45,095 bases of DNA, taken from Desulfomicrobium sp. (lineage in GTDB: Bacteria; Desulfobacterota; Desulfovibrionia; Desulfovibrionales; Desulfomicrobiaceae). The notes beneath the pieces were generated by a model. That model made no database searches. It worked only from the letters and a program-made list of their open reading frames with translations, and was not told where the DNA came from. The DNA is taken from NCBI GenBank assembly GCA_003542385.1, contig DPKT01000351.1:1178-46272 (forward strand), given 5' to 3'. A program made the position numbers and the translations under genes. Positions 1 to 45,095 of the stretch are shown here, piece by piece (the first letter of the stretch is position 1; every line of letters begins with the position of its first letter).

Positions 1-25
1 TTTTCTATTTTTTGTGGATGCAGAC

Positions 26-721
26 ATGGCTTTTATCGAAATCAATGGATTGAGCAAACACTACCCCAGCCGGGCCGGGGCGGTCGCGGCCCTCGACGGC
101 ATCGACCTGACCATTGACGAGGGAACCTTTCTCGGCGTCATGGGGCCTTCCGGCTCGGGCAAGAGCACCTTTCTTTCGCTGATCGGGGGGCTGTGCCACC
201 CCACAGCCGGAAGCATCCGGGTCGACGGCATCGATATCTTTCGTCTGCCGGCCGAACAGCTCGCCGACTTCCGCCGCGAATATCTCGGCTTCGTCTTTCA
301 ATCCTTCAACCTGGTTCCCTACCTGACCGCCCTGGAAAACGTCATGCTACCCCTGGCGGTGAAGAAGCTTTCGACCGCCGAGAAACGGGAGCGGGCCTTG
401 CAGGTGCTTGAACGGGTCGGCCTCAAGGCACGTGCCGGTCATCTTCCGGGGGAACTTTCCGGCGGCGAGCAGGAGCGGGTGGCCATCGCCCGCGCCCTGG
501 TCAACCGGCCGCCGGTCATCCTGGCCGACGAACCCACCGCGCCCCTGGACAGCGAACGCGCCATGGCCGTGATCCGCATCCTGAACCGCATGGCCAGGCA
601 GTTCGAGACCGCCATCATCGTCGTCACCCACGACGAGAAGATCATCCCGACGTTCCGCCGGCTCTACCAGATCCGCGACGGACGCACCCACGAGCAGGCC
701 GGGGAGGGGCGGGAGGTGTGA
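26..721 (+). CDS. ABC transporter ATP-binding protein (LolD/MacB-like)
   Basis: Walker [11 protein letters not shown]-loop GFVFQSFNL, signature LSGGEQERV, Walker B ILADEPT, H-loop VVTHD. The ATG at 26 is a more likely start than the ORF-track start at 14. Confidence 0.9.
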
Positions 722-856
722 GGACGAGGAGGAAGAGATGCGGGGCGCCGCCCCGCGCCCCGCAAGGGCCGCTGGCCCTCGACCCGTTTATGGGGTAGGT
801 GATGAAGCCCGGGTGGCGGGGCCGCCTGGGAGGTACGCGTTTCAAAGGAGAAATCT

Positions 857-1447
857 ATGGCCGATCAATGTGGACTTATGGATTTGACTGAAGAGGATGT
901 CCTGGACGCCATGCGTTCCATGCAGGGCTACGTGGACATCACGCCCGGGACTTTCCGGGAGATATACGAACTGGCCTACGATCTGGCCCTGAAGCGCGTC
1001 AGGGCCCGGGGCAGGGCGGATGAGATCATGTCCGCGCCCGTGCACTGCCTGGAAAAGGGCATGAGCGCCTCGGAAGCGGCCGGGCGCATGGCCGGACTGG
1101 GCGTGAGCGGCGCGCCTGTCATCGACGGCGAGGGGCGGGTCTGCGGCGTGGTCTCGGAAAAGGATTTCCTGCGCCGGATGGGGCTGCCCGGCAAGGCTTC
1201 CTTCATGACCGTGGTCGCCACGTGCCTGAACACCCCGGGCTGCATGGTCGCCGACCTGCGCAAACTGCTGGTGGAGGACATCATGAGCGCGCCGGTCGTC
1301 GTCGCCTCCAAAGAGACGCCGGTGGCCGAGATTTCGGAATTGTTCACCAGGCATTCCATCAACCGCCTGCCCATCTGCGACGGCGACGGGCGCCCCGTGG
1401 GCATCGTGACCCGGACCGACCTCGTCGGCGCCATGTGCGGGAGGTAG
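857..1447 (+). CDS. CBS-domain pair protein
   Basis: Two CBS repeats (IMSAPV...GAPVID...GVVSEKD; IMSAPV...RLPI...GIVTRTD). RBS AAGGAG upstream. Confidence 0.85.
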   Translation: MADQCGLMDLTEEDVLDAMRSMQGYVDITPGTFREIYELAYDLALKRVRARGRADEIMSAPVHCLEKGMSASEAAGRMAGLGVSGAPVIDGEGRVCGVVSEKDFLRRMGLPGKASFMTVVATCLNTPGCMVADLRKLLVEDIMSAPVVVASKETPVAEISELFTRHSINRLPICDGDGRPVGIVTRTDLVGAMCGR

Positions 1448-1450
1448 GCC

Positions 1451-1987
1451 GTGGAATACTTCAGGAAAATGCGCGGCACGACCCAGAGCCCGCCCAGGGT
1501 AGGGATCGCGGAAGTCGTCTGGTCCTGGGTCGGGGCGTTTGTGGGCATCGCCCTGGTGGGGCTCATCGGCGCGGCCTTCGTGGACCGGCTGGGGCAGGGC
1601 CTGCTGATCGGCTCCTTCGGCGCCACGGCCGTCCTCGTCTACGGCGCAGTGCGCAGCCCCCTGGCCCAGCCGAGAAATGTGCTCGGGGGGCATGTCATTT
1701 CCGCCGTGATCGGCGTGTGCGCATACCAGACCCTCGGGGACGCCGTCTGGCTGTCCGCCGCCGTGGCGGTCTCCACGGCCATCGCGGCCATGCACGTGAC
1801 CAAAACCCTGCACCCTCCCGGTGGGGCCACGGCGCTCATCGCAGTCATCGGCGGCGACTCGGTGCACAGCCTCGGCTACATGTACGCCCTCTTGCCCGTG
1901 GGCTTCGGGGCCGCGGTGCTTCTGACCGTGGCCGTGCTGGTCAACAACATCCCCAAAAGCCGGCGCTACCCCGAGTTCTGGTTCTAA
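1451..1987 (+). CDS. HPP family membrane protein
   Basis: Motifs GSFGATAVLVYG, SPLAQPRN and TLHPPGGATAL, with several hydrophobic helices. Starts 3 bp after the CBS gene. Confidence 0.9.
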   Translation: MEYFRKMRGTTQSPPRVGIAEVVWSWVGAFVGIALVGLIGAAFVDRLGQGLLIGSFGATAVLVYGAVRSPLAQPRNVLGGHVISAVIGVCAYQTLGDAVWLSAAVAVSTAIAAMHVTKTLHPPGGATALIAVIGGDSVHSLGYMYALLPVGFGAAVLLTVAVLVNNIPKSRRYPEFWF

Positions 1988-2099
1988 TTTCAGAGCGGGA
2001 ACATTGCTACAAAAACGTCTGGAAAATTCCTTTCGGTCATGGTAAGAAGGGGGGCATTTTCAACAACGTCACCTGCAACCTGAAAAAGGGAGGAAAACC

Positions 2100-3761
2100 A
2101 TGTTTTGTTTTCAGTGTCAGGAAACGGCCAAGAACACCGGCTGCACCATCAAGGGCGTGTGCGGAAAGCCGGAGGAAACGGCCAACCTGCAGGATCTGCT
2201 GATCTTCGTCCTGCGCGGAATCGCCGTGTACGGCGAGCGTCTGAAGGAACTGGGACAGCCGGACCGCTCCAATGACGACTTCGTGCTGTATTCCCTTTTT
2301 GCCACCATCACCAACGCCAACTGGGACGACGCCCGCTTCACGGCCCTCATCCAGGAAGGCCTGGCCCGCCGCGACAAACTCAGAAGCGCCTTCCTGGCCG
2401 CCTACAAGGCCAAGAACGGCAAGGACTTCAGCGAGCCCCTGCCCGAAGCGGCCACCTGGACCGCGCCCTCGTCGGCCTTTGCCGAGAAGGCCAAGACCGT
2501 CGGCATCCTGGCCACGGAGAACGAGGATGTGCGCTCCCTGCGCGAGTTCCTCATCATCGGCCTGAAGGGCATCGCCGCCTACGCCGAGCACGCCGCGGTG
2601 CTGGGCTTCCGCAAGGCCGAGATCGACGACTTCATGCTGGAGGCCCTGGCCTCGACCACCAAGAACCTGTCCGTGGACGAGATGGTCGGGCTGGTCATGA
2701 AGGCCGGACAGACGTCGGTCGCGACCATGGCCCTCCTGGACGAGGCCAACACCTCCACCTACGGCCACCCGGAAATCACCCAGGTCAACATCGGCGTGGG
2801 CACGAACCCCGGCATCCTCATCAGCGGCCATGATTTGAAAGACATGGAGGAACTGCTGAAGCAGACCGAGGGCACCGGCGTGGACGTCTACACCCACAGC
2901 GAGATGCTCCCGGCCAACTACTACCCGTCCTTCAAGAAGTACAAGCACTTCATCGGCAACTACGGCGGCTCCTGGTGGCACCAGAACCCCGAGTTCGAGG
3001 CCTTCAACGGCCCCATCCTGCTGACTACCAACTGTCTGGTGCCCCTGAAGAAGGAAAACACCTACCTCGACCGCCTCTACACCACCGGCGCGGCAGGCTA
3101 CCCCGGAGCCAAGCACATTCCCGACCGCCCGGCCGGCGGGGCCAAGGACTTCTCGGCCCTGGTCGCCCAGGCCAAGAAATGCGCGCCGCCCACGGAACTG
3201 GAAAAGGGCACCATCGTCGGCGGCTTCGCCCATCACCAGGTCATGGCCTTGGCCGACAAGGTGGTGGACGCCGTCAAGTCCGGCGCCATCAAGCGCTTCG
3301 TGGTCATGGCCGGCTGCGACGGCCGCCAGAAGTCCCGCGAGTACTTCACCCAGGTGGCCGAGGCCCTGCCGAAGGATACCGTCATCCTCACGGCCGGGTG
3401 CGCCAAGTACCGCTACAACAAGCTGAACCTCGGCGACATCGGCGGCATCCCGCGCGTGCTGGACGCCGGCCAGTGCAACGACTCCTACTCCCTGGCCGTC
3501 ATCGCCCTGAAACTGAAGGAGGTCTTCGGCCTGGACGACATCAACAAGCTGCCCGTGTCCTACGACATCGCCTGGTACGAGCAGAAGGCCGTGGCCGTGC
3601 TCCTGGCCCTGCTGGCCCTCGGCGTGAAGGGCATCCGCCTCGGGCCCACGCTGCCGGGATTTTTGTCCCCGAACGTAGCCAAGGTCGTCATCGACACGTT
3701 CGATCTCAAACCCACCGGCACCGTTCAGGAAGACATCGCGGCCATGATGGCCGGGAAATAG
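2100..3761 (+). CDS. hcp: Hybrid cluster protein (hydroxylamine/NO reductase)
   Basis: N-terminal MFCFQCQET...GC...GVCGK Fe-S motif, [40 protein letters not shown]. Confidence 0.97.
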
Positions 3762-3763
3762 AC

Positions 3764-3785
3764 AAGGGGGCTTCGGCCCCCTTTT
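3764..3785 (+). terminator. Rho-independent terminator after hcp
   Basis: AAGGGGG-C(TTCG)G-CCCCC-TTTT hairpin directly after the stop codon. Confidence 0.85.
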
Positions 3786-3895
3786 CCATGGTGCGCTGTG
3801 AAGCGCCGCGGGATATTGTCTTGGCGCGCGGAAGGCTCTGGGGTATGGAAGGCCGTCGCTGCCATGGTCCTCGCCATGGTTTGCCCGGGACCGCC

Positions 3896-5233
<1,338 letters not shown>

Positions 5234-5246
5234 TTTTCCCTCCTCG

Positions 5247-5294
5247 ACCTTGCACAATGCAAGGTTTCAAATTCCCGTATCGCGCAAACTGCAA
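5247..5294. promoter_or_regulatory. Putative upstream activator sites for the sigma-54 activator
   Basis: Perfect inverted repeat ACCTTGCA-caa-TGCAAGGT (5247-5265) plus a degenerate second copy GCGCA-aac-TGCAA (5282-5294), about 55-100 bp upstream of a sigma-54 promoter. Confidence 0.6.
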
Positions 5295-5345
5295 TCCCAT
5301 TCCCTGGTTCTTTCTTTCAAATATACGAAATATATAAGTATATGT

Positions 5346-5362
5346 TTGGCCTGGCCCTTGCT
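5346..5362 (+). promoter_or_regulatory. Sigma-54 (-24/-12) promoter
   Basis: TTGGCctggcccTTGCT with exact GG-N10-GC spacing, 30 bp upstream of the kinase start and preceded by an AT-rich tract. Confidence 0.75.
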
Positions 5363-5391
5363 TTCATCGGGTCGGGTGCGGAGGACAACTG

Positions 5392-7221
5392 ATGACGCTC
5401 AAACAGAAGATTCTTCTCGGCTACGGCCTTTCCTTCGCCTTCATGGGCCTCGTCGTCACCCTGGCCGTGGTCAACCTGGTCTCCCTGGGCAGGGCCACCG
5501 AGGCCATCCTGAGCGAGAACTACCGCAGCATCCTGGCCGCGGAAAACATGGTGGACACCATCGAGCGCCAGGACAGCGCCATCCTCCTCATGCTTCTGGG
5601 GCAGGGGGAGGGGGCGGAGCTCTTTCGCAGCAACGAGGCCGCCTTCCTCGAATGGCTGGCCAAGGCCAGGGACAATGTCACCATCAGCGGTGAGGGCGAG
5701 CTGCTGCAGGGCATCGAGCGCGACTACGAGGCCTACCGGAGGGCCTTCAAGGCCCTGGCCGCCGCGCTCCCCGCGTCCGGCGCTCCGGACGCGTCGGGCT
5801 ACATGCATGACGTCTCGCCGCTGTTCACGCGGGTCAGGGACGCCTGCGTCAGGCTGCGCCTCCTCAACGAGGAGGCCATGTACGGGGCCAGCCTCAGGGC
5901 GGGCGAGGTCGCGCGCGGCGCCATCTGGTCCACCTCCCTCACGGCCGCGGCGTCCCTGGGCGTGGCCCTGGTGTTCAGCATGGTCCTGGCGGACCGCATC
6001 GTGCGGCCCATCAGGCGGTTCATGGAGGCCTCGCGCCATATCTCGGACGGGGACTACGCGGTGCAGGTCCCGGTGGGCGGGTCCGACGAGCTGAGCCGTC
6101 TGGCCGGGGAGTTCAACCGCATGGCGACCCAGGTGGGGCGTTACCATGCCATGAACATCGAGCAGATCATCGCCGAGAAGGACAAGGGAGAGGCCGTGCT
6201 GGCCAGCATCGAGGACTCCCTCGTGATTTTCGACACGCAGCTGCGGGTCACGGGCCTAAACCCGGCGGCACGGCGTCTGTTCGGGCTCCCCGCCGAGCCG
6301 GACGCCGTGGGCTGCGCCGACGTGGTGCCGGATGCCAGGGTCTGCGACCTGATCCGTGAGACGGTCCGCGCGGGCTCGCCACCGAGCCTGCCCGACGAGG
6401 AGCGGATCCTGAACCTGAAGGGGGAGGGGCGCACGGCGCACTACCTCTTCTCCGTGACGGGCATCGGCAGCGGGCGGAACCTGTCGGGAGCGGTCCTGCT
6501 GCTGCGGGACATCACCCGGCTGAAGCAGGCCGAACAGCTCAAGAACGACTTCATCATGGCCGCGTCCCACGAGCTGCGCACGCCCCTGACGAGCCTAGGC
6601 ATGAGCGTGGCCCTGCTCCTCGAACACGCCTCCGGCAGCCTGGCCGAGAAGGACCGGGAGCTGCTCCTGGCCGCCCACGAGGAGGTGGGACGCATGAAGT
6701 CGCTGGTCAGCGACCTGCTGGACCTCTCCAGGATCGAGGCCGGCCGGATCGAGATGGAGTTCGAGCCGGTGACGGTGGGGACGCTCTTTTCGCACGTGCA
6801 GGCGGTCTTCAGGAGCCAAGCGGACATGAAGGACGTGTCGCTGCGCCGGGAGATGGACGGGGACGGGCCGTCGGTCCGGGCCGACGCCAACAAGATCGCC
6901 TGGGTGCTCAGCAATCTCGTTTCCAACGCCCTGCGCTACGTCGGCCGCGGCGGGCACATCGCGCTGAGGGCGCACGACGACGGGGCCTGGGTCCGCCTGG
7001 CCGTGGCCGACGACGGGCCGGGCATCCCGCAGGGGGATCAGGCCAGGATATTTCAGAAGTTCGTACAGGTCGGGGACGGGGAGAGCGAGGGCTCGGGCCT
7101 CGGGCTTGCGATCTGCAAGGAGATCGTGCGCGCCCACGGCGGCACGATCTGGGTCGAATCGGAACCGGGGCGGGGCAGCACGTTCATCTTCACCCTGCCC
7201 AAGGTGTTCAGGGAGTCGTAA
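5392..7221 (+). CDS. Membrane sensor histidine kinase (4-helix periplasmic sensor, HAMP, PAS, HisKA, HATPase; KinB-like)
   Basis: Two TM segments, ENYRSILAAENM sensor, HAMP DELSRLAGEFNRM, H-box ASHELRTPL, N-box NLVSNALRY, DDGPGI, GSGLGLAI. Confidence 0.92.
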   Translation: MTLKQKILLGYGLSFAFMGLVVTLAVVNLVSLGRATEAILSENYRSILAAENMVDTIERQDSAILLMLLGQGEGAELFRSNEAAFLEWLAKARDNVTISGEGELLQGIERDYEAYRRAFKALAAALPASGAPDASGYMHDVSPLFTRVRDACVRLRLLNEEAMYGASLRAGEVARGAIWSTSLTAAASLGVALVFSMVLADRIVRPIRRFMEASRHISDGDYAVQVPVGGSDELSRLAGEFNRMATQVGRYHAMNIEQIIAEKDKGEAVLASIEDSLVIFDTQLRVTGLNPAARRLFGLPAEPDAVGCADVVPDARVCDLIRETVRAGSPPSLPDEERILNLKGEGRTAHYLFSVTGIGSGRNLSGAVLLLRDITRLKQAEQLKNDFIMAASHELRTPLTSLGMSVALLLEHASGSLAEKDRELLLAAHEEVGRMKSLVSDLLDLSRIEAGRIEMEFEPVTVGTLFSHVQAVFRSQADMKDVSLRREMDGDGPSVRADANKIAWVLSNLVSNALRYVGRGGHIALRAHDDGAWVRLAVADDGPGIPQGDQARIFQKFVQVGDGESEGSGLGLAICKEIVRAHGGTIWVESEPGRGSTFIFTLPKVFRES

Positions 7222-7806
7222 ATGAATCACGCGGAAACATGCGGGTGTCCGGTGGTCCGGGGCGGGAAGCTGCTTCTCGTGGACCCGGCCGGCGTCGTCG
7301 GGGAGGCGTCCCCGGAGGATTGCGCCTTCAGCACCATGCAGTGCCTGGAGCGGACGGCCGGCGGCCGCGAGTCCACCGTCGCCGTCGTGGCCGGCAGCAA
7401 CGAGCAGGCCCAGAGGTTCGCGCTGCCGGATCTCGTCGGCATGCTGAAACGGTCCGTCCGCGTCTGCCGCGTGGTGGCGGTCGTGTCCCATCGTCATCGC
7501 ATGCTGCTGGAGAGCTTTCGCCGCAACGGGGCCGATTTCGTCGCCGTGATGAATTTCGGAAGGCTGGACGCCGCCGGGATCGAGGAGGCGGTCATGCGCC
7601 TTGGCGCCGAAGACAGCCTCGAACGACAGCTGGCGCTGGTCTGTCCCTTCCTGAACTACAGCGCCATCAACGCGCGGACCGAACTGACCGTGTGCGGGGC
7701 GTACAGGAACAGGATGGTCCTCGGGCCGCAACGTCTGCGATCGTGCTGCGAGACGGCGTCCCATGCGCAGTGCGGGCAGTTTCTCACCCCCAGGTGCGAT
7801 GCATGA
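7222..7806 (+). CDS. Hypothetical protein with Cys-rich C-terminus
   Basis: ATG abuts the kinase TAA, and its TGA overlaps the next ATG (ATGA), so it is operonic. C-terminal CPF...CGA...CC...HAQC. Confidence 0.65.
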   Translation: MNHAETCGCPVVRGGKLLLVDPAGVVGEASPEDCAFSTMQCLERTAGGRESTVAVVAGSNEQAQRFALPDLVGMLKRSVRVCRVVAVVSHRHRMLLESFRRNGADFVAVMNFGRLDAAGIEEAVMRLGAEDSLERQLALVCPFLNYSAINARTELTVCGAYRNRMVLGPQRLRSCCETASHAQCGQFLTPRCDA

Positions 7807-9173
7807 CCTTCCGTTCCCGCATGCTGAAGATGCACCCCGCGGCGCTGGTCCTGACCAGCTTCCTGCTCGTCATTCTCGTCGGCACTTTGGTGCTCATGCT
7901 GCCCGCGGCGACCCGCGATGGCCGCATCGCCGCCGTGGACGCCCTCTTCACCGCGACCTCGGCCGTGTGCGTCACCGGGCTGACCGTGGTCGACACCGCG
8001 GGCACCTTCACGCTCTTCGGCCAGATCGTCATCATGGGCCTCATCCAGGTCGGGGGGCTGGGGCTCATGACCATTTCCGTGGCCCTCTTCAACTGGCTCG
8101 GCCGCAGCGTCTCCATCCGCCAGCGGATGGCCATGCAGGACGTCTTCACGCACACGCCGCGGGAGGACATCGCCAAGCTCGTCCGCAGCGTCATCCTTTT
8201 CACCCTCGGCGTGGAAGCGGTGGGCGCGCTCCTGCTCACGACGCACTGGCTGGCCGAGTTCCCTGCGGCGAAGGCGGCGTACTACGGCGTCTTTCATTCC
8301 GTCTCGGCATTCTGCAACGCCGGTTTCGCGCTGTTCCCAGACAATCTGATGCGCTACAGCGGAAGCCTGCTGCTCAACTTCGCCGTCTGCGCCCTCATCG
8401 TCGTCGGCGGCATCGGGTTTCCCGTGCTCTACGACCTCCAGGCCTGGGCTACCGGCCGCAAGGGAGCCAGGGGGCGGCTGGCCCTGCAGACCAAGGTCGT
8501 GCTCTGGACCACGCTCATCCTCATCACGGGCGGCTCCGTGATGTTCTACCTGCTCGAAATGCACGGCTCGCTGCCGGACGGCCCGCCGGCGCAGAAGTTC
8601 CTGGCACCGGTCTTCCAGTCCATCACCTGCCGGACGGCCGGCTTCAACACCGTGGACATCGGCGCCCTGCAGGACGCCACCCTGACCTTCATGCTTTTCC
8701 TCATGTTCTTCGGCGCGTCCCCGGGATCGTGCGGCGGCGGCGTCAAGACGACGACGCTGGCGCTGCTGGCCGCCTTCACCGTTTGCCGTGTCCGCAAAAG
8801 CCCGCGCGTCAACATGTTCCGCAAGAGCGTTCCCAACGAGACCGTGACCCGCAGCGTATCCCTCGTCCTGGTTTCCCTGAGCATCATCGGACTGGCCGTG
8901 TTCCTGCTCCTGGTCGGGGACGCGGTGGCCGAGAACGCCTTGGCCACTCCGCACGGGTCTTTCCTGTCCTACATGTTCGAGACCGTGTCGGCCTTCGGCA
9001 CCGTGGGGCTGTCCATGGGAATCACGCCGTCCCTGACGACCTGGGGCAAGCTGGTCATCACCTGCATGATGTTCGTCGGGCGGGTCGGCGTGCTGACCTT
9101 CACCTACATCGTCGTCGGCGCGGGCCCTGCCAGAGGCGTCGAGTATTCCGAAGAAAACCTGATGATCGGATAG
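7803..9173 (+). CDS. trkH: Trk/Ktr K+ uptake membrane subunit (TrkH/KtrB family)
   Basis: Four pore-loop motifs: SAVCVTGL, SAFCNAGF, TCRTAGF, SAFGTVGLS. Also GGGVKTTT and MFVGRVG. Confidence 0.93.
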   Translation: MTFRSRMLKMHPAALVLTSFLLVILVGTLVLMLPAATRDGRIAAVDALFTATSAVCVTGLTVVDTAGTFTLFGQIVIMGLIQVGGLGLMTISVALFNWLGRSVSIRQRMAMQDVFTHTPREDIAKLVRSVILFTLGVEAVGALLLTTHWLAEFPAAKAAYYGVFHSVSAFCNAGFALFPDNLMRYSGSLLLNFAVCALIVVGGIGFPVLYDLQAWATGRKGARGRLALQTKVVLWTTLILITGGSVMFYLLEMHGSLPDGPPAQKFLAPVFQSITCRTAGFNTVDIGALQDATLTFMLFLMFFGASPGSCGGGVKTTTLALLAAFTVCRVRKSPRVNMFRKSVPNETVTRSVSLVLVSLSIIGLAVFLLLVGDAVAENALATPHGSFLSYMFETVSAFGTVGLSMGITPSLTTWGKLVITCMMFVGRVGVLTFTYIVVGAGPARGVEYSEENLMIG

Positions 9174-9190
9174 AAAAGAGGTTCAAGCAT

Positions 9191-9847
9191 ATGAAAAGGT
9201 TTGCGGTGATCGGCCTTGGCAATTTCGGATTTCATGCCGCCAAGGCCCTCTACGAGGACGGCAACGAGGTGCTGGCCATCGACTCGGACCGGGCCAGGGT
9301 CCAATCCATAGATCCCCATTGCTCGGAGGCCATGGTCCTCGACGCGACGGACAAGGAGGCGGTCAAGTCCCTTGGCCTTGAGGAGACGGACGGCGTCATC
9401 GTCTCCACGGGGACCAAGATCAGCAACAGCATTCTCATCTGCCTGTACCTGCAGGAGGTCGGGGTGAAGAAGATTCTGGCCAAGGCCATCGACGACGACC
9501 ACGCCAAGATTCTCCGCCGCATGGGTGCCACCGAGATCATCCATCCCGAGCGCGATATGGCCATTCGCGTGTCCCGCAACCTCTCCCGGCCCAACGTGCT
9601 CGATTTCATCCCCCTGGCCGAGGAGTTCGACATGATCCAGGTCGGCGCCCCCCGGGAGTTCATCGGCAAGTCCCTCATCCAGCTGAACCTTCGCGCGCGG
9701 TATAACGTGCACGTCATCGCCATCAAGGAACTCGTGCCCGAGAATTTCGTCCTCGTCCCGCCCGCGGACTACGTCATCAAGGACAGCGACATCCTCCTCA
9801 TGCTCGGCAAGTCTGCGGACATCCGCCGGATCAAGGAGCTCAAGTAG
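9191..9847 (+). CDS. trkA: Trk/Ktr NAD-binding RCK subunit (TrkA/KtrA family)
   Basis: MKRFAVIGLGNFG Rossmann motif, IIHPERDMA, C-terminal TrkA_C domain (GKSLIQLNLRARYNVHVIAIK). Confidence 0.92.
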   Translation: MKRFAVIGLGNFGFHAAKALYEDGNEVLAIDSDRARVQSIDPHCSEAMVLDATDKEAVKSLGLEETDGVIVSTGTKISNSILICLYLQEVGVKKILAKAIDDDHAKILRRMGATEIIHPERDMAIRVSRNLSRPNVLDFIPLAEEFDMIQVGAPREFIGKSLIQLNLRARYNVHVIAIKELVPENFVLVPPADYVIKDSDILLMLGKSADIRRIKELK

Positions 9848-9870
9848 TCCGGTGGCACACGCTCATCCGG

Positions 9871-10299
9871 CTAGTCCCTGGTGAAGAAGAGCGGGTTGTC
9901 CGGCACCCTGCGCGGGCGTCGGTTCTCGTCCACGGCCACGTAGCGGAAGACGCCCTCGGTCACGAGCTGGCGCTCGGCCTCGTAGGCGTCCACCAGCTGC
10001 CTGGCCCAGACCTCGAGCTTGATGTCCATGGACGAAGAGCCCACGCGCAGAAGTTCGGCGTGCACGCAGATGGTGTCGCCGACGCGTACGGGCTTGTCGA
10101 AGGACATCTTCTCCACGCTGACGGTGACCGTCCTGCCCTTGGAGATCTCCGAGGCCATGAGCCCCCCGGCCACGTCCATCTGGGCCAGGATCCAGCCGCC
10201 GAAGATGTCGCCGCTGGGGTTGGTGTCCCTGGGCATGGCCAGGGTGCGCAGGACCAGGTAGCCCTTGGGCTGTCGCCCCGTTCTGTCGAGCTCTGACAT
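9871..10299 (-). CDS. yciA: Acyl-CoA thioesterase (hotdog fold, YciA-like)
   Basis: LRTLAMPRDTNPSGDIFGGWILAQMD, FDKPVRVGD, YVAVDENRRPR. Start MSELD with RBS GAGGAG. Confidence 0.88.
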   Translation of the reverse strand: MSELDRTGRQPKGYLVLRTLAMPRDTNPSGDIFGGWILAQMDVAGGLMASEISKGRTVTVSVEKMSFDKPVRVGDTICVHAELLRVGSSSMDIKLEVWARQLVDAYEAERQLVTEGVFRYVAVDENRRPRRVPDNPLFFTRD

Positions 10300-10433
10300 G
10301 GACTCTCCTCGCGGTGCGGCCGCGGCCCGGGCGGGCGCGGCCGGGTTGGGGTTGCGTTCCGGCATTTTCCCTCCCTATCAGCAACCCCTTCCCGTTGTCG
10401 AATCGTGGGCGGCTCCCCCATGGGCGGGCGAAC

Positions 10434-11456
10434 TCAGTTCGCTTCGTCCGCCTTCACCGCCGCGTCGGCAGAGGCCGTTTCCTTGGCCGGGGTGCCGGGT
10501 ATCCACCAGCGCACGGCCTTGCGGGCCTCCTCGGTCGAGGGCCGCCTGGTGCGGTAGACGGAGTAGAGCACGGACGCGCCGATCAGGGCCGCGGTCATGA
10601 CCAGGGCCATCTCCGTGGATACGACCTTGGTCCCGAACCAGGTGTTGAGGAGCATCTTGGCGCCCACCAGGATCAGGACCAGGGACAGGCCGTACTTCAG
10701 GTAGTGGAAGCGGTGCACGATGTCCGACAGGGCGAAGAACAGGGCGCGCAGCCCCAGGATGGCGAAGACGTTGGACGAGTAGACGATGAAGGTGTCGTTG
10801 CTGACGGCCAGGATGGCCGGGATGGAGTCCAGGGCGAAGATGACGTCGGACGTCTCGACGATGACCAGGACGATGAACATGGGCGTCATGTACCACAGGC
10901 CGTCCCGGCGGACCCAGAACTTTTCGCCCACGTACTCGTCCGTGACGCGGAACCGGCTGCGCATGAAGCGCACGATGCGGTTGCGGGACATGTCCGGCTC
11001 CTGGTTGATGGCGACGAGCATCTTGACGCCCGAGGCGACGAGGAAGAGCCCGAAGACGTAGAGCAGCCAGTGGAAGGAGGCGATGGCCGCGGCTCCGGCG
11101 AAGATGAGCACGGCGCGCATGACCAGGGCGCCGATGACGCCGTAGACGAGGACCTTGCGCTGGGCGTGGCGGGGCACGGAGAAGTGCAGGAAGATGAGCA
11201 GGAAGACGAAGATGTTGTCGATGCTCAGGCTCTTCTCGATGAAGTAGCCCGTCAGGAACTCGTAGCCGGCATCAATGCCCTTGAAGTGGAAGACCCCAGC
11301 GCCGAAGGCCAGGGCCAGGACGATGTACCCGAGACTGAGCCACAGCGCCGTGCGGACGCTCATCTCCTGGTCCCTGCGTTGGACCACGCCGAGATCGAAG
11401 ACCAGCAGGGCGATGATGAAGACGTGGAAGACGACCCAGAGCAGAAGCGTGTTCAT
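10434..11456 (-). CDS. TerC/Alx family membrane protein (Mn2+-related)
   Basis: IEKSLSIDNIFVF, ETSDVIFALDSIPA, SNVFAILGLRALFF motifs. RBS GGAGG. Confidence 0.93.
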   Translation of the reverse strand: MNTLLLWVVFHVFIIALLVFDLGVVQRRDQEMSVRTALWLSLGYIVLALAFGAGVFHFKGIDAGYEFLTGYFIEKSLSIDNIFVFLLIFLHFSVPRHAQRKVLVYGVIGALVMRAVLIFAGAAAIASFHWLLYVFGLFLVASGVKMLVAINQEPDMSRNRIVRFMRSRFRVTDEYVGEKFWVRRDGLWYMTPMFIVLVIVETSDVIFALDSIPAILAVSNDTFIVYSSNVFAILGLRALFFALSDIVHRFHYLKYGLSLVLILVGAKMLLNTWFGTKVVSTEMALVMTAALIGASVLYSVYRTRRPSTEEARKAVRWWIPGTPAKETASADAAVKADEAN

Positions 11457-11491
11457 GAAACCTCCAGTGGTTGAGAATGTGCTGGAGGCGC

Positions 11492-11525
11492 AAAAAAACC
11501 TCCAGCATGTGCGATGCTGAAGGTC
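11492..11525 (-). terminator. Riboswitch expression-platform terminator
   Basis: Transcript ACCTTCAGCAT-cgcac-ATGCTGGAGGT-TTTTTT. Its 5' arm overlaps the 3' strand of aptamer P1. Confidence 0.75.
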
Positions 11526-11612
11526 TTGCTCATCGGCGGGTCACCGACGGCCGGGCCAAGCGCGTGCGCGCCAGTGATGTTGACCGGGCCTGGAGGAGCT
11601 ACTCCCCTTCGT
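11518..11612 (-). ncRNA. yybP-ykoY (Mn2+) riboswitch
   Basis: Minus strand reads GAAGGGGAGTAGC...GGTCAACATCAC...GCAAGACCTTC, the family's 5' and 3' hallmarks with P1 GAAGG/CCTTC. It sits upstream of a TerC gene, the typical context. Confidence 0.88.
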
Positions 11613-11624
11613 CGTAAAGCGTGC

Positions 11625-11653
11625 CATCTATCCATGACGGCCGGTCCCGTCAA
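11625..11653 (-). promoter_or_regulatory. Possible sigma-70 promoter for the riboswitch-terC transcript
   Basis: TTGACG-17 bp-TAGATG about 12 bp upstream of the aptamer. The -10 element is imperfect. Confidence 0.4.
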
Positions 11654-11690
11654 GGGCCGGCTCCCTTTCCGCTGTTGCCGGCGCCGGGCA

Positions 11691-13985
11691 TCAGGTCCCG
11701 GCCTCTGCTGATGTTTGCAGTCCGCGCAGGAACGCGGCGAGTGCCTTGTCGTGCTCCAGAATGTGCTCCAGGAGCCATGTCCTGAAAAAGTCGCGCAGGA
11801 ACTGAACGTCCTTGTCGCCCATTTCCGGGCCGAAGCGGCGCAGTTCCAGAACCAGCCGTTCGTGCTCCGCGTCATGCGCCTTGCGGTCCGGGTAGCCGTG
11901 CTGGAGCATGAGCCCGAGTTCGGTGGCGAAATGGTATTCGGTGTACGCCAGGAGCACCTTGAAAAGGGTCTCGCCCACCAGGTTGTCCCCGTCCCGCTGG
12001 GTCGCGCACAATTTGTTGACCAGCGCGGCCATTTCCGCATGCTGCTGGTCGATCTCCGTCACGCCCACGACGTGGGTTTCGCTCAGCGTGACCCCGGTTT
12101 CGGGCTGGCGGGCTTCCCCTGCGAAGGCGAAGCCGCCTCGGCCCTTCTTCTTGCTCAGGTACATGGCCATGTCCGCGGCCATGAGCAGGCTGTCCATGTC
12201 GGCGCCGTGCTCGGGGTAGAGGCTAATGCCGATGCTGGACCCCACGGAGCACGTCAGCGTTTCGGACAGGGGAATGTCCGGAGTCACGGCGGCCAGGATT
12301 TTCCGCGCAACGGCATTGGCTCCGTCCCGGCCTTCGAGTTCGTGGAGGATGATCACGAACTCGTCGCCGCCCATCCTGGCTACGGTGTCGGTGGCCCGCA
12401 CGGTTTCCACGAGCCTTTCTGCGACGGTCTTCAGGACCGTATCGCCCGCGTCGTGTCCGTGCTCGTCGTTGACCTTCTTGAAGCCGTCCAGGTCAATGAA
12501 GAGGATGCCAAGAGGCTTCTGGTTGCGTTTGGCGCCTGACAAGGCCTGGGACAGGCGGTCGAAGAAGAGCGTCCGGTTGGGGAGCCCCGTCAGACGGTCA
12601 TGGTAGGCCAGTTCGTGCAGATGCCGCTCGGCCTCCCTGCGCCCGGTGATGTCGTGGGCCGCGGCGTAGACCAGGCCGCCGTGGCCTGCCGCGGACCATT
12701 CGAGAAAGCGGTAGGAACCGTTCTTGTTGCGGAATCTGGCCACGAAGTCGGAAACGGTCCTGCCGGCGGCGATGTCGGCCAGGGTATCGAAAGCCGCCTG
12801 CATGTCGTCGGGGTGGAAGTATTCGATGCATTGCCTCCCTTCCAGTTCCCCTGACGGGTACCCCATGGCCCTTTCCCAGGCAGGGTTGAGTTTCAGGCAG
12901 ACTCCCTGCAGGTCGGTTATGATGAGCATGTTCGGCGAGATGGAAAAGAAGCTCTCGAGTTCCGTGCGGACGGATTGCAGTTCGATCCCCATGCGCTCGG
13001 AATGGAGCCGCGTCTTGCGGCGCCAGCGCTGCGAGCCGAAGAGGGCGGCGGCGCCGGCCAGGAAGACGGTGGCGAAGAGGGCGATGGAGACGCGAACGTT
13101 GTTGCGCCAATACTGGAACACGGCGCGCGTGTCCCGGCCGACGCCCAGGACGAGCGGGGGGCTGAGCTTCAGGGTCGGCGACTGCACCGTCTGCAGGATG
13201 AGCAGGGACTCTTCGTTCGCTGCGTAGCTTTTTCCCTCGAACAGGGAGGACGTGAGTCCGCTCTCGAGGTGCCGCGTGAAGAACGTGCCCGGGATCGCCA
13301 GATTTTTGCCGACCATTCCCTCTCTGGCCGGTACCCAGAGAAGGACCGTACCCGCGCCGTGGACCAGTCGGGCCCACGAATTGGGAGCGTACAGCACCGC
13401 GGCCATGATGGCTCGGAAGAACTCCGGGTCGAGGGAGGCCGTGACCAGGCCGGCGAAGGAGCCGTCGGGTGCGGTCAGGCATTTCGTGATGTTGACGTTC
13501 AGGTCGCTGAGAGAGCTGTTGAAGGGGCTGCTGATATAGAGGACGTCGTCGTCCGGCCGGTCGCGGGGAGTCGTGAAATATTCCTGTTCCGCGGTGTTCT
13601 GGCCCACATGCTCGTCGAAGTTGGAAGCGAGGATCGCGCCCGACGAGTCGATGATGTCCAGGGAACGGACGCTGGTCATGGCGGTGGCCAGAATCTTGAG
13701 CCTGGCCGCGGTCGAAAGCGCGTCAGAGCGGTCATGGAGGCGTTGCGTGAGTATGGGAGGGGGGAGTGCGTCCCGGAGGTTGTCGAGGGTGGCGTCGATC
13801 TTTTCGAGCTGGGTCACGACCATGTACTCGCCGACCGAGGCCACGGCGGCGAGGCGCTCCTCTTCCCGCGTCTTGACGGAGGTGAATTCGCGCTGATTCT
13901 CGTAGATCAGGACGGCTGCCAGAATGCAGGCGCAGACCGCGAAGGTGGCCCATTCTGTGCGGAATGTATCCGGCTTGCCGGGCAT
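11691..13985 (-). CDS. Diguanylate cyclase: TM-dCache-TM-PAS-GGDEF-hemerythrin
   Basis: HDRLTGLPNR, DLDGFKKVND, RATD (I-site) followed by GGDEF. C-terminal IDQQH...HFATE...HDAEH...HILEHD hemerythrin ligand set. Confidence 0.9.
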   Translation of the reverse strand: MPGKPDTFRTEWATFAVCACILAAVLIYENQREFTSVKTREEERLAAVASVGEYMVVTQLEKIDATLDNLRDALPPPILTQRLHDRSDALSTAARLKILATAMTSVRSLDIIDSSGAILASNFDEHVGQNTAEQEYFTTPRDRPDDDVLYISSPFNSSLSDLNVNITKCLTAPDGSFAGLVTASLDPEFFRAIMAAVLYAPNSWARLVHGAGTVLLWVPAREGMVGKNLAIPGTFFTRHLESGLTSSLFEGKSYAANEESLLILQTVQSPTLKLSPPLVLGVGRDTRAVFQYWRNNVRVSIALFATVFLAGAAALFGSQRWRRKTRLHSERMGIELQSVRTELESFFSISPNMLIITDLQGVCLKLNPAWERAMGYPSGELEGRQCIEYFHPDDMQAAFDTLADIAAGRTVSDFVARFRNKNGSYRFLEWSAAGHGGLVYAAAHDITGRREAERHLHELAYHDRLTGLPNRTLFFDRLSQALSGAKRNQKPLGILFIDLDGFKKVNDEHGHDAGDTVLKTVAERLVETVRATDTVARMGGDEFVIILHELEGRDGANAVARKILAAVTPDIPLSETLTCSVGSSIGISLYPEHGADMDSLLMAADMAMYLSKKKGRGGFAFAGEARQPETGVTLSETHVVGVTEIDQQHAEMAALVNKLCATQRDGDNLVGETLFKVLLAYTEYHFATELGLMLQHGYPDRKAHDAEHERLVLELRRFGPEMGDKDVQFLRDFFRTWLLEHILEHDKALAAFLRGLQTSAEAGT

Positions 13986-14106
13986 GGCGTGCCTCCCGTC
14001 CCATCAGCCCCCGTTACACGTTTTTCAACTAAAAAATACCAGACATCGAAGTACGTGTCATCATGGAAGCCGGCGCGGCACTTCCGCCACGCGGGGGAAG
14101 GAGGCG

Positions 14107-16605
14107 TCAGGGCCGGCCGCAGGCCCTGGCGATGGTTGCGGTCAGTGCATCGATGCCGGCCGGCTTGCCGATGTAATCGTCCATGCCCAGAGCCATGAAC
14201 CTTTCGCGGTCTCCGGGCATGGCGTAGGCGGTCAGGGCTACGACGGGGACCGGGGCCCTGCCGGTTCGGGCCTCCTCCGCCCTGATCAGCCTGACGGCTT
14301 CGGTCCCGCCCATGAGCGGCATCTGGATGTCCATGAGGATCAGATCAAAGTCCCCTCCCTTCCAGACATCGACCGCCTGGCGACCATTTGTCGCCAGAAC
14401 GACGCAGTGCCCGGCCTTCTCCAGGATCCGTCGCATGTAGAACTGGTTGGACGGTTCGTCCTCGGCCACCAGGATGCGCAGCCCCGGACGCGTCTCCCCG
14501 ATCCGGGAGCGGGCCGGCATTTCGACCTGCGTGGCGGTGGGCAGCCCGAAGGGCAGGACCACATGCATCGAGGTGCCCCTGCCGGGTTCGCTCTCGACGA
14601 AGATGTTCCCGTCCATGAGTTCCGCCAGGCGCTTGACGATGGCCAGGCCCAGCCCGGCCCCCTGGTACCTGCGCGTGTAGGAGCCCTCGACCTGGACAAA
14701 GGGCTTGAACAGCTCCCCGAACTTGTCGGCGGGGATGCCGATGCCCGTGTCGTGCACGGAAAAGAGGACGCGCAGGGCGCCGTCCTGCGGCGAACCGAGG
14801 GGAGTCATCTCCAGGGTGATGGCGCCTGACTCCGTGAACTTGAGGGAATTGCCCACCAGGTTGAAGAGAATCTGGCGCACGCGGGCGGCGTCGCCCAGGA
14901 GGCGCGGCGGAAGGTCGGGGTGCAGGGCGCAGCTCAGCGGCAGGCTCTTTTCCCGGGCCGCGAGGCTGAAGAGGTCGGACACGGACTCGGCCAGCTCCGC
15001 CGGACTGAACGACTCGTGCACGATTTCGACCTTGCCCGCCTCGATCTTCGAGATGTCGAGGATGTCCGAGAGCAGCCGGGTCAGCCGGTCCGAGGAGCGC
15101 AGGGCCATGGACACGAACTCGTCCTGCTCCTCGTCGAGCCGCGTGGTCTGCAGGAGCTGCATCATGCCCATGACGCCGTTGAGCGGGGTGCGCAGCTCGT
15201 GGCTCATGTTGGCCAGGAATTCCGACTTGGCGCGATTGGCGGCCTCGGCCTCCTCCTTGGCGCGCAGCAGGCTCTCTTCGACGGCCTTCTGCCGGGTGAT
15301 GTCCAGGGCGCAGACCAGGACCCGCGGCTCGTTCTGCACCTCCAGGTAGTCCGCGCTGAGCAGCAGGCAACGGTCCCCGCCCCCGAGCTCTTCGCGCAGC
15401 AGCCAGAACTCCACGTTCTGCCTGCTTTGCCGGTCGGCGAAGGTGTCCCGGATGACGCCGCTCATGGAGCATACCGGGCATGCCTGGCCGGACCCGCATC
15501 CCTGCGGTGTCTTCGCGTGGTTCGGGCAGCCGAGTACCTCGCCGCAACGCAGGCCCAGGGTGTCCTCCTCGCTGCGGCCGATGAACTCCATGGCCGCGCG
15601 GTTGAGCTTGCGGACCCGCGTCTCTTCGTCGAACAGCATCATGACGACCGGGGCGCTCTTGTGCACGGCCGAGAGCTCGGTCAGGGTCGCCTGCAGTTCG
15701 GTCTCGGCCTGTTTCCGGGCCGTGATGTCGCGGTTGCAGCCGCGCCTGCCGAGGTATTTGCCGTCGGCGTCGTAGATCGCCTTGCAGATGTGGCTGACCC
15801 ATACGACTTCGCCGGAGGGCCTGACGATGCGGAACTCCATTTCCCTGTGGGCCGGGCGCGTGGCATCGGCCTCGTCGAGGTGGGAGAGCCAGCTCTGTCG
15901 GTCGTCAGGGTGGATGACGGCGCGGATGTGCAGGCCGAAGTCGCCCAGGAAGACATCGGGGGCCAGGCCCGTGATCTCGCGCGAGGCGGGGGAAACCCAG
16001 ACGTACTTGCCGTCCGGGCCCCGCCAGTATTCCCAGTCGTGGGTGTTGTCGGCGATGATGCGCAGGCGCTGCTCGCTTTCCCTGAGCGCGCTCTCGGCCA
16101 GTTTGCGCCCGGTGACGTCCTCGCGGATGAGGATGCCGCCGCAGACCTGCCCCGCGTCATGCAGGGGAATGCCCCGGACGCTCTGCCAGGCCGAGCCTCC
16201 GGCGGAAAGGTGCGGGATGAAGACGCTCTCCAGGGCCAGGGTCCGGCCCTGGACCAGCCCTTCGAGTTCGTCCCGCAGCCCGGCCGAAACCAGCCCGGGC
16301 AGTTCCGTCAGATGGCGGCCGAGAAAGAATTGCGGCCCGAGCCGCCCCCTGGCGAAGGTTTCCAGGTGGAACCGGTTGACGAAGGTGACGCGCCCGTCGC
16401 GGTCGAAGGTCATGATCGACAGGGGGAGGTTGTCCACCAGGGACTGGTAGACGGCCGCGTTCGGTCCGGACCCGTCCATGGCCGGCGTGGCGTGGCGCGT
16501 CCGGGCGTTGCGGAGCTGGTTTTCCAGTTCGGCGATGCGCGCGCGTGCGGCGATGAGATCCTGCTCGAGGCGGGAAGAGGGGGGCGGCGCGGAAGAATCG
16601 TTCAT
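14107..16605 (-). CDS. Cytoplasmic hybrid sensor kinase (3x PAS, HisKA, HATPase, REC)
   Basis: AKSEFLANMSHELRTPLNG, NLVGNSLKFT, DTGIGI, GAGLGLAI, receiver ILVAEDE...LMDIQMP. No TM segment seen. Confidence 0.92.
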   Translation of the reverse strand: MNDSSAPPPSSRLEQDLIAARARIAELENQLRNARTRHATPAMDGSGPNAAVYQSLVDNLPLSIMTFDRDGRVTFVNRFHLETFARGRLGPQFFLGRHLTELPGLVSAGLRDELEGLVQGRTLALESVFIPHLSAGGSAWQSVRGIPLHDAGQVCGGILIREDVTGRKLAESALRESEQRLRIIADNTHDWEYWRGPDGKYVWVSPASREITGLAPDVFLGDFGLHIRAVIHPDDRQSWLSHLDEADATRPAHREMEFRIVRPSGEVVWVSHICKAIYDADGKYLGRRGCNRDITARKQAETELQATLTELSAVHKSAPVVMMLFDEETRVRKLNRAAMEFIGRSEEDTLGLRCGEVLGCPNHAKTPQGCGSGQACPVCSMSGVIRDTFADRQSRQNVEFWLLREELGGGDRCLLLSADYLEVQNEPRVLVCALDITRQKAVEESLLRAKEEAEAANRAKSEFLANMSHELRTPLNGVMGMMQLLQTTRLDEEQDEFVSMALRSSDRLTRLLSDILDISKIEAGKVEIVHESFSPAELAESVSDLFSLAAREKSLPLSCALHPDLPPRLLGDAARVRQILFNLVGNSLKFTESGAITLEMTPLGSPQDGALRVLFSVHDTGIGIPADKFGELFKPFVQVEGSYTRRYQGAGLGLAIVKRLAELMDGNIFVESEPGRGTSMHVVLPFGLPTATQVEMPARSRIGETRPGLRILVAEDEPSNQFYMRRILEKAGHCVVLATNGRQAVDVWKGGDFDLILMDIQMPLMGGTEAVRLIRAEEARTGRAPVPVVALTAYAMPGDRERFMALGMDDYIGKPAGIDALTATIARACGRP

Positions 16606-16738
16606 GGTTCCGGTCTGTGGTTGTTACGGGGCCGGAAGGCGCCGGCCCTGCCTGGGTGTCTGCCGGGGCGATTTCCTCAATGGTCAATGTGTGTCAGATG
16701 GCGGGGGTTGCGGTCAAGGGCGGTGAGAAGCCGATGGG

Positions 16739-16817
16739 ATGGACGAGATGGACCTCATGGACCACGCATGCACCCGTCCATATTGTCCATCTCGTCCATG
16801 AGGTCCATCTCGTCCAT
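16739..16817. repeat. Intergenic palindrome built from ~9-bp ATGGAC/GTCCAT units
   Basis: 16739-16762 (ATGGACgagATGGACctcATGGAC) is the exact reverse complement of 16794-16817. Two extra GTCCAT units lie at 16776 and 16785. Confidence 0.85.
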
Positions 16818-16848
16818 GCAGACCAGATACCAGACGGCCGCGTGGTGC

Positions 16849-17586
16849 TCAGTCGACCTCGGCTTTTTCGTGCCCGGGGAATACCACGGTGCATTTGAGA
16901 CCGGCGGGCAGGGCATGATCGGGGTTGGGCAGGGTCAGGCGTACGCCGAAGGTGCCGCTCGCCGCGTCGATGACGCGGTCTACGATGGTCACCGTCGCCT
17001 CGTGCCGTCCTCCCACTGGTTTTTCCGGGAGCACCTCGGCCTTCATGTCCACAGCGACCGTGTCGTACATCTCCGACGGCAGGATGACCTCCACGCACAG
17101 GGGGTCGATCTGGGCCAGCTTGAGGATAGGCCGGTTCTCGACGTATTCCCCCGGAGACATGTAGCGCTCCACGACCACCCCGTCGATGGTGCTCCGTATT
17201 TCAAGGCGTTTGACGATTTCGGAGGAATACCTGTAGTCGGCTTCGGCGAGGGCCTTTTCGGTCTCGGCTTCGTCCATGTCGTTGGCCGCGATGACATCCT
17301 TGCGATAGAGCGGGTTCATGCGGTCCATCTTGCGCTGGGCAAAATCCTTCTGGGCCCTTTTTAGCTCCATGGCAGCCTTCTCCACGCTGGAATGCAGCGT
17401 CGCCACCACCTGGCCCTTGCGGACCGTGTCGCCGCGGTCGAAGCCGACCGTGGCCAGGACCCCCTCTTGGGGACTTCCAACATGCACCACTTGGAACGGC
17501 GTGATCAGCCCGTCGGCCTGGAAGGCGTGGGCCGTAGCCACGGCCAGCGCAAAGACCATCCCCGCAAGCACGAATGTCCGTTTCAT
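16849..17586 (-). CDS. Periplasmic adaptor / membrane fusion protein (RND-MFP type) with signal peptide
   Basis: N-terminus MKRTFVLAGMVFALAVATAHA, lipoyl half-motifs GDTVRKGQVVATL and IRSTIDGVVVER...PGEYV, coiled-coil hairpin, IDAASGTFGVR. Confidence 0.85.
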   Translation of the reverse strand: MKRTFVLAGMVFALAVATAHAFQADGLITPFQVVHVGSPQEGVLATVGFDRGDTVRKGQVVATLHSSVEKAAMELKRAQKDFAQRKMDRMNPLYRKDVIAANDMDEAETEKALAEADYRYSSEIVKRLEIRSTIDGVVVERYMSPGEYVENRPILKLAQIDPLCVEVILPSEMYDTVAVDMKAEVLPEKPVGGRHEATVTIVDRVIDAASGTFGVRLTLPNPDHALPAGLKCTVVFPGHEKAEVD

Positions 17587-17599
17587 GGTATCCCCCGCT

Positions 17600-19597
17600 T
17601 CATTCCAGACGGCCCGAGAACGCCAAGGCGTCCTCCATCTGGGTGTCCAGCCTCAAGAGGTTGCGGCGCAGCCGCGCATGCAGCCGCTCTGCCGAGCGCT
17701 GGGCCATAAGCGCCAGCAGCCCGCACGCCCATTGTCCGCCGAGGGGCATGGGCGAGCGTAGGAGGGCCGCCGCGGACCAGCGCAGAAATGTCTTCACGTG
17801 GGTCGTGATCAGTTCGTCCTCAAGAGAAAGCACGGACTGGAAGGTGCCGGGATCGCCCTGTCGGCCGCAGCGCCCAAAGAGCTGTCGGTCGATGCGGCCA
17901 GCCTCGGAGCGTTCCGAGGCGATGACGTGCAGTCCGCCCAGTTCGGCCACGCCGGGGCCTAGGCGGATGTCCGTGCCCCGGCCGGCCATGTTCGTGGCCA
18001 CGGTGATCTGGCCGCGTTGACCGGCCTGGGCCACGATCTCGGCCTCTTGGCGGTCCTGCTCGGCGTTCAGCACCCTGTGGGGCAGTCCGGCCCGGTTGAG
18101 CAGGCCGCTCAAGAGTTCCGATGAGCCTACAGAACGCGTGCCAACCAGGATCGGCCGCCCGCTGCCGTGGATCTGCCCGATGGTTCCAACCACGGCCTCC
18201 CATTTCCGGCGTTCGGTGTCGAATGCCCGGCTCGGAAGGCCCTTGCGTCGAAGGGGGCGGTTCGTGGGCAGGGGGACCACGCGCAGACGGTAGATGGACC
18301 ACAGCTCCCGGGCCACCTCACGGGCGGTACCCGTCATGCCGGCCAGACGCAGGTAGCGGCGGAAGAATCGCTGGTAGCTTATTCGCGCCAGGGTGTCCTT
18401 GCGGCTGGTGGGATCGCAGCCCTCCTTGATCTCGATGAGTTGGTGAAGGCCCAACTCCCAGGATCGATCGGGCATCAGGCGCCCCGTGTACTCGTCGATG
18501 ATCTGGACCTTGCCGTCGCGGACGAGGTAGTGCTTGTCGCGCTCGAAGAGATACAGGGCCGAGAGTCCCTGCCGGACCAGTTCCTGGCGCTGCGGAGGGT
18601 TGGTCCATGCGCGGGCCTCGGCCCAGTCGAAGCCTTCGGTCTTGGCCTTGCCGCGGTCGCGTAGCTCCACGTTTCGTTCGCTCTCGGAGATGCTGAAATC
18701 ATCCCCGGCCGTGAGAGACGCGGCCAGATTGAGAGCCAGACGGTAGACGTTCTGGGCGGTCGAGGCCCCGGGGTCGGTGGAAATGATGAGGGGCGTTCGG
18801 GCCTCGTCGATAAGCACGCTGTCCGCCTCGTCCACGATGGCGAAACTTAGGCCGCGCATAAGCAGCCGGTTGGCCCGGGAGCTTTCTCCGTACAGGCGTT
18901 CGAGCTGCAGCCGCATGGGGCTTGGGCGGTCCCACATGACGATACGGTCTTTGAGGTAGTCGAAGGCCACCTCCTTGTTCGTGCAGTAGGTCACGTCGCA
19001 GGCGTAGGCCGCTCGGCGCGCGGCCGGGTCCATGCCCTGCCTGACGACACCCACAGTCAGTCCCAGAGCTTCGTAGATCGGACCCATCAGGGCGGCGTCG
19101 CGCCCGGCCAGATAGTCGTTGACCGTGATGATGTGCACGCGGGTCCCAGTCAGGGCCGCGGTGCAGGCTGGGAGTGTGGCTGTCAGGGTCTTGCCCTCGC
19201 CGGTCTCCATTTCCGCCACCATGCCGTTGAGGAGCACCAGGCCGCCGGACAGCTGTACGTCGAAATGCCGCATCCCGATCCGGCGGGACGCGGCCTCGCG
19301 GACCAAAGCGAAGGCCCGGGCCACTGCGTCGTCCCGCAGGCCCTCCATGCGCAGGGTCATGCCGATCTCGCGCCCGGTCTGCCTGATTTCGGGGTCCGTA
19401 AGACGCCCGATCTCCGCCCCGTGGTGGTCGATGCGACCAATCATGCTTGTTCCGAAACGCCCCCGTCCCGGACGTACCCATGGCGCCACCAAGGCGGACA
19501 GACCGGTCTCCAGGCGGTCGAGCCAGTTCTCACGTCTTTCCTCCCGCTCCGGGTAGATTCCGGCCGAGATCAGGGCGTTGGCGGTGTCCCTAGACAT
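17600..19597 (-). CDS. Accessory SecA paralog (SecA_DEAD-type), C-terminally truncated
   Basis: EMETGEGKTL, VNDYLAGRD, FDYLKD, IVDEADSVLIDEARTPLIIS, IIDEYTGR, GMTGTA, ATNMAGRGTDI, QLFGRCGRQGDPG, SLED. Only 665 aa; ends about 65 aa after SLED. Confidence 0.92.
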   Translation of the reverse strand: MSRDTANALISAGIYPEREERRENWLDRLETGLSALVAPWVRPGRGRFGTSMIGRIDHHGAEIGRLTDPEIRQTGREIGMTLRMEGLRDDAVARAFALVREAASRRIGMRHFDVQLSGGLVLLNGMVAEMETGEGKTLTATLPACTAALTGTRVHIITVNDYLAGRDAALMGPIYEALGLTVGVVRQGMDPAARRAAYACDVTYCTNKEVAFDYLKDRIVMWDRPSPMRLQLERLYGESSRANRLLMRGLSFAIVDEADSVLIDEARTPLIISTDPGASTAQNVYRLALNLAASLTAGDDFSISESERNVELRDRGKAKTEGFDWAEARAWTNPPQRQELVRQGLSALYLFERDKHYLVRDGKVQIIDEYTGRLMPDRSWELGLHQLIEIKEGCDPTSRKDTLARISYQRFFRRYLRLAGMTGTAREVARELWSIYRLRVVPLPTNRPLRRKGLPSRAFDTERRKWEAVVGTIGQIHGSGRPILVGTRSVGSSELLSGLLNRAGLPHRVLNAEQDRQEAEIVAQAGQRGQITVATNMAGRGTDIRLGPGVAELGGLHVIASERSEAGRIDRQLFGRCGRQGDPGTFQSVLSLEDELITTHVKTFLRWSAAALLRSPMPLGGQWACGLLALMAQRSAERLHARLRRNLLRLDTQMEDALAFSGRLE

Positions 19598-21737
19598 GAA
19601 ACCTCGTCAGGAAAAGTTGCCGCAGGGCGCGGTACCACCGCCAGACCAGGGGCTCATGGCCATGGTCGAAGCGGACGTAGACGCGTCCTCCGATGTTCAG
19701 GGTCCAGCGGGCCGATGGGGGTTCGACGTCGAACAGGAACATTTTCTGGAACGCGGTCAGGCCCATTTCGTCGCGCGGGTCGATGGCCACGGAACCGCCA
19801 CCGGTCTGTCCCAATGCCCTGCCTGGCAGGTGGTCCGTGGCGGCCGGCACTTCGCGCTTGAGGGCGGCTTCGGTGATCTGCGAAAAACTGTCCGGCAGCC
19901 TGAGTTCCACCGCCTTGGTCCTAGCCCGCACCAGATCCGCGTCCGGCTGGGACACGACCACCCGCACCGTGACCGTGGCCGGTTCGACAACATAGCCGAG
20001 CACTTCGCCCCGCCGAACGAAAAGACCGGGCAGGTCGCCCGGTTCGGGCACCAGGAACCTGCCCCCGATGGCGCTGTAGACCATCAGCTCGTCGGCCCTA
20101 CGCCGCGCGTCGTCGAGCTGGCCCGCCACGTGCTCCATTTCCTCGGCCGTGATCTGGGCCTTCAGCCTGTCCTCGAGGATCTGACTGCCGTGCAGGGTCT
20201 TCAGTTCTTCGTAACGGGCTTCGAGTACGCGGATGCGGGCGGGCAGGAAGGGGTCTGCGCACTGCACGAGCAGTTCGCCCGGGGACACCAGGCTGCCCGG
20301 CTTGGCCACGATGCGCTCCACGACGCCTTCAGCTTCGGCGCGCACGAAGGACTCCTCAGGCACCCACATGACCCCTTCAGTCCGCGTGCTCAGAGGAACC
20401 GGCACGAGGAAGACGGCGGCTGCGATGATGGCGGCCGCCCCCATGCTCACGACCATGGCCCGTCCTCTGCGGCGTCCCAGACGCGGCGAGGCGACAAGGA
20501 AGCGCAGCCCCTTGAAAAGCGGCAGGACAAACATGCTGGTTGCGGCCCAGACGGCCAGAAGCACGCCGACAAAGAAGAATTTTTCGGCGATGAAGAGGAC
20601 GATGAAGACGTAGATGAAGATTCGGTAGAAGAAGGCCGCAATCGAATAGACCAGTAACCAGGCTTTCTCTCCGGTCGTGGCCCAGGGAGGTTCCGCGTCC
20701 TGCATGCCGAAGAGTCGGCGCTGGACGAGGTAGGTCAGGTAGTTCATGCCCCGTGGGGCGAGGTTGGGGATTTCAAGCAGGTCCACCACAATGTAGTAGC
20801 CGTCGTAACGCAGCAGGGGGTTGATGTTGAAGAGCAGCGACGACACGCCGGCAATGAGCATGACGTTGTATGCCACGGCACGCACGGGTCCGGGCTCCAC
20901 TCCGACCCATACGAACATCGCCAGGGCCGCGATGAAGAGTTCCACGAACATGCCCGCTGCACCGACGAAGGCCCTTTCCCACTTGTCGCGGAAGGCCGAA
21001 GCCGTAGACGCGTCCACGTAGGGGATGGGGGTGAAGACGAGGAAGATGATGCCCATTTCGTGCACCTCGCCGCCCAGACGCTTGACGGCGAAGGCGTGGC
21101 CGAACTCGTGGAAGGCCTTGAGGATCGGGAAGATGACCCACATCAGCAGCAGGTTCCCCGGTGCCAGAACCCGGTCCGTGACGTCCTCGGTCAGTTCCGG
21201 CCAGTGCACGCCGGCCAGGAAGGCTGCCCAGGCCACCACAACCAGCCAGAGCAGTGCCCCGGCCCATCCGAAAAACGGTCTGACGACGCCTTGGAAGCGC
21301 ACCAGGATTGGTTCGGGGTCCAGGAGTTTGAAGCGCATGGACAGGGGGTTGCGGATGTTCTGCGTCAGCCTGCCGATTCGTCGTTTCTCGTGCCTTCGCT
21401 GCAGTTCAAAAATGTCGGGCGGCACGTCGCACTGCAGCACATCGGCCCCGTGCAGCTGACTCAGGATGCGGACCATCTCCTCCTGCGTCGGGGCGTCCTC
21501 GCCCAGACGCAGGCGTCCGATCTCCCAGATGTCCTGGACCGAGCGTTCGCCGTTCATGAGCCCGATGAGCTGGTAGGCGCCGGGCGTGAAGCGCATGTGC
21601 CGTCCCGAGGTGTGGTCCTGAAGCACGTACCACGGCTCGCCGCGGTACGTGTGACGGTGGATTTGCGCGTGACTGCGCAGGCGCGGCTTCAGGCTCGCGA
21701 CGCGATACCACGATGGGCTGTAGAGCGAGGATTTCAC
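19590..21737 (-). CDS. PqqD/RRE-like domain + M50 (site-2) metallopeptidase + membrane fusion protein fusion
   Basis: N-terminal winged-helix-like segment, HEFGH and NINPLLRYDG M50 motifs among TM helices, C-terminal MFP (EGVVERIVAKPGSLVSPGELL, coiled coil). Overlaps the SecA-like start by 8 bp. Confidence 0.88.
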   Translation of the reverse strand: MKSSLYSPSWYRVASLKPRLRSHAQIHRHTYRGEPWYVLQDHTSGRHMRFTPGAYQLIGLMNGERSVQDIWEIGRLRLGEDAPTQEEMVRILSQLHGADVLQCDVPPDIFELQRRHEKRRIGRLTQNIRNPLSMRFKLLDPEPILVRFQGVVRPFFGWAGALLWLVVVAWAAFLAGVHWPELTEDVTDRVLAPGNLLLMWVIFPILKAFHEFGHAFAVKRLGGEVHEMGIIFLVFTPIPYVDASTASAFRDKWERAFVGAAGMFVELFIAALAMFVWVGVEPGPVRAVAYNVMLIAGVSSLLFNINPLLRYDGYYIVVDLLEIPNLAPRGMNYLTYLVQRRLFGMQDAEPPWATTGEKAWLLVYSIAAFFYRIFIYVFIVLFIAEKFFFVGVLLAVWAATSMFVLPLFKGLRFLVASPRLGRRRGRAMVVSMGAAAIIAAAVFLVPVPLSTRTEGVMWVPEESFVRAEAEGVVERIVAKPGSLVSPGELLVQCADPFLPARIRVLEARYEELKTLHGSQILEDRLKAQITAEEMEHVAGQLDDARRRADELMVYSAIGGRFLVPEPGDLPGLFVRRGEVLGYVVEPATVTVRVVVSQPDADLVRARTKAVELRLPDSFSQITEAALKREVPAATDHLPGRALGQTGGGSVAIDPRDEMGLTAFQKMFLFDVEPPSARWTLNIGGRVYVRFDHGHEPLVWRWYRALRQLFLTRFHV

Positions 21738-21747
21738 GGGGCCCTCC

Positions 21748-23640
21748 TCACGGCAGCCAGAACCAGAGCTTGAGGCGTACCCAGTAGACCATCTCGTGGG
21801 TCCAGATCCAGATCAGGCGGCGCTTCCCGATCTCAACCTTGCCCACACCCTCCATGCCGGGACGCAGCCTGTTCGAGACTTTTTGGACCTGCGCCTCCAC
21901 CCGGAAATAGTTGCGCCCTTCCTTGGCCGTGAGGACGGGAGTAATGGTGCTTACGGTCAGCGGGAAGAGCTCTCCCGGAAGGGAGGGGAGGGCGAGCTGC
22001 CCCTGCTGGCCGACCTCGATGTCGCCGATGTCGCGCTCGTCGACCTGCACGATGACCCTGTAGGCGTCCAGGGGCGCAACCTCGAAGAGGATCTGTCCCC
22101 GTTCGACCGGTGCGCCCAAGGACTGGCTCAGGTCTCCGCTCATGACCACCCCGTCGAAGGGGGCCGTGACGCGCGCCCGCGTCAGTTGCTCTTGCACCAG
22201 CGCCAGTTCGGCCTCTGCCTGGTTGATCTTGGCCTCGGTGATCCTGACCTGGGCAAGGTCGAATTTGGCCCGCGCCCCCCGGTGCTCCTTGAGGAGCTGC
22301 TCCCGCTGGGCGACCCACTTGGCATGCTCCAGACGCAGGTCCCTGTCGTCAAGGATGCAGAGCGCGCTCCCGGCCTGCACGACGTCCCCGGCTCGGGCCA
22401 CGGCCTCGGCGATGTATCCGTTGAAAGGCGCGCAGACGCTGCGTTGGATCTGCCCCTCAAGGACCGTTGGAGCCTTGACCCGGTAGGTGCCCTCCATGAA
22501 CCACAGAACCGCGGCCAGGATGCATAGCACGAGCCCGCAGAACTTGAGGGCCAGGTGACGGGGCCCGAACAGGATGCCCAATCCCCTGGCGGCTTTTTCG
22601 GCGGCCTTGGCCGCGAGCCAGCGGTCCTCGCTGCGCTTGGTGCCGAGGATGGGTCCGGCTAGGGCCGCGATGGTCCTGACAAGTTCGATGATTTGCGGTT
22701 CCGGGTCCCTGCCGGCGGGGAATTCGAGACACAGGGCTCCGTAGGGAGCGTCGTCGGGACCTAGGGGCGCGGTGCAGATGGCTCCGGCGCCGAACTGCCT
22801 GGCCAAGGCGTCGTGTCCGACGATCACTAGGGGCGGGGCGTCGGGGGGAGGCGGGAAGACAACCAGGGACTGCTGGTCCGTGGCCTCTTCCATGGCCCCT
22901 TCCACGGCCCGAGTCAGGTTGGCCCGCTCGCCGAACTCGGCGCTGTGGGACAGGGCGCTGATGCGCAGCCGGCCTCGTCCAATGAAGCCCAGGCTGACCC
23001 GCTCGCACTCCAGCATGGTGGCGAGCCTGGTCACGAAGGCCATGGCCGCGGCCTGGAACCTGTCGTGCTCAAGTGTGTCGGCCACCGAGTCGAGTACCTT
23101 GCGCAGCCGGTCGTTGGTCTGGGACGCGGCCTTGGCATCGGCGCGCAGGACCATGACCTCGAGCCAGGCCGTGCCCCAGTGCAGCCGGCGCATGACATCC
23201 TGAATGCGGTCATCGCTTTGTCCGGGCACTTCCAGGACCACTGCGCCGTGAAGCTTGCCCAGGGCCGTGACGGGGTGGGCGATATGGACCGTTCTCGCGG
23301 GGGGGCCGCCGTTCCTGCCGGTTGGTTGATGTTCGGCCAAGAAGCCGCGGCGTTCCTTCAGGGCCCGCTCGGCGGCCGGCACCAAATGGTTCACGTCGAA
23401 GTCGGGGGCCGGCCAGACCGCGGCGGGGAAAAAGGGGCCCTTGTCCGGGGTGCCGAGCAGCAGCAGGGCACTGCGGACGCCCGCTACCATGGTGCACTGC
23501 AACGACAGCCAGCTTTCGGCGAATTCCCCCTGTGTAGCGGCCTCGGCGAACCGCCGCCACAGGTCGTTGTCCCGGGCGTCGCCCTGCAAGGGGACCGCGC
23601 CGGGAGAATTGGAGGCGCCGTGCACATCCGTCAGGGTCAT
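21748..23640 (-). CDS. GAF-like domains + TM + HlyD-type membrane fusion protein
   Basis: Cytoplasmic N-terminal ~350 aa with GAF-like strands (ICTAPL...YGALCLE), one TM helix, then APFNGYIAEAVARAGDVV, coiled coil, APFDGVVMSGD, LRPGMEG. Confidence 0.85.
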   Translation of the reverse strand: MTLTDVHGASNSPGAVPLQGDARDNDLWRRFAEAATQGEFAESWLSLQCTMVAGVRSALLLLGTPDKGPFFPAAVWPAPDFDVNHLVPAAERALKERRGFLAEHQPTGRNGGPPARTVHIAHPVTALGKLHGAVVLEVPGQSDDRIQDVMRRLHWGTAWLEVMVLRADAKAASQTNDRLRKVLDSVADTLEHDRFQAAAMAFVTRLATMLECERVSLGFIGRGRLRISALSHSAEFGERANLTRAVEGAMEEATDQQSLVVFPPPPDAPPLVIVGHDALARQFGAGAICTAPLGPDDAPYGALCLEFPAGRDPEPQIIELVRTIAALAGPILGTKRSEDRWLAAKAAEKAARGLGILFGPRHLALKFCGLVLCILAAVLWFMEGTYRVKAPTVLEGQIQRSVCAPFNGYIAEAVARAGDVVQAGSALCILDDRDLRLEHAKWVAQREQLLKEHRGARAKFDLAQVRITEAKINQAEAELALVQEQLTRARVTAPFDGVVMSGDLSQSLGAPVERGQILFEVAPLDAYRVIVQVDERDIGDIEVGQQGQLALPSLPGELFPLTVSTITPVLTAKEGRNYFRVEAQVQKVSNRLRPGMEGVGKVEIGKRRLIWIWTHEMVYWVRLKLWFWLP

Positions 23641-23720
23641 AGACTGTGTCCCGTCCCGGGCCGCTGATTCAGGCGCGCCGGCGGCGGCCGCGGCACATGG
23701 CCTGCGCGCTCCGTGTTCGA

Positions 23721-24053
23721 CTACTGCACGTCGGTGGGCAGGCCGATGTCCAGCTTGCCGTACTTGGCTTCATAGTCCTTGAGGATGTTGCCGAGCATGA
23801 GCGCCAGCCGCTTGGCCACGAAGGGGCTCATGACGATGCGGTCGGCGAGTTGTACCGTGACCTCCTTCTGGCCGGCGTGCCAGGCCTGGTTCATGCCGAA
23901 GAGCAGCACGATCTCCTCACGCGTCCCGGCCACGTTGCACACGTTGGCATAGGTGCTCTTCATGTTGGTGTCATCCCAGCGAACCTTCATCTGGGCGTTC
24001 TGGGTCACGCCTTCTGAGCCTGCTTCGGATGCGTCGCGACCTCGAGTGGACAT
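23721..24053 (-). CDS. DUF3467-like small cytoplasmic protein
   Basis: YANVCNV...EEIVLLFG...RIVMSPFVAKRL...YEAKYG pattern recognised as DUF3467. RBS AGGAGG. Confidence 0.75.
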   Translation of the reverse strand: MSTRGRDASEAGSEGVTQNAQMKVRWDDTNMKSTYANVCNVAGTREEIVLLFGMNQAWHAGQKEVTVQLADRIVMSPFVAKRLALMLGNILKDYEAKYGKLDIGLPTDVQ

Positions 24054-24103
24054 AGCGTTTCCTCCTGCAATTGGTGATGGAGCATGGATGCATATTTATG
24101 ACA

Positions 24104-24133
24104 ACAATACCGCTCATTCACATAGTGGGTCAA
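24104..24133 (-). promoter_or_regulatory. Possible sigma-70 promoter for the export module
   Basis: TTGACC-18 bp-TATTGT about 50 bp upstream of the DUF3467 start, in an AT-richer spacer. Confidence 0.45.
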
Positions 24134-24240
24134 GGGATTTCACTTTTTTGCGCGGAAGTCCGCCGCAATTCCGACGCTTCAGCTTAGCGTCCATATGTTG
24201 CCGAAGCGTGCGGAGCAGGATCGTCATCCTGGACGATCAG

Positions 24241-24285
24241 AAAAAAACATGCCGGAAACACGCATGGTTGCGGTTCCCGGCATGT
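24241..24285 (-). terminator. Rho-independent terminator after the giant gene
   Basis: ACATGCCGG (24247-55) / CCGGCATGT (24277-85) stem with further internal pairing, followed on the minus strand by T7 (A-run 24241-47). Confidence 0.7.
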
Positions 24286-24350
24286 GTTGCGTCATAATCC
24301 TTGGTGCACCTTTGTGTCCCGTTTCTCCTTCGTTATGTTCTAAACCCCTG

Positions 24351-27300
24351 TCACATCTCTATCTTGATCTTGCTGTTCGGGGCTGCCTTGCCGGTCCCGT
24401 CGAGCAGGAAGTCGCCGAGCCAGGCCTGCGCCCGTTCCGTCACGGCGTCACCGGGCAGGGCGGTTGCGTCTGCCAGGTCAAGCCGAACCAGCATCTCGGC
24501 CGTCTCGTCCATGCCCTCCACCGGGTTGTGCAGGGCCGCACCGTTCGTCATGGTGATCAGACTCGGCAGACCGTCATGAGCCGTGCGTCCCCTGAACCGC
24601 TTCAGGATCTTGTCCAGCCAGCCGTGGCTCCCGCCGTCGCCGAACTTGCCGTGCTCGAAGATCCAGCCCGACGGGATGCCGTTGGACGGCGGGGCGAAGT
24701 TGAACAGGCTCGACTTCGCGGCCGAAGGCATGGTCACCATGGCCAGGTCGGACGGCAGGTGCCGCACGCCTTCCTCGAGGGTGCCGCTCATGAGGCAGTC
24801 CAGGGCCGCAGGCACGTCCCTGAAGCCGAGCACATGGCCGAACTCGTGCATGACCGCCGTCAGGAGGTCCATGCCTTCGGCCGTGCCGCCCGTGAACTCG
24901 CTGTCGTCCAGCGGGGTCGGGTCGACGAACCAGCCGTAGCCGGCGGCATCGGCGTCGATGAAGACCGTGCCATTCCCGGTCAGGCCCAGGATCTGGCCCG
25001 AGAGGTCGCCGACCTGGAACTCCACGTCATGCAGCGCCGCAACGGCCTCCTCGCCCAGGGCCTCGGCCCAGAGGTCGATGGCCGCTTCGACGATGGGCGC
25101 AAGGTCCGTCTCGGTCGCCACGACGCCTTCCATCTCGCCGCTGGCGGGGATGTCGGCCGTCAGCGGCGTGCCGTCGTCGTTCTTGATGGTGATGACGCCG
25201 GTGCCGTCGCCGATGGTCGCCCCCACGGCCTCGGAGAGCACGACATCGAAGGTCTCGTCGAATTCGGCGACCTTGTCGCCGTTGACGGTCAGGGTGTAGG
25301 TCTTGCTCGTTTCACCGGGGGCAAAGGTGATGGCCGTGTCGGCCGCCACGTAGTCGAACCCGCTCCATGCCGTGCCGTCCTGTGTCTTCAGGCGTACGGA
25401 CACGGTGTCCGTCGTCGCCGCGGACAGGCTGATGGTCACGCTCACCTTGGTCTTGTTGGTCTTGTCGCCCTCCAGGACGCTGGCGTCCGAGACGGAGATG
25501 ACCGGCACGGTCGGGGCCGGGGCGTCGTCGTTCACGATGGTGACCAGGCCCGCCTTGTCGGCGATGACGGCGTTCTCGGAATCGAAGAGCTCGATGGTGA
25601 AGGTCTCGTCGGGCTCGACGACGTCGTCGCCGTAGACCGTGAAGGCCACGGTCCGGCTGGTCTCGCCCGGGTCGAAGGTTACCGTGCCGTTCTGTTCCAG
25701 ATAGTCTTCACCGGCCTGGGCTGTTCCCGCCACGGTCGCGTAGGCGACCGTCACGGGCGCATCCCACTCGGTCGAAAGGGTGAAGGTCACCTCGACCGTC
25801 TTCTGTCCGCCGTCGCCCTCCGTCACCGATGCGTCGGACACGGAGATCGTGGGCAGGGCTGGGGTGGCGTAGGCCGGGTCGTCGGTCCGGACCACCAGGC
25901 GGTCGAAGAGGACGTCCCCGTTGCGGGCCAGCAGTCCGAACTCGCCGTCCGTGACCAGGGCGTTGAACGCGAAGCTCAGGGCGGCTCCGCCGTCCAGGGT
26001 CACGCTGACGGTGCGTTCCGCGATGGTGATGCCGAGGGTGTAGTCCGTTCCTGCGTCGAGGGTCGCGCTCCTCTCGGCGTCGATGACGATGCCGCCCTTG
26101 GCGGTGCTGTGGCCGACGAGGATCTTGTCCGACTCCACGTCCAGGGTCACGAACTTGAAGTCCTCCGGGCCGTAGGAGTCGAACACGAAGCCGCCCTGGT
26201 TGGCCGTCCGGAGGACGGCTTCGAGGGACAGCACCGAGGCCGGGGCGATCCGCATGTCGGCGAGGTCGACGGCGGTCCCGCCGGGCGCGGCGGACAGGGT
26301 CAGGCTGCCGCCGTCCGCAATGCCGTTAACCGGCGTCTGGAAGAGGCCTTCGAACTCCGCCTGGCTGGAGAACTCCACGGTCTGCGTGGAGGTCATTTCC
26401 GGGGCGATGCGCTGCACGACCACGTTGTCGATGGCCGCCCTGGCGTTGTTGGCTCCCAGGCCGACCATGCCTTCGTGCAGGAAGTGCTCGATCCCGTAGC
26501 CATCGACGCGGGGGGCGAAGGTGTAGGTCAGGGTGGTCTTGTTGTTGACCCGCAGGGTTGCCGTGCTGCCGTTCAGGGCCAGGAACACGTTGTAGTCCGT
26601 GTCGGCCTTGAGGGATGAGGTGTAGGGGGCCTGCACCAGCACGTGCCAGCCCGAGGCGTCATGGTAGCCGATTTCGAGCTTGCTCGTGGACACGTTGATG
26701 CCGGCGAACTTGAAGTCCTCGGAGTTCTGGTAGTCGAAGATGAGGTAGGCGTTGGCGCCGTAGCCGCCCGTGGGCTTCACGGCGCGAATTGTAGCCAGCA
26801 TCTCGAAGTAGCTCGGGATGTATTCGTCGACGTAGAAGACGCTCAGGGCGTCGCCTCCAAGGGCCGTGGGCGCGACCTGGTAGCGGCCGCTGACCACGGA
26901 CCAGACGCCGCTGTCCACGAAGAAGGCGTCGGAGGTGCCGTCGTTGAAGCCCGCCGAGCGGAGCACGTCGCGGGCGCCGCCCGGGATGTTGCCGGCCTGC
27001 GGGTCGGCCGGCGCTCCGGTCTGATCCTGCCAGGCGTAATCCTTCTGCAGCACGAGACCCATCTCGCCTTCGGGTTCGCCGTTTCTGGTTTCGTCCCCCT
27101 GACGAGTGAAGTCCGCTCCGTCGGCCGCCGAGAGGGCGTACAGGAACTCGGGCAGGAAGGGCTGCAGGGTCCGGCTGACGGAAGCCGCGCCGAACGGGGC
27201 GTAAGGCACCAGATAGGAGTTGTATTCGCCCACCCAATCGATGAGACGATCGCCTCCGGTGTTGCCGATGAGCACGTCGCGGCCTGCTCCGCCGTAGGCC

Positions 27301-30300
27301 CTATCCTGGTAGAAGGGATGGGTGTCAGGGATGTCGTTCAGGCCGTCGTTTGTATCGTGATTGTCGTCGGCGTTGAGCAGGTCGTTGCCCCAGCCGCCGT
27401 ACATGTCGTCGGCGCCGGTGCCGCCCACCAGCCAGTCGTTGCCGAGGTCGCCGAAGATGGCGTCGCGGCCGTCGTCACGGACCTCAGGATAGGTTTCGGT
27501 CTGCTGGCCCGTGGCCTTGGGCACCGTGCCGCCGGGGCGGAGCACCCCTTCGTCCTTGTTGAAGTTGAGCAGGAACTGGAAGTAGTCAACTCCTTCAATC
27601 CCGTCCGTGCCCTTGTAGAGTTCGCCTTGCGGGGTCAGCAGGATGATACGGCGCGGGTCGTACTCGTCGTACAGGTCGAACTCGCCAGCCCGGAAGCGGT
27701 TGTTGGTGTGCTGCCCGTCGCCGTCGAGCGGGTTGAAGGCCAGCACGTCGCCGGGATTGGTCGTGGCCGGCAGGCCGACCGCGCCGTAGCCCAGGTTGAG
27801 GATGCCGTTCGGGTTGCCGGAAGCGTCGTATGTCGGCACGTAGGCGTCCATGAGGGCCTCGGCGCCGGAGATGGCGTCGTCGCCCGAGCCGCCGTGCAGC
27901 CAGTCGCTGCCCAGGCCGCCGAAGATGATGTCGTCGGCGTAGGGCTGGTTGTCCTGATTGTCAGGGAACTCGTCGTCGTTGCCGAGCCAGGTCTTGTCGA
28001 AGCTGAAGGGCACCAGGTCCATGGTCTTCTTCAGTTCGCCGGACACGTTGATCAGGGCGTACTGGATATCGCCGGGGGTCTTGATGACCTCGTTCAGGAC
28101 GTTGCCGTCGGCGTACTTCGGCCGCGGGTCGCTGGCCAGCAGCCCGGCGATGCCGTTGAGGGGCTCGCCCGCCGTGCTGTTGCGGCTGGTCAGGATCAGT
28201 CCGTCGTCGCCCAGGACGCCGTCCTGGCCCGTGCCTCCGGTGATCCAGTCGTTGCCGTAGCCGCCGATGATGTCGTCGTCCTGGCCCTCGCCGAAGATGA
28301 CGTCGCTGCCGGTCATGCCGAAGATGATGTCGTCGCCGGACTCGCCGTGGATCAGGTCGGCCGCGCCGTTGTCGGCGGGCTGACCCTCAAGCTTGGCCGC
28401 TCCGTTTACGTATTCGCCGCCGTTGTAGTCGGCGCCGCCCAAGTGGTAATCGAGTTGCTCCATGGCCCGCGGAATGATCTTCAGGGTGCCGTAATTGTCG
28501 TAGTTGAAGGTCCGGAAGAGATCCTTGGCGTCGGCCGGGTTCGTCCCGCTCGCGCCGCCCTGCACCAGGCGGTACACATTGGCGTTGTCGCCCATGATGT
28601 AGTCGGCGTCGCGGGCATGGCCCTCGGCGGTGGTTGTGATGACATGGGTCGTGCCGTCTTCGGTCGCGTCGCCGATATGGTTGCGGCCGATGTCGATGCC
28701 CGCCCCGCCGAAGATCACGTCGGAGGCGTCGGGCCGCATCGCTTCGGTGGTCAGGCCGAACAGGGCCGAACTGCCGCCGATGATGTCGTCCTGGCCCAGT
28801 CCGCCGTACATGAGGTCGCCGCCGCCGTTGCCTTCCAGGTAGTCGTCGCCGTCGGTCGCCGCTTCGGGGATGTTGAAGTAGAGGTCTTCGTCGGGATCGA
28901 CGTCGTCCTCAACGCTGATCATGTAGGTGATGGTTGCGTCATCTTCGTCGTTTACGCCGATGTAGCCGTCGCCCTGCATCAGGTCGTTGGCAAGCTGGCC
29001 GAACATCACATCGTTGTCCGCCCCGCCGGCCATGACGTCGGCCCCGAAGAGACCGGCCGCCGTGGTGTCGGCGTGATCGATCAGCTCGATGTCGCGACCG
29101 ACGGCGTCAGCCGGGTCGCTCTGCCACGTACTGCCCAGGTTGGCGATGATGGCCGTTTCTGAGGTCGTATAGATGGAGGGCGCCGTCAACGCGCGGAAGC
29201 GCGGGCTCAGGTCGTCGCCGCGACGCCAGACGATGGCATTGTCGCCGGCCATGGCGTCGTCACCGGTGCCGCCGTCCATGAGGTCGTTCACATCGTCGAT
29301 GGCGGGCGTCGAGATGCCCGTTCCGTCAAGGCTGGCCGAGATGGTCGTCAGGGACAGCTCGTCGATGCCGCCGGACACGTTGTGCCCGCCGGTCATGTCG
29401 TCGTTGCCGGAGCCGCCCCACATGCGGTCGTCGCCCTGCTGGCCGAGCATGCCGTCGTCGCCTTCCTCGCCCCACATGCGGTCGCCTTCACCACCGAAGT
29501 TCGGGGTCAGCGGATCTCCGTCCGTGTCGCCGGTATCGATGGCGAAGAAGTTGCGGGAGTTGAAGGCCAGGCGCCAATCCTGCCCAGGTGCCCTCAGGGC
29601 GCTGAACTGCGGGTAGAGGCGCCCGTGGTCGCCGAACATGAGGTCGTTGTTGTTCACCGCGCCGACGCCGTCGCCGTCGTCGCCATACATTTCGTCAGCG
29701 TTCGTTCCGCCGAACATCATGTCGCGGCCGTTGTCGCCGTAGATGAGGTCGCGTCCGCCGCTGTTGGGCTGCTCGGTGGTCACGAGGTCGAGGGTGGAGA
29801 GGTCGGTGTCGGCCGTGCCGGCGCCGTATTTGGCCCAGAGGGCGGGATTGTTGGCCTCGAGATCGATGCCAAGGACGTCGAAGAGCCGTCCGGTGGACAG
29901 CCATTCGAAGGCGCCGTTGTCGCCGAGGATGATGTCGTCGCCGTCCAGCAGCGTGGTGTTCTTGCCGCCGGACGTGGTCGGGTCGAGGCGGTCGCCGTAG
30001 AGGGTGTCGCCGTAGACGCCGCCGGCGATGATGTCGCCGCCGGCGTTGCCGGAGATGGTGTCGGAGCCGCCGGTGTTGTCCGGGTCGTCGCAGTCCGTGG
30101 TGCGGATGGTCTTGACCGCGGCGTCGAGGACGAGCTTCAGGTCGAAGCCCGAGTCCGGCGCCAGGGGCGCCGCCACCAGGAAGATGTCGGCGTTGTCGCC
30201 GATCAGCAGGTCGCCCAGATCGGCAGCGCCTGCGCTGGCGTTGGCGTCGTCACCGTAGATGATGTCGCCGGCCGTGCCGCCGATGGCCACGTCGAGGCCC

Positions 30301-33300
30301 TTGTTGCCGGAGATGACGTCGATGCCGCCGAGGGCGTCTTCGAAGGAGCGGATCAGGTCGAGGGTCATGCGGTCGGTGTCAGCCATGCCCGGTTCGTCGC
30401 CGGGGTAATCCGCCGGGTCGTAGGTGAAGTCGAGGAGGCCGTTGTCGCCGAGCATGATGTCGTCGCCGTCGTCGGCGATTGTCGTCGAGTTGGGCAGTGC
30501 GCGGTCACCGTACAGCAAATCCTTTTCGAAGCCGTTCAGTTCGTCGCCATCGTCGTTGTTCACGCCGCCGAGCATGATGTCGTTGCCGGCGTTGCCGGAC
30601 ATGGTGTCGGCGCCGCCGGTCGCTTCCTCGGTATCGGTGGTCGTGATCAGGTCGACGGCCGTGCCGAAGACGAGCAGGCGGCCGTCCGTACCGGACAGCT
30701 CAATGCGCGCGTTGTCGCCGAGCATGATGTCTTCACCGTCATCGTCGCCGGAGGATGCGGATGCGTTGTCTCCGTACATCGTGTCTTCGCCCACTCCGCC
30801 GATGAGGAGGTCATTGCCCTCGTTGCCGGAGATCTCGTCCCCTCCGCCCAGGATCACACTGTCGTCCACTGTCTGTGTGGCCTGATCCACCACCTTGTAG
30901 GGTTGAGAGATGATCAGTTCCAGCGTGCCGAAGTCGGGACCGGTCTGGAGCGGCGCGAAGCCGAGGGAGTTGCCTACGGACGCAGCCAGCAGGAAGCTCT
31001 GCATAACGGAGCCGTCCTTCCTGGCCAGGGTGATGCGGTTCCCCTCCGCGAGGGCTTCTATGTCGCCGCTCAGGTCCACGTCCTTAGGCACGGCTTCACT
31101 GGATTTGGCGTTTGCCAGGGCCGTGTTGATGGCCGCAACAAGCGCGCCCATGTCCGCATATTCACCTGCCGGCACCGTGACCTTGACCGGCACGGTGTCG
31201 CTGTAGCGGGTGATGTAGAAGGTTTGGGCGTGTTCGAGGGCGGGTGATTCGATGTCTTCGACGCCTGTCAACGCGACTGGGTCGAGGCCGAAGTCGAGAA
31301 GACCGTTGTCGCCCAGGATGATGTCGTTGCCGGTGTTGCCGAACAGACTGTCCGGGCTGCCGTTGACGCCGCCCAGGATGATGTCGTCGGCCTCGTTGCC
31401 TTCAATCAAGTCCGCGCCGCCGGTGTTGGTCAGAGGGGTGTCTTGATCGGTCACGTCGGACGTGTAGATTCGGCGGGCTATGCCGAAGTCGAGTTCGATC
31501 ACTCCGTTGTCGCCAAGGAGGATGTCCTTGTCCGGTGAGTAGAATTCCCCATCCTCACCTTCGATCTGCACCACGGGGGCGCGGCCGCTGCCGTGCCCGC
31601 CGTAGATGAAGTCGCCACTGGTGCCGCCGAAGGCGATATCGTTGCCGTTGTCGCCGAAGATGTGGTCGATGCCCACGCTCTCGGCGTCGGGGATGCTCAT
31701 GATCATGCGGTTGAGGCGGCCGAAGAGTTCGATGCGCCCGCCGTCGCCGATGAGGACGTCATCACCGATGGGGTTGATCTCGGGCAGAGCGCCTGCATCG
31801 GCCGGGGCGATGTCGCCGCCGATCCAGTCGTTGCCTGCCCCGCCGAGGACAACGTCGTCGCCGGCTCCACCGTTGATGGTGTCGTTTCCGTCGGTGCCGT
31901 CCCCGTCGAGGGCGTCGACGTCGACTTCAGTGACGATGAGGTCCAGCGTCTCCTTCAGACCGTCATCCGTGAAGGTGCCCACAAGGGCGTCCAGGCTGGC
32001 GACCGTCGCCCCGCCGTCGCCGATAAGGCGGTTGCCCGAGGCGTCGGTGCGGATCAGGGAGCCGATTTCAATGACGTCGCGCAGGACGCCGTCGGCCTTG
32101 AGCTCCGTCGCCTGAGCGGTGGTGTAGAATTCGAGGAACGCCACCAGCCCGTCGTCGCCGAAGACGATGTCGTTGCCGGCCTCGCCGTCGATTCTGTCAT
32201 CGTCTGCGCCGCCGAAGATGGTGTCGGGGTTGATGCCGCCCTTGATGGTGTCGTTGCCGGCGTCACCGAAGATAATGTCCGCCCCGCGGTCGCCGTAGAG
32301 GCGGTCTGCACCTTCCTGGCCGCGGATGTAGTCGTTGCCGTCCTCGCCGAAGATGGTGTCGCCGGAGTCGGGATCGCCGTCAGCGACCGTGTCGGCGTTT
32401 TCGGTGGCGTAGGCGTCGGCATAGCCGAACATGATGTCGTCATGGGCGCCACCCAGCATCAGGTCGGAACCGCCGCCGCCGTACATGGTATCCATGCCGG
32501 TCTGGCCGAGCATGCGGTCATTGCCGGCGCCGCCTTGGAGGAGATCGTAGCCGTAGCCGCCGTACATGACGTCTGCGCCGTCCTGGCCGAAGAGCCGGTC
32601 ATTGCCGCCCGTACCAGTGTCGGTCAGCCGCAGCGTCAGGTAGCCGAACTGGTCGTAGCCAACCATTCCGGCCTTGGCCGCATCGGGTGTCCAGACGGTC
32701 GAGGGGAGTGCGCCGCTCGCATACTGGATGTTCACGCCGTCGCCGATGAGCAGATCCTTGTCGCCGCCGCCTTCCAGCCAGTCGTTGCCTCCTCCTCCCA
32801 CGAGCAGATCGATACCGGCGTCTCCCAGCAGATGGTCGTCCCCGTCGTTGCTGCCCGGCATCACGAAGAGGCGCTTCAGTGTCGTACCGTCGTTTTCGTA
32901 GACCAGAGTGCCGCCGTCACCGAAGAGGATGTCGTTTCCGGCACCGCCTGCGATGGTGTCGAGGCCCTGTTCGCCGTAGATCACGTCTGCGCCGCCGCCG
33001 CCGATCAGGCTGTCGTTGCCCAGGCCGCCGCGGATCAGACCGGCACCGGTGCCGCCCGTGACCTCGATGATGTCGTCGCCGCTGCCGCCTTCAATGGCGT
33101 AGGTGATTCCCGAGGTTCCGAGATCCAGGAATATCCTGTCGTCGCCCTCGCCGCCGTAGGCGATGATGTGGTCGGCCTTGTAGACCTGGGCCGCGCTCTG
33201 CGGGACGCCCAGGCCCCAGACCTCCACCTCGCCGCCGCCTATGGACCTGACGCGAATCTCCTCGCCGAAGTCGTCCGTGTCGCCGTTGAGGCGCGAGCCG

Positions 33301-36300
33301 GAGTTGGCGCCGATGTTCAGGAGCAGGGCGCCGTCGCCGCGCTCGGTAGCCAGGATGGGTTCACGGTCGAAGGGTATGCTGAATTCGAAGAGCACGATCT
33401 TGGGCGTGATGTCGAAGGTGTACTCGAACATCAGCGCCTTGATGTAGGCCCGCAACTGGGCCGAGATGTCGCCGTAGACGTCGAAGATGGCCACGGGAGC
33501 CAAGGCCGGGTTGCCTGTGCGGGCCTCGTAGAGGAAGGCTCCGAGCATCTCGTCGACGCGCACCTTGCCGTCGCGGTCAGGGTCGTAGAGGTCGAAGTTG
33601 ACCGTCAGGATCAGTCCGCCCTCGACTCCCGCGCTGGCGATGCCGAGGTTCAGCTCCGCCCCGGCGAAGACCTCGCCTTCCAGCACGAGTTCGGGCACAT
33701 CGGTGCCGCCCGTGCCTTGCGGCAGATCGGTGTCGCTGATGAAGAAGCCGGCCAGTAGGTCAAGGGGGTTCTCGAAATCGCCTTCGACGAATCTGGCCAC
33801 GCCCTCGGTGTCATAGCCGAAAGCAAGGTCCACGGTGACGCCCGCACCGATGGTCAGGACGACGTTGAAGGGGCCCCACACCGGGAAGCTTTGCCGCCAC
33901 TGGAAGTCAAGCCCGAAGGGCGGCAGGTCGTAGGTGATGAGCGTCGCGGGCCTGCCGAGCAGCAGCCCGAAGATTTCGGAAGGACTCTCGAAGATGGGGA
34001 AGCCGAAGCTGCCCGCTCCGGGCGCGGTGCCGTTCAGGACGCTGGAACTGGTCGCCCCGGTGGAACCGCTCGTGTCGATGCCGTCGAGGATCGTGTCCAG
34101 CCCGTCCTCGAACCCGCCCAGGGCATCGCCCAGGGAGAACCCGCCCTCGCCGCTGGAGTCGCTGCCGAGGTCGAAGTCGGGCAGAGTCAGGTTGAACTTG
34201 AGCTCGTCCGTTGAACCGGGGCCGATGATGCTCAAGCTGCCGATGGGCACGATGAGGGAACCGGGCTCGGCCGGGATGCTGTTCACCAGGGAGATGATGT
34301 CGGCGATGGCGTAGATCATGCCTGTTTCGACGTAGCCGGTCAGACCGGCGATATCGACCAGGGTGATGGTCCGCCCCGCCAGGTCGGAGACCACCGGAAT
34401 CCGCGCGGTCATGAAGTCGATGACAGGCTGCAGGGGTTCCGTGATGTCCTGGATGTTCTCCACGATGGGCCCGAGGAAGTCGCCGAGGAAGGAGCCCATG
34501 TCGATGCCGACATGGCGGAACTCAACCAGTTCGAGCATCTTCGAGAAGTCGTAGTTCTCGGCGCCGATGAGATCGCCCGTCGACCAGTCGAGGACGAATT
34601 GCGCCCCGACCTGCGGGATGAGGGCCGACACGGCGTCGGGGATGATGTCTTCGTTGAATTTTGCGACGAGTCCGAGGTTGACCTCGGCGTCGACCTGGAG
34701 GTCCACGTCCGCGCGCAGCTTGCCGAGTTCGGAGAAGCTCAGGTGTTCATCCTTTTCTTCGTCGGTATCGTCCTCGTTGTAGAGGTCGACCTGGAAAACG
34801 GCCGTCAGCCGCGTCTCGTCGACATCGCTGTCGCCAGCGCCGTTTGGCCTGTTCACGAGCTGCTGTGTCGCGGCGTCCCAGTATTGCTGATCGAAGTTGT
34901 CCCAACTGGCGTCCACCTTGAAGCGATCACGGAATTCGTCGTAGGCGCCGGTGGCGTCTCCCGGGGAACCGTCGCCCAGGGAGAAGACGTCCACCTGCAG
35001 GAAGGCCAGCTTGCCCGAGAGGCGGTCGCCCGGGTTGAACCAGGCGTCCGCACGCAGGTAGAGCTCGTCGGAGATGTCAATGTCGTCTGTCGCATCATTG
35101 GTGGTGCCTTCAATGTCGAGCTTCCGCGGGTTGTCGATATCGATGTAGGCACCGTCGGTCCGGTTGATGCCGATGCCCAGGGCCAGGTCCCACAGCAGGA
35201 GCAGGTTCAGCTTGGCGTCGGACTCCAGGCCCAGGGCCGGGAAGCCTATGTCGAAGCCAAGGTCGATGTCCGGGGTGTAGCGGTCGCCGAGACGCAGATC
35301 CCACTGCACCTGGTCATCCATCCAGTCGGTCGGGGTGTCTTCTCCCAAATAGGTGAAGGTGATGAAATCGTCCGCCGTGTCCTTGTCCACGGTGCCGGCA
35401 TTGTAGGCATTCCAGTCGACGATGCTGCCGTCGGTCGGGTCGACGAGCTTGCCGAGGCCGGGCAGGGAATGGAAGGCCGCGTAGAAGGCGGCCGGATCGC
35501 TGGCATCCCACACGTCGCCGCCGGGGCCGAGGATGGTGAAGAGGAAGTTCTGCACGAAATCGCCGGCCACTTCGGGCGCGTTGGCGATGATATCCCTGAA
35601 GGGCTGGATGATCTGGCTGCGGATGTTCTCGATAAAGTCGCCGCCCGCCGCCAGGCTGTCGCCGATGAACGGCAGTTCGATGCCGAAGACCTCGCCGTAG
35701 AGGAAGTTCTGGACCTGCTCCATGAACAGATCCAGGGCGTCGATGGCGAGGCCGACGTTGTCGAAGAGGCTCAGGTTGCTGAAGTCGATGCTCGACAGGT
35801 CGGGAACGTAAGGGATTAGGTTGCCGAAGACGAAGTCGCCGTCAGCCGAAAGCGAGATGGTCGGATTGAAGCGGATGTCTCCCAGGTAATCTGAGTCTGT
35901 GGGGAAGAAGAGCGGCAAGGTGGCGTTGACGACCGGATCGGCGATGCCCGAGAGGTCGAAGCCTTCAAAGGCGCCGGCCATGTCCACCCAACCGTCGGTA
36001 CCGCCGCTGAATTCAAAGCCGAGGTCGACCCGTGCCGTCCCGCCGGTGACGAACAATCCCAGCGGGCCGAGGGCCGCGTTGAAGGTCAGTGTGTCGCTGT
36101 AGGCCTCGAAGCTGCCGGTGATGCTGGTATCGTTTTCATAGAGGTATATTTCGCCGGTATCGAGGTTGATGCCGAAAGCCAGCCTGGCATCCACATAACC
36201 CGTCGCGCCGAGGCCCGCCGCGCCTTGCAGGCTCAGGGGGCCGAGATCGACGCCGGCCAGATCGCCCAGATCCAGGTCCACGTCGATGGCTTTCTTGAAG

Positions 36301-39300
36301 CCCACGGGCAGGCGCAGATCGATGCGAAGGATGTCGTCGCCGTCCAGGGTGGCGAAGGCGAACTTGAGCACGTCCGAGGCCGGGTCGGTGATGCCGTACT
36401 GCTGGAAGTAGGCCTGCATGGCCGCGGCCGGGTCAAGTTCCTTGCTGAAGTCGGGCAGCCCGAAGTTCTCCCGGATCTTCTGGGCCAGCATCTGCAGGCT
36501 TCCGGCCGGATTCTGCCGGATGTCCTCCACTGCGGCGCGCAGACGGTCGACGAAGTCCATGACGTCGTCGAGGCTCAGGCCCAGGAACGGGATTTCGGTC
36601 CTGAAGAAGTCGTACGTGGTGTCGAATTCATCCAAGAACCCGAGCAGGCCATCCATGGCGTCCATGACCTGATCGAAACCGATGTCCTGGAAATCGCCGA
36701 GGTTGCCGAGGGCTGTTTCGAAATGCTGTCCGAGGCTGTCGAGGACATCCAGGGTCGGCAGGCCGGGGTCGAACGAACCGATTTTTTCAAGCGCTTCAAT
36801 CCCGGCGTCGGTCGACCAGTACGGCAGGCCAGAGAGCGGCGTGACAGTGAAACGTATCCCCGAGAACGGGGACGCGCCTTGGAGTTTCAGACTGCCGGAG
36901 GTGGCGACGATGTAGTCATCGAGTTTCGCCTTGGCGATTGCGTAGTTGAAATCGGCCACAAGGTCGGCAAGCGAGGTGTTCGCTGCACCGCCACCGATCC
37001 CCGTGTCGAGGTTGTCGCCGTCGGTGTTGTCGGCCAGCACCGTCACGGTGCGGGTTACGCCGCCGTCTATGGCCACCTCGAAACTGAAGTCTTCAACCAG
37101 GACATAGTCGCCAAAGGGATCACCCAGCGTGACGAACGGAGGCGCGGCGAAGGCGTTGCCGAGGTTGTCGAGGGAGACGATGATCCTGCCGTCGCCCAGG
37201 TTGAGCGGGGTGGCCATCCCGGAGATGGCGCCGTCGAGGGTGGCCAGGAGGCCGAAGTCGGCGGTGCCGGTGAACGTGGGCCTGCTGATGACGGCGGACA
37301 GTTCGTCGATGGTTCCGGGCAGAACAGCCTTAGTGACGCTGTCCTCGGCCGTGAGTGCTTTGAACAGGTCGGTCATCGTCCGCTCAGGCGGACCAGCGTA
37401 AACGATGCTGCTGGCGAAGTCGCCGGTGTAGAGGGTTTCCTGGGGAGCCCCCGGTTCGGCCTGGAGAGATTCGTCGATATCGGGTGTGGCCGGGTCGTCG
37501 GTTTTCATCCAGGGCGTGGCAACGCTGGGGTTGAACGGTCCGATCAGGTTGACGCCGACGAAGCCGAAGGCTCCCTTGGCGCTCAGTGCGTCGTATTCCG
37601 GCGTGGAGGGGTCGTCGATGGCCTTGACGGTGACGGTCGCGTCAAGGAAGGGCTCGGAGCCCAGGTTGCGCACGAAGACGCGGTCGGCCAGTTTGATGGC
37701 GGCAATGGCTTGACCTTCGATCAGCCCATCCGGGGTTTCATCGACGGTTGTCGTGTCGGCCCCGAATATTCCCAGAGAAATTGCCGCGCCGCTACGGTTC
37801 ACCGTATCGACTCGGAACAGGGATGAACCCGTCGAGGAGTCGCGCAGGTTGATGGCCGTGCCGGAAGCGTCGTATTCGAGCGTGACCAGATGATCGGTCT
37901 GTGCGTAGATTCTGTCGGCGACCATTCCGATGTTTGTCGCGTCGTCAAGGGACACGCGGTAGACATGGCCATTTTGCGTGTAGATCAGCAGATCCGCGGA
38001 ATCAGCTTCGACGACTCCGTCGATATCAGGCGGATCGAGTTGTGGGTGTGGTATCAGATGCAAATCTGTCGCCGCAGGATTCGTCGGCGAGAGGGCTTCC
38101 ACGCTGAAGCCTGTGTAGTCGGTGCCGATCTCGGCACCCGCCGCCTGCATCAGCACCATCCGGTAGCCGTCGTTGGATGCGGCAACGTACGGGCGCAGGT
38201 CGACGACCACGTCGTTTGACGGGTCGGCGTCGCCGTCAAACAACACGGCCTTGCTCAGGGCGCGGTTCATGTCCGAGACCAACGAGTAGATGCTTGAGTT
38301 GTCGAGGTAGTCAGCCCGTCCCGTCGCAGGGTCGACCGTGCCGACCTTGACCGTATAGGCGTTGCCGTCCAGCGTGCCGCCCGTGAAGCTCACCGTGAAC
38401 GTGGCTTCGCCGCCCGGACCGTAATAGAGGGGCGCGGACTTGTTGGCGAGCACGGATAGATCGGCGGTCGCCGTCTGTCCGGTTTCAATCCCCAGCGCCC
38501 CGGCGCCGGCGGTCACCTCAAAGGACAGCACGGACGGGTCGATGGCGCGTAGCACGATGCGCTGACCGCTGACCTGGGCCAGTATTTTCCCGGCAAGGTC
38601 GATGTCCGCGGAGATGACGGCGTTCAAATCCGCCACGAGCTCGGAGATGCCGGCGTTGGGGTCGGTGCCTGGGAGCGCACCGTTGGTGGCGTCTGCATCG
38701 ATATTCAGGGTTTTGTTCAAGGTGCCGCTGGTGGTCGTGATGGACAGGCCGAGGCTGATGTCGTCCGTCAGTTGGCCGAGATACGGCGAGGGGATGTCTT
38801 TGTCGCCTTTGAGTTGCACGCCTGCGGAGCTCATGGCCGTGCTATCGTAGCTGCTGTTCGTGAATCCGAGTTCTCCAGCTGAGCCGCCCGCCAGGACGAC
38901 AATATTGATGACGCTTGCCGAAGCAGCCTTGAGCACGATTCTCTGGCCTTCTGCCGCGGCCACGATGCGCCCTCCAACCCCCTTGTCGGTCAGGGCTTCG
39001 TTGAGATCGTCCACGAGGTCGCCAATGTCGTCATTGTCTGCCGTATCGGCGGCAAATACCGTGATGGTGCCATAAACACCGTCAAGTGACGGATCCGAGT
39101 ACGTCACGTTCAGCATGAAGCTCTGGTCTGCCGTGAGATGGCCGTCGGCTGAGACGATATCCGTCGTGGCAACAAGCGGTTGTAGCCATTCCCAGTTGAT
39201 GCCGAGTTCCTGTATGGCAGCTTGGGCCTCCATCCGGAAGAAGTTCACGTCGGGGTCGATGGCGCCGTAGACTATCTGGTTGCCGTCCCGACTGGCCACG

Positions 39301-42300
39301 AAGCGGTCCAGCAGGGTCTTGCCGCCGCCTATGTCCACCCTTCCGAAGGCAAGGTTGATGTCATTGACGAGGTCCGTGACGGTCCGGTTGCCGTCGGTGT
39401 CGGTCTTGAGCACGGTCACGGAATAGGTCGTGGATGATAACCCTTCGAACAGCGTGACCGTGAACGTCTTGTTCTCGGTGAGCTGCACGGATGCGGGCGT
39501 CGCTCCGGTCAGGGACACCGTGACCGCCTGTTCGGGTTGCAGCCCGAGTTCCGTGAAGGCGGTGCTGGTCGCTGTGGAATCGATGCTGAAACCGATCACG
39601 TCGGCATCCGAGGTGATGAGGCGGACGCGGTCCCCGACCGCTTCCGCAGTGATCCCGTAATCGGCCTTGAGATGCAGGGTATTGGCTGTGGCGTTGCCGA
39701 ATTCGTCGAGTTCCTTGGCCGCGTCCAGGGCCAGGTCGATGTCCTGCAGGAGATTTTCCAGGGTCTTGTTTGAGTCGGTCAGGCTCTTGGGAACCGTGAC
39801 CCGGGCCATCATGACCGCGCCGCCCGCAGTGGTTACGGTCACTTCGAAGATGGCGTCGGCCGAGAGACGGCCGACATAGCTCGAGACGTCGTCAACGCCG
39901 GTTACGGCCAGGATGTCGCTGATGGTGACACCCTTGTCGCCGTTGAGACCGCCAGTCCCGTCCAGCGTCGTCTCGGCGCTTATGGCTTTGGCCGCACTGC
40001 CCAGCTTGAATCCAAGAGTGGTGTTGAGGAACCCTTCCACTCCGACGTACAGCGTCGACTCGGTGAAGAGGCCGTCCAGGGGACTCAGGTCGAGGCTGAA
40101 GTCGGCCGGCACCGCGACGTCTTCAAAGGGGTGGCTGAGACGAATGTCGTAAGTCAGTTCGGACTTGCCCGTGTGGAAGCGCGGATTGATGGCGTCGCTC
40201 CCGAGCGGGAGCGCGACGAGCCGGGCGGCCAGTTCCTGCGCGGTGTCGAAGGTCACCACCAGATTGGCGTTGTCGCCATCCATGAGCCAGGCGATGAGCT
40301 TGCCGGTGTCTGTGGCATCGTCGGCGCCCGGCTTGGGTTGCAGCCCGTCGTCGCCGTCATCGATGATCAGTGCGTCCTCAAGCACATCGGCGAAATCGAG
40401 GACGTCGCCCATAACCGCCTGGGCGAAGGGGAGCTGGTAATTGGCCAGGAGTTGGCTTTCGGGCAGGCGTTCAAGCCATGATTGGAGCTGAGAAAGCCCA
40501 CCCAGCACACTATTGGCGTTGATGACGGTGAAGTCGAGCATGTTCGCCCATGCCGTATCCCCCGGCGACCAGTCGGCCGGGTCGATGTCCGTGTCCGCCT
40601 TGTCTGTGCGAATTTGGAGCAGCGTTTTGCCGGCGGCGTTGGTCAGGTTGAAATCCGGCCGGTCGTATTCGTCCTCGCCTTCAACCATGCTGAAGCCGGT
40701 GAAGGGGTTGATGTTGACCTTGAGGGTTGCCGTGGGCTCATAGACCATGCCAAACTGGTCCTTGAGGCCAGCCTTGACTTTCAGGGGGAGGCTGATCTGC
40801 AGGGCGTCGTCCGTGTTCCAGCCGGCCTTGTTCGAAAGGAGATTGTCTGCGGAGGTGCTGTGAAGTTCGTCGTAGGTGATAACGTTTTCGGCATCGAGGA
40901 TGAGGGCGCGGCTGATCTCGATCGATTTGGCATCGGGCTGCAGGAGGCTGGTCCTGTAGTACAGTTCGATGTTGCCTGCGTTGTCCCGCGCGAATACTCC
41001 GTAAGAAAACAGTGGGCTGATCATTTGGAATTGCAGGTTGGAATCCCGCAGTTCCGCATTGATGTCTGAGATCAGACTAGCCAGCGTGACGACGTCGTCG
41101 CTGGGGTCGCCGTTTCCATCGTCGAACAGAGTCGGCGTCACAGTGACCAGGATTGGTAGCGCTCCGTCAACGGAAACGAGGAAGCTGACAGGCGTCACAT
41201 CGGTGGTGCCGATCATGGACGCAGCACTCGTGGCGGTAATGGTTTCGTAAGGGTCCGCATAGAGTTCATTGCCGCTGAAGCCCAGTGGGGTGATGTCGGC
41301 GTCGGGCAGGGAGAACTTGAGACGCCATTCCCCCCCGGAATAATATTTACCCGCAGTGATCAGACCGCTGAGGTCGTACGGCGACGCGTCAGCCAGGGCG
41401 TCGTTGATGTCGTCAATGAGATCGTCGAGGGTCGCGTTGTCCTGGGTGCTGGCCGCGGTGATCTTGATCTGCGATAAGGGCGACGTGGCGGTCAGGCCTA
41501 TTTTCAGGGTGAAAATGACGTCCGAGGGGAGGATGAAGTTTTCCGGCTCGGGCACTTCCCCGGCCAGGAGACCTGTCGTGCCCATGACCGGGAGAGTCTG
41601 GACAAATCCGAGGGCGTCGGGATGGCTCGGGTCGTGGAACAGGGTGTCCACACCCATGTCGATGAGGAACTCGCCAGTCGATGTGCTCGTGCCCAGGAAG
41701 CCCACATTGACGTCGGTCACGATGCCGGTGTGATGGGCCTTGACCCCGATTTCCAGTGAACCGTCGGGAACCGTGATGAAGAAATCGTGGACATCCGTGG
41801 GGCCGGTGGGAGTTCCATCCGGGAGTGCCAGGGTGTCGGGCGGCGGAGTGGGATTGGGGATGGTCTTTGCTGCGTAGCCTTGCAGGCCAATGATCAGGTC
41901 GTCGAAGTATACCCCCGCCTCGACCTGGATTTTGGTGGCTTCCAGTCCTGGTTCGGCGATGCCGCTCGAATTCGCCGGCTTTTCGGTGCCTACGGAGATG
42001 TTGAGTTGGTCGGACTGATAGCCGAGGTCCATGACGACATCGTGGTTGAAGACAAATTTGACGTCTTCCATCGTCAGCGTGAATCCGGGCCCGAGGTTAT
42101 GGGCAGTGACGGTGCCGATATCGACTTCGACCAGGGATTCACCGTTCGTGGCGAGCAGTTGTCCCGACGGATAGGCCGAATGATATGCGTGGCCGGAGAC
42201 GAGGGCCGCAGGAGCTTGCAGGCCTGATTCAAGGAATGTGTCGAGCTCGGCCAGGAATTCGCTGACGGACTTGTTGACCCAACTCGAACCATCCCATTTC

Positions 42301-43076
42301 AGATGGTTGAAGTCTGACCAGGGGTCCGTGATCGGACTGCCCCACGCTCCGCCGGGGTATGCCAGCGTCGGATAGTACTGGGCGTCGCTGTTGTCCATCC
42401 AGTCCTGCATCTGTCCGACAACAAGGACATCGAATGCTTCCTGCCATTCGACAGCACCGCTGTCGTCCATATCCATGGCCGACAGCGCGAGTTCGGCCGA
42501 AGGGACAAATGCCCACCACAGTACCCCTTGATAACTGTAGTAGTAGTCTCCGCTAATCAGATGCCAGACATTGAGCGGGTCGGTCATGTCGAGGTGGACG
42601 CCGCTGCCGGGTTGGTGAACCAGCGGTGCGGTCCCGTCCCCGTCAGAGTCGTTGAAATCGTTGCCGAGGAACAATGTGCCTGGCATGTATTGCGCTTCCA
42701 GGAGGCCCGCCACCGGGGCATCTATTCCATCGATGCGTCCGTCCCCGTCTCGGTCCGCAACGTCGATCTTCAGAAGATCCTTGATTTCCGGCGTCACATA
42801 GGCGCCGGATTCGCCCGAGTCGGCGTCGAACCAGAGGACGCCCGGCACGGGATTTTCAAAGGAAGAGTCTTGGGTCACGACGTATTCTTGGAGACGGGAG
42901 GCCATTTCCGACAGGCCGTCGCCAATGGCTATCGAAACGCCCGGTATCAGATCGTCAGCCGAGAGAAGAACGCGCGGTTCAAGGACTTCGAGATGAACCT
43001 TTTGGCCTCGCTTCACGGCACTCTTTCTCGCCCTCGCGCTCTCGCTCTTCCAAATCTTCCGTAAAAACGAATTCAT
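24351..43076 (-). CDS. Giant (6241 aa) LEPRxLL-motif extracellular protein with RTX-like Ca-binding repeats, Calx-beta domains and a C-terminal metzincin-like domain
   Basis: Uninterrupted 18.7-kb ORF. Start MNSFLRK at 43076 with RBS GGGGAGG. LEPRVLLSA near the N-terminus, dozens of GGxGxDx(L/I)xG(DNG) repeats, two ISVSDASVxEGD Calx-beta units, HEFGHVLG. Very Asp/Gly-rich. Confidence 0.92.
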   Translation of the reverse strand: MNSFLRKIWKSESARARKSAVKRGQKVHLEVLEPRVLLSADDLIPGVSIAIGDGLSEMASRLQEYVVTQDSSFENPVPGVLWFDADSGESGAYVTPEIKDLLKIDVADRDGDGRIDGIDAPVAGLLEAQYMPGTLFLGNDFNDSDGDGTAPLVHQPGSGVHLDMTDPLNVWHLISGDYYYSYQGVLWWAFVPSAELALSAMDMDDSGAVEWQEAFDVLVVGQMQDWMDNSDAQYYPTLAYPGGAWGSPITDPWSDFNHLKWDGSSWVNKSVSEFLAELDTFLESGLQAPAALVSGHAYHSAYPSGQLLATNGESLVEVDIGTVTAHNLGPGFTLTMEDVKFVFNHDVVMDLGYQSDQLNISVGTEKPANSSGIAEPGLEATKIQVEAGVYFDDLIIGLQGYAAKTIPNPTPPPDTLALPDGTPTGPTDVHDFFITVPDGSLEIGVKAHHTGIVTDVNVGFLGTSTSTGEFLIDMGVDTLFHDPSHPDALGFVQTLPVMGTTGLLAGEVPEPENFILPSDVIFTLKIGLTATSPLSQIKITAASTQDNATLDDLIDDINDALADASPYDLSGLITAGKYYSGGEWRLKFSLPDADITPLGFSGNELYADPYETITATSAASMIGTTDVTPVSFLVSVDGALPILVTVTPTLFDDGNGDPSDDVVTLASLISDINAELRDSNLQFQMISPLFSYGVFARDNAGNIELYYRTSLLQPDAKSIEISRALILDAENVITYDELHSTSADNLLSNKAGWNTDDALQISLPLKVKAGLKDQFGMVYEPTATLKVNINPFTGFSMVEGEDEYDRPDFNLTNAAGKTLLQIRTDKADTDIDPADWSPGDTAWANMLDFTVINANSVLGGLSQLQSWLERLPESQLLANYQLPFAQAVMGDVLDFADVLEDALIIDDGDDGLQPKPGADDATDTGKLIAWLMDGDNANLVVTFDTAQELAARLVALPLGSDAINPRFHTGKSELTYDIRLSHPFEDVAVPADFSLDLSPLDGLFTESTLYVGVEGFLNTTLGFKLGSAAKAISAETTLDGTGGLNGDKGVTISDILAVTGVDDVSSYVGRLSADAIFEVTVTTAGGAVMMARVTVPKSLTDSNKTLENLLQDIDLALDAAKELDEFGNATANTLHLKADYGITAEAVGDRVRLITSDADVIGFSIDSTATSTAFTELGLQPEQAVTVSLTGATPASVQLTENKTFTVTLFEGLSSTTYSVTVLKTDTDGNRTVTDLVNDINLAFGRVDIGGGKTLLDRFVASRDGNQIVYGAIDPDVNFFRMEAQAAIQELGINWEWLQPLVATTDIVSADGHLTADQSFMLNVTYSDPSLDGVYGTITVFAADTADNDDIGDLVDDLNEALTDKGVGGRIVAAAEGQRIVLKAASASVINIVVLAGGSAGELGFTNSSYDSTAMSSAGVQLKGDKDIPSPYLGQLTDDISLGLSITTTSGTLNKTLNIDADATNGALPGTDPNAGISELVADLNAVISADIDLAGKILAQVSGQRIVLRAIDPSVLSFEVTAGAGALGIETGQTATADLSVLANKSAPLYYGPGGEATFTVSFTGGTLDGNAYTVKVGTVDPATGRADYLDNSSIYSLVSDMNRALSKAVLFDGDADPSNDVVVDLRPYVAASNDGYRMVLMQAAGAEIGTDYTGFSVEALSPTNPAATDLHLIPHPQLDPPDIDGVVEADSADLLIYTQNGHVYRVSLDDATNIGMVADRIYAQTDHLVTLEYDASGTAINLRDSSTGSSLFRVDTVNRSGAAISLGIFGADTTTVDETPDGLIEGQAIAAIKLADRVFVRNLGSEPFLDATVTVKAIDDPSTPEYDALSAKGAFGFVGVNLIGPFNPSVATPWMKTDDPATPDIDESLQAEPGAPQETLYTGDFASSIVYAGPPERTMTDLFKALTAEDSVTKAVLPGTIDELSAVISRPTFTGTADFGLLATLDGAISGMATPLNLGDGRIIVSLDNLGNAFAAPPFVTLGDPFGDYVLVEDFSFEVAIDGGVTRTVTVLADNTDGDNLDTGIGGGAANTSLADLVADFNYAIAKAKLDDYIVATSGSLKLQGASPFSGIRFTVTPLSGLPYWSTDAGIEALEKIGSFDPGLPTLDVLDSLGQHFETALGNLGDFQDIGFDQVMDAMDGLLGFLDEFDTTYDFFRTEIPFLGLSLDDVMDFVDRLRAAVEDIRQNPAGSLQMLAQKIRENFGLPDFSKELDPAAAMQAYFQQYGITDPASDVLKFAFATLDGDDILRIDLRLPVGFKKAIDVDLDLGDLAGVDLGPLSLQGAAGLGATGYVDARLAFGINLDTGEIYLYENDTSITGSFEAYSDTLTFNAALGPLGLFVTGGTARVDLGFEFSGGTDGWVDMAGAFEGFDLSGIADPVVNATLPLFFPTDSDYLGDIRFNPTISLSADGDFVFGNLIPYVPDLSSIDFSNLSLFDNVGLAIDALDLFMEQVQNFLYGEVFGIELPFIGDSLAAGGDFIENIRSQIIQPFRDIIANAPEVAGDFVQNFLFTILGPGGDVWDASDPAAFYAAFHSLPGLGKLVDPTDGSIVDWNAYNAGTVDKDTADDFITFTYLGEDTPTDWMDDQVQWDLRLGDRYTPDIDLGFDIGFPALGLESDAKLNLLLLWDLALGIGINRTDGAYIDIDNPRKLDIEGTTNDATDDIDISDELYLRADAWFNPGDRLSGKLAFLQVDVFSLGDGSPGDATGAYDEFRDRFKVDASWDNFDQQYWDAATQQLVNRPNGAGDSDVDETRLTAVFQVDLYNEDDTDEEKDEHLSFSELGKLRADVDLQVDAEVNLGLVAKFNEDIIPDAVSALIPQVGAQFVLDWSTGDLIGAENYDFSKMLELVEFRHVGIDMGSFLGDFLGPIVENIQDITEPLQPVIDFMTARIPVVSDLAGRTITLVDIAGLTGYVETGMIYAIADIISLVNSIPAEPGSLIVPIGSLSIIGPGSTDELKFNLTLPDFDLGSDSSGEGGFSLGDALGGFEDGLDTILDGIDTSGSTGATSSSVLNGTAPGAGSFGFPIFESPSEIFGLLLGRPATLITYDLPPFGLDFQWRQSFPVWGPFNVVLTIGAGVTVDLAFGYDTEGVARFVEGDFENPLDLLAGFFISDTDLPQGTGGTDVPELVLEGEVFAGAELNLGIASAGVEGGLILTVNFDLYDPDRDGKVRVDEMLGAFLYEARTGNPALAPVAIFDVYGDISAQLRAYIKALMFEYTFDITPKIVLFEFSIPFDREPILATERGDGALLLNIGANSGSRLNGDTDDFGEEIRVRSIGGGEVEVWGLGVPQSAAQVYKADHIIAYGGEGDDRIFLDLGTSGITYAIEGGSGDDIIEVTGGTGAGLIRGGLGNDSLIGGGGADVIYGEQGLDTIAGGAGNDILFGDGGTLVYENDGTTLKRLFVMPGSNDGDDHLLGDAGIDLLVGGGGNDWLEGGGDKDLLIGDGVNIQYASGALPSTVWTPDAAKAGMVGYDQFGYLTLRLTDTGTGGNDRLFGQDGADVMYGGYGYDLLQGGAGNDRMLGQTGMDTMYGGGGSDLMLGGAHDDIMFGYADAYATENADTVADGDPDSGDTIFGEDGNDYIRGQEGADRLYGDRGADIIFGDAGNDTIKGGINPDTIFGGADDDRIDGEAGNDIVFGDDGLVAFLEFYTTAQATELKADGVLRDVIEIGSLIRTDASGNRLIGDGGATVASLDALVGTFTDDGLKETLDLIVTEVDVDALDGDGTDGNDTINGGAGDDVVLGGAGNDWIGGDIAPADAGALPEINPIGDDVLIGDGGRIELFGRLNRMIMSIPDAESVGIDHIFGDNGNDIAFGGTSGDFIYGGHGSGRAPVVQIEGEDGEFYSPDKDILLGDNGVIELDFGIARRIYTSDVTDQDTPLTNTGGADLIEGNEADDIILGGVNGSPDSLFGNTGNDIILGDNGLLDFGLDPVALTGVEDIESPALEHAQTFYITRYSDTVPVKVTVPAGEYADMGALVAAINTALANAKSSEAVPKDVDLSGDIEALAEGNRITLARKDGSVMQSFLLAASVGNSLGFAPLQTGPDFGTLELIISQPYKVVDQATQTVDDSVILGGGDEISGNEGNDLLIGGVGEDTMYGDNASASSGDDDGEDIMLGDNARIELSGTDGRLLVFGTAVDLITTTDTEEATGGADTMSGNAGNDIMLGGVNNDDGDELNGFEKDLLYGDRALPNSTTIADDGDDIMLGDNGLLDFTYDPADYPGDEPGMADTDRMTLDLIRSFEDALGGIDVISGNKGLDVAIGGTAGDIIYGDDANASAGAADLGDLLIGDNADIFLVAAPLAPDSGFDLKLVLDAAVKTIRTTDCDDPDNTGGSDTISGNAGGDIIAGGVYGDTLYGDRLDPTTSGGKNTTLLDGDDIILGDNGAFEWLSTGRLFDVLGIDLEANNPALWAKYGAGTADTDLSTLDLVTTEQPNSGGRDLIYGDNGRDMMFGGTNADEMYGDDGDGVGAVNNNDLMFGDHGRLYPQFSALRAPGQDWRLAFNSRNFFAIDTGDTDGDPLTPNFGGEGDRMWGEEGDDGMLGQQGDDRMWGGSGNDDMTGGHNVSGGIDELSLTTISASLDGTGISTPAIDDVNDLMDGGTGDDAMAGDNAIVWRRGDDLSPRFRALTAPSIYTTSETAIIANLGSTWQSDPADAVGRDIELIDHADTTAAGLFGADVMAGGADNDVMFGQLANDLMQGDGYIGVNDEDDATITYMISVEDDVDPDEDLYFNIPEAATDGDDYLEGNGGGDLMYGGLGQDDIIGGSSALFGLTTEAMRPDASDVIFGGAGIDIGRNHIGDATEDGTTHVITTTAEGHARDADYIMGDNANVYRLVQGGASGTNPADAKDLFRTFNYDNYGTLKIIPRAMEQLDYHLGGADYNGGEYVNGAAKLEGQPADNGAADLIHGESGDDIIFGMTGSDVIFGEGQDDDIIGGYGNDWITGGTGQDGVLGDDGLILTSRNSTAGEPLNGIAGLLASDPRPKYADGNVLNEVIKTPGDIQYALINVSGELKKTMDLVPFSFDKTWLGNDDEFPDNQDNQPYADDIIFGGLGSDWLHGGSGDDAISGAEALMDAYVPTYDASGNPNGILNLGYGAVGLPATTNPGDVLAFNPLDGDGQHTNNRFRAGEFDLYDEYDPRRIILLTPQGELYKGTDGIEGVDYFQFLLNFNKDEGVLRPGGTVPKATGQQTETYPEVRDDGRDAIFGDLGNDWLVGGTGADDMYGGWGNDLLNADDNHDTNDGLNDIPDTHPFYQDRAYGGAGRDVLIGNTGGDRLIDWVGEYNSYLVPYAPFGAASVSRTLQPFLPEFLYALSAADGADFTRQGDETRNGEPEGEMGLVLQKDYAWQDQTGAPADPQAGNIPGGARDVLRSAGFNDGTSDAFFVDSGVWSVVSGRYQVAPTALGGDALSVFYVDEYIPSYFEMLATIRAVKPTGGYGANAYLIFDYQNSEDFKFAGINVSTSKLEIGYHDASGWHVLVQAPYTSSLKADTDYNVFLALNGSTATLRVNNKTTLTYTFAPRVDGYGIEHFLHEGMVGLGANNARAAIDNVVVQRIAPEMTSTQTVEFSSQAEFEGLFQTPVNGIADGGSLTLSAAPGGTAVDLADMRIAPASVLSLEAVLRTANQGGFVFDSYGPEDFKFVTLDVESDKILVGHSTAKGGIVIDAERSATLDAGTDYTLGITIAERTVSVTLDGGAALSFAFNALVTDGEFGLLARNGDVLFDRLVVRTDDPAYATPALPTISVSDASVTEGDGGQKTVEVTFTLSTEWDAPVTVAYATVAGTAQAGEDYLEQNGTVTFDPGETSRTVAFTVYGDDVVEPDETFTIELFDSENAVIADKAGLVTIVNDDAPAPTVPVISVSDASVLEGDKTNKTKVSVTISLSAATTDTVSVRLKTQDGTAWSGFDYVAADTAITFAPGETSKTYTLTVNGDKVAEFDETFDVVLSEAVGATIGDGTGVITIKNDDGTPLTADIPASGEMEGVVATETDLAPIVEAAIDLWAEALGEEAVAALHDVEFQVGDLSGQILGLTGNGTVFIDADAAGYGWFVDPTPLDDSEFTGGTAEGMDLLTAVMHEFGHVLGFRDVPAALDCLMSGTLEEGVRHLPSDLAMVTMPSAAKSSLFNFAPPSNGIPSGWIFEHGKFGDGGSHGWLDKILKRFRGRTAHDGLPSLITMTNGAALHNPVEGMDETAEMLVRLDLADATALPGDAVTERAQAWLGDFLLDGTGKAAPNSKIKIEM
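27230..33170 (-). repeat. RTX/hemolysin-type nonapeptide repeat region within the giant CDS (approximate limits)
   Basis: Many GGxGxDxLxG and GxDxxxGDNG units, visible as recurring gccgttgtcgcc / atgatgtcgtcgcc on the + strand. Confidence 0.85.
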
Positions 43077-43769
43077 GACCTCCCCCTTGCAATGAACCCC
43101 GCCATTGCTGCCCGCAATCACTCTGCTTCAAAAAATCTGGCGACATCGTGCTCCGATATTCCGCTGGCCGGCCGGGAATCCCGGTCCGACGCTCTGGTGC
43201 GCGGCATGGTTTGGGGCATGTGTCGTGTCTCCTGACTGAAATGATCGGAAATCTACCAGACGGCGCCGTTGGACTTGGATACGGAGACGGGAGAGGAGAG
43301 TTTGGCCTGTATTGTCAGGCGAATACAGATGGAAGAGGAAGAGTTTTGTCCGTAGTTAACAGATTTTTATAGTTTCCATACCGCTCTACAAAATATTCGT
43401 CAATAGGGTTTTCAGATTTTTTGTGTTTGGTCGAATCATTCAATACCTCTGGATAGATATAGTTCTGGTTGTATTTATAAACTGAGTAGTTACAGGTCAT
43501 ACATTTTTTGTATGACCTATGAATTTCTTGTCGCAAAATGGAATGGCGCAGGATTTAATTCTGGTTGTTACGTTTTATGGCAGGGATATGTGGCTGGCGA
43601 TGGGTAAAAATGAATTAGATGCATGCCGTGTTGGCATGACGTTACTGTTTATATTGTGTCAAGGACGTGTGACTTTTGTGTCTGCAAGGCATGTTTTCTG
43701 TGATATATGAGATTCATTGTGGATTGTTCACCCAGATTTTCTGCGGCCAGATGTGTTCAAAGAGCAGTG

Positions 43770-44204
43770 TCAAAGCTGGCTTGGATTTTTTTGCGGCTCG
43801 TTCTTTGACGGTGCGTTGGCCTGAAAGGCTATGCTGACGCTTCTGTTGTCAGTTCCTTTTCGGTTGTCGAGGACGAGATAGTAGTCGTCCAACTCTGGGA
43901 TGGTCACCGTGAAGGAAAGTTTCCTGTCCAGCCGGCCCATGAAGAGCGGCCGGGAGGAGCTGACATAGCCCTTGGTGTTGACCATGGCCACGACAATGCT
44001 TCCCGTGCTTTCAATTTGTACGTCGACGACGGCCCCCTTGGGCAGCGTCTTCAGGCGAATGGATTTGAACGTGCCCGGGGCGATTTCGATGTTGACCATG
44101 GCGGATGCGGCCAGTGACAAGGATGCTGATGCGAGCGCAAGGATGATCAGAATCACATGCGTTGTCTTGCTCATCAAGATTGCTTTCGTGCAGCGCAAAC
44201 TCAT
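43770..44204 (-). CDS. Hypothetical exported small beta-sandwich protein
   Basis: RBS GAGGA before MSLRC, signal-peptide-like VILIILALASASLSLA, GOLD/PPC-like motif FTVTIPELDDYYLVLDNR. Confidence 0.6.
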   Translation of the reverse strand: MSLRCTKAILMSKTTHVILIILALASASLSLAASAMVNIEIAPGTFKSIRLKTLPKGAVVDVQIESTGSIVVAMVNTKGYVSSSRPLFMGRLDRKLSFTVTIPELDDYYLVLDNRKGTDNRSVSIAFQANAPSKNEPQKNPSQL

Positions 44205-44560
44205 TTGTGTGTCCTCTGAACAGGTCTGTGCGGACAAATTGCCGACCTGACGTGTCGCATGGGCGGCTTGAGGCGTTGTCGCATACATAGACGGGTCGCC
44301 TTTTACGGGATGCTGCGACATTCCCTACAGCATAATCCGTGTGCAGGGAATGGGACCGCCGCAAGGAGTCCGGTTTTTTTCGAGGCACGTTGTACGCTCA
44401 AACCTTGCCACGGGAAATAATTCTGTCAGAGAAGAGATGAAATCCCATTCATTTGGGGCTCCACTTTTTCCCTATTGTTGGGTATGGTTTATCTCAAGCG
44501 GCATGCGCGCCGCCCGGCGGCGCTCGGTTTCGACTTTCAATCTTTCAGGAGGGAACACGA

Positions 44561-45095
44561 ATGCAGGCAAACAGGAACGACGGCGGCTGGAGCCCGTATC
44601 TGGCCGGGGCGCTGGTGGGCGTGCTGGCCATTCTTTCGGCCTACGCCACCACGGTCTGGCTGGGCAAGACGACCTATCTCGGCGCCTCGACGACCTTCGT
44701 GCGCGGGGCGGGCATCATCGAGAAGCAGGTCGTGCCGGAACGCGCGGAGGCCAACGAATATTTCACCAAGGAAAAGGTCAGGGTCGACTGGCAGTTCATG
44801 CTGGTGCTGGGCATCTTCGCCGGCGCGTTCATCGCGTCGTCCACGGACAAAAGCTTCAAGCTCGAAGGCGTGCCCCCGGTCTGGAGGGAGCGCTTCGGCC
44901 CGTCGGTGGGCAAGCGGGCCGCAGCCGCCTTTCTCGGCGGCGTCGTGGCCATGTTCGGGGCGCGCATGGCCGACGGCTGCCCCAGCGGCCACGGCCTGAG
45001 CGGCATGATGCAGCTCTCGGTCAGCGCCTTCGCGGCCCTGGCCATGTTCTTCGGGGTCGGCATCGTCGTGGCGGCGATGGTCTACGGGAGGAGGA
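44561..45095 (+). CDS. YeeE/YedE family sulfur-compound transporter (runs off the window; absent from the ORF track)
   Basis: Read by hand from ATG 44561 (RBS AGGAGG): MQANRNDGGWSPYLAGALVG...LGASTTF...DWQFMLVLG...FGARMADGCPSGHGLSG. Confidence 0.88.
   Translation, partial: MQANRNDGGWSPYLAGALVGVLAILSAYATTVWLGKTTYLGASTTFVRGAGIIEKQVVPERAEANEYFTKEKVRVDWQFMLVLGIFAGAFIASSTDKSFKLEGVPPVWRERFGPSVGKRAAAAFLGGVVAMFGARMADGCPSGHGLSGMMQLSVSAFAALAMFFGVGIVVAAMVYGRR

Follow-up and report, generated by a model that had tools for sequence, protein, structure and literature searches.

How might a protein of 6,241 residues, with calcium-binding repeats of the RTX type, be exported from a cell in which the adjoining genes encode three periplasmic adaptors (MFPs), a site-2 protease and a short SecA, but no ABC transporter? 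The question is raised by a contig of Desulfomicrobium sp. (DPKT01000351.1, assembly GCA_003542385.1), of which a stretch of 45,095 nucleotides, hereafter called the window, was analysed. ORF calls on the window place six co-oriented genes on the minus strand, from position 43076 down to 16849:

24351 to 43076, minus strand: acidic giant cargo of 6,241 aa with a net charge of -711, of RTX/Calx-beta surface type, with an N-terminal LEPRxLL leader
23721 to 24053, minus strand: DUF3467 protein, 110 aa
21748 to 23640, minus strand: GAF-MFP, with a GAF domain, one membrane helix (aa 356-374) and a periplasmic adaptor (MFP)
19590 to 21737, minus strand: M50-MFP, with a PqqD/RRE-like domain, a site-2 (M50) protease and a periplasmic adaptor
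17600 to 19597, minus strand: short SecA paralogue, 665 aa, with SecA_DEAD, PP_bind and P-loop domains
16849 to 17586, minus strand: MFP, RND-MFP-like (TIGR01730 at 121 bits), whose signal peptide is of the cleavable type

An earlier note on this DNA, made from its letters alone, had described this gene order and its tight packing, and both were borne out, the gaps from the cargo to the last MFP being 297, 80, 10, -8 and 13 bp. Pfam assigned to the five small genes, in order, PF11950, GAF + HlyD, Peptidase_M50 + HlyD, SecA_DEAD + PP_bind + P-loop, and HlyD; the Pfam and NCBIfam check of the proteins thereby confirmed the proposed DUF3467, GAF-adaptor, M50-adaptor, SecA without wing, free adaptor and LEPRxLL giant. 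The same domain scan found no ABC, RND or secY gene among the six, in agreement with the note, which had remarked on the lack of an ABC ATPase, an RND pump and a secY2. The closest relatives of the locus are found in Desulfomicrobium-like assemblies (about 79% protein identity), and the host genome (G000) is 63% complete.

The locus belongs to a module known from computational work of 2015. Kamneva, Poudel and Ward (2015; PMC4452313), whom the note had cited for similar gene neighbourhoods, reported the same set of GAF-HlyD, M50-HlyD, wingless SecA and HlyD genes with no ABC, and hypothesized that a SecA_DEAD protein stands in for the ABC ATPase while M50 forms the pore. Desulfomicrobium baculatum appears in a table of that paper, whose carriers also include the cultured Methylobacterium extorquens AM1 and Ruegeria pomeroyi DSS-3, and the window has the features of its loci, namely a SecA_DEAD protein without most of SecA_SW, with M50-HlyD, GAF-HlyD and HlyD neighbours and no ABC; judging from locus tags, cluster 5 of that study would sit where DUF3467 sits (PMC4452313). 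The paper, in its available text, does not mention a cargo, a leader, an RRE or the cleavage of a leader for the locus and, because the survey starts from SecA, does not describe forms in which SecA is absent or Walker-dead. No experimental study of the module, and no description of its cargo link, was found in the open-access literature; nor is the system described in the available portions of PMC13723633 or of 10.1101/2023.11.21.568195, the latter reporting wingless SecA domains within giant Omnitrophota proteins.

The remainder of the window (positions 1-16605) holds ordinary neighbours: an ABC ATPase, a sigma-54 regulator, sensor kinases, a TrkA-domain protein, a thioesterase, TerC and a GGDEF-hemerythrin protein. 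Just downstream of the last adaptor gene, at 16730-16815, short repeated units form an inverted repeat, possibly a terminator or a small repeat element, which bears an 18-base insertion in one run contig. Upstream of the giant, an ORF of 183 aa (43770-44321, minus strand), without Pfam or NCBIfam match, has homologues beside the operon or the giant in six other loci and may be an accessory gene. A weak promoter-like site (9/12 positions) precedes DUF3467, and Rfam matched nothing in the window. RNA-run contigs match pieces of the operon near-identically, and contigs alone cannot show transcription.

The cargo starts at an ATG at 43076 with a strong ribosome-binding site, in an open frame that extends to 43121, and has the following features:

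42957 to 43076, minus strand: leader (aa 1-40), a basic N-terminal part and then an LExLEPRxLLSA motif, from NF012209, alignment, hydropathy and charge
27264 to 33029, minus strand: region of RTX-like, Ca-binding repeats (aa 3350-5262), matched 26 times by the pattern
24834 to 24848, minus strand: HExGH zinc-binding motif (aa 6077)
24354 to 24425, minus strand: C-terminal W-x-x-D-F-L motif, common to 9 of 33 cargoes

The LEPR-XLL profile NF012209 matches at the N-terminus of this very large protein with 21.4 bits, above the curated cut-off of 17. The motif occupies aa 29-40 (42957-42992) and includes an invariant L-E-x-R, the first 30 residues carry a net charge of +7, and hydropathy indicates no hydrophobic signal core within aa 1-40. 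The leader has the same ExLExRxLL form as the planctomycete cell-surface motif PF07595, which the available text of PMC8567305 presumes to serve export without assigning a machine to it, and as the LEPRxLL leaders of the Chlorobium giants Cag_663/665, which are made and exported (10.64898/2026.03.19.712371). In the text available, the latter study describes these giants as lacking known transport signals, proposes a SapC/TolC/HlyD route for them, and does not assign the leader to the M50 module.

Further along the cargo, Pfam found RTX (PF00353) and Calx-beta domains, the RTX-like region stopping about 980 aa short of the C-terminus. The HExGH motif may mark a metalloprotease domain, and Peptidase_M10 was matched near the C-terminus of a related giant. 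The W-x-x-D-F-L motif, a possible C-terminal signal, was seen at none of 815 control ORF ends, a comparison in which the pattern was chosen after looking at the cargoes and many of the control ends are off-frame. Near the C-terminus of 6 of 11 distant-subfamily cargoes (L053, L115, L117, L119, L121 and L125), an amphipathic F-x-x-Q-L stretch was observed, against 11 of 815 controls. RTX repeats were found in none of the five distant-subfamily cargoes scanned, and the host genome has five RTX-bearing ORFs besides the giant.

The earlier note had made its proposal depend on conserved linkage of these genes across genomes, and the neighbourhood survey revealed linkage of the module with large leader-bearing proteins. 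An M50-MFP relative was found in 51 loci, of which 45 contain a SecA-like gene and 28 contain DUF3467, so the arrangement is not due to chance; five of the six loci without a SecA-like gene stop at a contig edge. NF012209 was detected in 37 of 50 operon-bearing genomes (L052 left out) and in 0 of 14 controls, and in 17 of those 37 the leader and M50 are on the same contig (hand count). The survey was extended to 400 Pseudomonadota genomes, none used in building the profiles: the M50 fusion was present in 83, the leader in 48, both in 47 and neither in 316. Hence 47 of the 48 leader-positive genomes hold the M50 fusion, and the sole leader-only match sits in a 32-aa frame; in at least 28 of the 47, leader and M50 lie within 50 kb on one contig (hand count). 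The leader was found in 29 of 31 genomes of the window's subfamily and in 18 of 52 of a distant subfamily; the 36 of the 83 M50-positive genomes without a leader match thus belong mostly to the distant subfamily (34 of its 52), where the leader profile is weak.

Within the phylum of the host (200 genomes), M50 was found in 14, NF012209 in 9 and both in 6. Two genomes, G119 and G141, are 94-95% complete and have leaders but no M50 match; in both, the best leader gene is cut off by the end of its contig. A weaker test is provided by 121 Planctomycetota genomes, 57 of which have the M50-adaptor core: PF07595 was matched in 17 of these 57 and in 4 of the 64 M50-negative genomes. It should be noted that, because the genomes are related, all these counts overstate independence. 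TolC, which the note had named as partner, is encoded inside many related loci by TolC-family genes; the window has none, and three are located elsewhere in the host genome. ABC domains occur in just four scanned loci, never within the operon. At one locus (L017) MacB-type permeases lie directly downstream, and at another (L050) the entire operon is split into many frames, likely by assembly errors. It is highly probable that the giant, with its leader, is handled by the module in one way or another.

The protein predicted to read the leader is the M50-MFP, which carries:

21435 to 21686, minus strand: PqqD/RRE-like domain (aa 18-101)
21096 to 21110, minus strand: HExxH motif of M50
20802 to 20828, minus strand: NxxPxxxxD motif of M50

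By hydropathy its membrane part has seven hydrophobic segments and, with the two zinc-site motifs, the features of a site-2 protease; this number of segments would place the RRE inside and the adaptor outside. Both motifs are present in 98 of 98 M50 homologues, 46 of them retrieved by a scan that used the motif among its patterns and 52 by profile searches that did not (the count leaves out five duplicate loci and those fragments that do not reach across the site). When the N-terminal regions were aligned, 43 of 44 matched PqqD (E <= 1, best 7e-9), and the top PDB match of their profile was PqqD 3g2b (E = 0.004); the window's own N-terminal 125 aa by itself gave no PqqD match, nor did any of 13 full-length M50s, and of 20 M50s from the distant subfamily, 16 have an RRE that is weak or was not detected. 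In two loci (L143:8775-9224 and L144:9293-9796), ordered DUF3467, TolC, adaptor, RRE, M50, SecA, the N-terminal RRE part is a separate ORF ahead of M50. The best NCBIfam match of the M50-MFP is the daptide intramembrane protease NF041824 (E = 7e-46), with 157 bits, below the family threshold of 300. Because the catalytic residues are kept throughout the homologues and a PqqD/RRE-like domain is attached to them, M50 is probably a leader peptidase, a role which the note had overlooked, rather than a portal alone, and there are good grounds for expecting that the leader is cleaved. As far as we are aware, no solved M50 protein is a protein channel.

The source of energy is a separate matter. In the earlier note, and in the hypothesis of Kamneva et al. 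(2015), the short SecA is an obligatory ATP motor which pushes the cargo through an M50 pore. The ATPase motifs of the paralogue are indeed intact in the window:

19187 to 19201, minus strand: Walker A of the SecA paralogue, intact
18821 to 18832, minus strand: DEAD motif of the SecA paralogue, intact

They are likewise intact in 36 of 41 full-length paralogues, the secA-like gene overlaps that of M50 by 8 bp, and a second SecA_DEAD protein was found in 28 of 30 genomes of the window's subfamily; where the paralogue is missing, housekeeping SecA might substitute for it. The use of ATP in this locus is plausible, since most loci of the subfamily, the window included, have an intact paralogue. 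Against the motor reading stands its architecture. Pfam recognized both nucleotide-binding domains and the preprotein-binding domain but no SecA_SW, and the protein could be aligned to Thermotoga SecA only as far as residue 646 of 871; it therefore lacks the wing and, from where we take it to lie within SecA, the two-helix finger. On length and domain loss, the idea that this is the housekeeping SecA was also rejected; a canonical secA was not found in the host genome, which, as noted, is incomplete.

Moreover, the paralogue has repeatedly lost its ATPase motifs or is not there at all. The motifs are gone in 5 of the 41 full-length paralogues, and the genomes of these five hold no other paralogue. 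Over 98 loci, 64 have a Walker A (including one truncated and one frameshifted copy), 9 are Walker-dead, 19 lack the gene, 5 are unknown and 1 is partial, counts that are not frequencies because the loci were picked partly for oddness; in an even sample of the window's subfamily, 6 of 43 loci are Walker-dead (one seen in part) and 2 are without the gene (hand count). Parsimony on the M50 tree (FastTree) gives the Walker-dead copies four origins, at least two of them forced by strong branches; the M50 tree was used instead of a quick-method SecA tree, which groups these copies on long branches. The dead copies are retained under selection: dN/dS is 0.17 for a Seongchinamella pair, similar to intact pairs, and a looser 0.47-0.71 for Burkholderiales pairs, at high divergence. 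In three of three Walker-dead Burkholderiales loci, the genes for DUF3467 and the GAF-adaptor are separated by an opposite-strand gene for a methyltransferase with PKMT-type domains:

L013:4535-6037, opposite strand: methyltransferase
L014:6222-7652, opposite strand: methyltransferase
L022:5829-7349, opposite strand: methyltransferase

As for absence, the paralogue is cleanly missing in G480 and G626, and absent from two single-contig genomes (G159 and G017) whose loci read leader-giant, TolC, adaptors, M50. The distant subfamily is ordered leader-giant, TolC, adaptor, GAF-adaptor, M50-adaptor, with no paralogue in 11 of 11 fetched loci, and 47 of 49 genomes having this subfamily only (52 minus the three weakest) contain a single SecA of canonical length; five genomes of the host's phylum, two of them single contigs, likewise have one SecA only. 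These absences are to be read with the reservation that very diverged copies could be missed elsewhere, as the Pfam search missed a Walker-dead copy in G264. Pushing by SecA thus does not stand as a general rule, and an obligatory SecA motor appears unlikely; the short SecA is likely an optional feeder and not the defining motor.

Less can be said about DUF3467. Its single-sequence fold was poor (pLDDT 59, all-helical) and an alignment-based model was used instead, which predicts three strands plus a helix. Structurally, this model comes nearest to COMM domains, a bacterial COMMD-like protein among them (Z about 5), but none is a clear relative; over COMM/PUR/PC4-like folds the best Z was 5.3, with an rmsd of 3.0 over 58 aligned residues. 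Foldseek gave no match at E <= 0.001, and a PDB sequence search and an Atlas search (the latter for DUF3467 only) added nothing. DUF3467 is an accessory protein, likely a chaperone. Four longer proteins (370-600 aa) have a DUF3467-like N-terminus (L018:19850-21037, L019:6209-7318, L024:2031-3836 and L036:12075-13244), and two of them adjoin radical-SAM genes.

The reading that we prefer, and consider somewhat better than even, is that the five small genes encode a leader-guided, TolC-coupled and ABC-free exporter dedicated to the neighbouring giant, in which the membrane domain of M50 is the gate, the leader is cleaved, folding outside the cell acts as a ratchet and SecA is an optional feeder. 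What the analysis itself establishes is the anatomy of the locus, its conservation and its linkage. The PqqD/RRE-like domain would bind the leader in the cytoplasm, and the site-2 protease, judging from its invariant catalytic residues, would cut near the end of the motif. The M50 membrane domain, together with the membrane helices of the adaptors, would then gate the inner membrane, and the three adaptors would build a mixed duct to a TolC encoded elsewhere in the genome. Calcium-driven folding outside would ratchet the chain outward. In this locus, the intact SecA paralogue may clamp and feed the chain, while DUF3467 would act as chaperone and GAF would provide the trigger.

A different division of labour would leave export to a canonical type I ABC transporter encoded elsewhere and acting C-terminus first; the module would merely process, tether or release the giant, with M50 cutting an N-terminal retention tag by a logic like that of LapA/LapG. 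The cargo does have RTX repeats, and a 4.8-kb contig of the host genome (G000:C93:858-4281) encodes a canonical type I ABC of the LssB type with its HlyD (922 and 380 bits, above cut-offs), which keeps an ABC acting in trans, a dependence that the note had named as refuting its proposal, under consideration; the substrate gene of this pair is not on contig C93. The motifs seen at the C-termini of cargoes, 9 of 33 in one set (the window's cargo included) and 6 of 11 in the other, would allow C-terminus-first export, as has been proposed for the two Chlorobium LEPRxLL giants (10.64898/2026.03.19.712371). On the other hand, a type I HlyD was matched in 42 of 50 module-plus-leader genomes and not in the other 8, in 3 of which all candidates were scored; it was not matched in G194, where a giant of 19,211 residues lies beside the operon, nor in G403 (all candidates scored). 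Many cargoes, furthermore, lack RTX repeats, and the module carries its own adaptors and often its own TolC, so that export by an ABC in trans is improbable.

A two-step route, in which the cargo passes through SecYEG, is cut by M50 in the role of a special signal peptidase, and is taken over from the periplasm by adaptors and TolC, would account for the SecA homologue in the operon, the basic N-region of the leader and the adaptor that seems free in the periplasm, and a periplasmic signal was reported for the Chlorobium giants (10.64898/2026.03.19.712371). We regard it as quite unlikely, considering that the leader has no hydrophobic core, that the paralogue lacks the C-terminal part contacting SecY, and that secY is absent from the operon. 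Export powered by the ribosome during translation was also considered, and is less likely given that the Chlorobium giants are mostly in the cytoplasmic fraction (10.64898/2026.03.19.712371).

Still, M50 and GAF could suggest something other than transport. Site-2 proteases and GAF domains are usually regulatory, and the nearest profile is that of a peptide-maturation enzyme, yet a unit for signalling or modification, with cleavage of leader-bearing proteins, structural adaptors and no role in export, is very unlikely in view of the TolC-family genes within many loci, the conservation of three adaptors and the extracellular domains of the cargoes.

The exporter reading can be set against systems already known. 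With type I systems (HlyB-HlyD-TolC, LapBCE) the locus would share an adaptor and TolC duct and a giant acidic RTX cargo, but it has no ABC transporter, an N-terminal leader and three different adaptors; adaptor scores are 64 and 30 bits against the cut-off of 209 of the type I HlyD family TIGR01843. Of the uncleaved C-terminal signal that goes with one-step type I export, a partial motif alone was observed. In the peptidase-containing ABC transporters of bacteriocins the exporter itself binds and cuts an N-terminal leader, using a C39 protease on small peptides, whereas here a site-2 protease is fused to an adaptor and the cargoes have 1,000-19,000 residues. As in SecA2/SecY2, a second SecA would be dedicated to a large surface protein; in contrast to that system, there is no secY2, the paralogue has no wing or finger and falls below every SecA2 cut-off, and the envelope parts are Gram-negative. 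The closest parallel for the peptidase is daptide MpaP, an RRE-fused site-2 protease which removes leaders with an ELExMEAP motif resembling ExLEPR (10.1101/2023.03.08.531785); M50, however, is fused here to a periplasmic adaptor, and its putative substrate is a giant protein and not a short peptide.

Three things go further than Kamneva et al. (2015) and undercut the notion of a SecA-powered system: the link to the cargo, the reading of M50 as a peptidase and, most of all, the existence of SecA-less and Walker-dead forms. It is conceivable, at somewhat less than even confidence, that these loci represent an unrecognised class of Gram-negative secretion, with a core of TolC, adaptor, GAF-adaptor and site-2-protease-adaptor without dedicated ATPase, in which the LEPRxLL/planctomycete leader is read as a RiPP-like signal, the largest bacterial proteins are exported, and a bolt-on, the short SecA, has more than once degenerated to a pseudo-ATPase that is nevertheless conserved.

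The M50-adaptor core is widespread: among the genomes searched it occurs in 83 of the 400 from Pseudomonadota, in 57 of the 121 from Planctomycetota and in 14 of the 200 from the host's own phylum. Because intact, dead and SecA-less versions exist in nature, the energy question can be directly addressed in cultured strains. If the exporter reading is true, it would provide the missing export route for the long-noted planctomycete/LEPRxLL signal, and a route for proteins whose length can reach tens of thousands of residues, including the symbiosis giants of Chlorobium; a site-2 protease would then serve as the inner-membrane part of a TolC machine.

Follow-up and report, generated by a model that had tools for sequence, protein, structure and literature searches.

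The fusion protein described here is an inner-membrane protein that joins a PqqD-like RRE domain, an M50 (site-2) protease and a periplasmic adaptor (MFP) in one chain, and the odds are slightly in favour of its serving as entry gate to an exporter of giant proteins that works without an ABC transporter. In this exporter the RRE would bind the cargo leader, the M50 domain would cut it and the MFP part would connect the cargo with a channel in the outer membrane. The fusion is encoded within a window of 45,095 nucleotides, the whole stretch of Desulfomicrobium sp. DNA that was analysed, together with a giant candidate cargo (Table 1). The problem addressed is the route by which proteins of 5,000-36,000 residues that have no signal peptide leave the bacterial cell. 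Sequence comparison indicates that the locus very probably exports these giants and that it likely belongs to a real, widespread export system with a RiPP-style mechanism, whose spread reaches from Desulfobacterota to E. coli plasmids. The gene set itself is not new, as a computational description dates from 2015.

Table 1. Features of the locus, with positions in the window
Feature	Position	Strand	Remarks
Short MFP	16849..17586	-	245 aa; N-terminal signal-like segment
Shortened SecA paralogue	17600..19597	-	665 aa; Walker A and DEAD motifs, no SecA_SW match
RRE-M50 (site-2 protease)-MFP fusion	19590..21737	-	ORF, 715 aa
Periplasmic adaptor (MFP) part	19593..20402	-	aa 446-715
NPLLRYDG, third zinc ligand D312	20799..20822	-	aa 306-313
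Conserved beta-hairpin after HExxH	21012..21059	-	aa 227-242; G229, P237, P239 invariant
HEFGH zinc motif	21096..21110	-	aa 210-214; H/E/H invariant, 144/144
PqqD/RRE domain	21432..21689	-	aa 17-102; conserved R28, R32, W36, R49
GAF-domain MFP	21748..23640	-	630 aa; one central membrane segment
DUF3467 protein	23721..24053	-	110 aa
Giant candidate cargo	24351..43121	-	6256 aa as called
LEPR-XLL leader motif HLEVLEPRVLLSAD	42954..42995	-	aa 43-56 of giant

The fusion ORF begins with a GTG start preceded by GAGGAGG, and its product is predicted to have about 7 membrane helices, an arrangement that would place the N-terminus inside and the MFP outside. The zinc ligands HExxH and NPxxxxDG lie inside the multi-helix membrane domain, as is characteristic of M50 proteases, and H210, E211, H214 and D312 are all kept in 120/120 and 144/144 aligned sequences (the query row included in each count). 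Both motifs stand intact at the positions given in the original prediction. The invariance of these residues suggests that the domain is proteolytically active; its score against Pfam PF02163 is 20 bits, under the cut-off of 27.2. The conserved hairpin that follows HExxH presumably supplies the edge strand to which substrate binds, as it does in proteases of the RseP type. The C-terminal ~270 residues resemble adaptors of the MexA/AcrA/MacA type (Foldseek, E 1e-9), in agreement with the MFP that had been proposed to follow the protease.

The N-terminal domain had been predicted to be PqqD-like, with three strands and three helices, and this is borne out by both profile and predicted fold. The fusion's own residues 1-115 match no Pfam family at E<=0.01, and PF05402 (PqqD) is matched by 67 of 77 aligned N-termini. 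When the profile of these 77 is compared with the PDB, only 3 sequences are found at E<=10, all of them PqqD, the best being 3g2b (E 4.6e-5, profile positions 17-102). The AF2 model (pLDDT 82.7) has strands at 24-31, 34-41 and 47-50 followed by helices at 52-58, 67-81 and 85-97, and VIA-align superimposes it on TbiB1 (Z 9.4, rmsd 3.0, 82 aligned), the lasso B1 protein 6jx3 (Z 9.2, rmsd 2.8, 83 aligned) and PqqD 5sxy (Z 8.8, rmsd 2.7, 88 aligned), with a Z range of 8.2-9.4 across TbiB1, 6jx3, PqqD and PbtF. The top VIA-align rows are winged-helix domains of proteins outside RiPP systems (Rv2067c, Z 10.0), so this fold does not by itself identify an RRE; Foldseek gives no match to the model at E<=0.001, its best rows being GdmN. 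Taken with the distribution of the leader described below, the domain probably reads the cargo leader.

The giant likely starts at the ATG at 43076, behind GGGGGAGG, which would give a protein of 6241 aa. It contains 13 GGxG[DN]D repeats (aa 3323-5242), two Calx-beta domains and an HEFGH motif at aa 6092, and its leader motif is the sole match to NF012209 in its own assembly, which is 63% complete. The leader pattern F/L-E-x-L-E-P-R↓LLLSAD fits the register of the daptide leader LEALEAP↓G (arrows mark the cut, putative in the former), and for this reason cleavage is placed, by analogy, after R50 (42972-42974). When a PSSM built on leader positions -7 to -3 is scored on 10 daptide precursors, the top-scoring window of 6 agrees in register with their P↓G boundary (shuffle p 0.0015-0.008), all six from two closely related Streptomyces clusters; both Bacillus precursors are off register. 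The distant leader variants RKLEQR and LKLENR have lost the upstream hydrophobic-E part and retain just LExR and the three hydrophobic residues, which means that the daptide-like register does not extend to all leaders.

The distribution of the fusion across genomes supports the link to the LEPRxLL leader that the original prediction had drawn, in two genome samples and alongside the daptide leader match. NF012209 is found in 47/50 fusion-bearing genomes and in 9/300 unselected genomes of the same phylum, the former being 50 of 80 loci picked for long flanks and the latter not taxon-matched. Among the 300 genomes, the broader leader model A5 occurs in 17 of the 21 with an MFP-bearing fusion versus 3 of the other 279, in 12/16 once the 5 sources of training rows are removed, and in none of the 11 that have only weaker M50 relatives; in the four misses among the 21, the contig with the fusion stops before any cargo start. 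A second bacterial class gives the leader in 13/14 close-clade genomes versus 4/212 genomes without a fusion match (counts that omit the centre G030 and the unscored G548), and in only 5/23 of the distant matches. Inspection of 13 of the 18 distant misses found four adjacent giants with diverged leaders, five stand-alone weak M50s and two loci at contig ends, and in G567 and G473 a giant, TolC or MFP was not found nearby. Kin genomes within these counts are not independent. Two other leader models were discarded: PF07595 (Planc_extracel) has no match in 5/5 genomes, the present one included, and the A4 profile is too narrow, with no match in G150, G181, G241, G184 and G217, and was replaced by A5. 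As the fusion travels across bacteria together with LExR-tagged giants, it likely reads the LExR tag. Leader variants also track fusion clades in a quick tree, and because that tree is long-branched and midpoint-rooted, it is not read as showing whether RiPP maturation or secretion came first.

In loci with enough flank, the fusion is accompanied by the GAF-MFP in 66/66, the SecA paralogue in 59/63 and the short MFP in 40/46, and DUF3467 is present in at least 27/61 by a single-sequence search. All five genomes with SecA-less loci contain canonical SecA only, and four of the five still have a leader-bearing neighbour, so the SecA paralogue is unlikely to be the reader and was rejected as a general leader receptor. 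The E. coli and Azospirillum plasmid loci have the gene order giant-TolC-MFP-MFP-fusion in clusters that contain neither a SecA nor an ABC gene; the giants encoded there start FALESRQLFDGA and MALEPRFMFDAA. No ABC transporter is found in the Desulfomicrobium operon, and an ABC motif occurs in 3 of 39 full-flank loci. TolC is absent from the window, the genome having three TolC-type genes elsewhere; an HMM built from distant-clade TolCs finds it in 4/80 close loci, and it adjoins many distant-clade loci.

In type 1 secretion, an MFP plus TolC forms the conduit and the cargo carries RTX repeats, and peptidase-containing ABC transporters (PCATs) couple leader cleavage to export. The present locus shares the MFP and the RTX repeats of the giant, and differs in that the operon has no ABC transporter, that up to three MFPs are present, that a zinc M50 plus an RRE would take the place of the C39 peptidase, of which none is found in the operon, and that the leader is of the LExR rather than the double-glycine type and would serve in place of a C-terminal signal. 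Of the original interpretation, the RRE, the intact M50 and the MFP stand; as precedents, the homologue MpaP and EpeP fit better than the peptidase-containing ABC transporter. The MpaP model NF041824 matches aa 18-409 (E 7e-46) with 157 bits, below the equivalog cut-off of 300, and hhalign against RefSeq-annotated MpaP is collinear over aa 15-446 (probability 99.5%). MpaP/DapP likewise has an RRE N-terminal to a site-2 protease and a similar leader (ELExMEAP), whereas it ends in a ~120-aa tail where the fusion has a full MFP, its substrates are peptides of ~50 aa and its gene lies beside those for ABC transporters and modifying enzymes; by annotation, the operon contains neither MpaB/C/D/M nor short precursors and is not a daptide cluster. 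In the available text of Ren et al. (10.1101/2023.03.08.531785), L(-7) and M(-4) are essential for RRE-dependent modification, the alanine scan concerning the RRE of MpaB and not of MpaP, and the role of MpaP as leader peptidase is stated as an assertion only. EpeP/YydH, an intramembrane M50 thought to perform both substrate cleavage and export according to the available part of PMC10885120, shares this supposed dual role and differs in its short peptide substrate; its model NF058609, which covers neither RRE nor MFP, matches the fusion weakly (E 8.6e-8, aa 197-326). The neighbourhood of a SecA_DEAD protein lacking SW with M50-HlyD, GAF-HlyD and HlyD, free of ABC genes, corresponds to the secondary SecA_DEAD/T1SS-related locus described computationally by Kamneva, Poudel and Ward in 2015 (PMC4452313). 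The accessible portion of that paper proposes SecA as the ATPase and M50 as the pore and names no RRE, cargo or leader, nor any protein experiment; in contrast to its scheme, SecA is dispensable in several genomes here. In the literature searched, mostly outside subscription journals, the RRE of the fusion was nowhere found linked to the LEPRxLL leader; the text searched of PMC8277102 and PMC13723633 yields nothing further. A 2026 preprint on Chlorobium giants that carry the LEPRxLL motif assigns it no function and appeals to T1SS or autotransport for their export.

In the favoured mechanism, the acidic/hydrophobic leader would lie along strand 3 of the RRE, with the conserved R28/R32/R46/R49 meeting its glutamates. 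The zinc site would open on the same cytoplasmic face as the RRE, and cleavage, by the daptide register, would fall after R50 (LEVLEPR↓VLLSAD) or alternatively after LLSA; that the M50 domain cuts the cargo at all is more likely than not. The MFP of the fusion, the GAF-MFP and the short MFP may together form a conduit to a TolC encoded elsewhere in the genome, and the shortened SecA would be a clade-specific accessory motor, neither leader receptor nor universal. This reading gives no account of the energy source in SecA-less systems.

The same co-occurrence data also fit an arrangement in which the RRE keeps the leader in the cytoplasm while the rest of the giant is threaded out, and the M50 cut serves not entry but regulated release, perhaps under the control of the GAF-MFP. 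We take this to resemble the logic of LapA/LapG, and the RTX-type repeats of the cargo and the sensory GAF domain (66/66 loci) are in keeping with it. It is nevertheless unlikely, as the repeats lie in the middle of the chain (aa 3323-5242 of 6256) rather than at its C-terminus and 59/63 loci have a SecA-type motor, and such motors normally start from an N-terminal signal. Likewise of low probability is that the RRE reads the leader while the M50 spares the cargo, its helices forming the inner-membrane pore and its active site trimming another membrane protein or clearing stalled substrate. The pore role proposed in the available text of PMC4452313, the predicted helices and the fact that no processed N-terminus of such giants was found in the literature searched speak for it; the catalytic residues intact in 144/144, a leader whose conservation extends to either side of R50, as expected of a protease site, and the description of the homologue MpaP as a leader peptidase (10.1101/2023.03.08.531785, in its available text) speak against.

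It is distinctly improbable that the reader is instead the GAF-MFP, DUF3467 or the SecA paralogue, with the RRE structural or vestigial. The GAF-MFP is an equally constant neighbour and may be a reader, the winged-helix fold also occurs in non-RiPP enzymes, and the E. coli-type fusion has a strongly diverged RRE, which matches the RRE profile with E 0.03 only, but the SecA paralogue is missing from 5/5 genomes tested, DUF3467 is present in only 27/61 loci, a floor, and R32, W36 and R49 on the RRE surface are conserved in 134-139/144 sequences. Least credible, and very improbable, is that the true substrate of the fusion, for maturation and export alike, is a small RiPP-like peptide while the giant leaves via an ordinary ABC-type T1SS: MFP-less relatives do adjoin radical-SAM and YcaO genes and the genome has, besides its TolC-type genes, a 798-aa ORF with a C39-peptidase match elsewhere, yet the operon has no gene annotated as a RiPP enzyme, the giant is the genome's only LEPR-XLL match and leader-bearing giants follow the fusion across taxa.

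More tentatively, and with somewhat less than even probability, the entry-gate reading extends to a distinct secretion route that would be neither ABC- nor SecYEG-based and for which SecA would be optional, the fusion combining the roles of receptor, leader peptidase and inner-membrane gate. Its substrates would range up to 19,000 residues and beyond and would bear an LExR tag of ten residues that resembles daptide leaders. If true, this would connect the maturation of RiPPs with the secretion of proteins, account for ABC-independent export of proteins that are among the largest in bacteria, and might lead to a short tag by which very large proteins could be secreted. As the entry-gate reading proposes a specific receptor, protease and cut site along with single-residue mutants, the question of export becomes directly testable. 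Two metatranscriptome assemblies contain near-identical contigs over parts of the operon, which, lacking a DNA control or strand, are not proof of expression. Among these RNA data, X3 apparently represents other strains.

The fusion is a common protein, with 7572 of the 7997 scored candidates matching it and matches at E<=1e-30 falling into 4348 clusters at 50% identity. Both predicted zinc motifs, HEFGH and NPLLRYDG, lie intact at the expected positions of the ORF, and residues H210, E211, H214 and D312 are invariant in 144/144 aligned sequences of about 36-51% identity. The PqqD-like character proposed for the N-terminal domain is upheld by sequence comparison: PF05402 matches 67 of 77 aligned N-termini of fusion relatives, with no match for the window fusion's own N-terminus, and a profile from these N-termini picks up PqqD chains only in a PDB search. 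The anticipated three strands and three helices appear in the predicted model, which aligns with TbiB1, lasso B1, PqqD and PbtF at Z 8.2-9.4; because non-RiPP winged helices score equally in this comparison, the RRE assignment rests on the sequence result. The full-length model, made on P0001, a sequence that departs from the window fusion at residue 159, contains about seven membrane helices with a basic stretch before the last; HExxH and D312 sit at helix ends that we infer to be cytoplasmic. The C-terminal part resembles MexA/AcrA/MacA, as expected of an MFP.

Features of the operon, its surroundings and the plasmid locus used for comparison (coordinates of the window unless a locus is named)
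Feature	Position	Strand	Description
Fusion ORF	21737-19590	-	715 aa, real ORF
Giant (candidate cargo)	24351-43121	-	6256 aa, LEPR-XLL motif
DUF3467 protein		-	operon member
GAF-MFP		-	operon member
SecA paralogue		-	665 aa, without wing/scaffold domain
Short MFP		-	operon member
ORF with signal-like segment	43770-44321	-	183 aa, upstream of giant
PAS hybrid histidine kinase and PAS-GGDEF-hemerythrin protein	11691-16605	-	after operon, same strand
E. coli plasmid NZ_CP060066.1 locus	L165:4161-21539		SecA-less; giant, TolC, two MFPs, fusion

The operon, which contains neither an ABC transporter nor a TolC, is a member of the locus described by Kamneva et al. 2015 (PMC4452313). Those authors proposed that SecA is the ATPase and that M50 forms the pore; their main text names no RRE, cargo or leader. 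Among the papers reached by our literature searches, in their main texts, none connects the RRE with the leader and with export; a PqqD match might stand in the domain lists of the Kamneva supplement. The closest parallel is the daptide protease MpaP, described as a site-2 protease with a fused RRE whose task is leader removal (Ren et al., 10.1101/2023.03.08.531785). Its model NF041824 matches fusion residues 18-409 at E 7e-46, under the model cut-off, and an annotated MpaP aligns with residues 15-446 at 99.5% probability. The fusion would work like MpaP, and in concept like PCATs, yet it belongs to neither family. The M50 protease EpeP is thought to cleave and export its own peptide, according to a review (PMC10885120). 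One MpaP (L164:7956-9596) runs on for about 120 aa past its last membrane helix, and this extension may be what is left of an MFP.

The leader co-occurs with the fusion, which we state without a p-value because kin genomes are not independent. The LEPR-XLL model NF012209 matches in 47/50 fusion genomes and in 9/300 unselected own-phylum genomes. Among these 300, 21 carry a fusion that includes the MFP, 9 of them close and 12 distant, and another 11 contain only weaker M50 relatives, four of which were inspected. Our broader leader model A5 (E<=0.01) matches 17 of the 21 (15 at E<=0.001; 12/16 without training genomes), 3 of the remaining 279, and not one of the 11 genomes with weaker relatives. 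Where A5 misses a fusion genome (four cases), the fusion contig stops short of any cargo start. In a second class, counted without its centre genome and a further genome that had no score, A5 finds the leader in 13/14 close-clade genomes, 5/23 with distant matches and 4/212 without a match. Thirteen of the 18 distant misses were fetched: four have adjoining giants with diverged leaders (LESRILLDAA, LEARLMFDGA, LEQRVVLDAA, LENRIVLDAA), five are weak M50s standing alone, two sit at contig ends and two have no partner genes nearby. Leader-bearing ORFs also occur at G164:C57:63747 and G186:C59:22936; both genomes are 94-95% complete, and our query detected no fusion in them.

We lean, by a modest preference, towards a reading in which the RRE binds the leader and M50 cuts it in the cytoplasm-facing part of the membrane. 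The conduit would then consist of the MFPs together with a TolC, with the short SecA as a helper in this clade. That the leader instead holds the cargo until an M50 cut releases it is improbable, and so, to the same degree, is leader binding by the RRE with the cargo left uncleaved by M50. It is still less probable that a component other than the RRE reads the leader. GAF-MFP, which adjoins the fusion in 66/66 scored loci, may be such a reader; SecA neighbours the fusion in 59/63, the short MFP in 40/46 and DUF3467 in 27/61 (80 related loci, only those with enough flank scored per gene). SecA is unlikely to read the leader, and it cannot be the motor everywhere, because SecA-less loci still pair with leader-bearing giants. 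Only canonical SecA occurs in 5/5 genomes with such loci; four of these loci have a leader-bearing neighbour and the fifth genome (G041, L060) has leader matches elsewhere. Leader variants stand on 6/6 giants with a start in the available sequence that adjoin SecA-less distant own-phylum loci, and on giants of SecA-less E. coli and Azospirillum plasmid loci. Leader variants cluster by fusion clade in a quick tree, a pattern for which kinship alone could account. Least credible of all, given these giants, is a fusion that exports a small peptide.

Where the leader would be cut is suggested by the daptides. Their leader motif is given as ELExMEAP, in which the MpaB RRE depends on L(-7) and M(-4) (Ren et al., 10.1101/2023.03.08.531785). 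The consensus of 41 leaders reads hydrophobic(-7) E(-6) x L(-4) E(-3) P(-2) R(-1), followed by L L L S A D; the most frequent 7-mer is LEALEPR (5/41), and Streptomyces daptide precursors carry LEALEAP/G or LETLEAP/G (slash, leader boundary). A leader PSSM over -7..-3 falls in the daptide register for 6/10 precursors (shuffle p 0.0015-0.008), all six from two related clusters, and over -9..-3 places the identical six in register at p 0.11-0.14, not significant. A Bacillus precursor pair is off register, the upstream leader part is missing from distant leaders, and 33/1656 long own-genome frames carry the pattern in their first 60 residues. The match is suggestive but short of proof, and predicts a cut after R50; the alternative site is after LLSA.

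Several further observations concern the wider family and the window. One genome (G298) has a single fusion match and the leader on ten ORFs (137-1225 aa), which suggests many cargos per exporter. The E. coli plasmid giant has 3668 aa, is Ig-like and begins ...FALESRQLFDGA; its fusion keeps an intact HELGH, and among 83 plasmid matches the first word is Escherichia in 18 and Citrobacter in 8. In the source assembly of the window (63% complete) the SecA paralogue is the sole tblastn match, and the missing canonical SecA is probably an effect of incompleteness. The 183-aa ORF has no match in Pfam or NCBIfam; between it and the giant lies an AT-rich gap (43122-43769), and GC is 0.53 in 42000-44000 vs about 0.65 in the rest of the window. 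The giant has its own HEFGH near the C-terminus (aa 6092; 24830-24850, - strand), possibly a metalloprotease domain. MFP-less RRE-M50 relatives of the own phylum (L141, L142, L143) adjoin radical-SAM or YcaO/ThcOx genes and are RiPP clusters not yet studied, and L141:1057-1320 codes a 49-aa candidate precursor with FTLEELEQ.
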